Shown here: piece by piece, positions 1 to 64,000 of the stretch
How positions within the stretch are numbered: the first letter of the stretch is position 1
Layout of the letters: each line of letters opens with the position of its first letter
Source: Candidatus Bathyarchaeota archaeon
Lineage (GTDB): Archaea; Thermoproteota; Bathyarchaeia; Bathyarchaeales; Bathycorpusculaceae
NCBI GenBank assembly: GCA_963832745.1
Contig: CAWHVC010000001.1
Coordinates: forward strand, 128,001-192,000
Reading direction: 5' to 3'
Length of the DNA stretch: 64,000 bases
The notes under the pieces: model-generated
Database searches by the model: none
Seen by the model: the letters and a program-made list of their open reading frames with translations, nothing else
What the model was told of the DNA's origin: nothing
Translations under genes and position numbers: made by a program

Positions 1-56
1 CGATTGCTTTGGGAATCTTTATTGTTTTATACCAGAAAAAGAGAGGTGCCCAATAA
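1..56 (+). CDS. 3' end of a membrane protein, probably complex I subunit J-like (partial)
   Basis: Frame from nt 3 reads IALGIFIVLYQKKRGAQ*; its TAA overlaps the ATG of nuoK. Identity is inferred from operon position only. Confidence 0.5.
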   Translation, partial: IALGIFIVLYQKKRGAQ

Positions 57-370
57 TGGACTTTGTAATCTTATCAATCGTGATGTTGTCAATCGGCATC
101 TACGGCTTGCTAACCAACCGTAATCTCATCAAAGTATTCATTTCACTTGAGTTAATCGCTATAGCCGCCACCTTGAACTTTATCATGTTTGCTATGGGTC
201 AGGGGCTTGGTGAAGCTTTAATGATAATTGCGTTTTCAACAGATACCGCTGTAAGTGCAGTCATCCTTGCAGTACTAGTTATCTTATCTAAAAAGTATGG
301 AATAAGCGACATCAGCAAGATTCCGCAGATACTTCAAAATAAAGAAGAAGAAAAAGAGGTTGAAGCATAA
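56..370 (+). CDS. nuoK: NADH-quinone oxidoreductase subunit K-like (4L) membrane subunit
   Basis: 104 aa, three hydrophobic segments, IGIYGLL..RNLIK.FISLEL motif, upstream of an L-M-N trio. Confidence 0.85.
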   Translation: MDFVILSIVMLSIGIYGLLTNRNLIKVFISLELIAIAATLNFIMFAMGQGLGEALMIIAFSTDTAVSAVILAVLVILSKKYGISDISKIPQILQNKEEEKEVEA

Positions 371-2303
371 TGTCAATCGAAGTTATCTCCGCATGGCTAG
401 TTTGGATACTCCCCCTCTTCGCAAGTTTACTTGTTCCAATAATTGGTAAATATAGCGAAAAAGCACGCAACTGGTTTGTAGTAGCCATTGCAGCTTTAAC
501 CGCCGGCTTAGCCGTTTCCTTGGTGCCTTCTGTCTGGGAAGGCGAAGGAATAGCAATAACAAGCACTTTCCCATGGATACCTCAAATAAGCGCAGGCGTT
601 TTCATTGACCCGTTAAGCGTACTCTTCACCTGCCTAATTGCCTTCTTCGCGTTAATCATTGCAGTCTACTCAATCGGTTACATGAAAGGCGAAAACGGTT
701 TAACCCGTTACTACTACCTCATATTGCTCTTTATCGGTTCCATGATTGGGTTAGTTCTCGCCGATAACATGCTACAAATGTTCATTTTCTGGGAAATGGT
801 TGGCTTATGTAGTTACGCTTTGATTTCATTCTGGTATAAAAAACCTGAATCAATCCGTGCAGGTGTCAAAGTTTTCATAATGACCCGCATCGGAGATGCT
901 TGTCTACTTGGCGCCATCGGTCTGCTGTACTATATGTTTACGACACTTAGTTTCCGAGGAATAATTGATGGAATCCAAGCAGGCGGCTACAACACGGAGT
1001 TGATGATTGTAGTTGCATTCCTTGTCTTAGGCGGTGCGGTCGCAAAATCAGCACAACTCCCACTATTCACTTGGCTCTACAGCGCAATGGAAGCACCAAC
1101 ATCCGTCAGCGCCCTATTGCACGCTGCCACAATGGTTAAAGCTGGTGTTTACCTGCTTGCAAGATTCATCCTGATCTTCTCAGTTGCACCCAGCACTAAT
1201 CGAGGCATTGATACCATCATGGTTTCCAACAATCGCATGGATAGGCGTCTTAACAGCCTTAATTGGTGCAACACTCGCCTTAACAACCACCGACATCAAA
1301 GGAGTCCTCGCATACTCAACCATCAGCCAAATCGGTTTCATGATGGCAGCTTTAGGGGCATCTGCAGTAATGCTAGAAGCGTTGCAACTATCGGCGAAGG
1401 CTGGTTTGCAAGCTCTATTCCACATGGTTAGCCATGCTTTCTTCGAAGGTCTCGGCTTCCTCTTGGCAGGTGGCATAATTCACGCCATCGGCACTCGTGA
1501 CATGCGGTCTGATGGGCGGCTACGGAAAGCTATGCCGATCAGCTTTGCATTGATGGCTATAATGATTATAACTACAAGCGGTTTACCGCCTTTTGCAGCA
1601 TTCTTTAGCAAAGGCTTAATCTTAGAAAGCGTCACCGGAATCGCAACAACCGCAGGCATAATACAACTAATAATTGCTCTACCTAACTGCTGCACTTACA
1701 TTTGCTTACTGTGTCCGTATGTTCAGTTTAGTATTCATGGGCAAGGAATCAGAACACCTGCAGAAACAGCACATTCACGAAGCACCAAAAATCATGCTTG
1801 TCCCTGCGATGATTCTTGCAGGTTTATGCATTATCTGGGGTATCGCGCAACCATTAGTTGGCGAATTCATGCATGTTGAAACACCGAGTTTACTTTCCGC
1901 TTTCACAAGCTTAGAATTCCCAATCTTCATTGCACTGCTTATCCCCACAGGTATAATTGCATACTTAACCTACTACAAAGGCTTCAACGCATTACGCAAC
2001 GTTGCAAGAACAAACAACCCCTTATCCTCACTGCTAAGACATGCATACTTCTTTGACGACTTCTACAATGCAATCGCAAAAGGCCTAACCAAAATCTCAG
2101 AAGGGCTCACAATAATAGAAAACACCTTGTTCGGACGCTACGTTGATGAACTTGGCGCAAAAATCAGTGACGCAGCAAAACCTGGCAAAGCATTGAAACT
2201 AAAACAAGACCCTTCATCAAACTACCGCAACTACTTGGCAGCAGCATTGCTTGGCTTCATACTGATCGTCATATTGATAATCTTAACCATAGGAGTGATC
2301 TAA
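370..2303 (+). CDS. nuoL: Complex I antiporter-like subunit L (NuoL/MrpA family), split by frameshifts
   Basis: FWEMVGLCSY, KSAQLPLFTWL..AMEAPTSVSALLHAATMVKAGVYL and LAYSTISQIG motifs spread over ORFs 370-1431, 1184-1879 and 1674-2303. Indels near 1185, 1508-1520 (compensating pair) and 1680. Confidence 0.88.
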
Positions 2304-2304
2304 G

Positions 2305-3913
2305 ATGTTTCCAGCATTACTATCAATCTTTGCAATATCTTCCATAAGCATCCCGTTCGTTTACCTAACTGGAAAGAAATCCCCTAAAGCAGCGGCAATC
2401 TTTGTCGCATTAATCGCCCTTATCAACATAGGTTTAGTAGCAAGCACAATCCCAACAGTGCTAGACAGCAGCGCCCACCAATGGATAGAATCCTACAAGT
2501 GGATTCCAAACCTAAACAACACACAGTTCACCCTTTTTGTTGACGGCATGAGTGTATCCATCGCATTAATCAGCTTAGTGCTGATTTTTGTTGCCTCACT
2601 TTACAGCGTAAACTACATGGCAGGCAAAAAGAACCTGCCCGTCTACTATGCACTTCTATGCATGCTTTCAGTCGGCTTAATCGGTGTTTTTCTAACATCA
2701 AACATGATTCTCTTCTATTTCTGCTGGGAACTCATGCTTGTACCCGCCTACTTCATAGTCGGAGAATGGGGATACCGCAACAGCTACAAGTCAGCCCTTA
2801 AACTCTTTATATTCACTCACGCTGGGCGCAGTCTTTGTACTGCTGGGCATAGGTGCAATCTATTGGCAGACAGGCGGCTTAACCGACATGTTCCAAGCAC
2901 AACAGGCACTTTTGACCGCCAGTCCCGACATCGTAAGATTAGTTCTTATAGCTTTCACTGCAGGTTTTGCGGTTAAAATGGCAGTGTTTCCAGTACACAT
3001 GTGGCTACCTGATGCCCACTCAGAAGCTCCAGCACCAATGTCTGCACTCTTAAGCGGTGTTATTATTAGCGCAGGCGCTTATGCAATTCTAAGATTATCC
3101 TTCGGCATCGTTTTCCCAGCAGTCGGCGTAGACTTTGGAACAGGTTTTCTATACACGCTTTCAATCATTGCTGTCGTCACAGCTTTCTTTGGTTCATTCC
3201 TTGCACTATTCGCAACAGACATCAAACGTGTCATTGCATACTCAAGCATTTCACACATGGGCTATATCATGTTCGGCATTTCACTGTTCCCAATTAGCGT
3301 AGCAGGAGGAACCGCAGTAGTGCTTGCATCATCAATCGCAATAACCGGTACGATACTTCACATAATCACTCACGCAGCAAGCAAAGGCCTCTTCTTCCTT
3401 ACCGCAGGCGGAGTAATGCACCAAACAGAAGAACGAGACATCCGCAAAATGGGTGGCTTAGCAAGTAAAATGCCGTTCTCAACTGTCTCTGGAATGATTG
3501 CAGCCTTAAGCATTGCCGGCGCGCCACCACTAGCCTGTTTTGTCAGCGAATTCTTCATCTTCATGGGTGCATTCCAAGTTATCGACGGCAACGCAAACTC
3601 ATTTTACGTTATACCCACAGCCTTAATGCTTGTAGCAACAGTATTCTCACTGGCCTACTCGCTACGGTTCATTTCTAAAGTTTTCCTTGGAACAGCCCCT
3701 GGCGAAGTAGTAGAAGACGCTCACAGCGCACACGGAACAACCACTCCAGCTGAACATGTAGAGGCACATGGACACAAAATCGTTGATATACCAAACTACA
3801 TGAAAGTAGCCTTGGCAATCTTGGTGGTTTTGGTTGTTTTAATCGGAATCTACCCAACGTTCTTCATGAATCTAATTCAAACAGTAACATTTGGAGGAGC
3901 AGTAATAGCTTAA
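2305..3913 (+). CDS. nuoM: Complex I antiporter-like subunit M, one frameshift
   Basis: FYFCWELMLVP, VKMAVFPVHMWLPDAHSEAPAP and IAYSSISHMG motifs; frame change at GCTGGGCGCA near 2825. Confidence 0.88.
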
Positions 3914-3926
3914 AAGGTGAAAACTG

Positions 3927-5447
3927 ATGGTTGAAATCATTGATGTATTGTTACCAATATTCACACTAATCGTTGCCGCACTATTGACAATTCCTGTATT
4001 CAGAGTGGCCCGCAAAAGCAGTAACTACAAAAACACGATAGCCATTGCATGGTTTATTGCAATCTTTGCCATTGTAGGCATAAGCGTTGCAAACCTGACC
4101 TTAAACTACTTCAGCGTTGCAGACCCAACAGCTTTAAACATAAACATTAACGGCAATACAGCTTCACCATTCCAAAGCTCCTTCCTAATCGATGCGCTAT
4201 CCCTTTACATGGCAATAATAATGGTTGCCGTCAGTATCGTAGTCATCGTTTACAGCGTATTCTTCTTAAACTCCGCTGAACGCCCAACAGACCGGTATTT
4301 CGCCGTGATGCTAATGCTCACCGCAGCACTACTTGGCGCAGTATTTGCAGGCGACCTCTTAACTCTATTTATATTCTGGGAAATCGCCACCGTTGCTGCA
4401 GCATTCCTTATGATGTTCCGCAAGAACGCGTTTAGCATTAATGCTACAATGAAATTCCTCATTATGGTTATCATCGCTTCAGCGTTTGTCCTCTTAGGTC
4501 TATCACTTGTATTCGGCATAACTGGCAGCTTAAATTACATAGCCGTAAGCAGTGCAATAGGCACAGTCAGTTCATCCAACATGCCTCTTCTAATAATCGC
4601 CTTCGTATTCATCGCTGCAGGCTACGCAATTGAAGCAGCAATCGTGCCCTTCCACTTCTGGCTACCTGACGCCTACACTGCTGCACCAGCACCATCAGCA
4701 GCATTCCTTTCTGCACTTGTAGACCAAGGTGCTTACTACATCCTCATCAGAATACTACTCTACATTATACTACCGCCTGGACAGGGACCAATCGACTGGA
4801 CAATAATGCTTGCAGTCCTAGCCGCCTTAACTATGATCGTCGGCAACATCTTTGCACTTGTACAAAATGACATCAAACGCTTAATAGCATACATCTGCGT
4901 CGCTGATGTCGGCTACAATCTCATAGCAATTACCAGCGCAACCGCCCTGGGCGTCACAGGAAACCTGTACTTCTTCTTAATCGGTGGCTTAACCACAGCA
5001 CTCGCCTTCATGACCGTAGGCATAATGAACAGTCACGGCTTCAAAACACTTGACGACGTAGCAGGAATCGGCAAAAAAATGCCATGGGTCAGCATAGCCT
5101 TAATCATCGCAGGTTTATCTTTTGCAGGTGTACCACCCTTTGGCGGTTTTATGGCAAAATACTTTGTATTCACAGCTGCAATAGAGGCAAACTACAGTTG
5201 GCTAGCAGTTATCGGTGTATTAACAAGTGTCCTTCAAACAGCATACATATTCCGACTCGCTAACACAATGTACGGCAAACAAGCAAAAGATGACAAGACA
5301 ATAGCTTTCAAGATGAACAAGAAAGTCTTCATCCCCATCTTCATCATGGCCGCTGCAATCTTCATCTTGGGCTTATTCCCCAACCTTGTACTGCAACTCA
5401 TACAGCCAGTCATCAACCAACTGCCATTCCTAACCCTCTTAATTTAA
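3927..5447 (+). CDS. nuoN: Complex I antiporter-like subunit N
   Basis: 506 aa polytopic protein with VPFHFWLPDAY..APAP, DIKRLIAY and SFAGVPPFGGF.AK motifs. Confidence 0.85.
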   Translation: MVEIIDVLLPIFTLIVAALLTIPVFRVARKSSNYKNTIAIAWFIAIFAIVGISVANLTLNYFSVADPTALNININGNTASPFQSSFLIDALSLYMAIIMVAVSIVVIVYSVFFLNSAERPTDRYFAVMLMLTAALLGAVFAGDLLTLFIFWEIATVAAAFLMMFRKNAFSINATMKFLIMVIIASAFVLLGLSLVFGITGSLNYIAVSSAIGTVSSSNMPLLIIAFVFIAAGYAIEAAIVPFHFWLPDAYTAAPAPSAAFLSALVDQGAYYILIRILLYIILPPGQGPIDWTIMLAVLAALTMIVGNIFALVQNDIKRLIAYICVADVGYNLIAITSATALGVTGNLYFFLIGGLTTALAFMTVGIMNSHGFKTLDDVAGIGKKMPWVSIALIIAGLSFAGVPPFGGFMAKYFVFTAAIEANYSWLAVIGVLTSVLQTAYIFRLANTMYGKQAKDDKTIAFKMNKKVFIPIFIMAAAIFILGLFPNLVLQLIQPVINQLPFLTLLI

Positions 5448-5457
5448 AACAAAATCT

Positions 5458-5494
5458 GCCTAGCTGCAACATGCAATAGGCTAATACTTTTTTT
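5458..5494 (+). terminator. Possible terminator between convergent operons
   Basis: GCCTA..TGCA/TGCA..TAGGC hairpin followed by a T7 run, right after the nuoN stop. Confidence 0.4.
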
Positions 5495-5507
5495 AAAAAA
5501 TGAGTTT

Positions 5508-6608
5508 TTAGACGGCTATTTCTTCAGACAAGCCGCCTGCTGGATAAGGAAACACATGTGCCTTCTCAATTGGGTAGACTATTGTTATGCCGTCGCCAAC
5601 ATTAAGCCATTCGTCAGTCAAAGATGGCTTGTTAATAACAAATTTATCGCCATTAGTAAGCCGAATATCATAACGGATGAAGGTTCCTTCAAACGTCACT
5701 TTTTCAATGTTACCTGCGAAACCGTTCTCTTCAGCAAGAGTGCCTTTATTCATGACACAAATTTCTGGACGAATAGCAAGAACGATTCGGTCATCTTGCT
5801 TGATGGTTTTGCTATAAGCTTTTGCTTTAAGTCCATCACGTAGTTCGATTTCAACGGTTTCTCCAGCAATCTTTTTAGCATATCCAATTAGAAAGTTTGA
5901 TTCTCCAATAAAGTATGCAACAAAAAGACTGTTCGGTTTCATGTATAACTCTTGAGGTGTGCCTATTTGAACGATTTTACCTTTCTTCATTACTGCGATT
6001 CTGTCAGAAATTGACATTGCTTCAGCTTGGTCATGCGTTACATGAATTGCTGTGAGACTGAGATCTTTTGTCATGCGGCGGATTTCATAACGGATTTCAT
6101 TACGAACTTTTGCGTCTAATTGACCCATTGGTTCGTCAAGTAGAAGGATTTTGCCTCCTGCTGCTAAGGCTCTGGCTACTGCGATGCGTTGCATCATGCC
6201 TCCGCTGAGTTCGCTGGGGTAAGCGTTTAGACGTTCATTGAGTTTTACGAGTTCTAAGACTTCGTGGCCGATGGTTTCAGCTTTTTTTTCGTCATAATTT
6301 TTTACTTTTGGTCCATATAAGACGTTGTCCCATGTGGTCATGTGGGGGAATAATGCGAATGTTTGGAAGACAAAGCCGATGTCTCGGTCTTCTGGTGGAA
6401 CATTATCAACGCGTTTGTCGCCGATGTAGATTTCTCCGCTGTCTGGCTCGATTAGTCCTGCGATTAGTCGTAGCAGGGTGGTTTTGCCGCATCCGCTGGG
6501 TCCCAGCAGTGAAAAGTATTCTTTGTCTTTTATCGTTAAGCTAACGTTGTTTAATGCGTAAAGGTCGCCGTATTTTTTTGTGACGTTGACTACTCTGATA
6601 TCAGGCAT
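5508..6608 (-). CDS. ABC transporter ATP-binding protein (PotA/FbpC/WtpC-like, TOBE C-terminus)
   Basis: GPSGCGKT Walker A, LSGGMMQR signature, LLLDEP, HVTHDQ. Confidence 0.93.
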   Translation of the reverse strand: MPDIRVVNVTKKYGDLYALNNVSLTIKDKEYFSLLGPSGCGKTTLLRLIAGLIEPDSGEIYIGDKRVDNVPPEDRDIGFVFQTFALFPHMTTWDNVLYGPKVKNYDEKKAETIGHEVLELVKLNERLNAYPSELSGGMMQRIAVARALAAGGKILLLDEPMGQLDAKVRNEIRYEIRRMTKDLSLTAIHVTHDQAEAMSISDRIAVMKKGKIVQIGTPQELYMKPNSLFVAYFIGESNFLIGYAKKIAGETVEIELRDGLKAKAYSKTIKQDDRIVLAIRPEICVMNKGTLAEENGFAGNIEKVTFEGTFIRYDIRLTNGDKFVINKPSLTDEWLNVGDGITIVYPIEKAHVFPYPAGGLSEEIAV

Positions 6609-6664
6609 TAATTTTCATCTGCCTACTCATTTTTTTCCTTCTGAGTTTTTTATCGTTTATCATT

Positions 6665-8329
6665 CTAATACTTTCCTTTTCTGGTGATTAATCTCAACAC
6701 CAACAAGATGATGAATGAAAGCACAATCAATATGCCGCATCCTAAGCCAATATCGAGCGGTGTAGCTGGAACGACGCCTTTAACCCAATTCACTATGACA
6801 ACTGGCGCTGTTTGAATGTTTGTTGAAACCGCTAGTGTTGCTCCGGTTTCGCTGACGCTTCTTGTGAATACCATGATGGCGCCAGAAAGAATCGAGTATT
6901 TGGTTAATGGTAAAACTATTGATTTGAAGACTGTGAAGGGTTTTGCGCCTAAAGTTTTTGCTGCGTCTTCTGTGTCAATGTTTATTCTTTCCATTGCTGC
7001 TGACATTGACCTGACAAAGTAGGGATAAGTGATTGAAAGGTGAGCAAAAACTAGTAGCATAAATTCTGGCATGCCTGTGAAGCCTTGCCAGAAAAACTTT
7101 AACGAAATTCCTAAGGCGATTGATGGTACAATTAATGGGACGTTGATTAGTATGTCAAGGAGGTTTGAGGCTAGTTTGCCGAAGGTTTTTCGTGCAATAA
7201 GTATCGCCATTGGGATTCCTGTGATTATTCCAAGTGCCGTAACGATTGCGCCTAGACCGTATGATAGTGCTAGGCTTTGCCAGTAATCTGCCCAAACGCC
7301 GCTTGCAGTGAACGCTGCGGTTAGGGTTGTTCCGGTTGCGATTGCTTGAAATGCTGGTAACGCTACATACAAGGATGGTATTAGTACTAATCCAAAGAAG
7401 ACTGTTAGGGTGATTATGTTTCTTGAGTTTTCGGCTTTTTTGTAGCTGAGTTTTTTTTCTATGCTTGCTAGGCCTTTGCCGAATGGTAAGGTAACTTTTT
7501 TGCCTAATACTTGTATTAATCCGAAGATTAGTAGTGAAACGACAATTAGTATGGTGCTTGCGAAGACTGTGGCTCCTTCGTAGGTTCCTTGTGTGATGGT
7601 TGCTATTTTGAGGTCGTTGCTTAATGTTTGTAGGAATACTGGTCCGTTGAGGAATGCGCCTGCTACGATGAATGTGGCTCCTGTTTCTGAGAGTGAACGT
7701 GCAAACGCTAATGAGTATGCGGCTATTAGGGATGGTTTGATTATTGGGAAAGTTACTGTTCTTGCTGCTGTTAAGGGTGCTGCGCCGAGGGTGCGTGATG
7801 CGCGTTCGTATTCCATTTTGTAGTCGAGTAGTGAACCGACGATTACTCGGACGACTACTGGGTATGAGAATGTGAAGTGTAAAAGTGCGACTAGCATCCA
7901 GCCGGGGGAGACGAGGGATGTGCCGAAAAGTGAGGAGATGCCGCCGTCTTGGCTCCAGAATAGAAGAAGGGAGTAGCCAAGGGCTGCGGTTGGTACGATG
8001 AAGGGGATATCGGCCAACGTGTCAAGGACGTTGAGCCATCTTGATTTGCCGCGGGTGATTATCCATGCTAACGGGATGCCTGCGACTAGATCCAACGCGG
8101 AAACGGCAAGGGCGATTATGAATGAATTTAAGATTGCTCCTAAGGCGAGATTCATCAGTTCTGGCTGATCTAAAACGTTTTGGATGGAACCGAATTTTGT
8201 GATTATTCCAATTATGGGGGGAATTAAAATTATTGCAAAAAAGATTAAGACCGCTGAGAGGTACAGGGTGTATTTTAAGGGTTTTTTTGTGGACCAATTG
8301 TTTATGAGATGCGAGAGTTTGTCAGGCAC
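6665..8329 (-). CDS. ABC transporter permease with two fused BPD_transp_1 domains
   Basis: Two EAA-like loops (ERASRTLGA, EDAAKTLGA) and about 12 TM segments. Likely start is GTG at 8329; the ORF track extends to 8407. Confidence 0.9.
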   Translation of the reverse strand: MPDKLSHLINNWSTKKPLKYTLYLSAVLIFFAIILIPPIIGIITKFGSIQNVLDQPELMNLALGAILNSFIIALAVSALDLVAGIPLAWIITRGKSRWLNVLDTLADIPFIVPTAALGYSLLLFWSQDGGISSLFGTSLVSPGWMLVALLHFTFSYPVVVRVIVGSLLDYKMEYERASRTLGAAPLTAARTVTFPIIKPSLIAAYSLAFARSLSETGATFIVAGAFLNGPVFLQTLSNDLKIATITQGTYEGATVFASTILIVVSLLIFGLIQVLGKKVTLPFGKGLASIEKKLSYKKAENSRNIITLTVFFGLVLIPSLYVALPAFQAIATGTTLTAAFTASGVWADYWQSLALSYGLGAIVTALGIITGIPMAILIARKTFGKLASNLLDILINVPLIVPSIALGISLKFFWQGFTGMPEFMLLVFAHLSITYPYFVRSMSAAMERINIDTEDAAKTLGAKPFTVFKSIVLPLTKYSILSGAIMVFTRSVSETGATLAVSTNIQTAPVVIVNWVKGVVPATPLDIGLGCGILIVLSFIILLVLRLITRKGKY

Positions 8330-8887
8330 TTTGATACTCCTGTATTTCAGGGTTTTTTGCTCAAAAGAAATTCTAAATAGACTATTCTGGTATATTAGTT
8401 GTACCATTAGCGATGGATTTTTCTTTGTAGGTTTACGCTGAAATATTTAGTTCAAATCAGAATTATATAGCAACAAATGTGCAACTGCTCTCGAGCGCTT
8501 TTTTTCACATGTTTGGGTTAGGTTTGGTTGCTTTAGTTTTTTTAGGTTTTTTTGTGTGTTTGTGGGGTTTGTTTTGGGTTGCTTTTTTGAATCCGTGTTT
8601 GTAGTGGTTGCAGGGTACGTCAAGGAAAGGCGGCAAGCGTCAACAGAAGTCAATTGACGTTAAAAGAAGCAACGAAAAGCAATGAACAACGCAATGAAGT
8701 CGGGCACTAGCATGACCCATTCACGTGAGCTAAAGCATTTATCACATCCCAAACAAGAAACCAGCACCCCAACGGCTCCTATAAACAATTTTACGCCTGA
8801 AAAACACTTTTTTAGAAAGCAGTTTTGATTCATGTGAATGACTTGCCAGCACAAACAATGATTGTGTTTAGTTTGGCGTTTTTCCGT

Positions 8888-9157
8888 AAACACTGGTTTT
8901 CAACATATTAATGGCGCAAAAAACAGCCAATACGACCTACCCCCCTTAGGGTTTCTGTAAAAGCGCTGTTTTCTACCTACCCCCTATAGGTTTCAACATA
9001 GAACCTCTAATAGGCTCCAAATAGGTTGGTATAAAAAATAAAGCAACAAAAAGCGTTGCCAAATCAAAAAAACATTAATCACCCAAAAAAATAAGCACTG
9101 AAAACCAACATACTAATGACCAAAAAATCAACCAATACACACCTACCCCCTCTAAGG
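8888..9157. repeat. Dispersed CCTACCCCC-rich repeat, copy A plus a partial tandem copy
   Basis: Colinear with 46811-47002. ACCTACCCCCCTTAG is identical (8935/46859) and CCTACYCCCTATAGGTTT matches 17/18 (8976/46931). Partial copy at 9131-9157. Confidence 0.75.
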
Positions 9158-9433
9158 AATTTCAGAGTTTTTAAAAGATTAATTGATGATTTACAAATCA
9201 AAGTAGCCCACAGTTTTTTGCAATGTATAATTACCCTTGTGAAAGCAATTCCCCCGCAATTTCTAAGAGAAGGCACGAAGTTGATTTATCACACCTTTTA
9301 GCCCCTAAATCCCCTTTTCCCTATCTTAGGGAACAAAAGAGGACTTACTTGATTTCAGAAAAAGCTTGACTGAACCCACTCAAGACTATTTTACTGCAAA
9401 CTTTAAACGCAAAAATAACAAATAGTCTACTAT

Positions 9434-10738
9434 ATGCCAAAATTAGGAAAACTAATTGCTATAGTGCTTGTTTTCATTTTCATTACCACTTTACTTTTCC
9501 TTTGGTTTGCTTATTCATCTAATACAAATTTGACGTGGAACATTCAAGTGGTAGACGACAGAACTTGGGGTGGAGGGTCGCTTGCTTTAGATAGCAATAA
9601 CCAGCCATGCATTGCCTACACCCATTATGAATATAAAAGTGGGCTTTATCGAAATAGATACCTTACTTATGCAACTTTAACTAATTCAAATTGGAACTTA
9701 ACAAGGATAGATATGGGGCATAGCCCCAGCCTTGCACTGAATAAAAATAACATACCTCAAATTATCTACCAAGGGGAAGTAATCGAACCCTTTTTTGGAA
9801 AAAATGACACCTTCCCCTCTGAAAATGGTTTAATGTACGCATACATAAACGGCACATCATGGGTCACACAAGTTATAGATAAAAAAGGCGCGTATGGCTG
9901 CCTTGATTTAGATTCTCTAGGCAACCCTCATGTTGCATACATAAATAACAATACCGTAATGTATGCCAGCTTAAAGGGTTCAAACTGGACCACACAAAAG
10001 ATTGACTCATTTGAAACACTTCTGCCACCAAACCTTTCCATGCAACTTGACTCAAAAAATAATCCCCATATTCTCTATGGGTACATAGTTAGAGAACCAA
10101 CAAATAATCCTGACCAAGTCAACGAATATCAAACTGTAAAATACTTAACATGTAATGGTTCGGCATGGGACATTAAAACATTATTAAATGGCGTCGAGAG
10201 TTTTAGCCCAATGGTTTTAGACTCTAACGATTGCCTCCATTTCCTATATATCGAAAAAAATTCTCAGCCAGCATGGCTAAACGTAAATTTAACCTACGCC
10301 ATTTTGGATAGCACAGGATTGAAAACGAAATTTGCAGCGGTCAATGCCAGCTTTAGTTCAGGCTATCTTTCGCTTGATTACAGAGATAATCCTCATTTTG
10401 ACTACTCCAAAATAACTGATGCTGAATTTGGCGGAACTACAGAAGAATTATCATATGTACAGTGGATAGGAACAAACTGGATTTCAGAGAAAATAGAATC
10501 TGGAGGTTCAGGCGGTCCCCTTATTGTTGACTTAAATGGAAATCCTCATTTGATTTCGACTTCGAATATTGCAGGAACCTATTACAGCGTTTGTAAATAT
10601 ATCTCGGCGACCCGTTCCATACCAGACCCTTCAGTAATTTTTCCCTATCTTATGGTAATGATTGCTATTATCACAACATTAGCATTAGTAAAAATAGTGA
10701 TGCTATTTAGGGGTCGTAGAAAAACAGTTGCAATTTGA
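9434..10738 (+). CDS. Membrane-anchored surface protein with repeated beta-propeller-like blades
   Basis: N-terminal signal/TM, repeated (S)L.LDS.(G/N)NPH motifs, C-terminal TM with basic tail. Confidence 0.8.
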   Translation: MPKLGKLIAIVLVFIFITTLLFLWFAYSSNTNLTWNIQVVDDRTWGGGSLALDSNNQPCIAYTHYEYKSGLYRNRYLTYATLTNSNWNLTRIDMGHSPSLALNKNNIPQIIYQGEVIEPFFGKNDTFPSENGLMYAYINGTSWVTQVIDKKGAYGCLDLDSLGNPHVAYINNNTVMYASLKGSNWTTQKIDSFETLLPPNLSMQLDSKNNPHILYGYIVREPTNNPDQVNEYQTVKYLTCNGSAWDIKTLLNGVESFSPMVLDSNDCLHFLYIEKNSQPAWLNVNLTYAILDSTGLKTKFAAVNASFSSGYLSLDYRDNPHFDYSKITDAEFGGTTEELSYVQWIGTNWISEKIESGGSGGPLIVDLNGNPHLISTSNIAGTYYSVCKYISATRSIPDPSVIFPYLMVMIAIITTLALVKIVMLFRGRRKTVAI

Positions 10739-10910
10739 AGGTAGCGATGTAAGCATAAATCGCCTAAAAGCTTATAACTAGACTAAGTATAGGCGGTTAG
10801 GGATTTTAGATGAGTGCAGAAGGTAAAAATTTACTAAGCTCAAAGGGGCGGGTTATATCCAACACACCACGCCCATTTTACCGCACACCACCCCTATTTA
10901 TGGAAAAGCT

Positions 10911-11191
10911 GTTCTAAACGCCATTTGCTTGAGGGTTAGAGATATTGACGTTCTAAGCGCATTACTTGAGGGTTAACTAATACCTCTCTTTAAGCCTATT
11001 AAAAGTACCTGTTCGTTACGCACTTGAGTGTGACGTAGTATTAATGATAAGTTGCAGGCGTGTCCTGAGCTATACAGATGATATACTACCTAAGAGCCCA
11101 CCTATTTTATCCCTATAGGGAAAAGTAGTTCTAAAGGTAAACATTTCGAGGGTATTAGTTTTTTACGTTTTAATCGTATGTTAGAGGGCTA
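10911..11191. repeat. Four GTTYTAA-N10..13-GAGGG units in two pairs
   Basis: Units start at 10911, 10950, 11128 and 11167; spacing is 39 bp within each pair. Confidence 0.6.
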
Positions 11192-11276
11192 ACTAAAATA
11201 CGATGTAACTAACTATTAAGATTTGTTCCAATAACCAGCTCGCGTATACTGTGTAATCCTCAACACAAGTAACCTA

Positions 11277-12449
11277 CTAACAGTTGCCTAACTTGCATCT
11301 CGCTTTATAAATTTGGGCAACAGACCAATCCTTTTTGGATACCCTTGTCTGGAAATCTATACCTCTGGAAGCAAGCCATTCTCCAATAGTAATTAGCCCC
11401 TTTTTAGGGATTTTAATCATTTTGCTGCTCTGAGCCTCCAAATATTTTTGTCCGCTGTAAATAGCCATCTCTGAAACAGTTTCAAAGACTTTGGCTGCTC
11501 TACCATCGGCTAACTCTGTCACTTGTTGATTTAAATCAAACACTTTGTTCTTCAAATAGGCGGGATATTTTCTGCAGTAGGGGTCTAAGAGAAGATTCTC
11601 CATCGTTCTACGGATTGCCTTAGTTGTTTTGCTATCAAAAATTTCAATGTACCTTTCGATAGGTATCTCTGGGCAGTAATTCACTTTTAGTCCTTCAAGA
11701 ATATAATCGATCGGCATTTTCTCTGGTAAACCACCGATTTGCGATAGAATACCTTTGTTTACACTACATTCAGTTTGTAATACGGAATTTAGTTGATTTA
11801 CAGCTAGTGTGTTTCTAAAGAAACATGCATCGCCAATATGGGGTGTGGGGCTTGACATCAAATGCTTTCTAAAGCCCATAAGGTAGCTTGCTGTTAAGCA
11901 TGTATTGCAAGTAGGTTTAAAATTAAATCGAACTATATCCTCCTTTGCCAAACCGCTCATTTCATTCCAATTATTTTGATTTCTTAATTGATTTATGTAG
12001 GCATAAACCAGTAGTTCTCTTTGAGCGGGTGATATTGTAGGAACCCCCGAGTTTAGTAAGGGCTGGATTATTTCGGGGTCATAATTTCGATAAGTATCAT
12101 CAAAGAAATAAGGTATAACTCGTCCCTCTTGCGCTAACAATTTTAGTTCGTTTACAGTTAATCCATGAAAATTCTCAAAACTTTTACTGTTAATTTTCAC
12201 AACTGTTTTAGAATTGTCCTCATTCTTCTTAAAGTACTTAGAATACACTGGTAAGAAAACCATGTCGTATAATGGTATTAATGAAGTTACATGGGATGTA
12301 TTGCATGAACAAGGCGAAGGGGCTATAAAACAACTTGCAGGTTTAATCTTAAAACCGAGCGCTTTTTCTGTATCCAAGGAATTATCTTTTGAGAATTCCT
12401 TAAGCAATTTTTCATCATCTTTTGCCCATTCCTCAATTGAGTAACTCAC
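11277..12449 (-). CDS. Hypothetical protein (element cargo)
   Basis: 390-aa uninterrupted AT-rich ORF with a GTG start; no family recognised. Confidence 0.75.
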   Translation of the reverse strand: MSYSIEEWAKDDEKLLKEFSKDNSLDTEKALGFKIKPASCFIAPSPCSCNTSHVTSLIPLYDMVFLPVYSKYFKKNEDNSKTVVKINSKSFENFHGLTVNELKLLAQEGRVIPYFFDDTYRNYDPEIIQPLLNSGVPTISPAQRELLVYAYINQLRNQNNWNEMSGLAKEDIVRFNFKPTCNTCLTASYLMGFRKHLMSSPTPHIGDACFFRNTLAVNQLNSVLQTECSVNKGILSQIGGLPEKMPIDYILEGLKVNYCPEIPIERYIEIFDSKTTKAIRRTMENLLLDPYCRKYPAYLKNKVFDLNQQVTELADGRAAKVFETVSEMAIYSGQKYLEAQSSKMIKIPKKGLITIGEWLASRGIDFQTRVSKKDWSVAQIYKARCKLGNC

Positions 12450-12565
12450 TTGTAATCACTCGCTAAAAGAAGTAACAATCGCTTTTCCTTTAAAAACTTT
12501 AATTTGAACTGTGTGCTAATAAAAATTTAGCTTATAATTCGTTTTACTCTACGTTTCAATTCAGT

Positions 12566-12975
12566 GACCTCACTCGGACGGGGGGTGAGCCCCGTCCTAC
12601 CCGGGAGGTATGGAACCCCTTTGTAGCCCGCTGGCGCCACCTGTGGCGGAGGGCGCGTGGGGGTTCCATGTCAATATGAACGACTCGACCAGACTGAGAT
12701 TTGCACTAGAAGAAGTGTATTCGTGCGCCCCATCGAGGACGACCTTGCGTCGGCTCTCGATTGGCGCTTAACAGCTTTTCTAAAAGAATGTCGTCGTCGT
12801 TGTCACATTAACACTCACAATCCAGCGGTGGTCTTATTTTAAAATCAATCCGTCACCCCTCAACCAAAGCCAAACCAAAACCAAACTCTGCAGCCGTCTC
12901 CTTTGGCTTAAGCGTTGTCGTCGGGCGCCCGAAGAGTCGCCACCCAACATTTCCGTATGCTCCCTAATACGGAAG
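12566..12975 (+). ncRNA. Candidate structured ncRNA, or structured DNA origin
   Basis: GC-rich non-coding tract with 8-bp, 10-bp, interrupted 15-bp and 8-bp stems; TTATAA box at 12532-12537 about 30 nt upstream. Confidence 0.45.
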
Positions 12976-13178
12976 ATAGCAAAACAAGTATGCGAAAAGA
13001 CTTAAAACTCATTTTAGATTGCAAAAATTGGGTAGAAACCAAATAAGTTTAATAATTAAAATTAGACTATTAATTAAACATGCCAGAAAACGGTTGATAC
13101 AATAATAATATAGATTGTTCTAATAAAGAGTGCTCACCTAAATTACGCAAGGATGATGTAAAAGAGCGCTCTAAAAGA

Positions 13179-13397
13179 GTGCTTGAGGTGTTATCCTCAA
13201 AACCTTTGAGTTATAATGAGGTTGTTGAGCAATCGGGTATAAACCCCCGCTATGTATCGCGCTATCTTGACTATTTAGTAGACTCTAAGAAAGCTTATAG
13301 AATCCCTGAAGTTTCTAAGGGTGCAAGAGGTAGACCAAGAGTTTTTTATTCAGTCAGCTTAAACACAAACCAACCAAACTCTAAACCTTCTGCATAA
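13179..13397 (+). CDS. Small winged-helix DNA-binding protein
   Basis: LSYNEVVEQSGI.PRYVSRYLDYLV helix-turn-helix plus GRPRVFY wing. The true start may lie further upstream. Confidence 0.7.
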   Translation: MLEVLSSKPLSYNEVVEQSGINPRYVSRYLDYLVDSKKAYRIPEVSKGARGRPRVFYSVSLNTNQPNSKPSA

Positions 13398-13596
13398 TAT
13401 CAATTGAGAGGGTGCTAAACCCACAAAAGTCTAAACTTCCCTCAACGGTTGCAGTAGAAGTAGAGTTTAGCAAGCTAAAAAGCGCCTGCCGATATGAAAA
13501 AGGCGGAAATTGCAAACAAAAAAGGGAAAAATGCGCAATCTCCATATGCCCATTAGTATTGCATATCAGATTGGCGCGTAAATGGAAGTAAGTGCA

Positions 13597-14867
13597 CTAT
13601 TGAGAAGTGCCCTTTACCTTTGACTTAAAGCTGCTTGCTTTGAGCTTTTCAGCGTCTTTTTTGATTTTAGCCATAAACTCGGGGTTTTCAGTAAGTTGTT
13701 TGGCAACCTGTTCCATAATGCCCTCAGCCATCTGTTTGTAATTCTCCGAGTTTCCAATTTGCTTGATTATGTTAGTTAATGCGTCAAGTTGGTTCTTTGT
13801 CGCTTGCAGTTCTTGGTCTTTTTCATCAAGCTTTCGCTGAAAAATTGTTTGCGTATCAGTTAAGCCCTTGAGAGTATCCATGACTTTCTTTAAGTCTGCT
13901 CTAACCTGCAACCCATTAATTGAGACATGCTCAAACACTTTCCCATAAGCTTCCTTGATAGTAAACTCATCATAGTCATAGTGACCTCTTGCGCCCTTCC
14001 TGCCATGCCCAAACATCAAATCCTTAAGCTCCTGCGGAGAAATCCCTGCCCTAAGCAACGCTGAATTATAGAAGCTCCTGAGTGTCTTTGTCTTAAACTC
14101 CTTGGCTTTCTCTTGGCTAAACGTCTTTTGAGCTAAAGCCTTCATAGCCTCATTGATACTTCTGACTTCTAACTGCTCACCTTTACCCTTCGTTTGGCTA
14201 ACAAACAAAAAATCCGCTTTCAGGATTGCCTCTTTCTTGAAGCATAGCCTTTAGGTCATGCACAGCCTCATAACTAAAACAAGTCGCCTGTACCTCGTTA
14301 GTTTTCTCTCGGGGCTTCTCAATAAAATAATGCTCAGTCTCAGGATTTTCATACAATTCTTTGTTCTTCAATTCTAAAAAAGCTAACATCAACTTCAGAA
14401 AAACCACTTTGCCCCAAAACAAGCAATAACGCTCTATCCCTCAAGTTGCCATGTGAATACATCGCCTTAACATCATCTTTAGTTAGCTTCATTCTCTGGA
14501 TTACTTGCTGTTGCTGGGTACTCTCCCAATCGCCTCGTTTTAGGGCTAAGGGCAAACCGTTTCTCCCAAAAAATGATGCTACCGTTCTAAGGGCTGTTTT
14601 TACGCTTAAGGGTTTAAGGTTCCCCCGTTGCTCTAAATATTCCTTGTAGGCTCGGAATTTATCCTCAAAAAACTGCCTCTCAGCTATATCTTGGGTTGTT
14701 AGGTCATGCATGCGCTTTTTTATTTGCTCTGTTGGAGTCATTTCCACAAAGGCTTGTCAATCATGGAATTCGGTGGCATAGTTCTGTTTGGTTCTCTCGC
14801 TTAATCCAACTAACCATCGTTTAAAATACTCGTCTTGCTCGTAGGCTCTATCTAGCACTTTTCTCAT
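13597..14867 (-). pseudogene. Tyrosine recombinase/integrase 1, disrupted
   Basis: ATG at 14867, in-frame TGA at 14757-14759, two frameshifts (~14380, ~14205). Motifs RDRALLLVLGQSG, KTLRSFY and LMFGH...GHY, plus a coiled-coil tail. Confidence 0.8.
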
Positions 14868-14906
14868 ATAGTTCTAACACTCTTCTTGGTTTAAACCCTA
14901 AAAGCC

Positions 14907-15852
14907 TTGCGTTCAAAACGTCAAACCCCTACTCAAAGAGTAAGCGTTCAAACCGAAATTTCCATTTATGAAGTTTTAACAGAACTGGAAAACAACGGCA
15001 AAAGCAAAGACACCGTAAAATTCACACGCAAAGCCTTAACATTCTTAGCAAAACACACAGCACTAAAAGAACCCGAAGCAGTCAAAGCTCTCATAGCACA
15101 CTTAACCGATAAAAACGGTGAAGAAGTCAGCAATGGATACAAAAGAAATCTTTGTATCGCTTACAACAAATACTGTGAACATTTCAAAATAGACTGGAAC
15201 ATGCCACTCTACAAAGTAGAGGAACGAGAAATTGATTTTACCAACCAAAGAAAGAATCGACAAACTAATCGCCGCTGCAAGCAAAATCCTCTCATTGAAA
15301 TTATCAGTAAGTAAAGATACAGGCTTAAGACCATGCGAACTAATGAGATTAAAAGTTAAAAACTTCAATCCCGAGATAAAACAAGTTTTTCCAACAACCG
15401 CCAAACACGGTTGCGGAAGAGCCCCAAAACTAACAGACAACACAGCAACAAGACTGCATGAACACATTTTAAGAATTGGGTTGAAACAAGAAGATAAAAT
15501 CTTCAAAGGAGACGCAGACCACTACGGCGACGACTTTAGGGCAATGCGCAACAAATTAGCAATAAAACTAAATGACCCTAAAATCCATGAAATACGTCTC
15601 TATGACATCAGACACTATTACTGCACGCATACGCTGAAGAAAACCAATAACGCATACATCACAATGAAACTTATGGGGCACAAAAAACTTTCAACCACAC
15701 AAAAGTACCTACACCTAACCGAAGAAATAAACGGCGAATGGATAACAGAACAAACCAACGACAGAAAAAGAGCAGACGATTTGACGAAAGCAGAATACAT
15801 TTATTGTTTCACAACGCCAGACGGTTACATGCAGTTTAAAAAACTCAAATGA
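14907..15852 (+). CDS. Tyrosine recombinase/integrase 2, one frameshift
   Basis: Catalytic motifs DTGLRPCEL, TAKHG, YDIRHYY and LMGHKKLSTTQKY; single indel at GAAATTG near 15230. Confidence 0.88.
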
Positions 15853-15998
15853 AATCTTTTTTTGAGGATTACACGCCACCGCGAAGAGCGCCCTAAACGG
15901 TCGCCTTCCGCACCCAAATTTATTGAAAAAGCGGTTAATCTTCTTATAACGAAGAATGATTTTTTAACTTAATGCTCTAAAGTAACCTAAGAAGAACT

Positions 15999-17444
15999 AT
16001 GCCTTGCCCAACATGCGGCACCTTAGCTATACAATTTGGAGTACACACCATTTGTCCCAAATGTAACAAAGTGCCTCTTTTGAAGCGAGAAGACGCAATT
16101 CTCAGGCTCTTTCAAAATGAGACAACAATTGAATCACAAGTCTACCAAATAATGAGAGATAGGCTTGATAAAACTGACTTATTGTTGAAATTATTATGGG
16201 TTAGGGAGGCTTATTGTCGAAGTTTTTGGGAAAGATACCAATCATTTGACACTAACAAATTTCTTTCATCAAACTTACTTATCTACAGAATAATTGACGA
16301 CAAGTCATTTACTGGGAAATATAAAGGAACCAAAAAAGATGTTGAGGAATTAGTAAACGGTTTCAAAAAAATAATTGAAAGTAAAGAAAATTGTCTTCTT
16401 CTCTTGCATGGCTTAGGAGAACCTTTCGAATTAAATAAAATAAATATTCTATTTAATGAACGCTATTTTCCAATTTTAAAGGCATATGAAGATAATGACA
16501 TCTGGCAATCACATAAAGCAAACAAAAAAATCGATGAATATTCAAATTTACTTGATTCCGCAATAAAAAATAGTCATAAGGCTGAACATTATTCACCTAA
16601 ACAATTTATTGAAGAATTCTACCCAACTATCCATCAGTTTTACTGTTGTTTTCTGAGAAACGAAATCTACAAGGAAGTTTTTGGTTCACTTAGCAATTAT
16701 GAAACTGACCTTAACCCGCGGGCTCTTCTAATTTTTATTAATTCCTATCCGTTAATTGAAGGAGCGCTTTTTCATACGCCCCTTTCCGAGTTTATTAAAA
16801 GAGCGAAAAAATATTTTGGATTTACACAGAAAAGAATCAAGGACGTGCTATTATTTAACAGAGAAAACACTAAGCCTCTCCCAATATTCTTGGAAATTAA
16901 TGGGCAAGTCTACATTTCTCACAAAATGTCCCTCTTTTTCTACATTCTATTACATGTAGTAATTTACAAAGATTTGTTTGATCAGGAGACAGTAAAGCGA
17001 AGTAAAGAATTTGAGAAGCTTGAAGTTAGAGATGCTTTTCAAAAAATTGGATGGAATTATGTAGCAAACGTTAAAGACAAAAAGAAACGGACAATCGAGA
17101 TTGATGGCATAGCTTTCTCAAAAAATCGAATAGTAGTTATTGAATGTAAAGCATGGAAGCTTACGCCGTTCTATGAATATCAAACACATCAGAGCTATTT
17201 AACTAGGGATATCCAGGGCATAATTGATGGAATAAAATATACTAATAAAAAACCTAAAAAAATACCCAGTTTAATTGAAAAAATAGAATACGTAAAAACA
17301 AACACGCAAGTTTTGGGTATAGATAAAGCTAAATTTGACGTCATAGAAGGAATTGTAGTGTTAAGGCACTTTTCACCGATATCAGAATACAAAGGCATAC
17401 ACGTTTTAGGCATAAAAGAAATAGCAAAAAGATACGGTTCATGA
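15999..17444 (+). CDS. Zn-ribbon plus C-terminal PD-(D/E)XK (NERD-like) nuclease-fold protein
   Basis: CPTC...CPKC at the N-terminus; E...EIDGIAFSKNRIVVIECK motif near the C-terminus. Confidence 0.7.
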   Translation: MPCPTCGTLAIQFGVHTICPKCNKVPLLKREDAILRLFQNETTIESQVYQIMRDRLDKTDLLLKLLWVREAYCRSFWERYQSFDTNKFLSSNLLIYRIIDDKSFTGKYKGTKKDVEELVNGFKKIIESKENCLLLLHGLGEPFELNKINILFNERYFPILKAYEDNDIWQSHKANKKIDEYSNLLDSAIKNSHKAEHYSPKQFIEEFYPTIHQFYCCFLRNEIYKEVFGSLSNYETDLNPRALLIFINSYPLIEGALFHTPLSEFIKRAKKYFGFTQKRIKDVLLFNRENTKPLPIFLEINGQVYISHKMSLFFYILLHVVIYKDLFDQETVKRSKEFEKLEVRDAFQKIGWNYVANVKDKKKRTIEIDGIAFSKNRIVVIECKAWKLTPFYEYQTHQSYLTRDIQGIIDGIKYTNKKPKKIPSLIEKIEYVKTNTQVLGIDKAKFDVIEGIVVLRHFSPISEYKGIHVLGIKEIAKRYGS

Positions 17445-17790
17445 GACGATTCGTAATGTTTACCGTCCTCTTATATCGCTTCGCTCCCGCTTGCGCGTTC
17501 GCTTCGCTTCCCGTATAGGTGCAAACAAAAAATGTATCTTCATTCATGTATGCCACTATGTTCAAACTCACATTCCGATAAATTAGATGTTTGCTATAGT
17601 CAAGCCGACAAACCTTATATCTAGTAATCAACCAATAGCTGATTGAGGAAACAACAAAACAATTACCTCAAAAAGTTAGTTTAGGAGATGGATGATATTA
17701 AGAATATTAGTGTGCCCAATAAGGCGGGTTACATCCAAAACACCATGCCCAATTTAACGGTGAATTGATTGGGGGTTTAAGCCTAAAAAG

Positions 17791-17979
17791 TCAATGCATG
17801 ATGTTATTGTTTGTTTGGTTTTTGGTGGTGTTTTCTTTGTATTTGTCGAGTGCCCAGCGTCGTAGTAGCATTGTGGGGCTTCTTATGCCTTCTAGTTTTA
17901 GTTGTTCTTTGTTTGTTTCGTAGTAGTCTTGTATGAGTTTCCATTCTTCGGCTGGGATGCTGATTTTGTGTTGAGGCAT
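17791..17979 (-). CDS. Small hypothetical protein, possibly ribbon-helix-helix-like
   Basis: 62 aa, ISIP strand followed by helices; divergent from 18124. Confidence 0.5.
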   Translation of the reverse strand: MPQHKISIPAEEWKLIQDYYETNKEQLKLEGIRSPTMLLRRWALDKYKENTTKNQTNNNIMH

Positions 17980-18123
17980 TTCTGTTCGCCCTTTTTGGAT
18001 TCAATCTGTTTGGGAGTTGTTATTTAATTGTTATTTAACTATTACGTTAATTTCGATAAAGCTTATAAGTGGAATTGCAAAATTGGTAGTTAACTAACTA
18101 TGTAATTAGGTGCAGATGAGTAG

Positions 18124-18420
18124 GTGACAAAAATGAACGAAAATATTCCCGAATCCGAAGTCCTCCTCAACCGCTGTGAACTCGAAAAAATGCTCCAGAA
18201 AGCACGCTTAGAAGGCGCCATAGGTTACATAACGTATCTCTGCCAAGCTTTAGATGAAAAGAAAATCAAAACCTTAAACGAATTAAGCCAAACAGTCAGG
18301 GACGATTGGGGTTGTGCATGTAGTGCGGTTGGGGCGTTGATGATGGAGAACCTGCTTTTCGACGGCTACGCAAACGGTTTAATGGCAAACATCAAACCAG
18401 AAAAAACACAGACGCCGTAG
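18124..18420 (+). CDS. Small hypothetical protein
   Basis: 98-aa ORF with AAAGCTTATAA promoter-like box near 18058; GGTGA SD suggests the start is ATG at 18133. Confidence 0.6.
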   Translation: MTKMNENIPESEVLLNRCELEKMLQKARLEGAIGYITYLCQALDEKKIKTLNELSQTVRDDWGCACSAVGALMMENLLFDGYANGLMANIKPEKTQTP

Positions 18421-18452
18421 AAAAGCTGTTTTTGAGGTTTAAAAATTTGTGT

Positions 18453-18530
18453 TGGTGGACCGTACCGGATTCGAACCGGTGATCTTCGCCGTGTGAAGGC
18501 GACGTCCTAGCCAGACTAGACTAACGGTCC
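18453..18530 (-). tRNA. tRNA-Val(CAC)
   Basis: Reverse complement folds as a cloverleaf: GGACCGT/ACGGTCC acceptor, TCGCC-TTCACAC-GGCGA anticodon arm, GGTTCGAATCC T-arm, encoded CCA. Confidence 0.97.
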
Positions 18531-18959
18531 AATGCTTTTGGGGATTGAAAATATGTACTTTCCCTTCATAAAGGCTTTCCCTGTCTTGTTGTATAAGTGG
18601 TGCTGTTAAAGGTGAAAAATGTTGGGCATTTATGAGGAAACTGAGTTTCATGAGCATAAGCACGATGGTCTGTTGATTTTTGTGTGTTTTTTGGGTAGTT
18701 CTTTGGTTGGCTATTTTGTGATGAATCATCTTGCGTTGCTTGGAATCTAACTTTACTTTTTTTAACCTGTTGCATGTTGTAAAGCTAATTATTTGTTGTA
18801 AGTTTTGACTTAACTAACTACTAACACTTTTCTTTTAATAGATATTATAAACTAAACGTATCAAATAGCCTCTTTATTGAGGAAGAAAACATCACATGCA
18901 CAGTTAACAAGCAAACTATGCATTGACAAACACCTTCCCCAATAAGGAGCGATAAAAAA

Positions 18960-21596
18960 TTGAAAACAAACAATAAATCGCTAGTTTTAATCAGCACCAT
19001 AATATTGCTCGCATCAACAATTCTAATCTTCATGCCTCCAACAGCAAACGCTCAACAAGGCGTAACAATAGGCACCCCACAAGTTCCAACCACAGGCGGA
19101 CCATTACCTGACGGAGTCACACCAAGTGTATCAATCGACACAATCCCATACGTAAGCTTCTCACCAAACCCAATCGGCGTAGGCCAAGACCTTTTAATCA
19201 ACGTTTGGCTACAACCCGCAACACAAGTCAACCGAGCACACACAGGATACACCGTAACAATCACCAAACCAGACGGTTCCGAAATAGTAGTTGGACCATT
19301 CGTTTCCTACCAAGCAGACGCAACAGCATGGTTAACCTACACGCCAAATGTAGCAGGAAACTATACAATCCAATTCTCCTTTGCAGGCGACTATTACCCA
19401 GCAGGATACTACTACATGGGCTTATTAGCCAACACGTCACAATCATCAACCATCTACGTTTCAGGCGGAAACATGGCAAACCAAGGCTTCAACGCCACAC
19501 AAGACTGCTACTACAAACCATCAACATCCCAAAAATACGCACTCGTAGTACAAGACGAAATGGTTCCAAGCTGGCAATCAACACCCCTACCAACAGATTA
19601 CTGGACACGCCCAATCACACCAAACAACCGAGAATGGTGGGTAATCGGCGGCAACTGCCCCAACAATGAAATCGGCGGCGGCACCGGTTCAGAAGGCTGG
19701 CCAGACAACACCAACATTTACCGAAGCAACTACAAATACACCCCATACGTTTTGGGACCAAACAGTGGACACATCGTCTGGAAAATGCAGGGCCCCGGAT
19801 TTAGCGGAGCCTTCGGCGGACTAATCGACGGAGCATACACCAAATATCAACAGGCAGACCAAGACTTCAACGGCGCAAGCTTCAGCTTCGGCACCGCAGG
19901 CCCAGGCAACGCTGGAAACCCCAACATTGTATGGCAAGGGCGATGCTACCAATCAATAACCAAAGTCTTCGACGGAGTAACACAGTCAGTTTGGACATGC
20001 TATGACCTGCGAACAGGAGAAATATACTGGGAAAAAACAGGCATAACCCAAGTTCCACAATACATTTCATACTCTGAAAACGCGCCGCCAGTCTCCGGAG
20101 CAGGCGCAAGAACCGACCGAACCGTAGCAAGCCTCCTGTACGTAGGCAACAACCGCGTAATCAAATACAACCCAATGACCGGCGCAGTAACACTTAACCA
20201 AAGCATTCCAACAATGAATTCTGTAAGCTTCTATGCAGACCCATACGTTTTAAGCATACAAAACCAAGGCAACACCACAAACCCAAACTACCACCTACTC
20301 AACTGGACACTTGAAGGACTAGGAAGCAACTTCACCAATAACGTGTTAAATGACGTATCATATCCTTTCTCGTCAATTGGAACAGCCGATTATGAATCAA
20401 TGGTGGCAATCACAACATCAAGCGCAACCTCCCCCGCAACAGGAGTAGCCTCTGACGTCAGAATAATCGCCACAAGCCTAACCTCAGGACAACTACTCTG
20501 GAACATTTCAGCAGACACTGGCTACCCAATCTTCAGCGGAACAACAGCAGTTGCAGATCACGGCAAATTCGCCGTACGATTTGACGATGGGCACTTCTAC
20601 GCTTGGGACCTCCACAGTGGACAAAGAGTTTGGCAAAGTGAACTTTCAAGCACTCCCTGGGGAACCTTCGGCTGCTATTCAGTAGAATCAGCCTATGGAC
20701 TGCTTTTCGCAAACCAATACGACGGAGTAGTAGCCTTCAACTGGAACGACGGCAAAATCGCCTGGTGGTTCCAAGCCCCAGCGCCAGCATTTGAAACACC
20801 ATACACCAACGGAACAGGAAACATAAACGGTTCAGTATACTCATTCTTCAGCGACAGCATAGTAGCAGACGGCAAAGTCTACACTTACACCGTAGAACAC
20901 TCGCCAACCGCCCCATTAACACGTGGCTGGAAAACATTCTGCATCAACGCAACCACAGGCGAACAAGTCTGGCAAGCAAATGCACCCATGACCCCTGGAG
21001 TCGTAGCAGACGGCTACATAACAGCAACAAGCTACTACGACGCTCACCTATACGTTTTCGGCAAAGGCATAAGCCAAACCACCGTTACAGCGCCACAAAC
21101 ACAAATAACCAGTGGAACAAACGCAGTAATATCTGGAACAGTGCTTGACCAGTCACCTGGACAGCCGGGAACACCATGTGTCAGCAAAGATTCAATGGCT
21201 GAATGGATGGCATACCTGCATCTCGATGGACCCTGCCCAACAAACATCGGCGGTGTCCCAGTATCTATCGACGCAGTTGACCCCAACAACAACTTTGTTC
21301 ACCTCGGAGAAACAGTAAGTGATGAAAGCGGCACCTTCGCATTCGTATGGACACCTGAAATGGCTGGAGATTACAAGATAAGCGCTACATTCGTAGGTGA
21401 CGACTCATACGGCAGTTCATACGCCAACACTTACGTTACAGTAGCCGACGCGGCAGCCCCAACGCCAACGGCATCCCAAAACAGCAGCACAAACGACATT
21501 GTCGGAGCACTTTCAACATACCTTATCGGTGTTGCAATCGCAATAATAATTGCGGTAGCCATCGTGGGCATGCTGATTCTGCGGAAAAAGGCATAA
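18960..21596 (+). CDS. Large surface protein with PQQ-like beta-propeller and Ig-like domains
   Basis: Signal peptide; repeats DLRTGEIYW, DLHSGQRVW, NATTGEQVW; C-terminal TM plus RKKA. Confidence 0.88.
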   Translation: MKTNNKSLVLISTIILLASTILIFMPPTANAQQGVTIGTPQVPTTGGPLPDGVTPSVSIDTIPYVSFSPNPIGVGQDLLINVWLQPATQVNRAHTGYTVTITKPDGSEIVVGPFVSYQADATAWLTYTPNVAGNYTIQFSFAGDYYPAGYYYMGLLANTSQSSTIYVSGGNMANQGFNATQDCYYKPSTSQKYALVVQDEMVPSWQSTPLPTDYWTRPITPNNREWWVIGGNCPNNEIGGGTGSEGWPDNTNIYRSNYKYTPYVLGPNSGHIVWKMQGPGFSGAFGGLIDGAYTKYQQADQDFNGASFSFGTAGPGNAGNPNIVWQGRCYQSITKVFDGVTQSVWTCYDLRTGEIYWEKTGITQVPQYISYSENAPPVSGAGARTDRTVASLLYVGNNRVIKYNPMTGAVTLNQSIPTMNSVSFYADPYVLSIQNQGNTTNPNYHLLNWTLEGLGSNFTNNVLNDVSYPFSSIGTADYESMVAITTSSATSPATGVASDVRIIATSLTSGQLLWNISADTGYPIFSGTTAVADHGKFAVRFDDGHFYAWDLHSGQRVWQSELSSTPWGTFGCYSVESAYGLLFANQYDGVVAFNWNDGKIAWWFQAPAPAFETPYTNGTGNINGSVYSFFSDSIVADGKVYTYTVEHSPTAPLTRGWKTFCINATTGEQVWQANAPMTPGVVADGYITATSYYDAHLYVFGKGISQTTVTAPQTQITSGTNAVISGTVLDQSPGQPGTPCVSKDSMAEWMAYLHLDGPCPTNIGGVPVSIDAVDPNNNFVHLGETVSDESGTFAFVWTPEMAGDYKISATFVGDDSYGSSYANTYVTVADAAAPTPTASQNSSTNDIVGALSTYLIGVAIAIIIAVAIVGMLILRKKA

Positions 21597-21726
21597 AACA
21601 AAATCAACAATCCTCTTCTTTTTTTGTTTTTAAATCAATCACTTCTGTTTAGGTAAACAGGGTTTTGTTTTCAGAAACCTTTAAAACAGCATAGGTCATT
21701 TTTGATGTGAGTGTCCCAGGATATGT

Positions 21727-21803
21727 GCCGAGGTAGCTCAGCCTGGGAGAGCGCTCGGCTGAAGACCGAGTCGTCGCATGTTCAAACCCTGCCCTCGGCA
21801 CCA
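21727..21803 (+). tRNA. tRNA-Phe(GAA)
   Basis: GCCGAGG/CCTCGGC acceptor, CTCGG-CTGAAGA-CCGAG anticodon arm, encoded CCA; one T:C mismatch in the T-stem. Confidence 0.95.
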
Positions 21804-21949
21804 CACCATTAACTTGACATCTGTTAGCGACACTTTTTAATTGGCGTGGAACTGTTAGCAACATTTTATTTAGGTTTCCTAAACAACTTAACTTCCTTAT
21901 CTTTGCCATATTCACAGTGCAATTCAAAGCCCGTCTCGATTAGTTCCAA

Positions 21950-22254
21950 TGCTTCTTCAGAGGTTCTTGAATCTTACACGTGAAATTCTCGGGCGGTACA
22001 ACTGAGTTGGGAGTTGTGTCAACATCTAAAGAATTCTATGAAAAAACTCAGATAGCTTATGTTTTATTTCTAAAATTTCTGGCGAAACCAGACTTCGGTC
22101 TCTTAGGGATTACACGGGCGCGCTTAAACAAGCCGGTTGGAACGTTAACCGTGTTGAGCGACCTACTTTCGACCTTGTAAACGTTGAGGTATCCAACGAT
22201 CCATGGCTAATAAATACTGCAACTATAATTGCGAATCTAAACATTCGGTCTTAA
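21950..22254 (+). pseudogene. Gene remnant, possibly the C-terminus of a SAM methyltransferase
   Basis: Broken frames give ..SGETRLRSLRDYTGALKQAGWNVNRVE..TIIA..*; no start codon. Family assignment is tentative. Confidence 0.3.
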
Positions 22255-22335
22255 TTGTTCGCCCTTTTCTAAAGGGTGTTATCGCTCTTTTTCTCTTTTT
22301 GTGTTTTTTGTTACGGAGTACGTAAACTTTAATTA

Positions 22336-22357
22336 GTTAGCTTATCTAACAGTTAGA
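22336..22357. promoter_or_regulatory. Palindromic operator upstream of the MarR gene
   Basis: GTTAG-N5-CTAAC overlapping TCTAAC-A-GTTAGA, 12 nt before the start codon. Confidence 0.55.
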
Positions 22358-22369
22358 AAGTGAAATTAA

Positions 22370-22822
22370 TTGTCTGCTGAAGAATGTGCCCATGAATTAC
22401 TTGAAACTGTCCCTTTAGTTATGAGGGATATACGCACACAAATGCGTAATCGAAGAAGCACCGACCTCACTGTCCCCCAATACCGTACCTTAGCTTTCAT
22501 ACACCGAAATGAAGGTGCCTCACTTACCAAAGTAGCAGACCACCTAGGTCTCAAGTTGCCAACTATGTCCAAGATGGTAGATTCCCTTTTCAACAAGGGA
22601 TTATTGCAACGCGAGGAGCAGTCCACAGATAGGCGTCGCGTGAAGTTGGTCGCTACGGCGCAGGGCGTAAAAATAATGGAGGCTTCTAGACAGGGAACTC
22701 TGAAGCATCTTTCCATGCAACTGGAACCAGTAAAGGTCGCAGATAAACAGGTCATTGTTGAAGCGATGAAAATATTGCGTTTAGTCTTCAAAGAAGCAAA
22801 TAAAACATTAGACGTGAAATAA
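22370..22822 (+). CDS. MarR family transcriptional regulator
   Basis: LTVPQYRTL, wHTH, DRRRVKLVATAQG. Confidence 0.92.
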   Translation: MSAEECAHELLETVPLVMRDIRTQMRNRRSTDLTVPQYRTLAFIHRNEGASLTKVADHLGLKLPTMSKMVDSLFNKGLLQREEQSTDRRRVKLVATAQGVKIMEASRQGTLKHLSMQLEPVKVADKQVIVEAMKILRLVFKEANKTLDVK

Positions 22823-22906
22823 CCATGCTACTTCTAAAGGCTGTATATTTTCCCTACCGCTCAAGTTATTCTGAATCTGTAACCAAAAATTGAAGGAGTA
22901 AATTCT

Positions 22907-23906
22907 ATGGGTCTCGCTATTGATATTCAAAATCTTGCCAAAACTTATGCTGGAGGGTTTAGAGCGCTTGATGGCGTCAACTTAAAAGTTGAAGCTGGCA
23001 AAGTTTTTGCTCTTCTGGGTCCTAACGGTGCTGGAAAAACCACTCTAATGAGGATTTTGACAACTCAACTTAAACCAACTGAAGGCTCGGCCAGCGTCTT
23101 TGGGTTAGATGTCGATAAAGAGGATGCAAAGGTTAGACGGCTTATCGGTTATGTTCCGCAAGAGATGAGTGTTTGGACCGATATAAGTGGTTACGAAAAT
23201 TTGCTTATTTACGCTAAACTGTATGGTGTTCCATCTTCAAAAAGAAAAGAAATAATTGAAGATGCCTTAAGAAAAATGGGTTTAACTCCAGTTAAAGATC
23301 GACTTCTTAAGACGTACTCAGGTGGTATGATTCGTAGGCTTGAGATTGCTTGTGTTTTGTGGGTTAAACCTAAAATTCTTCATAGTTGACGAACCCACTA
23401 TCGGTTTAGACCCCTCCGCTCGGAAAGTAGTGTGGTCTGAACTTACATCCTTTAAACGTGAATGTGGTGTAACCGTTTTCTTTAATACACATTACATGGA
23501 TGAAGCTGACCTGTATTCAGACGGAATCGCTATAATTAACAATGGTAAAATCGTAAAAGTAAGCACTGCTGATGAACTCAAGCGTTCAGTTGGAAGAGAC
23601 ATTCTATCATTAGCCATAGATAGTGATCAATTAAGCAAGGCTTGCCTGAAAAAAGTAAAGCACATAAATCTGGTTGATGATGTTGTCCAAAACGATTCAG
23701 AATTAAGGATAACAACTAAAGATGCCGAGACCATCTTGCCTGACATCATCGAAACTTTAAGATTTGAACGTGTCTCTATCCATAAAGTTTCTATGACAAG
23801 GCCAACCTTGGATGATGTTTTTCTAAAATATGCCGGGCTTAGGCTCGATTCTACTGGTAGAATCAGCGAGGTTAGACAAGTACGCGATATGATTCGGAGA
23901 GGTTAA
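22907..23906 (+). CDS. ABC-2 exporter ATP-binding protein (DrrA-like), one frameshift
   Basis: GPNGAGKTT, YSGGMIRRLEIA, DEPTIGLDP; frame change near 23380. Confidence 0.9.
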
Positions 23907-23935
23907 CCATACAACTGCCTACTTTTGTTAGAAAC

Positions 23936-24679
23936 GTGTTCGTTATGATGGAGCTTGAATTAAGACGCATAAGACACGACAGAATGGAGCTCTATACCCG
24001 TGCAATCCAACCGGTCCTGTGGCTTGTTGTTTTTGCTCCAATAATGAGTGGTATCAAAGCTATACCTACAGGTAACATTCCCTATGTTGACTACGTTGTG
24101 CCAGGCGTTTTGATACAGTCTACAACGATGGTTGCCATATTCTTCGGTTTAACGCTAATTTTCGAGCGTGAATCAGGCATACTCAAAAAACTCCTAGTTA
24201 CTCCAACTTCCAGATACACAATTGTTATAGGCCGATCGATGTCCGCAGGTGTCAGAGCATTGTTTCAAATTCTGATAATTATTCCCTTCGCATTATTGAT
24301 AGGTGTAAGCTTCTTACCAAACCCTTTGAATTTCTTATTGGCAATTCTTATACTGTTTTTTGCCGCTGGCGGTTTCGCGGCGCTTTCGATTTTTATCGCT
24401 TCATTCTTGAAGGCGCGTGAGCGGTTTCAAGCCATAGGTCAAGCTATAACTTTTCCGTTGTTCTTTGCAAGTAATTCGCTATACCCAATTAGTTTGATGC
24501 CGCCTATTTTACAGGAGTTTTCACGCTACAACCCAATGACATACATAGTTGACGCTGTTAGAGGCTTGCTTATAAGCGGCGATTTGTCAAATTTGCCTAT
24601 TGATTTGCTGGGTACATCAGTGTTTGTTGGTTTAATGTTCTTTTTAGCTTCTGTGAGTTTTAAGAGAATAATCCAATAA
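23936..24679 (+). CDS. ABC-2 type permease (DrrB-like)
   Basis: ERESGILKKLLVTP and NPMTYIVDAVRGLL motifs, six TM segments. Confidence 0.9.
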   Translation: MFVMMELELRRIRHDRMELYTRAIQPVLWLVVFAPIMSGIKAIPTGNIPYVDYVVPGVLIQSTTMVAIFFGLTLIFERESGILKKLLVTPTSRYTIVIGRSMSAGVRALFQILIIIPFALLIGVSFLPNPLNFLLAILILFFAAGGFAALSIFIASFLKARERFQAIGQAITFPLFFASNSLYPISLMPPILQEFSRYNPMTYIVDAVRGLLISGDLSNLPIDLLGTSVFVGLMFFLASVSFKRIIQ

Positions 24680-24697
24680 AACTATTTTTTTATGCTT

Positions 24698-25577
24698 TTA
24701 AAAAAATAATTGGGCATTTTGCCGTTTGTTCACCAGTAACGCTTGTTTAGCTTTGTCTTTGTTTGTCGTCATGGAAACCGTCATTTTATGTACTATTTTG
24801 TTGTCTATGGTTTGTCCGTAAATGAGCCTTAAAACATTAGTGCGACTCAGCAAAATTTTTGGTTCCAGCACCATAACCTACTTTCAATGGAACAATGGCT
24901 GGGTAAAAAAGACAAACATCATCTATCAAGTTAGTTAAAATGGATACGCCTGTGGGTGTTGCAAGTTCTGCTTCTATTGGTCCACCGTGAAATGGGAACT
25001 GGTTTGTTTGAAGTATGGCTAATGTTGCAGGGGCTGGACTTGGTATAGTGCCGTGTGAAATTTTGAAGATTCCTCCACCTACCGCGATAGGTGTAGAATA
25101 TATTTTTGTGTCAAACAAGCCTAAATCGTCTATTGCTACTGTGGTTCCAATTATTTCAGCGGCTGTGTCTACTAGTGAGACCTCATCCAGAACGCCATCG
25201 TAAAACTTTGTTTTATGCAGTTTTTCTTCGGTATTGACCAGTGTTAGAATTGTTTTGGAAGCAAATTCTTTAGCTTTTGTAGACAGTTGAAGTTTGCTTG
25301 TGACATCATCCACGATTTCGATAAGCTCTTTGCTTAATTTCCTATCCGGTGTTTCTGAGGTTACATCAATGTTAGTTGATTTAAACTCGCTACGCATTAC
25401 CTGCTTGATCTGAATTTTAATGTTTTTGTACCCATAAATAGGGTTGTCCAAATTTTTTATTGCATCCACAATCTTGTCAACGTTAGCTCCCAAGTCAATT
25501 AATGCTCCAAGAACCATATCGCCTGCTATGCCGGAAGCTTGACAATCTATGATAAGTACCTTATTCTTTTCAATCAT
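24698..25577 (-). CDS. larC: LarC-family nickel insertion protein, N-terminal domain only, frameshift near the C-terminus
   Basis: IDCQASGIAGDMVLGALIDLG, HG.IPSPAPAT, ELATPTG, GYGAGTK; NVLRL continues in another frame to TAA at 24698. Confidence 0.8.
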
Positions 25578-25724
25578 AAAAATCACCAAAACCCAGTTTC
25601 CATAAAGGAAACAAGCAATAGAATGGTGGTATTGCCATGTTTTAAACTGACTGAACATTTAAACCTGTGGTTATGGTCGCAATACTACGGAAAATGCACC
25701 GTTTTCTTCCTTTGCTCGATAGGC

Positions 25725-25987
25725 TTATTCTTTAGTAACAATTTTATGTGCATTTAAACAATGGCCTCTCACAGCAGCACATTTTTTGGTCCTGTGTTCT
25801 CTTGTTGCTGCCCATTTTAGAATTGGAATTATTGCTTGTCTGAGTTCAATTCCTTCCTGGCTTAAGGAGTACTCTACTCTTGGTGGTATTTCTGCGAAGG
25901 CTTCTCTGTTAACCAGTGATTCTTCCTGTAGCTTTTTGAGTGTATCGGCCAATGTTTTAGGGCTGATTCCAGCTAATTCTTTCAGAA
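25725..25987 (-). pseudogene. HxlR-family regulator, 5'-truncated
   Basis: LLKELAGISPKTLADTLKKL...IPPRVEYSLS.EG present; the N-terminal third is missing. Confidence 0.8.
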
Positions 25988-26680
25988 GGATACCGCATCT
26001 TAGTCGTAGACACTGACGAATCAAACTACGGTCTCAGCGCACAACTAGGATTAAACGATCCCAAAGAACTCATGGACCAAATCGGCGGAAAAAAGGTAGT
26101 GATGAACAAAATGATGGCTGCCCGTTCATGTGGAGAAAAAGCGCAAATCTTCAACGAAGACTGGAGCATCGACGCTATACCTTCTGATTGTGTTTCAAAA
26201 AAAGGCAACTTGAACCTGCTTAAGATTGGTAAAGTGAAGCATTTTGGCGAAGGTTGCGCTTGCCCTATGGGTGGGCTTTCAAGAGAATTTCTGATGCATC
26301 TGTTGTTGGCTCCAAAAGACATTGCAATTATTGATACAGAAGCTGGCGTGGAGCATCTGGGCAGAAGCATAGCTGGCCATGTTGACATTATTTTAGCCGT
26401 GATAGACCCATCTTATGAATCAGTGAAGTTGTCCAAAAAAATTGTTGAAATGGCCAAAGAAGGCGCTAAAACAGTTTATTTTGTAATCAACAAGACTGAC
26501 GATAAAATCGCTGAAAGCATAGCGGCCCAAATCGGCAAAGAACAAGTGATCAGTATTGTACCTTTCAACTCACGCATACAAAAGAAAGGCCTAACAGGCA
26601 ACGTTCTCGATTTCGAGTTAGACTCAATATCTACTATTTCACAATTTGTAATTCAAAACTTCCAAAACAAAGCCAAATAA
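25988..26680 (+). pseudogene. CooC/AcsF-like nickel insertion ATPase, 5'-truncated (no Walker A)
   Basis: Frame from 25988 reads GYRILVVDTDESNYGL..., then GEGCACP, DTEAGVEHLGR, VINK; the P-loop is absent. Confidence 0.8.
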
Positions 26681-26694
26681 TAAAGGTGTAACAA

Positions 26695-27945
26695 ATGAAT
26701 AAAACTGCAATTTATGCAATAGTGTGTATCGTAATAATTGCTGCTGGTGCTGCAGTAGGTTATTCTTACCTATCAGCGCCATCCAATTCACCATCACCTT
26801 CAACGTCACCATCTGCTTCTTCAACAACCACACCTAGCGCCTCTACCTCTCCGACACAGACTCCCACAGCTACTGCTACGCCAGACGCTTCTACATCTCC
26901 AACCGCAACCCCCACTCCAACAACAACACCAATGCCACCAACACAACAAATAACAGACATGGTAGGTCGAACAGTTACGGTTTCTAACAATATTACACGT
27001 GTTATCGGTGTAAACTACGGTTGCATGAGATTATTGACCTATATGGATGCTAGTTCTCTTATTTGCGGTGTTGAACAAACAGAATTAACTGCCGGTGCGC
27101 GTCCTTACGCTCTTGCACATCCTGAATACGCAGAACTACCAGTTATAGGTCCACAATTCGGTGGAGACCCAGAATTAATAGCTGCACAAGAACCCGATGT
27201 AGTGTTTGTTACTGATTTTTCAAAAACAGACCTCGACTCATTACAAAGCCAACTTGGCATTCCTGTTATAGGTATCACATACAGCAATAATTTGGATACA
27301 CAAGAAAATCGCCAAATTCTATACGATAGTTTAAATCTTATTGGTAAAGTGCTGCATAAGGAAGACCGTGCTACCGATGTTAAGAACTACATAGATGGAG
27401 TTGTCGCTGACCTTAATGCCCGAACAAGTAGTATACCTGACGCTGATAAACCGACCGTTTACATTGCTGGTCTTTCTTCTCGTGGTGCTCATGGATTCAC
27501 CTCAACAAGCGCTGCATATTCCCCCTTCACTCTGACAAATTCAAAAAATGTGGTAACTCTCGAAATGACAAGTGGCTCTGATTCAGTGGTAAGCCTTGAC
27601 CTTGAAGCACTGCCTAGTCTTAACCCACAAGTAATCTTTGTAGACTACTCTGGCTTGACACTAATTAGACAAGACGTTCAAGACCACGCAGATGTGTTCA
27701 ATCAGCTTGATGCCATCAGCAATGGAAAAACTTACGGTGTATTAAGTTACAACTATTATGCAAACAATTTCGGCGTAGCTTTATCTGACGCATACTATGT
27801 TGGTTCAGTCCTTTATCCGTCACAATTTAGCGACATCGACCCCGTTCAAAAAGCCAACGAAATCTACACTTTCCTATGTGGTGCACCAGTCTATGACGAA
27901 ATGGTTGCACTGTATGGTCCTTTCGGACAAGTATCTCTAACGTAA
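26695..27945 (+). CDS. Metal-chelate/cobalamin ABC substrate-binding protein (BtuF/FecB-like) with S/T/P linker
   Basis: N-terminal TM, SPT-rich linker, ITDMVGRTVTV, DPELIAAQEPDVVF. Confidence 0.88.
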   Translation: MNKTAIYAIVCIVIIAAGAAVGYSYLSAPSNSPSPSTSPSASSTTTPSASTSPTQTPTATATPDASTSPTATPTPTTTPMPPTQQITDMVGRTVTVSNNITRVIGVNYGCMRLLTYMDASSLICGVEQTELTAGARPYALAHPEYAELPVIGPQFGGDPELIAAQEPDVVFVTDFSKTDLDSLQSQLGIPVIGITYSNNLDTQENRQILYDSLNLIGKVLHKEDRATDVKNYIDGVVADLNARTSSIPDADKPTVYIAGLSSRGAHGFTSTSAAYSPFTLTNSKNVVTLEMTSGSDSVVSLDLEALPSLNPQVIFVDYSGLTLIRQDVQDHADVFNQLDAISNGKTYGVLSYNYYANNFGVALSDAYYVGSVLYPSQFSDIDPVQKANEIYTFLCGAPVYDEMVALYGPFGQVSLT

Positions 27946-28067
27946 ACAGGTTAAGAAATTGACCATACAACTTTTCCTTTTTTCTTTCTATTTAAAGCGA
28001 TAAAAAGTGCTTGGTTCTGAAAACACCGAGCAGAGTGTCTATCAAGAAACTTGGAGGCTAAAAATAA

Positions 28068-29138
28068 ATGAAAAACGCAAAAAACTTACTATTTTCCTTT
28101 ACTCCTAACTCTAAAGAGTACTCTTCTTTACTTAACTGTTCAATTGAAGGTTTGAAACGGTTTAACCTAATCATAACTGCTTATGATGCTGGACTGTTTG
28201 AGTTAACAACTACCCCTAAAACATCTCAAGCATTAGCAAAAGACCTTGGCAGCAGCCATGAAGTAATGGTTCAATTATTCTGTGACGCCTTAGTTGAAAT
28301 AGGTTTAATGACGAAATCAAATGGGGCATATGTTAATTCTCCGTTAACTGCAACCTACCTCTGCAAGGATTCTCCTCATTATATGCGGCATTCGTTGCAC
28401 AACATGAAATTAAACGCTGGCCGCTGGGCATTGTTGTCATCCATTCTTAAAAATGGTCCAATAATGCAAGAAAGAGATGATTTCTTTGGTTCAAACTGGC
28501 TTTACAGCATCGCCGAAGGAGCTGAAGCTGGCTCAGTAGCCAATACCTTAAATGTTGTAACTGCACATGTTGACCCAAAACGTTGGCTCAGGCTACTTGA
28601 TCTTGGGGGTGGTCATGGTCTTTATGCCATAGGATTTACTGCACTTAATCCTAAATTGGAAGCGTATGTTTTTGATCTTCCAAAAGCAGTTCCAATAGCC
28701 AAAGAATACATCAATGCTTACAATGCAAATAACGTGCATGTTATAACTGGAGACTTTAACAAAGACAATATAGGCCAAGGGTACGACGCGGTGTTTTCTT
28801 CTTTTAACCAAAGTTGTTTTGACCCTACTTTCATACCGAAAATAGTGCAATCTTTAGCACCTAACGGCGACGTTATTCTTAGACGATTTAAAGATTCAAC
28901 AAGAACTGGCGCTTTGGCCACTTTAGATTGGAACCTGCATGGTTTTGAAGGCAAAAAAATCGGCAGCAAACCTCATTCATCCGACAGCACAGTAGATCGA
29001 GAAACTTACCTTAAACACTTAGCGGCTTCAGGCCTCAAAGTGTTAGGCACTTTTACAGTCGACGAAATATCTGAAATAACATTTGCTCAAAAACCTAAAA
29101 TCGAGGAAGATTCAACAAAATGCAACGCAACAAGCTAA
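28068..29138 (+). CDS. SAM-dependent O-methyltransferase (dimerisation plus Methyltransf_2 type)
   Basis: LLDLGGGHG, VFDLP and GDF motifs; N-terminal wHTH-like region. Confidence 0.88.
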   Translation: MKNAKNLLFSFTPNSKEYSSLLNCSIEGLKRFNLIITAYDAGLFELTTTPKTSQALAKDLGSSHEVMVQLFCDALVEIGLMTKSNGAYVNSPLTATYLCKDSPHYMRHSLHNMKLNAGRWALLSSILKNGPIMQERDDFFGSNWLYSIAEGAEAGSVANTLNVVTAHVDPKRWLRLLDLGGGHGLYAIGFTALNPKLEAYVFDLPKAVPIAKEYINAYNANNVHVITGDFNKDNIGQGYDAVFSSFNQSCFDPTFIPKIVQSLAPNGDVILRRFKDSTRTGALATLDWNLHGFEGKKIGSKPHSSDSTVDRETYLKHLAASGLKVLGTFTVDEISEITFAQKPKIEEDSTKCNATS

Positions 29139-30205
29139 AAAACAAAGACAAGCAAGAACAAAACCAACAAGAAGAGACTTCAGGCTACACTAAGTACGTT
29201 GGTAGAAAAGTATTATTCATAACCCTTTGCTTAGTGGCTTTAGTTATAGTTACTATGGTGGCTTTATGCATTGGCTCGGCAGGTCTTTCACTCTCTGAAG
29301 TTATGGATCAAATCATAAACCAAAGTGGTATAGCTTGGAGTATCCGCTTGCCAAGAGTCTTAGTGGCTGTTGTTGCAGGTGCAATGCTTGCCGTTGCAGG
29401 CTCAGTAATGCAGTGCCTTCTAAAGAACCCCTTATGTGAACCTTACACTTTGGGCTTAAGTCAGGCAGCAGCTTTCGGTGCGTCCTTTGCAATATTGTTT
29501 CTGGGTGCTGGCGCTTTACACAGCAGTTCTAAAGATGCTGTTATAATAAGCAATCAGTACTCTGTAACAATCTGTGCATTCTGTTTTTGTATGGTATCAA
29601 CACTTGTAGTTTTAGCTCTTACACGACTAACTAAAGTTTCACCTGAAGCAATAGTTTTATCAGGAATTGTTTTAGGCTCCATATTTGGTGCTGGCCTTAC
29701 TGCAATACAATACTTTGCAAGCGATGTTCAAATTGCATCTATTGTTCATTGGACATTTGGTGACCTAAGCAGAATAACTTGGGATAACCTGCTTTTGGTT
29801 GGGGCACTTTCTGTACCAATACTACTCTATTTTATGTATAACCGCTGGAACTATAATGCAATTGACGCTGGAATTGACACTGCAAACAGTTTAGGCGTAA
29901 ACGTTGACAGACACGTCTTAGTTGGCATGGTTCTATCTAGTGTTGTCGCTGCAGTAATCGTTTCTTTAATGGGCATAATCGGTTTCGTAGGTTTACTTGC
30001 TCCACACATGGTTCGGCGAGTAATAGGTTCAGACAATCGTTTCGTTATACCGGCTGCGGCTGTAGTTGGTGCCTTAATACTTCTGGTATCTGACACTTTA
30101 GCAAGAAACATAATTTCCCCCCTAGTGCTTCCGGTAGGTGTTATAACCGCTTTTCTCGGTGGCCCCTTGTTCCTGTACATACTAATTAGGAGGTACAGAA
30201 AGTAA
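29120..30205 (+). CDS. FecCD/BtuC family ABC permease
   Basis: IRLPRVL, KNPLCEPYTLG, GIIGFVGLLAPH, LPVGVITAFLGGP. Confidence 0.93.
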   Translation: MQRNKLKNKDKQEQNQQEETSGYTKYVGRKVLFITLCLVALVIVTMVALCIGSAGLSLSEVMDQIINQSGIAWSIRLPRVLVAVVAGAMLAVAGSVMQCLLKNPLCEPYTLGLSQAAAFGASFAILFLGAGALHSSSKDAVIISNQYSVTICAFCFCMVSTLVVLALTRLTKVSPEAIVLSGIVLGSIFGAGLTAIQYFASDVQIASIVHWTFGDLSRITWDNLLLVGALSVPILLYFMYNRWNYNAIDAGIDTANSLGVNVDRHVLVGMVLSSVVAAVIVSLMGIIGFVGLLAPHMVRRVIGSDNRFVIPAAAVVGALILLVSDTLARNIISPLVLPVGVITAFLGGPLFLYILIRRYRK

Positions 30206-30957
30206 TGCTAAACATTCAAGACGTCGAATTCTCCTACAAAAACGGTACTTGTGTCCTCAAGGGCGTCAACATGCTTGTTGGTGTACACGAAATCTTAGCC
30301 ATTTTAGGACCTAACGGAGTAGGCAAATCCACTCTGCTAAAATGCATTAACGGACTACTGAAAACCAAAAAAGGCGACATAATAGTAGACAAAGAAAACC
30401 TAAAACAACTCAAACGTGTCGAAATCGCAAAAAGGCTAGGTTACGTGCCTCAACGAGCAGACGTTTCACAAATAACCGTTTTTGATTCTGTTTTGCTTGG
30501 ACGCAAACCGCACATAACATGGGACGTATCAAATAAGGACATTGAAATCACAAAACACGCAATAACACGGTTAGGCATGGATAAGCTTTCTTTGAAAAAC
30601 ATCGATGAAATTAGCGGTGGTGAACTGCAAAAAGTTCAAATTGCTAGAGCTTTGGTTCAGGAACCTAAAGTGATGTTGTTAGATGAACCGACAAGTAGTT
30701 TAGACCTCTGTAATCAGCATCGAATAATGGCAACCTTGGTGGATATTGTAAAGAAAACCAATTTGACAGCAATAATGACAATGCATGACCTAAATCTTGC
30801 AGTACGTTACGCAGACAAATTCATTATGCTTAAAGATGGAAAGGTTTTCGCTGCAGGAGACCAAACCGTGATTACACCCAGTAACATTGAAGCCGTTTAT
30901 GGTCTTCCTGTTGAAGTAGAACATTATCGAGAAAGACTTGTGGTGATACCCCTCTAA
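30205..30957 (+). CDS. FecE/BtuD family ABC ATP-binding protein
   Basis: GPNGVGKST, ISGGELQKV, LLDEPTSSLD, MHDLNLA. Confidence 0.93.
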   Translation: MLNIQDVEFSYKNGTCVLKGVNMLVGVHEILAILGPNGVGKSTLLKCINGLLKTKKGDIIVDKENLKQLKRVEIAKRLGYVPQRADVSQITVFDSVLLGRKPHITWDVSNKDIEITKHAITRLGMDKLSLKNIDEISGGELQKVQIARALVQEPKVMLLDEPTSSLDLCNQHRIMATLVDIVKKTNLTAIMTMHDLNLAVRYADKFIMLKDGKVFAAGDQTVITPSNIEAVYGLPVEVEHYRERLVVIPL

Positions 30958-31042
30958 GTCTAAATTGCACAAGACCAACGTAATGTTAACTTGCCAAACT
31001 TTTTCTTTTTTTGTTATGGAAAAAGAGTAAAAATTGAAAAAC

Positions 31043-31855
31043 CTATTTTTCCCAATATATGGTTGTAATAGTTGTGTTTATTTGGTCTACTACCCGACCT
31101 TCTTTTGTTATTGATGCAAGATACTGTTTTATTCTCTCGATTTCGTCTGATGCCAGTTTCTTAGCCATCATTGTTCTGCCTACATAATAAGAGCAGGCGT
31201 CTTCATACGACTGATTCATACTCCACAATTGATGTTCATAAACAAGCTTTGGCAAATAGTCCATGTGAAACAGTATATCAATAGCGTAAATGCGATTATC
31301 TCCACAGTTTCCCTTATCATCATTTAATCCCGCAATTTTGTGAACTTGCTGCAAAACTGGTTCAATCATTTTATTTGGATTCGATAGAACGCAGAAACGT
31401 TTACTGGCATCATTCATTTTTTCAAAAGTGGCTGCATCACAAATTGCGGGGGTAGTATGAGCGAAAACCAGGTCAAAACGTTTCTTAAAGCCTTCCTTTG
31501 CAAGGTCAACCGTACTCCAATCCATGCAGGAAAGTGTAACGTTAGTTATTTTTTCATTTTGAAGTTTTGCTTTACCATGATTAATCATGTTTGGCGAAAA
31601 ATCAAGGCCTGTAGCAGAATTGACCCGTTTAGAAAGAGCCATCGCGTAAACGCCCACTCCACAACCGACATCCAGTACATCATAAGCTGGATCTAACATG
31701 TGCTCTTGTTCTAACAATTGCAGAAACTTATTGTCTCGAAAAGAAGGAATTATGTTGTAAATTGGATCTTCTGCTTGGGAATTCCACATATTCATTTCTG
31801 AATTAATATTTTTATTGGGCACAACCCAGTTCTTCCTAATGTCTTCAACATTCAT
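31043..31855 (-). CDS. Class I SAM-dependent methyltransferase
   Basis: VLDVGCGVG, GLDFSPNM, FDLVFA. Confidence 0.88.
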   Translation of the reverse strand: MNVEDIRKNWVVPNKNINSEMNMWNSQAEDPIYNIIPSFRDNKFLQLLEQEHMLDPAYDVLDVGCGVGVYAMALSKRVNSATGLDFSPNMINHGKAKLQNEKITNVTLSCMDWSTVDLAKEGFKKRFDLVFAHTTPAICDAATFEKMNDASKRFCVLSNPNKMIEPVLQQVHKIAGLNDDKGNCGDNRIYAIDILFHMDYLPKLVYEHQLWSMNQSYEDACSYYVGRTMMAKKLASDEIERIKQYLASITKEGRVVDQINTTITTIYWEK

Positions 31856-31949
31856 CAGTATTACTTCCTTTAATAGCAGTAATACTTGTTTTGTATTTCA
31901 GACTTTCTCTTTGAGACGAGAACGCAACGCAACAACCATTCGTTTTATG

Positions 31950-32865
31950 CTATTCTCCTATATTCCAGTTGTTTGTTGCATATTTTATGTTGAACCTGTT
32001 TTGTGGTCGCTGATTAATTTTCTCAAGAGTCTGTTCAGATTACATATAGTCGGCTGCACCGATTTGTATGTGTGCGGTCAGATTGTACATATCAGTAGTG
32101 ATTTGCCAGATGTGCATATCAGTAATCTGCACGATTTCTGAGATATTCACCTGAAGATCTGGGTGATAAGGTTAATGTTGAGACCTTTAGGTGCGGTTTC
32201 TAGCAATATGTTTATTGATTCTTTAAATAAACCGTACGCCCAGACGAAAATTACGCTGGATATTCCCATACCCATCAGAGGATCGATAATGTACCAGTTG
32301 GTGAAAGAAACTATAATCGCGCCTACAATAATGGCCACAGATGAGGCGGTGTCGGCGAACATGTGAAGGAAGGCGCCCTTGACGTTGATGTTGTTTTTAG
32401 CACTGTTTCGAAGTAACAAAATACTTACGCCGTTGGCAGCTAACCCTGCAAGGGCAACCAATAGCATTTCAAATCCCAAAACAGGCTGAGGATTAAGCAA
32501 GCGTGTTATGCTTTCATATAATATGTAAGCTGTCACACCAAAAAGAAAGAGGCTGTTGAATAATGCTGCAAGAATTTCTGCCCGATAGAAACCATAAGTT
32601 CGATGATGACAAGGTGGTTTACAGCTGATAACCATAGCGACATAGCTGATGATTAAGGCAAAGAAGTGAGTAAACATGTGCCCTGTATCGCTGCCTAACG
32701 AGAGGCTTCCCGATAAAATGCTGCCGACAATTTCAAGCACCATAACAGAACTCGTAACAATCATTGAGAGAACCAAACGACTTCTAGCGACACCTCGGTA
32801 CTCATGCATCTCTGATAATGCATCATGCTCTTGTTGTGGTTCGTGTGCTCAACGCTAGACTGCAT
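31950..32865 (-). pseudogene. czcD: CDF cation efflux transporter (CzcD-like), disrupted
   Basis: SDTGHM, TYGFYRAEILAAL, AFLHMFAD. The C-terminal TDMHIWQIT..TAHI is in another frame, with an internal TAA near 32040. Confidence 0.8.
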
Positions 32866-33011
32866 AACAATATCCCACCCTGTGTTACTAATATCGCTAA
32901 TTGTCAAAAACCGGTTTATTCCTTGATTGATGCCGAACAAACGTTACTTAATGCTTTTATTTGTGGGTGGGTGGCTAACCTTAAGCATTAGACTCAACTT
33001 AGGTGAAAATA

Positions 33012-33590
33012 ATGGATTACCTTAACGACCGAGCAAAGTTCTTAATGTCTGATGAGCAAAAAAATGGCATGTTCCAGAAGTAATTCTTAATAACCTTAAA
33101 ATTACAAAGGGAATGGTTCTGGGCTGACTTAGGTTCTGGACCGGGCTTTTTTACTCTACTAATGGCTCAGATAACTGGAGAAACCGGTGCAGTATACGCT
33201 GTTGATAGCAATCAAGCAATGCTAAACAGTTTAAAAGAGAACATCGCCAAGTCGAGCATCGATAAAGGCATCATTAAAATCGTAAATAACGATGTCTGCC
33301 ATACAGGAATTACTGACAAATCAGTTGATGTTGTCTTTTTCGCAAATGTTCTCCATGAAGTAGATGACAAATTGGAGTTCTTCCAAAAGATCAAACGTAT
33401 ATCTAAACCAACTGCTATCATTGTTGATATAGCCTGGAAGAAGATTCAAACAGAACGTGGACCGCCCCTGAAAGAACGACTTTCTGAAGAAGAAGCTAAA
33501 CAAGTACTATCTGAAAATGATTTTAAAGTGATAAATCAGACTGATGTAGGACCTTATCATTACGAAGTTATTTGTCGGATAGTTGCTTAA
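33012..33590 (+). CDS. Class I SAM-dependent methyltransferase, frameshifted near the 5' end
   Basis: GGTGA SD plus ATG at 33012; ..KGMVL/ADLGSGPGFF joined across two indels; VDVVFFANVLHE. Confidence 0.75.
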
Positions 33591-34188
33591 TATAGTTACA
33601 GTTAAGCCCTTTCATTTTTGTATTTGCTTTTTCCTATGTTCTACAATTTTTAAAAAATTGGTTGAAGTTGGTGCTTTAGTATGAAAGTTTTGCAAGAAGC
33701 ACCTCTGAAAGAAAGCGCTACATCCCTTAGAATTAGGTTATGGCATTTCTAAAAGATGTATCATTTGATGTTGAAATCTCAAATTGTTCTAGAAAAATAT
33801 CCTTGGCTGCATTTCGTGCTTTCAAAAATTGTGGTCGACATTTTCCAGTTTCGATGGATGTTTATTCGTTGTTGCAGACTTTTTTTGTATGGGAGCTGAC
33901 TTATTTTTAACCTCAAGTTGGTTGTATATATGTAGGTTTTTTCGGTTCTGTAAACTCTTTGAGGGGTAGCTCTCCATGTAAAGTTTCGAGGGATGTCGAG
34001 CCACGCATCTGAGTTCTGAACGAAAAAAGTATGTAGAGCAGCCGATAACATTTCTGTCGCAAATATTAACAGTTAAGATGAAATTCCTTAGAATCAGGTT
34101 ATGGTCTAAAGAATGATCCTGTGTTTTAAAAATTTGGTCTACAAGAATGGCAACATATTGTTAATGTTCTTGAAGAAAATGATCTGTG

Positions 34189-34270
34189 GCCAAGTGAAAC
34201 CCGGTTAGTTTTTCTAACCGCCTTTGAAGGGTTTCGATTGTTTACAGCCAATCGAAAGGTTTAGCTTGGT
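34189..34270. other. Compact four-way-junction inverted-repeat structure
   Basis: 13-bp outer stem with one mismatch, enclosing 7-bp, 3-4-bp and 9-bp hairpins with almost no linker bases. Confidence 0.55.
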
Positions 34271-34458
34271 GTATGACTAGGGCGGGGTTGTATGCACAGG
34301 ATGGTAAAATTTTTTCCCCAGTCGGTATTACGAATTTATAAAAAGGTGTTACTGTATATAAGTTTATTGACACCGAACGGCAAATTTGTTGCATCTAATG
34401 GGCGAATCTGCTCAAAAAAGAGAGAAAAATTGAGGCTAATATCACCCCTTGTCTTGGT

Positions 34459-34481
34459 TTCAAACCCTGCCCTTGGCACCA
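34459..34481 (+). repeat. Internal copy of the tRNA-Phe 3' end (att-like)
   Basis: TTCAAACCCTGCCCTTGGCACCA, 22/23 identical to 21781-21803. Confidence 0.9.
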
Positions 34482-34531
34482 TCTTATTTATCATCGGCGT
34501 AAGACACGACTTTTAGGAGCAATTCAGTTTC

Positions 34532-36295
34532 TTATTGCGCATTTGAGATTGTTTTAGGACCTTTAAAACGCCATAAAAGAATAGTGCCAACTACTACTAT
34601 AATTACGCTTGTAACAGAGGCAATAGGTATCAATGGGGAACTTGTGGGAACTTGCTCTTCCTCAGATGGTAGTTGCGTGTCTTCAGGTGGTGATAATTGC
34701 TGATTTGCTATTGTACCCTGCCATTTTTCAAGAGTGACTTGTATTTTATTTATGTCACATGGTTGAGTAAGCGGATAATTGTCTGTAAAGTTTTCGTAGA
34801 CGCTGTATGGGGTTTCGCCGATGCCATCGCCGTTTGTGTCACTGCCCATGTAGTTGCTCCAGTAATTGCCTTCTTTACCATTATCCCATTTATTGTATTC
34901 AGAATAATACGAGAAGTTTGTAAAGGTCATCCAATAGGTTTCATGAGCTTCATTTACTTTTGTGTTATCTTTAAAATTGTTCCATACAAAATTGTTAAAA
35001 TCAGAACTGACGAGACTAACAGCATTTTCACTTGTTCCCTGAATGTTGTTTCCTAAAACATGATTATTCAGTGCACTAGTCAAATAAATGCTAATCCTGC
35101 CCTGCTCAAGATTGATGTTATTTTGGAAGAAAGCATTATACTCACCACTTAATTGAAGACCGATTTCTTCAGCTGTTAGGTCGTTTTCATAAACATAATT
35201 TCTGCTCCCACTTAACGTTATACCTGCACAGTTATCGAAACCAGAATTTGAACTGGATGATATATTGTTTTTTTCTATCCAGTTATATGAACCATCAATA
35301 ATAAGGCCACAACAATTTATTCCTACTATAGAATTTTGTGTTACCGTGTTATTATACGAATTTGATATTGTCACTGCAGCAGACTGCCAAGTGCCCCCTT
35401 CTTTTGAAAACTCGTTATCAATTAGAATGTTATTGTGCGAGTTTGCTATGGTTAAAGGTCCTTTACAATGAGTAACCAAGGAGTTGTTTACTCCAAAAAA
35501 CGTTAAAGGCTTGTTTAAACCTGAAACATCAACATCTTGAACCACCATACCCGTACAGTTGACAAGAGTCACCTGACCCGCATTATCTATAACTTGATTT
35601 GATTGCCCCTCAAGAAATACTAATGGCTTACCATTAATCGTGTTACCTGAAATCACATTTGAATCCTTAAATTCCCAGTAAATAAGACTGCAATCTATGA
35701 ACTTGTTATCGATAAAAGTGGTTTCATCAGTTCGAAACTCGACACCGTTACCATTACCTGCATTAAACGTGTTGCCTGAAACAAAATTTTTAACTCCACG
35801 AAGTGCAATAGACCAATATCTGGTTTCAAAATAGTTATCAATAACTGTATTACGCGAAGAAACTACAACATTATCTGAATCAGTCATGAAATCGTCATAA
35901 ATTTCAACGCCTGTTCCAAAATTGACTATCTGAGTGTTCTTAATAGTAACGTCACTTTTTCCATAAATCCCTATAGCTATACCACTGTTTGTTCCTCGAA
36001 TGGTTTTCCCTGCACCATCAAAAACTATGCCATCACATTCTATGTTAATAAAAACAGAGCCCATAGCAACATCACCACTTATATCCTCTGTAAGGGTGTA
36101 AACATTCCCATTTTGGCGAATTTTATCAGTCCCAGTAACAGCACCGGATGGCGTTATTTTTATAATACCTTTAGAAGGTGTAGCAGCACTAAAAGACCCT
36201 AACGTACACACCAAAGACAACGAAAGCAAAAATATTAACATAAGGCTTAAAAATAAATTTTTAAAAATTAGATGGGATTTATTTTTAATAGGCAT
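34532..36295 (-). CDS. Surface protein with right-handed parallel beta-helix (NosD/CASH) repeats
   Basis: Signal peptide, Asn-rich repeats, WDNGKEGNYWSNY.G.D.NGDGIGETPY motif, C-terminal TM. Confidence 0.88.
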   Translation of the reverse strand: MPIKNKSHLIFKNLFLSLMLIFLLSLSLVCTLGSFSAATPSKGIIKITPSGAVTGTDKIRQNGNVYTLTEDISGDVAMGSVFINIECDGIVFDGAGKTIRGTNSGIAIGIYGKSDVTIKNTQIVNFGTGVEIYDDFMTDSDNVVVSSRNTVIDNYFETRYWSIALRGVKNFVSGNTFNAGNGNGVEFRTDETTFIDNKFIDCSLIYWEFKDSNVISGNTINGKPLVFLEGQSNQVIDNAGQVTLVNCTGMVVQDVDVSGLNKPLTFFGVNNSLVTHCKGPLTIANSHNNILIDNEFSKEGGTWQSAAVTISNSYNNTVTQNSIVGINCCGLIIDGSYNWIEKNNISSSSNSGFDNCAGITLSGSRNYVYENDLTAEEIGLQLSGEYNAFFQNNINLEQGRISIYLTSALNNHVLGNNIQGTSENAVSLVSSDFNNFVWNNFKDNTKVNEAHETYWMTFTNFSYYSEYNKWDNGKEGNYWSNYMGSDTNGDGIGETPYSVYENFTDNYPLTQPCDINKIQVTLEKWQGTIANQQLSPPEDTQLPSEEEQVPTSSPLIPIASVTSVIIVVVGTILLWRFKGPKTISNAQ

Positions 36296-36451
36296 AAGTC
36301 TTCAAAAGCATTTTCAAGTACACAACTATTAATTATTTTTCGTCAAGAAACCTTGACTAAACTTTTCTGGAATCAATACATTGCAAGAATAAATGAATTC
36401 TACTATAAAGAGAAAAGGGAAAATTCCGGGTGATATCATTTTTTGCTTGGT

Positions 36452-36473
36452 TTCAACCCCTTCCTTGGCAGCA
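36452..36473 (+). repeat. Degenerate copy of the tRNA-Phe 3' end (att-like)
   Basis: TTCAACCCCTTCCTTGGCAGCA, about 19/23 to the 34459 copy, with shared flanks (ATATCA..CTTGGT upstream, TCYTATT downstream). Confidence 0.7.
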
Positions 36474-36637
36474 TCCTATTAATTTAACACTTTTATTTAG
36501 GCTTCCTAAACAGCTTAGTCTTTCTTGTATTAACCAAAATCAACTAGAGGACAAATATCTGCTCCGTCTTGATTGCTACTGACATTTGTTATTTACTTTA
36601 AGCAATAACAAATTTTTAAAACCCCGTTTAAACCAAA

Positions 36638-39040
36638 GTGATTGGTGATTTTTTGTCTCAGACTAACCTTGATCCCAAGACTGCATCAGAAGAGGCCAGT
36701 CAGCAACGTTCGGTTCTTCCAATTCCTAACAAACCTTACAAGGGATTAATTGTTTACGACGCAAAAAGCACCGACTCAAAGTTTCCACCCATAGAACCAA
36801 TCCGACCACCAAAAAAAGCAGCAAATATTGTTTTAATATTGCTTGACGACGTCGGTTTTGGCGCCTCCAGCACTTTTGGTGGACCAATCAATACACCAGT
36901 TGCAGATGCATTAGCTACGGATGGCCTAAGATATACTAGGTTTCATACAACTGCTTTATGTTCGCCAACACGTGCGGCTATTTTGACGGGACGTAATCAT
37001 CACACGGTTGGAATGGGTGGGATAACAGAAATCGCCACGTCAGCACCAGGCTATAACTCTATAAGACCCAACTATTGTGCACCTATATCAAAAATTCTAA
37101 AATATAACGGTTATTCAACCGCACATTTCGGAAAATGCCACGAAGTTCCTGTTTGGGAAACCGGTCCAATTGGACCATTTGACCATTGGCCAACCTTTTC
37201 AGGTTTTGAAAAGTTCTACGGGTTTGTAGCGGGAGAAACTAATCAGTGGTTCCCTGAAGTTTACGATGGCAGGTCAAGAGTGATGCTACCAGATGACCCT
37301 AACTACCATTTTATGGTGGACATGACTGACCAAGCCATTAATTGGATACGCACCCAAAAAGCAATAGCACCTGATAAGCCGTTTTTTGTTTATTTTGCTC
37401 CGGGAGCTACGCATGCGCCTCATCACGTTCCTAAAGAGTGGGTAGACAAATACAAAGGCAAATTTGATGACGGCTGGGATAAACTTAGAGAACGTACTTT
37501 TGAGAAACAAAAACAGCTTGGAGTCATTTCTAACGACGCAAAACTAACTAAACGGCATAAAGAAATTCCTGCATGGGCTGAAATGCCGGAGGAACTTAAA
37601 CCAGTACTTAGGCATGAAATGGAAGTTTACGCTGGCTTTCTCGAATTCACGGATTATCATATTGGAAGACTACTTGACTCCTTAAAGGATCTTGGAATTT
37701 TTGATGAAACACTGGTTTTCTACATAATCGGTGATAATGGGGCTTCAGCTGAGGGCACATTGAACGGCACTTTTAACGAAATGACCAATTTTAACGGCGC
37801 AGCATCACTTGAAACACCACAGTACCTTATGCAACATCTTGACGAATTTGGAGGACCAACATCATACAATCATTATGCGGTAGGCTGGGCGCATGCAATG
37901 TGCTGTCCTTATCAATGGACAAAACAGGTTGCGTCCCACTTCGGTGGCACAAGAAACGGCATGATTATACATTGGCCTAAAGGAATCAAAGCCAAAGGTG
38001 AACTGCGTCACCAATTCCATCATGTTATTGACGTTGCTCCAACTATTCTTGAAATTGCCGGAATTCCTGAACCGGAGTTTGTGGAAGGTGTAGAGCAGAA
38101 ACTGATGGAAGGTACCAGTATGACATATACCTTTGAAGATAAGGCAGCCCCTGACCGTCATGATGTACAGTATTTTGAAATGTTTGGCAACCGTGGAATC
38201 TACTATAAAGGTTGGACAGCAGTAACTAAGCATCGCACACCATGGCAACTTGTAGGTCAGAAAACGGTGGCTTTTAATGATGACAATTGGGAACTTTACG
38301 ATACCACAAAAGATTGGACTCAAGCTGAAGACCTGTCAAAGCAAAAGCCTGAGTTACTTCATGAATTGCAGCGTCAATGGTTGATTGAAGCAACACGCTA
38401 TAATGTTTTACCGTTGGATGACCGTGGAATAGAACGTTTTAACCCTAAATTGTCAGGTAGGCCTGAAATGGTAACTGGCAATACCCAATTCTTGTATCCG
38501 GGAATGGTTCTAAACGAAAGCGGAGTTATTGACATAAAAAACAAGTCACACTCTATTATTGCTGAAATAAACGTACCTGATTCAGGAGCCAGAGGCGTTG
38601 TTGTAGCTCAAGGCGCTAATTTCGGAGGCTGGGCACTATACTTCAAAGATGAACATCTCAAGTACTGTTACAACTTTTTAGGATTAACCCTCTACACTGT
38701 TGAAGCCCCAGACGTTATGCCACAAGGAAAGCATCAGGTTCGAATGGATTTCAATTATGATGGCGGCGGCTTAGGAAAAGGCGGTACAGCATCACTAATT
38801 GTTGATAACAAGAATGTAGCACAAGGCAAACTGGAACACACTGCACCAGTCATCTTTTCGGCTGACTCTACCTGCATGGTTGGCGACAAAATTGGGGCAC
38901 CAATCTCAAACGACTTCAAAAACGTCGATAACAAGTTTAATGGAAAAATCAGTTGGGTACGTATAGAGAAAGGAATTGAAGAAACCGAACGCCAGATTAG
39001 CCCTGAAGAATGGGTCAGAGTTCACATGTCCATACAATAA
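36638..39040 (+). CDS. Arylsulfatase (Cys-type formylglycine sulfatase) with C-terminal beta-sandwich domain
   Basis: LLDDVG, CSPTRAAILTG (CxPxR), FGKCH, GDNG; no signal peptide. Confidence 0.93.
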   Translation: MIGDFLSQTNLDPKTASEEASQQRSVLPIPNKPYKGLIVYDAKSTDSKFPPIEPIRPPKKAANIVLILLDDVGFGASSTFGGPINTPVADALATDGLRYTRFHTTALCSPTRAAILTGRNHHTVGMGGITEIATSAPGYNSIRPNYCAPISKILKYNGYSTAHFGKCHEVPVWETGPIGPFDHWPTFSGFEKFYGFVAGETNQWFPEVYDGRSRVMLPDDPNYHFMVDMTDQAINWIRTQKAIAPDKPFFVYFAPGATHAPHHVPKEWVDKYKGKFDDGWDKLRERTFEKQKQLGVISNDAKLTKRHKEIPAWAEMPEELKPVLRHEMEVYAGFLEFTDYHIGRLLDSLKDLGIFDETLVFYIIGDNGASAEGTLNGTFNEMTNFNGAASLETPQYLMQHLDEFGGPTSYNHYAVGWAHAMCCPYQWTKQVASHFGGTRNGMIIHWPKGIKAKGELRHQFHHVIDVAPTILEIAGIPEPEFVEGVEQKLMEGTSMTYTFEDKAAPDRHDVQYFEMFGNRGIYYKGWTAVTKHRTPWQLVGQKTVAFNDDNWELYDTTKDWTQAEDLSKQKPELLHELQRQWLIEATRYNVLPLDDRGIERFNPKLSGRPEMVTGNTQFLYPGMVLNESGVIDIKNKSHSIIAEINVPDSGARGVVVAQGANFGGWALYFKDEHLKYCYNFLGLTLYTVEAPDVMPQGKHQVRMDFNYDGGGLGKGGTASLIVDNKNVAQGKLEHTAPVIFSADSTCMVGDKIGAPISNDFKNVDNKFNGKISWVRIEKGIEETERQISPEEWVRVHMSIQ

Positions 39041-39129
39041 AAGGCGTCTTTGCCCAAACTCTTTCTTTTTTTATTCAAGTAATTTATCAAAACAAAGGAG
39101 CGTAAAACGTAATTCAAACGTTTCATGTA

Positions 39130-40284
39130 ATGGCAAAGCCTACTGGTTCAAGATGTAACCTTAACTGTGATTACTGTTTTTTCCTAAAAAAGAAGTATCT
39201 TTACCCCAACAGCAATTTCAGAATGTCTGACAAAGTAATGGAGCGTTACATTAGCCAAACCATTTTAGCCCATAAAGTTCCAGTAGTGACGATTGCCTGG
39301 CAGGGTGGAGAGCCAACTTTAATGGGTTTGGATTTTTATCGACATACTATAGAAATAACAAAAACCGTTACCCCTCAATACATGAAAGTAGAAAATACTT
39401 TACAAACAAATGGTGTCTTGATTGACGAAGAATGGTGCCGTTTTCTTCACGATAACAATTTCTTAGTTGGTTTAAGTATTGATGGACCAAAATTTCTTCA
39501 TGACAGTTACCGAAAAGATAAAGCTGGGCATTCAGTTTTTGATAAAGTCATCCAATCTGCCCGGTTAATGCAGAAACATGGCGTAGAATTTAACATTTTA
39601 TGTACGGTAAATGCCGTAAATAGTAGGTACCCTTTAGAAGTGTACCGTTTCTTTCGTAACGAATTAAAAACACCTTATTTGCAATTCATTCCAATTGTGG
39701 AGCGAGATAATGAAACAGGAAATCAACAGGGAACTTGCATCACAGAACGATCAGTAAACCCAAAACAATACGGTAAATTCTTGATAGAAATATTCGACGA
39801 ATGGGTGCGCCATGATGTAGGCAAAATGTTTGTTCAATTTTTTGACGCGGTCTTAGCTTCGTATGTTAGAGGTTACTCTTCTCTTTGCATTTTAAGCCCC
39901 AAGTGCGGGGAAGGTGTTGCGCTTGAACATAATGGCGATGTCTATTCATGTGACCATTTTGTAGAGCCTAATTTCTTCTTAGGCAACATTTTAAAAACCC
40001 CTATAGTAGACCTTGTTTCGAGTAAACAACAGCAGCTTTTTGGAGAGGCAAAACAAAAAACGCTTCCTCGTTATTGTAGAGAGTGCGAGTTTTTGTTTAC
40101 TTGTTATGGTGAATGCCCAAAAAACCGTGTTTTAAGAGCGCCTGACGGGGAAGAAGGTTTGAATTGGCTGTGTGAAGGGTTGAAAAACTTCTTTAGCCAT
40201 ACCAAAATCCCTATGCAAATAATGGCTTATTTTTTACGTAATAACGAACCGGCTTCAAATATAATGAATATCTTTTCGAATTAA
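39130..40284 (+). CDS. Anaerobic sulfatase-maturating enzyme (radical SAM/SPASM)
   Basis: CNLNCDYC, WQGGEPTL, GDVYSCDH, CRECEFLFTCYGECPKNR; adjacent to the sulfatase. Confidence 0.93.
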   Translation: MAKPTGSRCNLNCDYCFFLKKKYLYPNSNFRMSDKVMERYISQTILAHKVPVVTIAWQGGEPTLMGLDFYRHTIEITKTVTPQYMKVENTLQTNGVLIDEEWCRFLHDNNFLVGLSIDGPKFLHDSYRKDKAGHSVFDKVIQSARLMQKHGVEFNILCTVNAVNSRYPLEVYRFFRNELKTPYLQFIPIVERDNETGNQQGTCITERSVNPKQYGKFLIEIFDEWVRHDVGKMFVQFFDAVLASYVRGYSSLCILSPKCGEGVALEHNGDVYSCDHFVEPNFFLGNILKTPIVDLVSSKQQQLFGEAKQKTLPRYCRECEFLFTCYGECPKNRVLRAPDGEEGLNWLCEGLKNFFSHTKIPMQIMAYFLRNNEPASNIMNIFSN

Positions 40285-40689
40285 CTGTTGTTTTTTGTTG
40301 TACTAAGTTTATCAGCTAGTTGGTACGATTAATTTGTTCAACTATTCTTTCATAAAAGTTAGAGGGGGACGTCACCAAAACCCTGCCCTCGGCACCACAC
40401 CATTAATTTGACGTCGGTTAGCGACATTTTACTTGATTGTTATTTACAAAACCTTTTAAAAATAAACTTGGATGGGGCAGCATTAACATTTCTCTTAAAT
40501 ATTAACAGTTAATGTGATTGGCCGTTTGTAGCTAAGTTGTAACAACCTAAAACAGCAAAACTCTATATCAAAAAAGGCTTTTCTTTTTTTAAAAGGAATA
40601 TGATTTTGAAAAAATTAAAAAAGCAATAAATGCAAAAGATTCTCGATAATCCTAACGCGTTAAGAGAGCACAGGTTAAAACCGCCACTT

Positions 40690-41060
40690 TCCAAATCCAC
40701 CAATTCCTATCTTCAACATTCACCACAACATTTGCCATAAAAACAAACCACAACCCAAACAAAACAGTCACTCCCAACATGCCCCTCATCCTCACCCCAT
40801 CCCACACAACATAGCGCCACGTAACAGACAAGGCAAAAAACAACTCCCTCATCCACAACGCAACCCAAAAATCGCCCAAACCAAAAAAACAAGCCGCCAC
40901 CCAAACCCAAAACTGGGACGAGGCACCACCAAAAAACCCATCCTCACAAAAAACAAAAAAAACCACCAAACATCCAACATAACGCCAGAAACAGTAAATA
41001 CACACAAGCCACGCAACAATCTAACTCCAAATACACACAAAAAAAGAAAGAAAAAAGAAG
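40690..41060. repeat. Low-complexity C/A-rich tract
   Basis: Almost only C and A on the + strand; overlapping ORFs are compositional by-products. Confidence 0.6.
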
Positions 41061-41119
41061 TTCAAGGGTAAAGTTACCTTTATTACCTTAAATTATCTAA
41101 CGCTATTTGAGGACTAATT

Positions 41120-41674
41120 ATGCAACTTGACCAATGTATTAAAGGCCGCAGAAGCGTTAGAGCTTACACAGCGGAACCTGTATCTAAAGAGCAAATTGAC
41201 TTAATTTTAGAGGCTGGCGTTTGGGCACCAACCGCAATGCACAGGGAACCCTTAAAATTTGTAGTCATAGAAGACAAAGCGTTAATCAAGTATGTTTCTG
41301 ACGAAACTAAACTGGCTGTTAAACAGAATATGCCTCCTTTAGCTGAAAGGTTCTCAACCCCTGAAGACATTATCTGTTATAATGCCCCTGTACTGGTGCT
41401 TGTCTGCGCTGAAAAGAATCCCCAATGGGCAAACGTGGATTTTATCGATTGCGTTCTAGCCACTGAAAACATGTTCTTAAAAGCTTACGAACTTGGCCTT
41501 GGCACCTGCTACATGGGTTTTGTAAGCCAACTAGCCAGCAAGCTAGATGTGTTAAGTAAAATGGGTGTTCCAGAAAATTGTTCAATGATGGTTCCATTCA
41601 TTTTAGGTCACCCAAAAACGCAGAAAGCCTCAGATAAACGAAACAAACCAGATATCATTAAATGGCTAAAATAA
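41120..41674 (+). CDS. Nitroreductase family protein
   Basis: IKGRRSVRAY, WAPTA, AYELGLGTCYMG. Confidence 0.93.
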   Translation: MQLDQCIKGRRSVRAYTAEPVSKEQIDLILEAGVWAPTAMHREPLKFVVIEDKALIKYVSDETKLAVKQNMPPLAERFSTPEDIICYNAPVLVLVCAEKNPQWANVDFIDCVLATENMFLKAYELGLGTCYMGFVSQLASKLDVLSKMGVPENCSMMVPFILGHPKTQKASDKRNKPDIIKWLK

Positions 41675-41682
41675 CCCTTTTT

Positions 41683-42432
41683 TTAGTTATTAATTTTTCT
41701 TTTCATAATTAACGCCGTTGCTGCAACTCCAAGCATAATTATTGTGGCAGCAATAACACCCGTTGAATAATCGTTTTGATATGGGTCACCTATTATAGCT
41801 TTAGGCGTGTCTGGTGGTCTTGTTGGTATAGGCGTTTGGCTTGGTCTAGGCGTAACTGAAGGCTGAGTTGGTGTTGATGTTTGTGCTGGTGCATGCGTGT
41901 TTGTTGTTGGGGTTGGCGTCTGTATTGATGCTGTCGGTTTTGGGGTTGTTATTGTTGGCGTTTCGGGTGAAGTGGGTGATGGTGTGGTGGAAGGTTCAGG
42001 TGTTGGGGTTGTTGTTGGGCTTGGGGAGGGAGTTGGGGTTGGAGTTGGTGAGGGTGTCGGTGTAGTCGTTGGAGTGGCTGTTGGTTTAGGTGTGACAGTT
42101 GGAGTTGGCGTAGGAGTAGCTGTTGGCTTAGGGGTTGGTGTGGGCGTAGGCGTGGGAGTTGCTGTCGGTTTTGGTGTCGAAGTAGGCGTAGGTGAAGGCG
42201 ATGGTGACGGTGTAGGCGAAGCCTTGGGAGTGACTGTTGGCGTTGCCTGAACAAGTTGTATTGAAAACGATTTGCTGTCCATATTGGCGCCGCTTTGAAC
42301 CTGCGGCTGTCCGTTAGTGACTTCTGATATGCTCGATTGTTGATGTACAGCTAAAGCTAAAAAAGTAAAAACCAGCAGCAACGTTGCTGTTAACAGAAAA
42401 ACTTTCAACTGTGGCTTGTTAGCCAAAAACAT
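41683..42432 (-). CDS. Pro/Thr-rich membrane-anchored surface protein
   Basis: N-terminal signal, long (TP)n stalk, C-terminal TM plus KRK; GGTGA SD. Confidence 0.75.
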
Positions 42433-42636
42433 TTCACCTTAAAATCATTCTAGTAGTCAAGTTATGAACTGTTGAGAGATTTTGTGTCATAAAAACGGAT
42501 GTGGGCTCACTACTGCTACAACATTGAATAAACAAGAACTTGCCATAGTCTGCGTTTTAGCGTTGTAGCAAAATATGCTGTAGCAGAAGAACGCCAATCT
42601 TTGACAAGTTACAAATAGAGCGGTGCTTAAACTGCA

Positions 42637-42903
42637 TTATGTTGGTTGAACTTCTTGAACTTCAAGTATTGATGCAACCGGCAAATCAATTTTCTCCATA
42701 ACTTCCAGAACCGCATCTTGACTTGCCCCTTCAACAACAAATGCTACTCTTTTTTCGTCAGTGCAGCAATAGCAGGATTTTACAGTAATATCTTTGATTT
42801 TTCCTTCCGTTAACATTTTTGCTACACCTGTTGCGCAGCTTTTAGGGTCTTTTCCAGAACGTAAAATGGCAGAATTAACTATATAGCTTGGCATAAAAAT
42901 CAC
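42637..42903 (-). CDS. Small Cys-containing hypothetical protein (DUF4242-like ferredoxin fold possible)
   Basis: 88 aa, SCYCC..EKRVAFVVEG.S.DAV pattern. Confidence 0.6.
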   Translation of the reverse strand: MIFMPSYIVNSAILRSGKDPKSCATGVAKMLTEGKIKDITVKSCYCCTDEKRVAFVVEGASQDAVLEVMEKIDLPVASILEVQEVQPT

Positions 42904-43106
42904 CTATTTACTAATCTATTGTTAATTAAAACCGATGTTATATAAGTATGCTAAGCTGTTTGCTTGCGGCTTTTTAGCTAATTAATGGCTATATATGAGA
43001 CTTTATGCATTAATACTGTGTTTAACCATTTTTTGAAAAAGGGTGTAACATTGTTTGTATGTTTCCTTTTTTGACTATTTTTTTATGCTGTTAAAGGTGT
43101 TTTTGT

Positions 43107-43568
43107 TTGGTTTACAATGCAGTTGATGGTGAAACTGAAGACGAATTAATGATGGCAATTCAGGTCGAGCTAGACCAAATCGTAAGCAAAGAAGTATGCG
43201 ATGCAGTTTACGAATCTCACAGCAAAGAAGTAAAAGAAAAAAGTACCGAAGAGCTTGATGAAGAATGCAAAACACGCAAAGGTGCAATAATAAGCGTTAT
43301 TTCTTCATCGGTTTGTCTTGAACGATTGTATTTTGTTATTCGTTCATCAGTTATGGGTTTAATAACTGGTTTGTTAACTTACGCGGTAATCAGCATTTTT
43401 AAAATAACCGACTTTTTTGACTTAGTACTTTTAGGAGTTTTCGCTTTTGTTGTATCACTGCTGATTTCACGGTACTTTGACAGTCCCATCGTAAAACTGT
43501 GCAATCTAATCTTGAAATATCTAAACCGTTACGATCGTTTAAGAACATTTATTTTAAGCAGGCTCTGA
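43107..43568 (+). CDS. Hypothetical membrane protein
   Basis: Acidic N-terminus, two C-terminal TM segments. Confidence 0.65.
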   Translation: MVYNAVDGETEDELMMAIQVELDQIVSKEVCDAVYESHSKEVKEKSTEELDEECKTRKGAIISVISSSVCLERLYFVIRSSVMGLITGLLTYAVISIFKITDFFDLVLLGVFAFVVSLLISRYFDSPIVKLCNLILKYLNRYDRLRTFILSRL

Positions 43569-43648
43569 ACCTGTTTCGTTGTTGTTTTGGTGCAGTCACA
43601 TATTATTATAGGCTGCATAATGCCCTACTGTTGGTTAAGGTGATATGT

Positions 43649-43798
43649 TTGAAAGACGCAATATTTACCTGTCCATTCTGCAAACGGTCCAGTTGGCGAA
43701 CTCGGCTTCTGCTTTGGCTACACATGAGAGAATGCATGCAGTCAACTCCAACGGTCAAAATTTATTCATCCAATGAACCGTTAATTGTAACTGTGTAG
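43649..43798 (+). CDS. Putative 49-aa C2HC zinc-finger microprotein
   Basis: AGGTGA SD before TTG; CPFC-x13-H-x3-C. Confidence 0.5.
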   Translation: MKDAIFTCPFCKRSSWRTRLLLWLHMRECMQSTPTVKIYSSNEPLIVTV

Positions 43799-44291
43799 GT
43801 AATTGAAAAGCTGCTTTTCTTTTGTTTTTTGCAGCTTTTTTATATGTTCTTTTTTTGTCATATTATTTTTTCAAACATATTCTTTGCTTTGTAACTTAGA
43901 CAAAACAGGGTTTTTAAGATTTTTAACTGTTCTACAGGTTGAAAAAATATGGTTTTAGATGGGTTTTGTTCCATTTTTTCTTGTCTGCAAGGGTTGACTT
44001 GGCTGGGTTTTGATTGTTTTTGATGGTAAAAACTAGTTGTTTTATGTGTAGGCTGTCTTGAGTCATGGGTTTTTTTAGTTTGTGTTTTTCTGTTGTACAG
44101 TTGCTTTTGGTTGCTCTTTTTGGGTTGAATTCTTGTTTTTTGTGTGTTTTTTGCGTTTGAATGTTCATTTTTCGTATGCTTGGGTTATGTCTTGTTATTG
44201 CTGTATTATGTCTTAACATTTAAATAAAGTATAGTCTGTATAAAGATTCGCTAATCAAACAGGCTGAAAAATAAAAAAGGAGTAGGAGAAA

Positions 44292-44687
44292 ATGGCTAAT
44301 GTGCAAAAAGAAGTTCAAGTAAAACTTGCAAAAGGATTACTTGACCTTATAATACTTCAGTTTTTAAACACCCAGCCAATGCATGGGTATGAAGTGATAA
44401 CTAAAGTGCGAAAAACCTTCGGCGTATATTTTGGTCCAAGCACTGTATATCCCCTCTTATCAACACTGGAAAAGAAAGGTTACATTTCAAGCCAATGGGA
44501 CATGGAAAATGACAGGCCACGAAAAGTATACAGTTTAACCAATGACGGCCACAACATGCTTAATTTCACTGAGAACTCGCTCAACTTAATTTGCCAAAAA
44601 ATGGGTTCATCAATTCCTGCGGTTGAAGCTGGATCGTCAAGTTTTGATAAAAGTAAGGTCATGGCTGCCGAAGCTTTTGCGCCTTAA
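44292..44687 (+). CDS. PadR family transcriptional regulator
   Basis: PMHGYEVI, PSTVYPLL..LEKKG, RPRKVYSLT. Confidence 0.93.
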   Translation: MANVQKEVQVKLAKGLLDLIILQFLNTQPMHGYEVITKVRKTFGVYFGPSTVYPLLSTLEKKGYISSQWDMENDRPRKVYSLTNDGHNMLNFTENSLNLICQKMGSSIPAVEAGSSSFDKSKVMAAEAFAP

Positions 44688-44723
44688 CTTGCCCTTTTCT
44701 GTTTTTGCTTCTGTTTTGTTGGT

Positions 44724-45032
44724 CTATTGGTCTATAACCATTAGAGTTAATGTTGTTTTGATGGTTGAAAGATTTTTGATGCGGCTAAAAATTTGTTCTT
44801 TTAGGTAATCTATGGATTCTCCGCTTACTTTTGCTATTATGTCATATGCCCCTTTGGAAGGATAAACTTCGCTTACCCCTTCTATCCGTCTTATGTCTTC
44901 TATGGCTGAATCGTATGTTTCCGGTTCAGTATTAATAAAAACATATGCATGCCGTTGAGGCTTAATTTTTACTGATTCAATTATTGATGAATTAGCCTCT
45001 ATCTGGTTTTCTTGATAAAAAATAGTTTCCAT
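44724..45032 (-). CDS. Stand-alone Lrp/AsnC ligand-binding (RAM) domain protein
   Basis: AYVFIN..., IEGVSEVY..KGAYDIIAKV, TTLTL. Confidence 0.85.
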   Translation of the reverse strand: METIFYQENQIEANSSIIESVKIKPQRHAYVFINTEPETYDSAIEDIRRIEGVSEVYPSKGAYDIIAKVSGESIDYLKEQIFSRIKNLSTIKTTLTLMVIDQ

Positions 45033-45155
45033 AAAATAGTCACTTCACAACAAAATTATTATTAAAAATATTTCTTTGAATACGCTATTAAAGCTAAGTT
45101 ACTGCATTGCGACTACAACAAATCCATATAACACTTCATTGCCTTGAATTAGAAT

Positions 45156-45322
45156 GCAGCTGGGAAAGCTGGGGCTTGGCGAAACCGGCTTTTTCGAAGG
45201 CACAAAGAAAGCCGCGTAACCGCGTCCATTCGCAAAATAATTTTTTTGCCATCAGGGAGGTAGAAAGAAGGAATGGAGCTTGACTTGTGCTTTCTTGTAA
45301 AGAGCCAAGCCCAACTCAACTG
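45156..45322 (+). ncRNA. Candidate structured ncRNA with pseudoknot (unknown family)
   Basis: Terminal helix, 9-bp, 9-bp, 7-bp and 6-bp stems and a 10-bp loop-distal pairing; CATATAA box at 45125-45131. Confidence 0.55.
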
Positions 45323-45324
45323 TG

Positions 45325-45867
45325 TTATTGTTTTGGTGTTTTGATTTTTATCAGCGAGACTATTTCGTATTTGTCGCCGAGCAGCTTTCTAGGGTCAAGA
45401 TATTCCAGTTCAATTAAAAAGCCTAAGCCGACGACGTTTCCACCAAGTTTTTCGATAAGGTCAATGTTTGCTTTAATTGTTCCACCCGTTGCGAGCAGGT
45501 CGTCAATGAGTAGGACGTTTTGGCCTTTGTTGATTGCGTCTTCTTGGATTTGGATTGTGTCTGCTTCGTATTCTTTTTGGTAAGTGTAGTCTATGCATTT
45601 GAAGGGTAGTTTGCCTTTTTTGCGGATTGGAACGAAACCTGCGCCGAGTTCAATTGCGAGGGGTGCTCCGAAAATGAATCCTCTTGCCTCGTTTGAGACG
45701 ACAAGGTCAATTTTTTTGCCTTCAAAGCGTTCTGCGAGTTGCTTGATTGTTTCTTTGAAGTATGCTGGGTCTTTAAGGATTGGTGCAATGTCCCAGAAGC
45801 ATACTCCTTTAAAGTCTGTGCATCGAAGTTTAGCTCTTATGTCAATATTTTTTTCAGATTTGTTCAT
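45325..45867 (-). CDS. apt: Adenine phosphoribosyltransferase
   Basis: EARGFIFG, IRKKGKLP, VLLIDDLLATGGT. Confidence 0.96.
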   Translation of the reverse strand: MNKSEKNIDIRAKLRCTDFKGVCFWDIAPILKDPAYFKETIKQLAERFEGKKIDLVVSNEARGFIFGAPLAIELGAGFVPIRKKGKLPFKCIDYTYQKEYEADTIQIQEDAINKGQNVLLIDDLLATGGTIKANIDLIEKLGGNVVGLGFLIELEYLDPRKLLGDKYEIVSLIKIKTPKQ

Positions 45868-45884
45868 GATTTTTTTCTCCGTGG

Positions 45885-46685
45885 TTATTCTTTTTGTGCG
45901 AATGCTCCGTCAAGCGCGTGTTTGCAGTTGCATGCTTGCTCTGAGGGTATGGCTTTGACGGTTTCGGCGATGATTTTTTTAACATTTTCAATGTTGGCTG
46001 TCATTACTCTAACGATGTCGCCGATGCATACTGGATGGTCTTTCCAAACGTCGTAATCAGTTACTAATGACATGTTTGCAAAGCAGATTTCGGCTTCTCT
46101 GGCGAGAATGCATTCGGGGACAAGGGTCATGCCAACGATGTCTGCGCCCCATCCGCGGAACATTTTTGATTCTGCTTTTGTGCTGAATCTTGGGCCTTCT
46201 ATGCAGACGTATGTTCCGGTTTCGTGATGTTTAATTTTGAGTTTTTTTGCAACGTCAATTACGATTTTGCGGAGTTCTGGGCATGTGGGTTCAGCGACTC
46301 CGATGTGGCAAACCTTTTTTTCTGCCATTGTGTAAAATGATTGTTCACGTTTTGTGGTTCGGTCAATAAATTGGTCAACAACAACCATGTCTCCCGGCTC
46401 GTATTCTTCACGCAGTGAGCCAACGGTTGAGGATGATAAAATGTGTTTAACTCCCAGGCTTTTTAGAGCCCAAATGTTTGCACGTACAGGGATGTCTGTT
46501 GGCCTAATTGTGTGTTTTTTTCCGTGTCTTGGTAGAAACGCTACGGATTTGCCGCCCAATTCACCGATGGTGATTGCGTCTGAGGGTTTTCCGTATGGTG
46601 TATCTACTGTGACTGACTTTATGTTACTGAAAAGTTTTGGGTCATCAAGACCTGTTCCGCCGATAATTCCAATTTCTGCTTGCAT
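45885..46685 (-). CDS. mtnP: S-methyl-5'-thioadenosine phosphorylase
   Basis: IGIIGGTG, FLPRHG, EGPRFSTKAES, GMT.VPE, VTDYD. Confidence 0.95.
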   Translation of the reverse strand: MQAEIGIIGGTGLDDPKLFSNIKSVTVDTPYGKPSDAITIGELGGKSVAFLPRHGKKHTIRPTDIPVRANIWALKSLGVKHILSSSTVGSLREEYEPGDMVVVDQFIDRTTKREQSFYTMAEKKVCHIGVAEPTCPELRKIVIDVAKKLKIKHHETGTYVCIEGPRFSTKAESKMFRGWGADIVGMTLVPECILAREAEICFANMSLVTDYDVWKDHPVCIGDIVRVMTANIENVKKIIAETVKAIPSEQACNCKHALDGAFAQKE

Positions 46686-46810
46686 AAAAGCCTAACTTGC
46701 CGCTTTATACTTATAAAAATAACGCCTTAACCCTTACTACACATAAACAGGTGCCCCGCCTCTGAAGCTCAACCATTTTAAAAGTGTGTTTGGGTGATGC
46801 TTCTGTATAC

Positions 46811-47002
46811 AAACTACTGGATTTCAACATACTTTTGAGCGGTTTTTCAACCAATAGCACCTACCCCCCTTAGTGATTTGAAGTTTTACCGCAGAAAAGC
46901 GTCAGGTAGAGCCTACCCCTCCAGTTTCCGCCTACTCCCTATAGGTTTTTGCATAGAATTGCTATTTAGATCCTAATATGTTGGTGTGAAAAGTAAAGCA
47001 AC
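46811..47002. repeat. Dispersed CCTACCCCC-rich repeat, copy B
   Basis: Colinear with 8888-9047, with an insertion of about 30 bp carrying an extra CCTACCCC. Confidence 0.75.
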
Positions 47003-47095
47003 TGTTTGTGGGCAAATTTGGTCAGATTTGATTTTTCATTAATTCAGATAAATTTTTAGACAGATTTTTATTGCATACAACTTTACATAACATTT

Positions 47096-48340
47096 ATGGA
47101 CAGGCGAGTTGGATTTTTTGCTTGGATACTTGTTTTTCATTTAGTTTTATTATCCATGGTACTTTTGGAAACAGGTAACGTTTCGGCTTCTTCTGATTAT
47201 TGGGTAACTATCGCTTCAGTCCCAACAAACGCAAGTGAGTCAATCGGTGTTCTCCCAACTTTCGGCAACATTTGGGCTGCATCATTAAATGAGGAAATCT
47301 ACTGTTTTGGAGGAATTAATCAACATCAACGCTCAGGCGGCTACGTGTGGTATGGTATAAGTGAAAAATATAACCTTGAAACTGGTAAATGGACGACAAT
47401 AACGTCGCCTTCAAGTGGCTTCATAGCCTTAGTCACATGTCAAAACAAAATTTATTCCATAGGGGCGCAAACCCAAGTGTATGACCCATCAACAGACGCT
47501 TGGTTAAATAGAACCCAAATGCCCGAGTCACTCCTTAAAGTAAATGCCAATGTAGTGGACGATAAAATCTACGTTATAAGTGGCGCAAAATCTGCTAGCT
47601 TAGGCGGCGTCTACAGTTCAGCAGTTAATCAAGTGTATGATCCCTATTTGGATTCTTGGTCAACTATGGCGTCTATTCCAACTCCTGTCGAAGGCTATGC
47701 CTCAGCGGTTTTAGATGGTAAAATCTACATTATAGGTGGCGCTGCCATGTCCCAGGATTATTCAAATCAGGTTGTAAACCTTGTTCAGGTTTTCGATCCT
47801 AAAACTAACCAATGGACTACTGGAACGCCTCTTCCAACTGGGGTTTATGCGGCAGGTGCATGTGCAACAACAGGGTTATTTGCGTCGGAAAAAATCTATG
47901 TGGCAGGTGGGCACCCTCATTATGTTTCTTGGGTAACATCCGCTATTCTCAGTCCGCATGGAACAACTCTTAATCAGATTTATGACCCTATAACTGGAAA
48001 CTGGTCGCTTGGAGCTTCTATGCCTCAACCAAGATGGCAATGCTCCGTTGTCAACGTTAATGATACGCTTTTGGTTGTGGGCGGAGAAAACGGTCCTGCT
48101 GATTCCTCTTTTTACAATAACCCCGAAAAAGTCGAAAAAATAGTCTTAGAAATCGAAAAATACTTTCCAACTGACTATGAGGGTACCTTATCTCTCACGC
48201 CTACTTTAAGCGCCTCAGCATTACTTCCTGATGAAAATACTTACTCACTTTTCGCTACGATTGCCCTCGCTATTGGCTTCGGCATTATTTTTTGTATTTT
48301 ATTTATACTTAAGAGGACACGGAGAGAATCTAATCGTTGA
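47096..48340 (+). CDS. Kelch-repeat surface protein
   Basis: KIY(V/I)(S/G)G...YDP..D.W repeats, signal peptide, C-terminal TM. Confidence 0.9.
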   Translation: MDRRVGFFAWILVFHLVLLSMVLLETGNVSASSDYWVTIASVPTNASESIGVLPTFGNIWAASLNEEIYCFGGINQHQRSGGYVWYGISEKYNLETGKWTTITSPSSGFIALVTCQNKIYSIGAQTQVYDPSTDAWLNRTQMPESLLKVNANVVDDKIYVISGAKSASLGGVYSSAVNQVYDPYLDSWSTMASIPTPVEGYASAVLDGKIYIIGGAAMSQDYSNQVVNLVQVFDPKTNQWTTGTPLPTGVYAAGACATTGLFASEKIYVAGGHPHYVSWVTSAILSPHGTTLNQIYDPITGNWSLGASMPQPRWQCSVVNVNDTLLVVGGENGPADSSFYNNPEKVEKIVLEIEKYFPTDYEGTLSLTPTLSASALLPDENTYSLFATIALAIGFGIIFCILFILKRTRRESNR

Positions 48341-48452
48341 AGTTGTCAATTAGGGTTTTATTGTTGTAGCTTTCTTCAGATTTTTGAAATGAAAACCTTT
48401 TTTTCGTTTTCTGACGTGATGCAGATTGAGCTTCGTTTATTTTTAGAAGGAG

Positions 48453-48899
48453 GTGATTTTTTTGGGAACCGTCACCAAGAGTATAGAAATTTTTGCTCCA
48501 GCAGACAAGGTCTTTGATTTCGTAATTGACTTTGATAAAATGAATCAGATTCACGAGGGCTACACTAAAGCTACCCCTACATCAACCAATCAGCCTGTGG
48601 GGATTGGTACAACTGCACATTTTGTTAGTCAAACGGGTGGGTCCAAAAGCGAATGGGACATGAAAATTATTGAATTTGAGCGAAACCGAAAACTACGTTG
48701 GCAATTTGTGAAACCTGAAATAGCTAACATACTAACTCTTGAACCAACGGCGAAAGGCACGATGTTAACTCATCAGACCCTTTACGAGCTTCCATATTCT
48801 GTTTTTGGAAAACTGATGGATAAAGTAAAAGTCAACAGTGATGTAAATAAAGAAGTAGAACTTGAACTGGAGAAAACCAAAAAAGCTCTTGAGAGCTAA
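48453..48899 (+). CDS. SRPBCC/polyketide cyclase family protein
   Basis: SIEI.APADKVFDFV.D, IIEFERNRKL.W, LEPT..GT.LT. Confidence 0.85.
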   Translation: MIFLGTVTKSIEIFAPADKVFDFVIDFDKMNQIHEGYTKATPTSTNQPVGIGTTAHFVSQTGGSKSEWDMKIIEFERNRKLRWQFVKPEIANILTLEPTAKGTMLTHQTLYELPYSVFGKLMDKVKVNSDVNKEVELELEKTKKALES

Positions 48900-48919
48900 A
48901 TGCGCTGTTTTTGCTCGTT

Positions 48920-49144
48920 TTATTTTTCAAGTAATACGGGCGCGTCTATTGCAAGTGGTGATTCGGTTGGGTCGTTCGTGATTTTTTGAGGTTCTGTTGA
49001 TTCTGGTTCTAAGAGTATCATTGCGTTTTGTTGTGCAAAAATTTTTATGTTGTCGACTTTGTCCATTAGTTTCATGTATGTTACAAAATAGTCTAAAAAT
49101 TTGGTTGCTTCTTCTTTTTCGAATATTTCAACATTTTCGGTCAT
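48920..49144 (-). CDS. Hypothetical protein
   Basis: 74-aa ATG ORF filling the gap, protein-like composition. Confidence 0.5.
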   Translation of the reverse strand: MTENVEIFEKEEATKFLDYFVTYMKLMDKVDNIKIFAQQNAMILLEPESTEPQKITNDPTESPLAIDAPVLLEK

Positions 49145-49516
49145 GCGTTAAACTTCCTGACGTGTTAATGCTGTCTTATGTAGCAACTGTTAAGTCATAA
49201 CGCTTGCTAATATGCAGGTATATACGTAACAGCTACAAAGAGGCACTCAAAACCCTGCCAGCAAATCCCCAAATAGAAAAAACCAGCAAATCCACCTGCC
49301 AACAACCTCAATTTTTAAACCAACCCCTAAAAAATAAACAGCAAAAACCCAAATTCTACTCGCAAGTTAGCATCACACATGTTAAAACCGCCCCTCTAAA
49401 CATGATGTCTTTTAAGTTTTAAGCAAGAAAAAAGCCTGTTAACCATTTAAAAGAGGCTTAAATTACGCTTTGTTTTCGTTAAATGCTTTTGATGCAATAA
49501 CGCATAATGTAGGCAA

Positions 49517-49867
49517 GTGAGCGAGATGGAGAAAGCCAAAGCCCAGTATACTTCAAAAGCCATTTATGAGTTAAGCGAAAGCTGCGTTGAACTTCATAAG
49601 GCAGTAAATTCAACCACCCAAACAGCTGCGCAAGCTAAAAAGCTGTGGCGTGAAGGCAACAAATCTAACCTAATCAAAATCGGCATGGCATGCATAATGT
49701 TTCCAGACCCTTCACCGGTAGGCGAAATCATTGGTGCAGGCTTTCTGGTGGCGGGTGCAGTGCAAAAGGGCATACAGAAAAGGACCCTTTACGTTAGCGA
49801 CTTAAAGAAGAACCTTAACAGCATTCAAAAAGAGTTACGGGCAACCCAAGATTGCCTTAGGTTCTAA
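49517..49867 (+). CDS. Hypothetical protein
   Basis: 116-aa ORF with helical and hydrophobic PDPSPVG segment. Confidence 0.6.
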   Translation: MSEMEKAKAQYTSKAIYELSESCVELHKAVNSTTQTAAQAKKLWREGNKSNLIKIGMACIMFPDPSPVGEIIGAGFLVAGAVQKGIQKRTLYVSDLKKNLNSIQKELRATQDCLRF

Positions 49868-51762
49868 TCCATTTTTTGATTCTCAGGGTCTTTCTTCTTT
49901 TTTAGGATATCCTTTTTTATCGTTGGCAGCTTTACATTTTCAATTAATGGTTTTTTGAAATTGTAAACTATCAAAATAGTCAATGAAATGACAATAACAG
50001 ACGAGACAATGAACATCGTATTGTTTATACTGTATTCTAAATTGTCTGGTAAACCGCTAAAGTCACCCTCTGGTTTTTTAACAGCACAAATTTGTCCATC
50101 ACAGGCAAAATAAATTGCGCCATTAACAACATCTGGAGCAGTTTCTGCGTTACTAAAATTCCAGACGCTTGAACCATCATCTGCCCTAAAAGCCTCAAGC
50201 TTACCTGAAAAAACGTAAACATAAACAAGACCATCAACAACTATTGGAGCACTGCACTTGTCATCTACTCTTGTGCTCCATATCATTTGGCTGCTTGTTG
50301 TGCTAAACGCGTAAAGCGTACCGTAAGCATTACCGTAGTTTTGAATTGAAGTATCATAAGGAACGCCTGAGCTTGTAAAAAACAAAACTCCGTCTGCTAA
50401 CATGGGCGCGGAAGGGTCAAAGGTTTGGTCTGTACCCGCTGGAGCCGCAACTTTCGACGGGCTAGTATCGTAACTCCAAATTTTTGTTCCATCTGTAGAT
50501 CTTAAAGCGTACATGCAGCCGTCGCCTGAACCTGCATAAACTACGCCGTGACCGATTCCAGGTGTGCCTTCAAATCCTTCTCCGGCCTTAAAGCTCCAAA
50601 TTTTTTCGCCATCTTCAGCGTTCAAAGCGTAAAGGTTTGCATCGTTTGAGCCGACATAAACAACCCCATTAGAAACTGCAGGCGAAGAGGCTATCGCGTC
50701 GCTGGTAGTGAAATTCCATAAAATGTGGCCATCTATAGCGTCTAAAGCAATTATTGAGTTGCCGCTTCCAATGAAGATTTTTCCTTGTCCCGCTGCGGGG
50801 TTTGAATAGCCAGTATGGCAGGCTGTTCTCCACAGAAGGTTGCCGTTTTCAGTGTTCAAAGCTGTAACGTAGTCGCCTGCGCCAAAGTAAATCACTCCGT
50901 CTAAAACTGCTAATTGTGTAATGGTGTTGGTTGTATAGTTGCCTTGGTAGTTCCAGATTGTTGCGCCGTTAACAGCGTTGAAAGCATAAACGTTTATCCA
51001 TGTAACCTGTGGATTGCCATAAGTGTTTAGGGTTATTGTAGATTTTGCGGCGGCATAAACTACATCTTCTACTATTACAGGTTGCGTCCATGTTCTGGTT
51101 TTAGTGAAAATGTCTGTTTCCCAATAATTCTGTGCAGGTGTCCCCGTTAAACTCCATGGAATACTAGTTTCCCATGTTATTGCTTCATTGTTAATGGTTG
51201 GTGTAGGGGTTGCTGGTGTTGCTCCGCTTATGGTAAAGGTAAGCGTTGTTATGCTGTTTTTTGCAAAGGTTTCAAAAAAGGTGGTATCGCCTTGAGAAAT
51301 CAGCAAGTATCCACCACCACAGCAGGAAACGTTAATGTGCTGTTCGCCTTGAGGCACATCTGCTAATGGTATGGTGGTTTCAAATGAAATTTGAGGGTTT
51401 GCGTCGTCATCGCTAAGATTTGCTGGGTTATTAATGCTCCATTGGTAAACAGTTACTGGCTGGTTAAGCCAGCTTGCACTGTAAGAAACATTATACAGGA
51501 ATACTCCAAGACTTTCCATGTTAGTAGGCGTGTTTTGGTAAGCACTAAATTTAACCGATAAATCTGATTGGTCAGAATATATTGTGCTTCCGTTGTTAAC
51601 CGAGAACCTGACTCCGTTCCCAGCAGAGACAAGGTCAGTGTATCCTACGTCGCCTTTATAGGTTGGGTTATTTTGCTGAGCAATTACGGTTTCTGTAAAC
51701 GGCAAAAATACTGCCGCTAAAAGAATAGTTAAGCAAATCATGGATGTTAATGTTCTGTTCAT
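49864..51762 (-). CDS. PQQ-like (BamB-type) beta-propeller surface protein
   Basis: SSPAVSNGVVYVGS.D..LYALNA.DG..IW repeats; signal peptide and C-terminal TM. Confidence 0.9.
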   Translation of the reverse strand: MNRTLTSMICLTILLAAVFLPFTETVIAQQNNPTYKGDVGYTDLVSAGNGVRFSVNNGSTIYSDQSDLSVKFSAYQNTPTNMESLGVFLYNVSYSASWLNQPVTVYQWSINNPANLSDDDANPQISFETTIPLADVPQGEQHINVSCCGGGYLLISQGDTTFFETFAKNSITTLTFTISGATPATPTPTINNEAITWETSIPWSLTGTPAQNYWETDIFTKTRTWTQPVIVEDVVYAAAKSTITLNTYGNPQVTWINVYAFNAVNGATIWNYQGNYTTNTITQLAVLDGVIYFGAGDYVTALNTENGNLLWRTACHTGYSNPAAGQGKIFIGSGNSIIALDAIDGHILWNFTTSDAIASSPAVSNGVVYVGSNDANLYALNAEDGEKIWSFKAGEGFEGTPGIGHGVVYAGSGDGCMYALRSTDGTKIWSYDTSPSKVAAPAGTDQTFDPSAPMLADGVLFFTSSGVPYDTSIQNYGNAYGTLYAFSTTSSQMIWSTRVDDKCSAPIVVDGLVYVYVFSGKLEAFRADDGSSVWNFSNAETAPDVVNGAIYFACDGQICAVKKPEGDFSGLPDNLEYSINNTMFIVSSVIVISLTILIVYNFKKPLIENVKLPTIKKDILKKKKDPENQKMD

Positions 51763-51879
51763 GCCTGTTCCAATTATGCATTTAAGGCATGGCAGGCTTT
51801 TAAGATTTAGCTCAAAAGCATTTTTTTAAGAAACAAAAATATTGACTAAAATTAGGAAAAGATATTAAAAATTGAAGAT

Positions 51880-52080
51880 TTACTCTTCATCTTCTTTAAT
51901 TTCGCATTTAAGCTTCTTGATTATTTCGTCAGCTCTGAGCGGCTCAATTTTAAGCGTGTAAAGCTGGCTTGGAGTGCGAAGCTTCAGTTTAACGTTTTCT
52001 TTGTTTCTTTTTACTTGACAATGCTTTGCTTTGGCGCTCATCGCCACGAAACTTTCAACGTCAGTCATTTCTGATGGCAT
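51880..52080 (-). CDS. rpl38e: 50S ribosomal protein eL38
   Basis: MP.E.TD...F, VKLKLRT.SQLYTLK signature. True start is ATG at 52080; the ORF track is over-extended. Confidence 0.88.
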   Translation of the reverse strand: MPSEMTDVESFVAMSAKAKHCQVKRNKENVKLKLRTPSQLYTLKIEPLRADEIIKKLKCEIKEDEE

Positions 52081-52320
52081 ACTAATTTTTCCTCTTATTA
52101 ACGCTTTGATGGATGCGAAGCCAGTTTTTATCTGTTTTGGTGCAGTCACGTACAATGAACAACTGTATAAGGTGTTTCTGGGTTTTGGAACTGATTTGGG
52201 AAAGCGCTTAAATCGTAAATTGCGTCAAGAAGGTTTTAGACTGCTCAAGAGGTTGCTTCAATCTGGATTTAAAAATTAAGAAAACAATAATATAGTATAC
52301 GCTCAAGAAGAGAACAGTAA

Positions 52321-53589
52321 ATGATTAAACATATTCATATTTGGGGTCACTGTTTGTCAATAAAACGTGTTTCCATTCTATTTGTCGTTCTCATAGTGCT
52401 TGTCAGTTTAGTGACAGTGGCTTTTCTGTCTCCACAGCCAATTAGTAGCACCTCATCCGATTCCGTGTATGTTGGCGTAAGCTTCTGCGGCAACACAACA
52501 CAGGAAGCAGAACTGCTAATTGATAAAGTCAAAACTTACACTAACCTGTTTGTGTTACAGTCAGGTCCAATCAGCTCCAACATGAGTGCAACTACAGAAA
52601 TCTGCGACTATGCCGTCTCCCAAGGCTTAAACATTATTGTATACTTCGGCTGGTTCAATCCTGATTACCCTTGGCAGTACCCATGGGTGCAAAATGCTCC
52701 TCAACGGTACGGCGACAAATTCTTGGGCGTGTACTATTATGATGAACCAGGCGGTATTCAGCTTGATTATGACTGGGAAAACCATTTCCTGAACATGAGC
52801 CAGCGTCTCCAAGATACTCCCGGTGCTAACAATACCCGGTATTTTCAATTTCTTGAAGATTCAATCTGCGGATATCTCAACGGATCAATCCGAGATTATG
52901 GCGTAGAAGCCCAAACCTACGTTAACTATATGCAGAATGACCATGACCTTTCACTTTTAAAAAACAGTACAACTCGCACTTTTGTTTCTGACTACGCTCT
53001 TTACTGGTGGGATTATCTTGGCGGCTACGATGTTGTGTTAACGCAGCTAGGCAACAACGCAAGCATAACACAGGAAATAGACCTGACAAAAGGCGCGGCA
53101 CACATGCAAGGCAAAGATTGGGGCGCAATAATCACTTGGAAATATGATGAAGCACCATATCTTGATAGTGGCGAAGAAATCTACAACCAAATGACTTTGG
53201 CATATCAAGCAGGCGCAAAATACATTATAATCTTTGATTACCCCTCAATTGAAGGTAACCCCTATGGCGTATTAACCAGCGACCATTTTGAGGCAATGCA
53301 AAACTTTTGGCAAGACATAACCCACCCCACAGCAACCCAGACGTTACAGCAGTCAGACCAAACTAAAGCAGTTCTTGTACTTCCGCAAAATTATGGTTGG
53401 GGCATGAGGAACGCAGCTGACCGCATCTGGCTTTGGGGACCCGACGAACATTGCACCCAGATTTGGGACATTTCAAGAAAACTACTTGACCAGTATGGAA
53501 TAAACTTGGACATCGTTTATGAGGACTCACAGTTCCCGGTTGAAGGCCAATACGACCTGATTTATTACTGGAACCAAACTTTAACATAA
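52321..53589 (+). CDS. Secreted/membrane-anchored hypothetical protein, possible glycoside-hydrolase-like barrel
   Basis: N-terminal TM, FLGVYYYDEPGG, AYQAGAKY; fold call is tentative. Confidence 0.7.
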   Translation: MIKHIHIWGHCLSIKRVSILFVVLIVLVSLVTVAFLSPQPISSTSSDSVYVGVSFCGNTTQEAELLIDKVKTYTNLFVLQSGPISSNMSATTEICDYAVSQGLNIIVYFGWFNPDYPWQYPWVQNAPQRYGDKFLGVYYYDEPGGIQLDYDWENHFLNMSQRLQDTPGANNTRYFQFLEDSICGYLNGSIRDYGVEAQTYVNYMQNDHDLSLLKNSTTRTFVSDYALYWWDYLGGYDVVLTQLGNNASITQEIDLTKGAAHMQGKDWGAIITWKYDEAPYLDSGEEIYNQMTLAYQAGAKYIIIFDYPSIEGNPYGVLTSDHFEAMQNFWQDITHPTATQTLQQSDQTKAVLVLPQNYGWGMRNAADRIWLWGPDEHCTQIWDISRKLLDQYGINLDIVYEDSQFPVEGQYDLIYYWNQTLT

Positions 53590-53630
53590 AAACTGGAAAT
53601 AAAAGAATTAAAACCAAAAAACTTTTGGGT

Positions 53631-53825
53631 TTAAGCTTTTTTGGAGCGGATGCCCAGTTTAACGTTCACTTCTACAGTGTATTCATCATCGTTTTTTCCT
53701 ACACTAAAATTCCAATCTTTAAGGTCAACTTCCATGTCTTTAAACTGGTTAACAACTGCATCTCGGTAATCTTGTGCAGTCTGCCCCATCTTTTGGAGTC
53801 GTTCAGAAATATTATTTTCAGGCAA
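53631..53825 (-). CDS. Small hypothetical protein
   Basis: 64 aa with GGAGGTG SD before TTG. Confidence 0.6.
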   Translation of the reverse strand: MPENNISERLQKMGQTAQDYRDAVVNQFKDMEVDLKDWNFSVGKNDDEYTVEVNVKLGIRSKKA

Positions 53826-54019
53826 AATTTACACCTCCACTAAAAATGGTTCATGCGCTAATATTGCTTGATTCCGCTTAATGGTTTAAAAATTTGTGAC
53901 TGTGCAAGCACACCAGCAGACTAAAAAGAGTTTAACTTCTAACCAGTTAAGGTTTTAGCGTTTGAATAAAAAAAAGAAGTTATTTATTTTCGTTAAAGTC
54001 ACTTATTAGTGGGTTTTTT

Positions 54020-55141
54020 GTGACTTATTCTGTTGGTATATCTGGTTCTTATGGTGGCTTAAACCTTGGAGATGAAGCCATCCTTCAAAGCATCATTACC
54101 CAGCTTCGGGAGTCTTTGCCAGTTAACATCACAGTTTTTTCACGCAACGCAGAAGACACTATTCGCCGTCATCATGTAGAAAAAGTAGTCTCACCCCGAG
54201 AATTAACATTAATGGAAGTAACTCCTGAAATTGAAAAACTGGACCTTTTCATTTTAGGCGGAGGTGGATTACTTTTTGATACTGAAGCAGAGATTTTTCT
54301 GCGCGAACTTGAAATCGCTTCGGATCATGATGTCCCAACGATGGTTTACTCCATTGGTGCAGGACCAATAAAAATGGCAACAACCCAAAAAAAGGTAAAA
54401 ATGGCCCTAAGTAAAGCAGATTTAATAACTGTCAGAGACCGTGAAGCAAAAAAACTGTTGGAGCTTATCGGTGTAAAATGTCCAATTATCCAAACCGCTG
54501 ACCCTGCCCTGCTTTTAGAACCTGAACCCTTACCGCCTGACGCGTTGAGAAATGAGCAGATACATCCAGGTAGACGGTTGATCGGTATTTCTGTTCGTGA
54601 GCCTGGTCCAGCAGCACCCGATATCGACCCAGTCTTTTATCATGCTGTTTTGGCGAACGCGGCGGATTTTGTTATTACCCGTTTGGATGCTGACGTTATT
54701 TTTGTTCCTATGGAACGGCAAGTGTTGGATGTACAAAATGCTCATGCGGTTATTTCGATGATGCTTAAACCTCAAAACGCTTCTGTGTTAAAGGGCGAAT
54801 ATACTCCAGGGCAACTGTTGTCTTTTATGAAGTATTTTGAGTTCGCTATTGGCATGCGTCTTCACTTCTTGATTTTTGCCGCCCTGCAGAGTGTGCCTTT
54901 TGTTCCCTTGCCGTATGCATCTAAGATTGGAGGTTTTCTTGAACATCTACAGGTTCCTATGCCGCCGTTAAGCAAAGTCAATTCAGGCTTGGTTAACGCG
55001 TTGATTGACCAAGCATGGGACGAAAGAGAATCCACTATAAACAAAGTTCAAAAGTTGATTCCCGACCTCAAATTGTTGGCGAAAGAAAATAATCGTTTAG
55101 CTGTTGAGCTTCTAAAAAGAAACTCCAAAGGTAAAAAATAA
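54020..55141 (+). CDS. Polysaccharide pyruvyl transferase family protein (CsaB/WcaK-like)
   Basis: GSYGGLNLGDEAI, GGGGLLFD, ITVRD, TADPA, IGMRLH. Confidence 0.9.
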   Translation: MTYSVGISGSYGGLNLGDEAILQSIITQLRESLPVNITVFSRNAEDTIRRHHVEKVVSPRELTLMEVTPEIEKLDLFILGGGGLLFDTEAEIFLRELEIASDHDVPTMVYSIGAGPIKMATTQKKVKMALSKADLITVRDREAKKLLELIGVKCPIIQTADPALLLEPEPLPPDALRNEQIHPGRRLIGISVREPGPAAPDIDPVFYHAVLANAADFVITRLDADVIFVPMERQVLDVQNAHAVISMMLKPQNASVLKGEYTPGQLLSFMKYFEFAIGMRLHFLIFAALQSVPFVPLPYASKIGGFLEHLQVPMPPLSKVNSGLVNALIDQAWDERESTINKVQKLIPDLKLLAKENNRLAVELLKRNSKGKK

Positions 55142-55150
55142 GGCGATTTT

Positions 55151-56588
55151 ATGCCCATACTAAAACAACCCACTGGCACTATAGTGTTACCTGAAAGGAC
55201 CGCACAGTTGATTTCAGAAACTGACGTGCTTGTGGTTGGCGGTGGACCATCAGGGATAGCAGCGGCGCTTGGAGCAGCAGAAGCAGGCGCAAAAGTGGTT
55301 CTTGCGGAACGCTACGGTTTTCTAGGCGGCAACGCCACTGCTGGGCTCGTTTTAACATGGGCGTCCTATTACACTTCAAGCCGGCAACCCACCGAGATTC
55401 CTAAACGTAATGACGAGTTTACAATTTTTCCAACTGACCACGGTTCAGGTCAACCTATCATTGCAGGTGCATTAGCGAAAATTGTTAAACGACTGATTGA
55501 GTTAGGCGGGGCTTTTGCGCCTTCACGACGGACAGGTTACATGGTGCCTTTTGACCCTGAACTTCTAAAGCTTGTCACAGTAGAAATGCTTGATGTAGCC
55601 GGTGTCGATTTTCTGTTTCATGCTTTTGCCAGTGGAACCGTCATGGATAACGGTTTAAGAGGCGTAATTTTTGAGACAAAATCAGGTCCAATAGTGATTA
55701 AAGCCAAAGTTATTATTGACTGTACTGGCGATGGAGACATTGCTGTTTCTGCGGGGGCACCTTTCGAAGTCGGTCGATTAGAGGACAATTCAGTTCAACC
55801 GATGACTTTAATGTTTCTTGTTGAGGGCTTCGAACGTTCGAAGTTTCAAGATTACGTGGAAAAACATCCTCGACAATGGAACGGTGTGGAAGGATTAACG
55901 GACTTGATGCGTGACGCAATAAAAAAAGGTGAATTACAAGTGTCTAGGGAAGACATTTTGTTTTTCGGCAGTGTGCATGATACTCAAATCAGCGTGAACA
56001 GCACCCGCATAACGAATGTTTACGGTTTTGACGTGTGGGATTTAACTTGCGCTGAAATTGAAGGAAGACGGCAGGTTGCGCAGTTAACGAGTTTTTTTAG
56101 AAAATATGTTCCCGGATTCGAGCAGGCTTATGTAGCTCAAACCGGAACAAATGTGAGTGTCCGTGAAACAAGACGAATCATGGGCGAATACAAACTCACA
56201 GATCAAGACGTATTAAATGCTCACAAGTTTGATGACGTTATTGCTTTGGGTTCTTACCCTGTTGACGTTCATAATCCAGCAGGAAAAGGCACTTTTCTAA
56301 AAAAAATAAAGGCGGGCAGCGCCTACGATATTCCCCTACGTTGCCTTGTGCCGTTAAACGTTGATAACTTGCTTGTTGCGGGTCGTTGCATTTCTGGAAC
56401 CCACATAGCAAATGCTTCCTACCGTACAATGCCGATTTGTTTCGCAACTGGACAAGCCGCCGGAGTATGTGCAGCCATTGCCGCAAAAAACAGTCTTGGT
56501 GCCACGAAAAACGCCTGTCTCTAAAGTTCAACAGGAGCTTCTTCGTCAGGGTGCAATTTTAAAAATAAAACAAGAGGGATTAGTTTAA
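55151..56588 (+). CDS. FAD-dependent oxidoreductase, frameshift near the C-terminus
   Basis: DVLVVGGGPSG, IDCTGDGD, RETRRIMG, LLVAGRCIS, TGQAAG; tail VQQELLRQGA continues in another frame to 56588. Confidence 0.9.
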
Positions 56589-56599
56589 ACTAACCCTTG

Positions 56600-57976
56600 T
56601 TATTGGGTTGCTTTGATTTCAGAAGGTTTGCCGTTTTTGCCGCCTTTTTTGTATGCGATAATTAGGGTTACAGCGATTATTATGCTCAATAGGGTTATAA
56701 TGCCGATTTCGATTAGTCCAAATGTTCCCTGTGTTATTGTTGGGGTGGGCGTTGCAGTATGAGTTGTGGTTGGCTGACTGCTTTCAGTTGGCGTCGTTTG
56801 TGTGGTTGTTATTGTTGGTGTTGGTGTTGAGCTTGGATTCATGTTAACGTTTGGAATTATTGGTGCATCTACGCTTGGGCTTTCTAAAGCTGGCAGGTAC
56901 TCAACTTTTCCAAGGGTTTCGTTATTATTTTTGTCGTATATGGTTTGGTTTATTGTTGGGATATCGCGTGTTCCCCAGTAATTGTAGACTGCCTCAAGAT
57001 TTGTAGGGCTCAAGTTCTCAAAATTGTACTGTGTATTGTTCATTATGTTGTTGTTGCTGATTAGCGATTGCTCTGTGGTTTGGTAGTATATTCCAACGGT
57101 GTTGTTGAATATGGTGTTTTCTTCAATTGCTAACTGAGCGCCAATATCAATTCCTAAGCTGTTGTTCATAATTAGGTTATACTGAATAGTCACAGCAGCA
57201 CTTGCGTTGACCACTTTTAATGCGGCATTTGAGCCGTAAATCAGGTTTCCGTAAACCCGAATTGTATCTTCACATTTACCTACTCCAATGCCTGTCTCGC
57301 AATCTATGATTGTGTTGTTTTCAACATTTGCGTTGTACTTGTTGTCTGCATACCCGTTATCTGGAAAGTTAAAGCTGATTCCAATAGTGTTTCCACTTAT
57401 CGTGTTTGAAGATATTGTTGGTGCGCTTTCTCGCTCGATGCTTATGGCGTATGCGACGCCTCCTTCAGAGATGTTGTTGCCTGTAATGGTTGGGGCTGCT
57501 TGAGTGATTGTTACTCCGCCTTTAATTTGGCAGCCTGAGACCATTGGCGATGAACCATCGATTGATATGGCTGCGTTGATTTCTGCATTTTCAAGGATAC
57601 AACCTGTGCTTTCGGTAATGTTAAAGTCTGTGCTTGACGGTTCAAAAATGATTTGAGCCGTATTTGATGGGCTTAACGTTGTGCTTTGAGAATCAAACAT
57701 TATCGGGTTTGAACTGTTGCATCTCGCGTTGAGCGTTCCTTTAACCTGTAAAGAAAACGATGTTAAATCAACAGTTACCCCCGGTTCAATTGTTAAGGTC
57801 GCATTTTCATCCACAACAACCTGTGAAGTGAAAACATACGGGCTTCCAGCGGCACTCCATGTTATGTCCGTAGTTATTTCACCATAAACTTCAGTTTGCG
57901 CGTTTGCAAAACCAGTTAAAGCTGTGCTACTTAACATTAGAGTGATGGCAAGAAGCAGGACTGACTTTTTTCCCAA
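56600..57976 (-). CDS. Parallel beta-helix surface protein
   Basis: ITW..AGSPY, LTIEPGV, Asn-ladder repeats, NYWG, T/P linker, C-terminal TM. Confidence 0.87.
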   Translation of the reverse strand: MGKKSVLLLAITLMLSSTALTGFANAQTEVYGEITTDITWSAAGSPYVFTSQVVVDENATLTIEPGVTVDLTSFSLQVKGTLNARCNSSNPIMFDSQSTTLSPSNTAQIIFEPSSTDFNITESTGCILENAEINAAISIDGSSPMVSGCQIKGGVTITQAAPTITGNNISEGGVAYAISIERESAPTISSNTISGNTIGISFNFPDNGYADNKYNANVENNTIIDCETGIGVGKCEDTIRVYGNLIYGSNAALKVVNASAAVTIQYNLIMNNSLGIDIGAQLAIEENTIFNNTVGIYYQTTEQSLISNNNIMNNTQYNFENLSPTNLEAVYNYWGTRDIPTINQTIYDKNNNETLGKVEYLPALESPSVDAPIIPNVNMNPSSTPTPTITTTQTTPTESSQPTTTHTATPTPTITQGTFGLIEIGIITLLSIIIAVTLIIAYKKGGKNGKPSEIKATQ

Positions 57977-58031
57977 TACTTTCTCCTCGCCCGCTAATTC
58001 TAACTTTTTATAATATAAAGTTTTACCAAAA

Positions 58032-61000
58032 TCACTTTTTATGAGAAAAAATTTTCCGCTTGTATTTTATAATAATCAACGTTAACCCAAATCCGACGAA
58101 TAACACTACAAGAGCTGAAGATGTTTCAATTGGGATTTTTACCGTTTGATTTTCTGGGACGTCACCACTACTGCTTGGGCTGCCTGGTTTCTGCTTTTCA
58201 ACATTTACGTTAATGCTTTTTTCAGCCATATTTCCCGCTGCATCTTGAACCTTAACCGTTACAGTATAATCGCCTGCTTCGCAAAAAACGTGGTTAACCT
58301 GCTTGCCCTCTGCAGTTGAGTTATCTCCGAAATTCCACGCGATAGTTGAAATGCCGTTTTGGTCGCTACAATCAACCGCTAAATCTAAGCGTTCACCAAC
58401 GCCGATTGTCTGGTTTCCGCCCAAATCAACAAGGGGTCCAGTGGTGTCTAGTACAATTGAAGCTTCAAAACTTGCTGTATTGCCTGTATAATCCATGATT
58501 TGGCAGTAAACATTTTTTACTCCATCTCCACTGGTTAAGCTCCAAATTTTACTGTTCATATATGGTTCCCAAGCTTGATTATTCCAAGAGGCGTCATTGC
58601 TAAAACGCATCTTCTCAACGCCTGACAACGAGTCTAAGCCGCTAATTGTTAAAGTAACCCTGCTGCTGGTCGTAAACTCTGCACCACTGTTAACTTTCAT
58701 TGAACCCGACGGAGTTGTTTTATCCAATTTAATGCTTGAAAGAGTCTTGTGGGTTAACTCTATGATGCATGTACCGTTACTCCATGTCCCCCAATACTCA
58801 AGCGCGTTATTTGCGTTTTCCACTGTGAAGAGTGGCTGCCCATTGGCGTTTACAGTTTTGGTTTCTCCACCATTTATTTTGTAATAAATCTCTGAAACTC
58901 CGTTACCGTCAATTGAAAGAGGAACAGCAAAATCAGCGCCTTTCCAGTTACCATCGTAATCTGCCACAATTTTCGGCAACTGCGTTACCGTAAAAGAGAA
59001 ATCGTCGCCTACACCACCTAAAATTACTGAGTGTTTTCCTGCTGAAGCTTGAGTTGGTACATTGAATGTTGCGTTGAAACTGCCTGACTCATCAACAACA
59101 GCTGAACCCATGCTGTCGGTTCCATCGTAAAATGCTATTATTGTTCCTTGGTTGAAGTTTTTGCCGTAAACAATCAAGCTTTGGCCTGGCTGTACAAGCG
59201 TTATACTTGACAAATCAGTGTTGTTTCCAAATAAGCCTGTTGCTAATATGTCGCCGACAATTGTTAAGCCTTTTCGATATTCTGTAAATGCTGTTTCTGA
59301 ATTGAATGTGTAACCATTGCCGTTATCTAAAGCTGCAAAAAGTATGTTGTCATAAGTTTGTGGGTGGTCGCCTACAGGATTTCCTATGATTAAATCGGGG
59401 GCGTTAAATGAGTAATTGAAGCTTTTTGTCTGCGAAATTTGCACATTGTTTGCGATTGTTGACCATGTGTTTGTAACTGGGTTAAGATAGGTTAAATTCA
59501 CCGTGTTGCCTGCGGTAAATCCTGTTCCTTGTAAGGTAATTTTTTCGCCTGCAGTGCCAGAACCTGGAGAAACAGTCAATACTGGTTCCTCGATGGTGTG
59601 TGTTACCGATAGACTTACTGTTGCAAAATTTTTGGTTTTAAGCGGTGTATCCAAAGAAACAGAGTCTCCAACAGCAAAATAAGTCACCGTTCCAGTGGTT
59701 CTTGTTAAATTATCGTACACACTTAAGAAAAATGGTTGATTGTAATAACTGGTCATTTTCTGTTTAAACTCGGTAATGTCAACCACTATGTTGTTTGGGC
59801 CAAATGGTTGATTTCCGCCTAAGACTACGGCGCTAAATACCTTACTTGCTATCGGGTGAACTGTTGTTCCGTAACCAAGGGTTATTACGCATTCGCCTCG
59901 GTATCTGTGATCTATTTTGAAGCTGGCAGTTAACTCTGGCTGATAATTGATTAAGTCATTAAAGATTATGATTGGATTATCTTTGTTTGAAAGTTGCTGC
60001 ATAATTTCATAGGGTAACCAGTAAAATCCGTCGGCAACATTTTCCCAACCACCTTCGCCCCAAGAATTTGCAATTTTAAAAGCGCCAAAATGCGTTTTGC
60101 CATTTACAGTGTAATTAAAATTATCATCGTAACCAACGATTGTGTTAGCATGGTTTAATCCTTTGCTAAAGTTGTACGAAACTAAAACATCCTGACTTGA
60201 TAAGGCTTCATACTGATAAGCGTCAAGTGCGAAAACAGCCAAATTACCTGCCGCCAACCAGTTCTTTAAGCTAAGTAAACCTTCGTTACTATTCGCATAC
60301 AAGTATTCGTAGGCAGGGCTACTGCTACTCCGGTAATATGGTGCTTCTGTCCATGCAGCTTCAGACGGCCAAGATGTGCTGTCAGTAGGTGCATAAGGCA
60401 TTGTAGCCCATGAGCAAACGCCTATGGACGCAACAAGGTTTATTGCATCTTCAAACTCGGCGCCTTGGTCCACGCCCATGTTGATAAGTGAGTAAATAAA
60501 ATCGGGGCTCATAATCTTGTCTTGATAGCTTGCGGTAGGGTGTCCGTAGGTTCCTCCTTCCCAACTTGCTTCTGACAGATCCCAGTTATGCTCTTTTGCC
60601 TCTTGATAAGTTTTAGTGTAGTAGCCAACTGCCCATGCAACGCAGGAACCTTTCCCGTCTTGGTTGCCTATTGGTGGAAACCATGGCGTAGCTGAATTAT
60701 CAACAGACGAATTAGTGCCTGCGAAGGTTATGCTGTCTATAACATGGGCGTTTTGGGCAATTTCCACGATATCTTCTTCTGTTGGTGTGCTAAATCCTGT
60801 TCCGTGACCATCAACTTTTTGCGAATAATATGTTTCTTGGTTTGATGTGCCGATTTGGTTTTTTATTTCTGAAAGTTCTTCACTGGTTATTTTGTGGTCA
60901 ATAATTGTTAAGTCTGATGAGGAACCGGTTTGGTTTTGGTTGTTATTTTGTGTTTCAACTTGAGTGCTTAAGGTTGCGTTTGAAAGTAGAATTAAAAGTA

Positions 61001-61046
61001 TTAGTGCAGTCATTAAAACGCTTATTTTTTTGGTTTTAATCAGCAC
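58032..61046 (-). CDS. Membrane-anchored papain-family (C1) cysteine peptidase with Ig-like/PKD domains
   Basis: NQDGKGSCVAW, NHANTIVGYDD, ANSWG catalytic motifs; WNFGD PKD motif; C-terminal TM. Confidence 0.92.
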   Translation of the reverse strand: MLIKTKKISVLMTALILLILLSNATLSTQVETQNNNQNQTGSSSDLTIIDHKITSEELSEIKNQIGTSNQETYYSQKVDGHGTGFSTPTEEDIVEIAQNAHVIDSITFAGTNSSVDNSATPWFPPIGNQDGKGSCVAWAVGYYTKTYQEAKEHNWDLSEASWEGGTYGHPTASYQDKIMSPDFIYSLINMGVDQGAEFEDAINLVASIGVCSWATMPYAPTDSTSWPSEAAWTEAPYYRSSSSPAYEYLYANSNEGLLSLKNWLAAGNLAVFALDAYQYEALSSQDVLVSYNFSKGLNHANTIVGYDDNFNYTVNGKTHFGAFKIANSWGEGGWENVADGFYWLPYEIMQQLSNKDNPIIIFNDLINYQPELTASFKIDHRYRGECVITLGYGTTVHPIASKVFSAVVLGGNQPFGPNNIVVDITEFKQKMTSYYNQPFFLSVYDNLTRTTGTVTYFAVGDSVSLDTPLKTKNFATVSLSVTHTIEEPVLTVSPGSGTAGEKITLQGTGFTAGNTVNLTYLNPVTNTWSTIANNVQISQTKSFNYSFNAPDLIIGNPVGDHPQTYDNILFAALDNGNGYTFNSETAFTEYRKGLTIVGDILATGLFGNNTDLSSITLVQPGQSLIVYGKNFNQGTIIAFYDGTDSMGSAVVDESGSFNATFNVPTQASAGKHSVILGGVGDDFSFTVTQLPKIVADYDGNWKGADFAVPLSIDGNGVSEIYYKINGGETKTVNANGQPLFTVENANNALEYWGTWSNGTCIIELTHKTLSSIKLDKTTPSGSMKVNSGAEFTTSSRVTLTISGLDSLSGVEKMRFSNDASWNNQAWEPYMNSKIWSLTSGDGVKNVYCQIMDYTGNTASFEASIVLDTTGPLVDLGGNQTIGVGERLDLAVDCSDQNGISTIAWNFGDNSTAEGKQVNHVFCEAGDYTVTVKVQDAAGNMAEKSINVNVEKQKPGSPSSSGDVPENQTVKIPIETSSALVVLFVGFGLTLIIIKYKRKIFSHKK

Positions 61047-61237
61047 TTAATCTTTCACCTTTCCCTGAAGGGTCAATTTATCAATTAACTGTTTGTTAAG
61101 GTATTACTAAAATTTTTAGCCAAATTAAGCTTCTGTTTTATTAATACACACTACAAAACCTGATAAGTACCACGTCAAAAGCACAAATAATATAGCACAA
61201 ACACAACACACAATACCCTAACGGTGAAAACATTAAC

Positions 61238-62461
61238 ATGCAAAGATCCTACTCACGATTACTCGGCGTAATAGGCAAACCAAACACGGGAAAATCAACC
61301 TTCTTCAGCGCCGCAACTCTCGCGACAGCTGATATAGCAAATTACCCATTCACAACCATCAAACCAAACAGGGGCGTAGGCTACGTAAGAACCCCCTGCG
61401 TCCACGAAGAATTCAAAGTACAAGATAATCCGCGAAACTCACTATGCTTAGACGGTACACGGTTGGTCCCAATAGAATTAATCGACGTTGCCGGAATAGT
61501 GCCCGGTGCATGGGAAGGACGCGGCTTAGGCAACCAGTTCCTGGACGAAATCCGCAGAGCCGATGCGCTTATACACATTGTTGACGCTTCTGGCGGAACA
61601 GACTGTGAAGGCAAAAGCTGCAAACCTGGCGAACACGACCCATTGGAAGATGTTCAGTTTCTTGAACGGGAAATCACCATGTGGATGCTTACAATTCTCA
61701 AGAAGGATTGGGCTAAGGTTGCACGCACTGCAGAAGCCGACAAAAAAGGCATCGCTTCACATTTGGAAGAGCGGTTAACTGGTTTAGGTATAAAACGAAC
61801 AAGTGTTGCCGAAGCAATTAGGCGATGTAACCTTAACGTTGATAAACCCGCCACATGGAGCGATGATGATTTCTACCGTTTTGTTGACACCTTAAGGCAT
61901 ATTTCAAAACCGATGCTTATCGTAGCTAACAAAATCGATTTACCCACAGCTCAAATAAATCTTGAAAGACTGAAAAAGCTTGATTACACTGTAATCCCCG
62001 CCTCAGCAGAAGCAGAACTAGCGTTAAGACGGGCCTCAGAAAAACAGTTAATCGATTACAAACCTGGCGACAAAGACTTCAAAATCCTTCAGCCAGACAA
62101 ACTTTCAGCTGGACAAATCAAAGCCTTAGAATCCATTAAAGAAAAGATTCTCACAACAAACGGTTCCACGGGAGTTCAGGAAGCCATCAACAATGCTTAC
62201 TTTAAACTGCTTGACATGATAACCGTTTACCCTGTTGAAGACCTTGAACATTTAGCTGATCACAACGGACGTGTCCTACCCGATGCTTATCTGGTTCCTA
62301 ACGGAACAACTGCACACCAATTCGCCTACGTTATTCACACTGAGCTTGGTGAAAACTTTCTTTATGCTGTTGACGCTAGGGATAAACGGCGAATAGGCGA
62401 GGATGCCGTGTTAAAAGACCGTGACGTTATCTCGGTTGTTAGCGCTAAAAAACGCGCTTAA
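61238..62461 (+). CDS. ychF: Obg-family YchF-type GTPase/ATPase (archaeal), TGS domain
   Basis: GKPNTGKST, NYPFTT, DVAG, GLGNQFL, ANKID. Confidence 0.93.
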   Translation: MQRSYSRLLGVIGKPNTGKSTFFSAATLATADIANYPFTTIKPNRGVGYVRTPCVHEEFKVQDNPRNSLCLDGTRLVPIELIDVAGIVPGAWEGRGLGNQFLDEIRRADALIHIVDASGGTDCEGKSCKPGEHDPLEDVQFLEREITMWMLTILKKDWAKVARTAEADKKGIASHLEERLTGLGIKRTSVAEAIRRCNLNVDKPATWSDDDFYRFVDTLRHISKPMLIVANKIDLPTAQINLERLKKLDYTVIPASAEAELALRRASEKQLIDYKPGDKDFKILQPDKLSAGQIKALESIKEKILTTNGSTGVQEAINNAYFKLLDMITVYPVEDLEHLADHNGRVLPDAYLVPNGTTAHQFAYVIHTELGENFLYAVDARDKRRIGEDAVLKDRDVISVVSAKKRA

Positions 62462-62482
62462 CCATCCTCTTATCTTTTGGAC

Positions 62483-63277
62483 TTATTTTCCGAATCGTCT
62501 TCTTCGATGCTGATAGATTCTTACTGCTCTTAATAGGTCAATTAAACGGAAATCTGGCCAGTAAACATCTAAAAAGAGCAGTTCACTGTAGGCTGCTTGC
62601 CAAAGTAGAAAACCGCTCAATCTTTCTTCTCCTGAGGTTCGAATAATCATGTCAGGGTCCTGTTTTGTCATGTGTGATGTGTACAGGTATTTTTCAAAGA
62701 TTGCCTCATTAATATCGTCGATTTGTAGACGGTTTTCTTTTATTTCTTTAGCAATTTTTTTGGAAGCATCAACAATTTCTGCCCTTCCGCCATAAGCAAA
62801 AGCGAAATTCCAGACGTAATTGTCATAATTTTCTGTTGCTTTCTCAACCTCTGAAATTGCTTTTTGAAGGCTTGCGGGTAGAAGATTTGTTCGACCGATT
62901 ACTTTTACGTGGACCTTATTCTTGTGAACTCTTTCATCGGTTAGAAGCTTTTTGAATCTTTCTTCAGCTATTTGCATTATTTTTAAGACTTCATCTGATT
63001 GCCTTGAAAAGTTCTCGGTTGAAAACGTGTATAGCGTCACGTATTTGACGTCAAGAAGGCTGCACCAGTCTAAAAGTTGCTCAACAGTATCTGCGCCTTG
63101 CTTGTGGCCCCACTTGTCTGTAAGCCAAGGACTTTTCTCTTGCTCATTTGCCCAACGTCTGTTGCCGTCTAAGATTATGGCGATGTGTTCAGGTCTTTGA
63201 CCATTTTTAATTTGGTACCATAACCATCGTTCATAAACTTTGTAAGCGCCAATTACTGCAAGTATGTTCTTAAGCAC
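62483..63277 (-). CDS. uppS: cis-prenyltransferase (polyprenyl diphosphate synthase)
   Basis: HIAIILDGNRRWA, FSTENF.R, YGGRAEI, IRTSGEERLSGFLLWQ. Confidence 0.96.
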   Translation of the reverse strand: MLKNILAVIGAYKVYERWLWYQIKNGQRPEHIAIILDGNRRWANEQEKSPWLTDKWGHKQGADTVEQLLDWCSLLDVKYVTLYTFSTENFSRQSDEVLKIMQIAEERFKKLLTDERVHKNKVHVKVIGRTNLLPASLQKAISEVEKATENYDNYVWNFAFAYGGRAEIVDASKKIAKEIKENRLQIDDINEAIFEKYLYTSHMTKQDPDMIIRTSGEERLSGFLLWQAAYSELLFLDVYWPDFRLIDLLRAVRIYQHRRRRFGK

Positions 63278-63379
63278 TGTTCAGCCTCATGTTAGACATG
63301 CTAAATGAATTATTTACTATTAATTATTATGTTAAGCCTAAGTTGGTAAAATTAAAGATTGCTATATTCAACGTTTAAT

Positions 63380-64000
63380 TTAGGTAATGACCTCTTTCTG
63401 TTCAACTTCGTCTTCTTCTGACTTTTTGAAGAAACCTGTCGAGGACCGATTAATGATTGTAATCAGCAGAATTGAAGCTATTCCGATGAGTATCCCGACT
63501 ACGATTGACCAGATGAAGTTTGTGAAAAATTCGTTCTGGAAACCTATCGGTATAGGCTGTGTTTGCTGAAGTAAACTTGCTGTGCTGTACAGAATCATTC
63601 TTGCCCAAGCAACTTCCACAATCAAAGCTATGGTTCTGAGCAGTTTGGGGTCTCTTTCAAAGTATAGTCTTAAGCTTCTGCCGACTAAAACTAGAATTGC
63701 GCCAACAATCACTAGGTCCATTATGCCTTTGATAAAAGTCGCCGTTATTCCCGGAATTAAACCTAACCAGCCAGCCAAATCTGCGGGTGTAGGCGGCAAA
63801 TTGACATTAACATTTTGAATACCTAAATAAACGCTCACTGCAATACAAAGAATTCCAGCTATTATCGTATAATTAGAAATTTGCATAGGTAAAGGAGGTG
63901 GCGAGTATTCACGAACCCACGTGTAAAGGTTTTTAACTGCCTTGTCAACGCCAAAACCTTTCAGCAGCAAAAAGCTGCCGACAATTATGACTATTGTGAT
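63380..64000 (-). CDS. DUF373-like membrane protein (partial, runs off the window)
   Basis: Polytopic membrane ORF upstream of uppS; LLKGFGVD motif. Family assigned mainly from archaeal gene order. Confidence 0.6.
   Translation of the reverse strand: MTIVIIVGSFLLLKGFGVDKAVKNLYTWVREYSPPPLPMQISNYTIIAGILCIAVSVYLGIQNVNVNLPPTPADLAGWLGLIPGITATFIKGIMDLVIVGAILVLVGRSLRLYFERDPKLLRTIALIVEVAWARMILYSTASLLQQTQPIPIGFQNEFFTNFIWSIVVGILIGIASILLITIINRSSTGFFKKSEEDEVEQKEVIT

Follow-up and report, generated by a model that had tools for sequence, protein, structure and literature searches.

In Streptococcus, where elements of the ICESt1/ICESt3 type accrete in tandem, CIMEs are described as decayed elements that lie at a target gene's 3' end and have lost their integration genes while keeping attL and attR; new elements enter the resident att site to give tandem arrays, and a decayed unit can travel with a helper (PMC5704250, in extract). 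The tycheposons of Prochlorococcus are tyrosine-recombinase elements at tRNA genes. In their islands successive integrations push older elements inward and leave partial tRNA copies between them, old events being marked by fragmented integrases and extra partial tRNAs (bioRxiv 10.1101/2020.12.28.424599, in extract). For archaea, extracts of two papers describe tandem integration at one locus, integrase loss, and non-partitioning integrases that target tRNA 3' ends (PMC8371274; PMC6563490, a survey of Thaumarchaeota). Self-partitioning integrases of the SSV type also target tRNA genes, and their elements become trapped in the chromosome (PMC7253208, in extract). Among the Bathyarchaeia papers listed, titles and abstract openings contained no description of such elements.

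We analysed a 64,000-nucleotide stretch of a Candidatus Bathyarchaeota genome (the window, to which all coordinates refer). The region from 21.8 to 41.1 kb is best read, with a probability of roughly 0.75, as an array of integrative elements that accreted in tandem at tRNA-Phe and have since decayed. Its features are as follows.

21727-21803, plus strand: tRNA-Phe(GAA) gene (ARAGORN)
21804-21865, plus strand: P' arm of element 1, the spacer from CCA to the integrase stop codon
21866-21973, minus strand: integrase relic 1 (tRNA-Phe clade), a stop codon and the last ~35 codons (frame translation, HMMs)
21974-34414, no strand: cargo of element 1 (Pfam)
34415-34458, plus strand: P arm (right end) of element 1 (nhmmer profile, visual alignment)
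34459-34481, plus strand: copy 2, 22/23 to the core (repeat and pattern searches)
34482-36451, minus strand: beta-helix cassette, with a NosD-like surface-protein gene (34532-36295, minus) and a P arm (~36400-36451)
36452-36473, plus strand: copy 3, decayed, differing from the 23-nt core by 4 substitutions and 1 deletion
~36493-36531, minus strand: putative integrase relic 2 at the left end of element 3, a stop and ~8-12 codons with the family C-terminal motif
36638-40284, plus strand: cargo of element 3 (Pfam)
40375-40430, plus strand: copy 4 (core 40378-40397), then 33 nt of P' arm with one 13-nt repeat
40431-41072, no strand: genome-specific remnant between copy 4 and the conserved flank
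41120-41674, plus strand: nitroreductase gene, a conserved chromosomal neighbour at which the integration hot spot ends on the right

The recombination core is the last 20-23 nt of tRNA-Phe (21781/21784-21803), which serves as attL of the array. Direct copies begin at 34459, 36452 (decayed) and 40375, all on the plus strand like the tRNA gene. An earlier sequence-only reading had reported four such 3' ends, and ARAGORN, repeat and pattern searches and shuffle controls show them to be real. Positions 34458-34481 carry the 24-nt tRNA 3' end with 2 mismatches (0.00 expected, 100 shuffles); for matches as good as copy 3 the expectation is 0.12 per 19.3 kb (50 shuffles), and better-kept orthologues of copy 3 are seen by alignment in two relatives, G008 and G024. 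Copy 4 agrees with the core at 20/23 positions (40375-40397). The outer pair, 21784-21836 and 40378-40430, is 92% identical across 53 nt (about 49/53, repeat search), so that the earlier figure of 46/49, extending 29 nt beyond CCA, was essentially right. The genome-wide hunt for additional copies that had been proposed found none at up to 2 mismatches and none at up to 5 in the whole 3.02 Mb. Module 1 and 40430-41120 hold no core copy, and 40431-41072 no core-like match at up to 7 edits. We rejected chance resemblance or local duplication, unrelated to site-specific recombination, as the origin of the copies, a view to which we give next to no credence: copy 3 is weak when taken alone, but the shuffle expectations, the conserved arms, the orthologous copies in relatives and the intact elements of the same architecture all contradict it.

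The sequences beside the copies behave as the arms of one attP family. The P' arm of element 1 contains two direct 13-nt repeats (21821-21833 and 21852-21864), intact elements in relatives are organized likewise, one or two such repeats filling the spacer that leads from CCA to the integrase stop, and the P' repeats are common to the flanks of the tRNA and of copy 4. A P-arm nhmmer profile, built only from the P arms of 11 relatives with the core excluded, has its best match in the window at 36400-36438 (E 0.0015), just upstream of copy 3, and its second best at 34415-34455 (E 0.077), just upstream of copy 2; upstream of copy 4 the score is not significant (E 2.4). The upstream flank previously seen to be common to copies 2 and 3 is genuine and is a P arm, a P' arm being what the tRNA shares as a flank with copies 3 and 4, and the proposed division into two att classes falls away. 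The junctions run in the order tRNA+P', P+core, P+core+P' and core+P'. Copy 2 is the attR of element 1 and the left border of the beta-helix cassette; the sequence to its right is homologous to what follows tRNA-Phe in G008, in G024 and on one metagenome contig. At copy 3 two elements meet in an attP-like arrangement of P arm, core and P' arm, and copy 4 with its P' arm is the left-end stub of a fourth element, the rest of which has been deleted.

The cognate enzyme is recognizable in relatives. In a tree of the best 30 integrase loci from 120 genus genomes (Bathyarchaeia), 13 form one tyrosine-integrase clade with support of 100/100. All 13 members adjoin a tRNA-Phe 3' end (11 by ARAGORN, 2 by core pattern), with the integrase stop codon 30-80 nt from CCA (34-82 nt from the core). 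Clades in this family track their target tRNAs, the sister clades lying at tRNA-Cys (8) and tRNA-Leu-TAG (4 relatives and the studied genome's own copy). These integrase clades carry an N-terminal zinc-ribbon-like DUF7838 and a C-terminal tail of ~45 aa. The tRNA-Phe enzyme has ~380-400 aa, and its gene immediately follows the tRNA in the opposite orientation. Four relatives have elements with both integrase and attR copy. Those of G115 (3.3 kb) and G061 (5.4 kb) combine the integrase with Rep; the other two are in G022 (8.4 kb) and G131 (31.6 kb). Two or more core matches occur in 26 of the 120 genus genomes.

Within 21.8-41.1 kb, Pfam and the integrase HMM found no intact integrase. The claim that no recombinase lies in the 18.6 kb thus holds for intact genes, but not for relics. 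Relic 1, which ends 63 nt past CCA and has in-frame stop codons upstream (frame translation), is the top match (21869-21973, minus strand, E 2.9e-7) of a tail HMM built from 11 relatives and run on 4262 six-frame fragments. The full-length integrase HMM matches it at positions 345-374 of 374, and it is 65% identical to two tRNA-Phe-adjacent integrases of the clade. Relic 2 is too short for significance alone (tail HMM E 2.5, rank 5). Its putative assignment comes from position and DNA identity, not score: 36491-36517 is identical at 25/27 nt to 21864-21890, the end of relic 1. Because relics are present, modules 1 and 3 would have begun as autonomous elements; they keep them where intact relatives carry the integrase gene, and are not integrase-free by nature as had been supposed. 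Ordinary decayed tandem islands, the outcome that the sequence-only reading had set against its own proposal, describe modules 1 and 3. In the beta-helix cassette neither integrase nor relic was found, and it may never have had an integrase.

Mobilisation of the cassettes by integrase genes 6-8 kb to the left had also been suggested. Integrase-family sequence does exist there, as a gene at 14895-15849 (plus) and a weak fragment at ~13999-14247 (minus). However, a frameshift interrupts the gene, and its N-terminal part (~first 72 HMM positions) is missing. The gene is only 26% identical to the tRNA-Phe clade and belongs to a different clade, and it lies on the side of tRNA-Val (18453-18530), the divergent neighbour of tRNA-Phe, and points toward tRNA-Val. 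Clades in this family follow their target tRNAs. We consider this source very improbable. A tblastn search found no integrase of the tRNA-Phe clade in the genome studied; the best match, at 50% identity, is a member of the Leu clade located at tRNA-Leu.

Comparison with relatives, one genome per species, supports insertion at the copies. The distance from tRNA-Phe to the nitroreductase gene is 0.26 kb in G014, 0.7 kb in G023, 1.0 kb in G005, 1.5 kb in G007 and 5 kb in G001 and G002, against 19.3 kb here, so the 18.6 kb are an insertion. In the closest relative, G008 (98% aa identity in two flank genes compared), the order is tRNA, beta-helix, copy, P-type ATPase, copy and further genes up to the nitroreductase. 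Module 1 is missing with a breakpoint exactly at the copy, and homology picks up again at 41073. G068 has the G008-like order minus the beta-helix cassette, and G024, with tRNA, beta-helix, decayed copy and other genes, shares only that cassette. In contigs from two public runs, 21809 is joined to 34483 and the 12,673 nt between are missing; these contigs are ~90% identical and so come from relatives. The strain itself was found in none of the public sequencing runs (shares 0.06-0.07). The comparison that the earlier reading had called for thus shows that in G008, G068 and G024 whole units have been gained or lost and that the breakpoints coincide with the copies. The view that the copies are att sites dividing discrete units is upheld.

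The same relatives make it improbable that the whole 18.6 kb arrived as one element, with the outer pair as attL/attR and the inner copies as passengers from a donor array. The outer pair is indeed the best matched, an integrase relic sits at the outer left end, and composite excision of accreted elements has a bacterial precedent in the extract of PMC5704250. Yet in G008 and the two run contigs the beta-helix cassette sits at the true tRNA and module 1 is absent; module 1 therefore inserted beside a resident cassette. Moreover, relatives hold only subsets of the units, and for 33 nt to its right copy 4 is followed by P' arm of the element family rather than chromosomal flank, which is unexpected at a composite attR.

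The contents of the modules are as first described (Pfam), with genes on both strands. Element 1 carries MarR, an ABC exporter, a LarC-like protein, HxlR, methyltransferases, a CDF exporter and an uptake operon (binding protein/O-methyltransferase/FecCD/ATPase); its ABC exporter ATPase is frameshifted (22907-23906). The segment 21992-30965 is collinear with a G005 cluster at 74-77% nucleotide identity, and no att copies were found near that cluster. The beta-helix protein has 587 aa, with a NosD/beta-helix region, a signal-like segment at the N terminus and a membrane segment at the C terminus (Pfam, translation). Element 3 encodes a sulfatase (36638-39040) followed by a radical-SAM/SPASM maturase (39130-40284); the two genes lie apart in several relatives, and a sulfatase paralogue (79%) is present elsewhere in the same genome. 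The remnant at 40431-41072 contains one 117-aa ORF without a Pfam match.

The beta-helix cassette has a history of its own. It is 88% identical in nucleotide sequence to that of G008 and 92.3% to that of G024 over 1946 nt, where the flanks are only 73.0% (8.5 kb) and 72.8% (1.5 kb) identical, and its core-to-gene junction is homologous in 4/4 carriers. Judged from this contrast in identity, the cassette has spread horizontally between species in integrase-less form, presumably after it had lost its integrase, so that for at least this unit the earlier notion of movement without an integrase of its own is upheld. Homologous recombination through the invariant tRNA and core may have provided another route.

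These observations might be extended to a platform at which units that are non-autonomous by design, with one to a few genes between P and P' arms, are still captured, excised and exchanged at tRNA-Phe by trans-acting integrases of small Rep+Int helpers, an archaeal, tRNA-based functional analogue of integron or CIME exchange if true. The cross-species passage of the beta-helix cassette and its shared junction would fit, as would the P arms conserved beside the copies and the small helper-like integrase+Rep elements (3.3-5.4 kb) of relatives. Of 7 same-contig core pairs examined in relatives, 5 enclose cargo without integrase trace. Single-cargo, integrase-free intervals recur, with a P-type ATPase in G068 (2.8 kb), MMPL in G079 (3.7 kb), HicAB+Schlafen in G051 (4.1 kb) and a 3.85-kb interval in G134. 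The five pairs fit decay and cassettes non-autonomous by nature equally. However, modules 1 and 3 were once autonomous, as their relics indicate, copy 3 has decayed, there is damage to several cargo genes (such as the ABC ATPase frameshift), and a cognate integrase was found neither in the genome studied nor, at E 1e-20, in G024. We therefore hold such a platform to be unlikely.

Under the accretion reading, at least four elements of one family would have inserted one by one, site-specifically, into the tRNA-Phe 3' end, each regenerating the tRNA and leaving a 20-23-nt core copy at its far end. The integrases would then have been lost by deletion, down to ~35 codons in element 1, ~8-12 codons in element 3, the P' arm only in element 4 and nothing in the beta-helix cassette. 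The integrase-less cassette would have moved with a helper integrase, in cis after accretion or in trans, like bacterial CIMEs. As the genome is without a cognate integrase, the array has probably become frozen and would need an incoming helper to move. Copy 4 is better preserved than copy 3, though it would be among the oldest under simple tRNA-proximal stacking, and the inferred order of insertions is uncertain for this reason.

The array resembles the CIMEs and tycheposon islands of bacteria; its pattern is not new, having been described there and in other archaea. The primary accounts of CIMEs and tandem accretion are reportedly those of Pavlovic 2004 and Bellanger 2011. As in CIMEs, the units are flanked by direct repeats of the target 3' end (four copies), they have lost integration genes and keep att sites and arms, and autonomous relatives with the cognate integrase (the 13-member clade) occupy the same site. 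In contrast, the array resides in an archaeon (Bathyarchaeia), conjugation genes were not observed, helpers in relatives are small elements with integrase+Rep or integrase+primase, and mobilisation of the units is suggested by sequence comparison. With tycheposons, compared by architecture only and from the extract, the array shares nutrient-uptake and similar cargo, partial tRNA copies and integrase fragments. Unlike those bacterial islands, it is archaeal and includes one integrase-less cassette that has demonstrably spread between species.

An analogy with integrons had been drawn, and stacked cassettes with recombination sites between them on one platform are a shared trait. Integrons have an IntI-type integrase gene beside attI and a cassette promoter, and their cassettes, for the most part promoterless and in one orientation, end in attC sites, which are imperfect inverted repeats. 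The analogy fails in that no platform integrase lies beside an attI (the nearest is the frameshifted gene 6 kb off, past tRNA-Val and another gene), the sites are direct tRNA 3'-end copies with arms rather than attC hairpins, the cassettes are of mixed orientation with their own upstream regions, and two units are decayed autonomous elements. With SSV-type elements, as represented in the extract, the array shares a tRNA gene target. In partitioned-integrase elements of that type the att core is located within the integrase ORF, and int(N) and int(C) fragments come to flank the element, but the core of the tRNA-Phe clade lies beyond the integrase stop codon, so that integration leaves the gene unsplit. 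With the archaeal tyrosine-recombinase elements of the extracts consulted the array shares the tRNA 3'-end target, tandem integration and integrase loss, and its integrase clades differ from them in the zinc-ribbon-like DUF7838 and the ~45-aa tail. The array thus probably represents, in an uncultured archaeon, small elements that lost their own integrases and became gene cassettes bounded by tRNA-end copies.

We consider it likely, with a probability of about 0.75, that the tRNA-Phe gene of this genome (G000) anchors a CIME-like array, a term taken from streptococcal att-flanked elements that have decayed and lack integration genes. Elements of one family would have integrated one after another at tRNA-Phe, the integrases of the integrated elements would then have been deleted, and the end state would be an array whose cognate enzyme is absent. 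The comparison sample holds one genome per species (G001 to G134 are genomes of the same Bathyarchaeia genus, and L-numbers are loci from them). In the window, G000:C1:128001-192000, two tRNA genes were located with ARAGORN:

18453-18530, minus strand: tRNA-Val
21727-21803, plus strand: tRNA-Phe(GAA)

The last 20-23 nucleotides of tRNA-Phe (the core) recur downstream of the gene, in direct orientation in every case. Copy 2 (34458-34481) has 2 mismatches in 24 nucleotides, where shuffled sequences (n=100) predict no match at all, and the tRNA-Phe 3' end appears again at 40375-40397 (copy 4). Copy 3 (36452-36473) departs from the core by four substitutions and one deletion, with 0.12 such matches expected per 19.3 kb, and is confirmed by better-kept orthologous copies in two relatives. 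Repeat and pattern searches together with Pfam bear out the sequence-only reading that direct copies of the tRNA-Phe 3' end delimit three cargo blocks, namely module 1 (21804-34458), a beta-helix cassette (34482-36451) and module 3 (a sulfatase and a maturase, 36638-40284). That reading had also suggested looking for more copies; none exists in the 3.02-Mb genome (five contigs) beyond the four, counting the gene. Extra cores are absent inside module 1 and between copy 4 and the conserved nitroreductase gene at the right edge (41120-41674, plus strand), where no terminal core is found at up to seven edits.

Base composition does not set the modules apart. The nitroreductase gene lies 19.3 kb from tRNA-Phe in the window. 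The corresponding distance is 0.26 kb in G014, 0.7 kb in G023, 1.0 kb in G005, 1.5 kb in G007 and about 5 kb in G001 and G002, so the interval is an insertion hot spot and 18.6 kb of it is inserted DNA.

In relative G022, tRNA-Phe is followed by an 8.4-kb island whose far end is a core copy, 1.1 kb short of the nitroreductase gene. The island's tyrosine integrase is encoded opposite to the tRNA, and about 34 nucleotides separate its stop codon from tRNA-Phe. Used as a query in 120 genomes of the genus, this integrase has matches in 98. ARAGORN placed 11 of the 30 best loci at tRNA-Phe, 8 at tRNA-Cys and 4 at tRNA-Leu(TAG), and found no tRNA at the remaining 7. In a maximum-likelihood tree the 11 tRNA-Phe integrases and two for which no tRNA had been seen form one clade (support 100/100), separate from the tRNA-Cys and tRNA-Leu groups. 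A pattern search shows that the latter two abut the tRNA-Phe core, so all 13 clade members are adjacent to tRNA-Phe. Full-length members have about 375-400 amino acids, comprising a zinc-ribbon-like N-terminus (DUF7838), a catalytic domain and a tail of ~45 residues past the catalytic-tyrosine region. Elements with both integrase and attR measure 3.3 kb (G115), 5.4 kb (G061), 8.4 kb (G022) and 31.6 kb (G131); the elements of G115 and G061 have in addition an ORF2/G2P-type Rep gene beside the far end, and G091 carries a PriCT-type primase. Partitioning of the SSV type was considered for this clade and rejected after the distances from integrase stop codon to core were examined. An IMG/VR scan with an alignment of four clade integrases gave 280 pattern matches, none of them confirmed, and recovered no free attP form.

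Two remnants of such integrases remain in the window. Relic 1 (21869-21973, minus strand) reads as the C-terminal tail of the tRNA-Phe clade and ends in the family's terminal motif, followed by a stop codon (21866-21868), with same-frame stop codons upstream. When 4262 six-frame fragments of the window were scored with an HMM of the 70-residue tail from 11 relatives, relic 1 came first (E 2.9e-7). In the full-length HMM it corresponds to positions 345-374 of 374; the only other significant matches of that model in the window are two fragments of a frameshifted gene at 14895-15849. Relic 1 is 65% identical to two tRNA-Phe-adjacent integrases, a higher value than with any member of the Cys and Leu clades. 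Relic 2 lies 3' of copy 3, where 36491-36517 matches 21864-21890 at 25 of 27 positions and reads as the same last seven residues and stop, although by score alone it is not significant (tail HMM, E 2.5). Frame translation revealed no recognisable relic after copy 2 or copy 4. The sequence-only reading had described integrase-free cassettes without a recombinase. Pfam indeed finds no intact recombinase in the three blocks; the description fails in that modules 1 and 3 keep these tails, the second without a significant score.

The sequences flanking the cores can be assigned to the two arms of the same family. In relatives, the stretch from CCA to the integrase stop codon (the P' arm) includes short direct repeats, one or two in number. 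Two follow tRNA-Phe in the window (21821-21833, 21852-21864), and one is retained beside copy 4. The outer pair (21784-21836 and 40378-40430) agrees at 92% of 53 nucleotides, with identity continuing 33 nucleotides past CCA, and this stretch is thus P'-arm sequence of the element family rather than chromosome. A P-arm profile built from the 60 nucleotides upstream of the attR copies of 11 relatives, core excluded, has its two best matches window-wide at 36400-36438 (E 0.0015) and 34415-34455 (E 0.077), directly upstream of copies 3 and 2; upstream of copy 4 the match is not significant (E 2.4). What had been taken for two att classes are instead the P and P' arms of one attP. Judged by these matches, tRNA-Phe is a predicted attL (B+P'), copy 2 is predicted to be P plus core, followed by the beta-helix cassette, copy 3 an attP-like junction (P+core+P'), and copy 4 the core and P' arm of a putative fourth element, the rest of which is gone. 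When six proteins of the G115 and G061 elements were compared with the window by tblastn for Rep or backbone relics, the result was one weak off-target match within a methyltransferase gene.

Loss of the integrase repeatedly leaves only its last 7-35 codons beside the P' arm, in five cases:

L006 (G013): integrase tail
L110:13563-13658 (G122): integrase tail
L112 near 2283 (G131): integrase tail
window 21866-21973, minus strand: relic 1 with its stop codon
window 36493-36531: relic 2

Survival of the tail may reflect constraint on this stretch, from tRNA terminator T-runs or arm sites, or chance. In module 1, the ABC exporter ATPase gene (22907-23906) is split into two overlapping frames of 160 and 188 amino acids, whereas its G005 homologue is one ORF (L055:7092-8090), and a LarC-like ORF (24837-25658) covers only positions 1-224 of a 375-position Pfam model; some module 1 cargo therefore appears to be decaying. 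In G005 a [FeFe]-hydrogenase-like gene (L055:3375-5183) stands beside a module-1-like cluster.

Whole units have been gained and lost in relatives with breakpoints at the copies, as the sequence-only reading had anticipated. In the closest relative, G008 (98% amino acid identity in the two flank genes compared, 78-85% nucleotide identity in the right flank), the order is tRNA-Phe, beta-helix gene, decayed core, P-type ATPase, core, two small ORFs with a sugar transporter, and nitroreductase. Its sequence 3' of tRNA-Phe is homologous, from the core onward, to the window sequence 3' of copy 2, so element 1 (12,655 bp, 21804-34458) inserted exactly between the tRNA and a cassette already in place. 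G068, 91% identical to G008 over the ATPase unit and beyond, has the tRNA, ATPase and core, then continues as in G008, without the beta-helix cassette. G024 has the tRNA, the beta-helix gene, a decayed core, unrelated DNA and PadR; to the right of the core after the beta-helix gene, G000, G008 and G024 have nothing in common. Import of the whole array as a single composite is very improbable, being contradicted both by the G008 arrangement and by the P' nature of the copy 4 flank.

Contigs from two public runs of different studies join 21809 to 34483, skipping 12,673 nucleotides, and one then runs through 5,646 other letters to reach the nitroreductase gene, an arrangement like that of G008. 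At ~10% divergence from the window, these contigs stem from relatives and do not count as evidence independent of G008. The runs share only 0.06-0.07 of sampled right-flank words and yielded contigs of relatives only; window parts without contig cover are uninformative. A joint of 36366 to 40376 in run X5 was considered as a deletion of module 3 and rejected, as it is a core after the beta-helix gene that is closer to copy 4 than to copy 3.

The beta-helix cassette has spread between species. From 34459 to 36402 it is 92.3% identical to that of G024 over 1946 nucleotides, against 73.0% over 8.5 kb and 72.8% over 1.5 kb for the shared flanks; compared with G008, the cassette reaches 88.0% and the flanks 78-85%. 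The spacer between core and gene stop is homologous in 4/4 carriers, so the integrase-less form is older than the spread. Among seven loci recovered from metagenomes with the beta-helix protein, only the closest (84% amino acid identity) lies at tRNA-Phe, again directly after it; the available sequence of the other six (55-72%) has no core or tRNA, so the family as a whole is not confined to tRNA-Phe. None of G000, G008 and G024 shows an integrase of the tRNA-Phe clade. The best match in G000 is 50% identical, lies at tRNA-Leu(TAG) and falls within the Leu clade, that of G008 (53%) is at tRNA-Cys, and G024 (93% complete) has no match at E 1e-20. A helper's integrase acting by site-specific recombination would be the simplest route for the cassette; a possible alternative is homologous recombination, using the invariant tRNA and the short core.

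At least two matches to a 20-nucleotide core (up to two mismatches) occur in 26 of 120 genomes of the genus, G000 included, a count in which the extra match of G082 and G012 is a variant probably belonging to another tRNA and some of the rest could be duplicates at contig ends, for which G008 is a demonstrated case. Seven further genomes carry a pair of cores on the same contig. Between the pair, G131 has a full integrase, G122 has only a tail relic of 32 residues, and five genomes (G051, G068, G079, G098 and G134) show no integrase at E 1e-5; these five carry one to a few genes, among them a P-type ATPase, an MMPL transporter, HicAB with a Schlafen-like protein, and Kelch/PIN. Of 50 distinct core copies with at least 300 nucleotides downstream, a sample biased by the 13 loci that came from the integrase search, 12 lead into a full or near-full integrase, one into a tail only (G013) and 37 into neither.

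Transfer of a cassette between species and recurrence of integrase-free, single-cargo units would fit a cassette platform that still works and is mobilised in trans. We consider this unlikely here, as the integrase relics, decayed copy 3, broken cargo genes and missing helper all speak against present activity. Tentatively, and with less than even odds, tRNA-Phe may be a cassette-exchange site across the genus, at which integrase-less units (P arm, core, P' arm, with one to few genes) would be stacked, removed and passed between species by small integrase+Rep helpers acting in trans or in cis. For the window itself, successive integration followed by integrase deletion remains our preferred reading.

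The integrases 6-8 kb to the left, once proposed as mobilisers, scarcely qualify: the gene is frameshifted, belongs to another clade and faces tRNA-Val, which in many relatives lies a few hundred bases from tRNA-Phe and is divergent from it. This pseudogene (14895-15849, plus strand) has its frameshift near 15220-15311 and is missing roughly the initial 72 positions of the HMM. There is also a weak integrase fragment on the minus strand (about 13999-14247), and both remnants are to the left of a NERD-domain gene (15999-17444) and tRNA-Val. The remnants at 13597-15852 probably belong to an island that has decayed on the side of tRNA-Val; a 3' copy of this tRNA that would delimit it is absent from the window at up to five edits. 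In G024 (L054:3466-11951) the homologue of window 3-8451 directly adjoins a purine-nucleoside-phosphorylase gene whose window homologue is at 45885-46685, so the tRNA-Val/tRNA-Phe region and everything between is inverted and much shorter there, and the two tRNAs may be rearrangement end points.

Similar features occur elsewhere in G000 and the genus. At G000:C3:388584-404877, tRNA-Leu(GAG) (404743-404830, minus strand) has identical 23-nucleotide ends at 392894 and 388584, the latter with a tRNA-like body upstream. An integrase frame beside it (403843-404877, minus strand) stays open through the tRNA and may be a self-partitioning integrase of the SSV type. At G000:C5:80896-85296, a Rep gene 75% identical to that of the 3.3-kb G115 element lies 3 kb from an integrase pseudogene (84474-85124, four stop codons) abutting a tRNA-like gene (85211-85296); the arrangement suggests that a small integrase+Rep element has decayed at another tRNA. 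In G012 the first gene 3' of tRNA-Phe encodes a heliorhodopsin (L041:6532-7362). Some species of the genus, though not G000, have a ~31-nucleotide intron after position 31 of tRNA-Phe (L029 and L030, from G003 and G019; also L108 and L113), and ARAGORN without its intron mode misses these genes.

Mobile elements of Bathyarchaeia are almost undescribed. A limited literature search, which is no proof of absence, found virus and provirus surveys, and the portions available (including PMC10848311) describe neither such elements nor integrative plasmids or islands. The locus and its relatives define a tyrosine-integrase family whose clades follow their target tRNAs (Phe, Cys and Leu-TAG), the attP arms of that family, and a hot spot through which these genomes acquire genes for transport, surface proteins and sulfatases. 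Because a cassette lacking an integrase has crossed species, helper-dependent capture of genes in archaea can be tested with a simple recombination assay in vitro. If the cassette-exchange reading were true, adaptive surface, transport and sulfatase genes would circulate without their own recombinase, and the site would be the archaeal equivalent, built on a tRNA, of gene capture by integrons or CIMEs. The locus also carries a caution: arrays called integrase-free need to be checked for short integrase relics, and relatives for cognate integrases, before any new mechanism is invoked.

Among archaeal elements, both integration in tandem and loss of the integrase have been noted (PMC8371274 and PMC6563490). 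Tycheposon arrays have partial tRNAs between their elements, and integrase fragments in them mark the older events (bioRxiv 10.1101/2020.12.28.424599); the window array resembles them in both its partial-tRNA separators and its integrase fragments. It likewise resembles CIME accretion in streptococcal ICEs and IMEs, for which PMC5704250 already describes the same three-step path: integration, decay to an att-flanked element without integrase, and accretion of a newcomer at the resident att site.

Follow-up and report, generated by a model that had tools for sequence, protein, structure and literature searches.

A probable stand-alone gene for a previously undescribed structured RNA, convergent to apt in one genus of Bathyarchaeia

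An independent archaeal gene has a BRE/TATA promoter about 25 nt upstream of its start. Among archaeal RNA genes, sRNA154 of Methanosarcina mazei has a restricted taxonomic range and a multi-stem structure; metabolite riboswitches are usually widespread. The sRNA154 gene is reported to be intergenic and independently transcribed, to have its own promoter with an operator-like element nearby, and to tolerate deletion, which alters protein patterns (PMC3177094). Two further reports describe riboswitches that act as antisense RNAs: a SAM/S-box riboswitch downstream of ubiG-mccBA in Clostridium acetobutylicum, and a cobalamin riboswitch with AspocR in Listeria (PMC2566862; PMC9943018). The Bathyarchaeia are abundant anaerobic archaea of sediment and soil. 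Our literature search found no lineage-specific non-coding RNA described for them, and the Bathy-6 genome paper contains no ncRNA terms (PMC11697101).

The locus that we study lies in a 64,000-nt stretch of DNA, the whole of which we call the window; its features are collected in Table 1. A preliminary description of this DNA had proposed a stand-alone structured RNA outside Rfam, encoded on the + strand, a proposal which the promoter block, the fold and the conservation at the locus support. Our conclusion is that the element probably represents a stand-alone gene, not described before, whose product is a structured non-coding RNA of ~160-190 nt and which has its own archaeal promoter. It is present in one copy in the host genome and is probably read on the + strand, convergent to apt, between apt and an Lrp-domain gene, with a PadR gene further left. 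Like sRNA154, the element is intergenic, has its own putative promoter and appears non-essential; unlike sRNA154, to which it has no sequence or Rfam relationship, it abuts a convergent gene and is lost in about half of the genus. It also shares with the two antisense-acting riboswitches a structured body, a promoter of its own, a position downstream of and convergent to a metabolic operon, and T-runs before the 3' end of the gene. Those riboswitches belong to known, widespread aptamer classes, whereas the element matches none, is archaeal and is restricted to one genus. Finally, it resembles the orphan 'motif' families of the Rfam type in being defined solely by intergenic conservation and covariation, and differs from those in Rfam in being absent from Rfam 15 and in coming from Bathyarchaeia. 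For the reading as a whole, our confidence of roughly 0.6 blends high odds for a real RNA gene with lower odds for its action in trans.

Table 1. Features of the locus, with positions in the window
Feature	Position	Strand	Basis or remarks
Lrp/AsnC ligand-binding-domain ORF, 102 aa	44724-45032	-	
Promoter block ACTACAACAAATCCATATAACA	45112-45133	+	A-rich BRE-like part and TATA box CATATAAC (45125-32)
Predicted transcription start, G after T	45156 +/-2 nt	+	TATA spacing and conserved (A/G)TGCAGCT
P1, 5' hairpin CAGCU-GGGAA-AGCUG	45157-45171 (45157-61 / 45167-71)	+	100% paired in 22 distinct sequences
P2 closing helix, 5' strand GGGCUUGGC	45172-80	+	pairs with 45304-12; 98% paired
J2/3 GAAACCGGCUUUUUC	45181-45195	+	conserved GAAA and U-tract; alignments A2, A4
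P3, 5' strand GAAGGCACAA, 10 bp	45196-45205	+	pairs with 45285-45294; 93.9% paired
P4, 5' strand AAGC, 4 bp	45209-45212	+	pairs with GCUU 45278-81; 94.2% paired
Small hairpin CGCG-UAAC-CGCG, within J4/5	45213-45224	+	in MFE; specific to the window's subgroup
P5, 5' strand (U)CCAUUC	45225-45231	+	pairs with GAAUGG(A) 45271-77; 93.8% paired
Apical region L5	45232-45270	+	A-U7-G tract 45240-48; conserved (U)GCC-AUC; purine tract with GGAGG 45256-60
P5, 3' strand GAAUGGA	45271-45277	+	A4 covariation alignment
P4, 3' strand GCUU, then conserved RAM	45278-45284	+	RAM is part of the 3x3 internal loop
P3, 3' strand UUGUGCUUUC	45285-45294	+	A4 covariation alignment
P2, 3' strand GCCAAGCCC	45304-45312	+	A4 covariation alignment
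3' tail with T-runs TTTT 45331-34, TTTT 45340-43, TTTTT 45345-49	45313-45349	+	probable termination zone
apt	45325-45867	-	stop codon 45325-27
mtap	45885-46685	-	after apt

In our model the best-supported fold is fully nested: the 5' hairpin P1, the closing helix P2, and then P3, P4 and P5. The element of the window (45156-45312, + strand) folds better than its shuffles: over 45150-45325 the + strand reaches -61.5 kcal/mol (z -3.19), with one of 200 shuffles as good. Conservation and covariation in relatives, which the preliminary description had named as the check on its proposal, were both found. In alignment A4, whose 22 distinct homologues were fitted to the covariance model's own structure in a way that favors that structure, 95.9% of cells are paired, and sliding the partners lowers this to 30-46%; double-sided changes occur in 9 pairs (21 cells), and the covariation score is reached by 0 of 500 shuffles. 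A plain MAFFT alignment that was not fitted to the model has 94.1% of cells paired and 5 covarying pairs, and RNAalifold recovers P1 to P4 unaided. Most of the helices vary little, P3 supplies most of the covariation, and the sequences come from closely related members of a single genus.

Several helices of the preliminary description reappear in this fold. Its pairing of GGGCTTGGC with GCCAAGCCC is present as described and constitutes P2, where both-side changes are seen at two pairs in decayed copies, and its TCCATTC/GAATGGA pairing corresponds to P5 (core counted as 45226-31 with 45271-76; G-U and U-G variants occur). The pairing that it drew between the extreme ends, GCAGCTGGG with CTCAACTGT, fared otherwise: only 26.8% of cells are paired, no better than in slid controls, and the 5' end instead forms the local hairpin CAGCU/AGCUG in every sequence. 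This hairpin, P1, is found in both the MFE and the centroid structure, with U-G variants in one sequence and G-U in two. P4 shows one double change (GAGU/GCUC, in L042); its GCUU and the next A are invariant in alignment A2, and it is separated from P3 by a symmetric 3x3 loop of AGA opposite GAC. The insertion in J4/5 that carries the CGCG hairpin is missing in most homologues.

The 10-bp helix of GAAGGCACAA with TTGTGCTTTC, which had been described as a pseudoknot, is P3, with compensatory changes at four pairs (AU/GC/GU, AU/GU/GC, CG/UA/UG and AU/GC) and pair probabilities of 0.71-0.99 in the window copy. The helix is thus real, but the pseudoknot is not needed. It had depended on a hairpin of CGGCTTTTT (45186-94) with AGAAAGCCG (45206-14) which can be drawn in the window, but is only 66% paired in register across the family. 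The duplex energy of this hairpin is clearly better than that of shuffles only in the window copy, L044, L129 and L108 (-10.8 to -12.6 kcal/mol); in L039, L063, L043, L127 and L045 it is weak or absent, with z of -0.13 or higher. In the predicted ensemble of the window copy it has a probability of 0 and can be forced only at a cost of 5.2 kcal/mol; it also competes with P4 for the same AAAGC. Because the competing hairpin is strong in one subgroup only and absent from the ensemble of the window copy, we treat P3 as an ordinary nested long-range helix. The nested model, with P3 and P4 (AAGC/GCUU), fits all homologues, so that P3 is best read without a pseudoknot; in relatives with a longer J2/3 a pseudoknot may form, though nothing calls for one.

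The same observations bear on the idea that the RNA is a pseudoknotted ribozyme-like or guide RNA, in which the loop of the hairpin at 45186-45214 pairs with 45285-94 and an exposed purine-rich 21-mer serves as guide or template. The window sequence allows both helices, the four copies named above have a strong hairpin duplex, and J2/3 is 4-10 nt longer in relatives, which would make an H-type pseudoknot less strained. Against this, the window has a linker of 1 nt for a 10-bp helix, the nested fold is the better one by the 5.2 kcal/mol already mentioned, the hairpin keeps its register poorly across the family, and Rfam gives no ribozyme family match. Nor does the purine tract look like a guide, being variable in sequence and length and lacking GGAGG in 4 of 20 intact sequences (16 of 20 have it, by reading of the alignment). 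The 21-mer had been called unpaired, but in the window it is predicted to pair with the U7 tract; the accompanying GCAAAA/TTTTGC hairpin is present in the window but not retained in relatives. Nothing points to the ribozyme-like, guide/template or ligand-sensing roles that had been suggested, and we find this model hardly credible.

A weak hairpin between the apical U-tract and the purine tract is predicted in nearly all sequences, with -8.7 kcal/mol and z -3.07 in the window against a family mean z of -0.76. A pseudoknot of 8 bp between the U-tract of J2/3 and the purine tract, perfect in some sequences, was rejected at a family mean z of -0.32 relative to shuffles; the U-tract of J2/3 has several purine runs as potential partners, and no such pairing beats composition-matched shuffles family-wide. 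A tertiary GGCGA/UCGCC pairing was also dropped: its changes are one-sided only, and a G-to-A change in L038 better fits a local hairpin. The apical pairings are statistically indistinguishable from what base composition allows. Conserved and unpaired are the GAAA after P2, the 3x3 GA/RA loop, UCGCC, the A-U(5-7)-G tract and the purine tract.

The absence of a known RNA family from the locus, which had been claimed at the outset, holds in wider searches. Rfam at 44950-45450, with E up to 10, yields only two unrelated weak matches upstream (44961-45037), Rfam 15 at nine homologous loci (E up to 5) yields none at the RNA, and over the whole window only two tRNAs are found (18456-18530 and 21727-21800). 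The known riboswitch, ribozyme and sRNA classes of Rfam 15 give no covariance-model match at the RNA, and ARAGORN finds no tRNA or tmRNA gene in 44900-45500. A reduced RNase P or SRP RNA was considered and rejected, both being found elsewhere in the genome: the archaeal RNase P RNA (RF00373) does not match the locus and is encoded at C1:258727-259030 (185 bits), and the archaeal SRP RNA (RF01857), likewise without a match at the locus, lies on contig C2 (155.9 bits).

Archaeal H/ACA sRNAs deserve a closer comparison. In this class an ACA box follows the lower stem immediately on its 3' side, at ~14-16 nt from the pocket, and a one-hairpin RNA is about half the size of the element. The element shares with them a long hairpin whose ~9-bp lower stem and upper stem flank a large internal loop, its 3' loop strand and lower stem together measuring ~14-18 nt. 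Unlike them, it has no conserved ACA or ANA box 3' of P2 (the triplets there are AAC, AAA, GAA, AUC, GGA and UAA) and no Rfam match. In H/ACA and C/D sRNAs and other RNAs bound by L7Ae, a K-turn or K-loop consists of a 3-nt bulge followed by tandem G-A/A-G pairs, and the C and D boxes read RUGAUGA and CUGA; inspection by eye recognized neither K-turn nor K-loop, the loop between P3 and P4 being symmetric and thus no K-turn, and alignment A4 shows no conserved C or D box.

A small-ORF or type I toxin mRNA was also rejected. The conserved AUG of GAAUGG gives reading frames that are broken in most homologues: the frame is open for 23 codons in the window copy and L035, and stops after 3-9 codons in six others (L037, L040, L042, L043, L045 and L063). 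Counted for the Shine-Dalgarno-preceded AUG, the frame is stopped after 3-9 codons in 7 of 10 homologues read, the exceptions being the window copy, L035 and L118. Since indels in J2/3, J4/5 and J3/2 have lengths that are not multiples of three, and the only frame with both a Shine-Dalgarno motif and an AUG is interrupted, we conclude that the element is not coding.

We now consider which strand is transcribed. The preliminary description had pointed to an AT-rich, TATA-like box upstream; CATATAAC is indeed conserved across homologues and lies at the right distance. In each of the 20 intact homologues the block that contains it is retained as ACAACAACAAATCnATATAAnA and ends ~22-23 nt before the conserved TGCAGCU, the spacing being fixed while the spacer sequence is variable. 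We take this block to be a match to the archaeal BRE/TATA consensus. It is mutated in three decayed copies (L048, L049 and G017) and kept in the deletion alleles of G030 and G025. Fold energies point the same way, the + strand being more stable in 18 of the 20 intact homologues by a mean of 5.3 kcal/mol, with a family mean z of -3.65 against -3.24 for the - strand. So does the pattern of non-Watson-Crick cells: as had been stated earlier, G-U pairs favor the + strand, with 32 G-U against 18 A-C cells in the helices, or 13 against 5-7 when tallied per column and type with decayed copies excluded. Together, the promoter block, the G-U pattern and the fold energies favor the + strand, the evidence on strand being not overwhelming.

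The alternative is a structure of the - strand, which would belong to the apt mRNA as its 3' UTR or terminator region, or else to the Lrp-domain gene as a leader placed far upstream. The - strand of the same region folds well too (-55.7 kcal/mol, z -3.12), the element comes directly after the apt stop codon, and the 18 A-C mismatch cells include an internal C-A in P3 of three sequences of one lineage (L037, L039 and L041), which would be a G-U on the - strand. The energies, the G-U tallies and a conserved TATA block that faces the + strand at promoter distance speak against it. So do the flanking genes: in seven carriers ('group B': L108, L040, L042, L063, L043, L118 and L127) an A-rich spacer between apt and the element places up to 10 T on the apt strand before the element, where the apt transcript probably ends, and the Lrp gene has a conserved TATTAAA block of its own that is nearer to it. 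We therefore judge the - strand reading very unlikely.

The distribution of the element is narrow. BLASTN against 60 related genomes gives clear matches in 13, all of the same genus, at 71-92% identity over ~160 nt. A covariance model, R1, was built from 12 sequences and run on 41 genomes of the genus, where it finds 13 full-length copies at 142 bits or more (window included), one partial copy at 60 bits (G013) and weak shortened copies at 35-40 bits in three genomes (G001, G028 and G009). In sum, the 41 genomes comprise 13 with an intact element, 7 with a decayed or partial one, 18 with apt and no trace of it, and 3 without an apt match. For the 20 that have apt and no R1 match, the DNA after apt was searched with filters off, and only one (G209) gave a faint signal of 13.5 bits. 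Among public genomes, one per species, a pattern scan followed by R1 shows at least 13 of the 80 listed loci to be positive; the records of 11 of these 13 name Bathyarchaeota or Bathyarchaeia in their titles ('Bathy6' in two), and the remaining titles are 'uncultured archaeon' and 'Methanocella sp.'. A scan of the family with R1 matches 2 of 151 genomes (70 genera), both in genus g1, and the scan of the class gives a single match of 25 bits (G239), which we regard as spurious, lying inside an ORF and having many non-standard pairs. The element is thus restricted to one genus of Bathyarchaeia, and the records of relatives bear Bathy-6 labels.

Wherever the neighbors of a homologous locus could be checked, the 3' end of apt-mtap adjoins the element, and in most the other flank is the Lrp-domain gene. 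An association with the Lrp-domain gene was nevertheless rejected: two carriers (L003 and L005) have no Lrp neighbor within the locus, and the gene is kept in non-carriers such as G010, G023, G030 and others. The link to core purine salvage that had been proposed also reduces to synteny within one genus. At the apt loci of 15 other genera, searched with filters off, none has the element beside apt; the mtap-apt pair is kept there, with neither an Lrp neighbor nor the promoter motif.

The loci without an intact element take several forms. The promoter block on the Lrp side is kept and the RNA is missing in G010, G023, G030 and G014; an internal deletion is seen in G025; its place is taken by different sequence in G208 and G022; PadR directly adjoins apt in G033, G018, G006 and G024; and in G017 only the last ~45 nt remain. 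On a tree of apt and mtap, a two-gene local tree rooted by five other genera and not a species tree, the state 'intact' requires 7 changes, at least 4 of them forced by well-supported branches, and intact copies stand on both sides of the basal split. The simplest reading is that the element was present in the ancestor of the genus and was then repeatedly lost, from which it follows that the element would be dispensable. Repeated loss is also what a decaying relic would show.

Could the element be such a relic, one that was inserted long ago together with the Lrp-domain gene and is conserved only because divergence is short? Its restriction to the genus, the 7 of 41 genomes with decayed copies and the 18 with none, and a state that changed independently at least 4 times on the local tree would all fit. 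However, intact carriers keep their helices by compensatory and wobble changes while the neighboring spacers (from TATA to start, the 3' tail and the J2/3 insertion) vary freely, and at 71-78% nucleotide identity, where the neighboring apt protein is only 65-78% identical between most of these genomes, the RNA is too conserved for neutral intergenic DNA. Flanking repeats were not found, and 0 of 11 pattern matches on viral contigs were confirmed; on these grounds a mobile-element origin was rejected as well. A neutral or decaying relic seems to us highly improbable.

At its 3' side this gene comes close to apt. The spacer from the end of P2 to the apt stop codon measures 12-33 nt in all 20 carriers, and the 3' tail overlaps, in antisense, the stop codon and the last codons of apt. 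The first run of five or more T after P2 falls at +10 to +13 in 9 of the 20 carriers; 5 more have it at +18 to +43, and the other 6 only past +139. From this spacer and these T-run positions, we expect that the transcript probably overlaps the 3' end of apt, in some species perhaps extensively. In the 6 carriers with no such run within 139 nt, the RNA may extend further, as an antisense transcript of apt. Metatranscriptome contigs of a relative (three runs of one study) cover only 45448-45900, in apt/mtap, with 9-23 differences each.

This geometry raises the question of whether the element regulates the convergent apt-mtap operon in cis, as an antisense RNA and possibly as an 'antisense-acting riboswitch', in which the structured body senses a metabolite or a protein and thereby sets the choice between a stop at the T-runs and read-through into apt as antisense. 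The two described antisense-acting riboswitches have the same arrangement, downstream of and convergent to an operon (PMC2566862; PMC9943018). The constant proximity of P2 to the apt stop codon is in keeping with this, and the carriers that lack a T5+ run for at least 139 nt make read-through into apt likely there. The junction nucleotides are strongly conserved, and the GCUUUU tract of J2/3 can pair alternatively with the 5' strands of P3 or P4, so that a switch is conceivable. These alternative pairings, however, are low-complexity U/purine matches that no covariation tells apart, and no known aptamer was found by Rfam in the window or at the nine homologous loci. In contrast to metabolite riboswitches, the element occurs in a single genus, and there it disappeared at least 4 times from beside a retained apt-mtap; 15 other genera have the same mtap-apt pair without it, and adjacency within a single genus is inherited synteny rather than independent evidence. 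We consider regulation of apt in cis unlikely. Its most specific form, a new class of aptamer that would sense a metabolite of purine or methionine salvage (adenine, MTA or PRPP) and gate read-through into apt-mtap, shutting the operon off by antisense, with the GCUUUU pairings to P3 or P4 as the switch, appears quite improbable.

That the element is a real and independently transcribed structured RNA gene is very probable. Transcription would proceed on the + strand from its own BRE/TATA promoter, starting near G45156 and running convergently towards apt, and would probably end at the T-runs at or just within the apt 3' end. The product would fold into P1 followed by one long irregular hairpin, in which P2 is followed by a large asymmetric internal loop and then P3; beyond a 3x3 loop with GA and RA come P4, a junction and P5, and at the tip an apical region of ~40 nt whose A-U(5-7)-G tract is accompanied by a purine tract rich in GGAGG. 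The compact body closed by P1/P2 would make for a stable RNA, on which the conserved single-stranded GAAA, U-tract, UCGCC and Shine-Dalgarno-like purine tract may be the parts that bind a partner. A candidate partner would be a pyrimidine-rich RNA or a protein; an Sm-like protein, for instance, could bind the U-tract. The 3' end of the 16S rRNA reads ...CACCUCCU (also given as ...GGAUCACCUCCU) and GGAGG(U) is complementary to it; Shine-Dalgarno-like motifs precede 8 of 41 long ORFs, compared with 2% of random sites. We propose tentatively, at odds somewhat short of even, that the RNA acts mainly in trans via these exposed elements rather than as an antisense switch of apt, in the role of a non-essential regulatory sRNA or RNP. 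We infer this trans-acting mechanism from the anatomy of the RNA alone.

We regard the element as an ordinary orphan sRNA that represents a new family, one of narrow distribution that the genus can apparently do without. Were it instead an antisense switch, Archaea would gain their first such case. As an RNA family with a promoter and a fold backed by covariation, it provides a model for annotators to add. It is also a handle on RNA-based regulation in an archaeal group for which our literature search showed MAG and enrichment studies only, and the progression from intact to decayed to deleted copies forms a natural presence/absence series for comparative transcriptomics.

Between the divergently oriented Lrp-domain gene (minus strand) and the promoter of the structured small RNA lies a conserved block, CTATTAAAnCTnnGTTRCTG...ACAACAAC. 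It contains the motif TATTAAA, which could conceivably be the TATA box of the Lrp gene on the minus strand, as well as an imperfect inverted repeat, GTTG..CAAC. Because species from which the RNA has disappeared still retain the block, we regard it as probably the promoter or operator of the Lrp gene.

Outside the window, a full-length copy of the RNA (172 bits against the covariance model built from its homologues) is found on a MAG contig titled 'Methanocella sp.' (locus L108, 1739-1918, minus strand). Apart from this contig title, the RNA is confined to Bathyarchaeia; the contig is probably mis-binned or mislabelled.

The remaining features of the window are collected in the table together with the block. 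No Rfam gathering-level match was found in the 64-kb window beyond the two tRNA genes. The Kelch-repeat protein is unusual-looking for an archaeon. A stretch of roughly 490 nt shows a strong excess of G over C and of T over A, and contains no convincing gene except for a lysine-rich ORF.

Features of the window, in window coordinates
Feature	Position	Strand	Remark
tRNA gene	18456-18530	-	Rfam gathering-level match
tRNA gene	21727-21800	+	Rfam gathering-level match
Skewed stretch	43800-44290		Maximum GC skew 0.49; minimum AT skew -0.72
Lysine-rich ORF, 95 aa	43932-44219	-	
Conserved block	45085-45119		
Extended end of apt	45325-45349	-	
Kelch-repeat protein, 414 aa	47096-48340	+	N-terminal signal-like segment; C-terminal hydrophobic anchor

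In the subgroup to which the window belongs, the end of the apt ORF lies some 20 nt closer to the RNA than it does in most relatives, so that T-runs, which are possible terminators of the RNA, fall inside the last apt codons. Across the family, the query used detected apt in only 16 of 60 other genera (E up to 1e-20; loci L172-L187 from other genomes). Wherever it was found it directly follows mtap (15/15 loci in other genera), and its identity to the window's apt there, 59-70%, is barely below the 65-78% seen within the genus.
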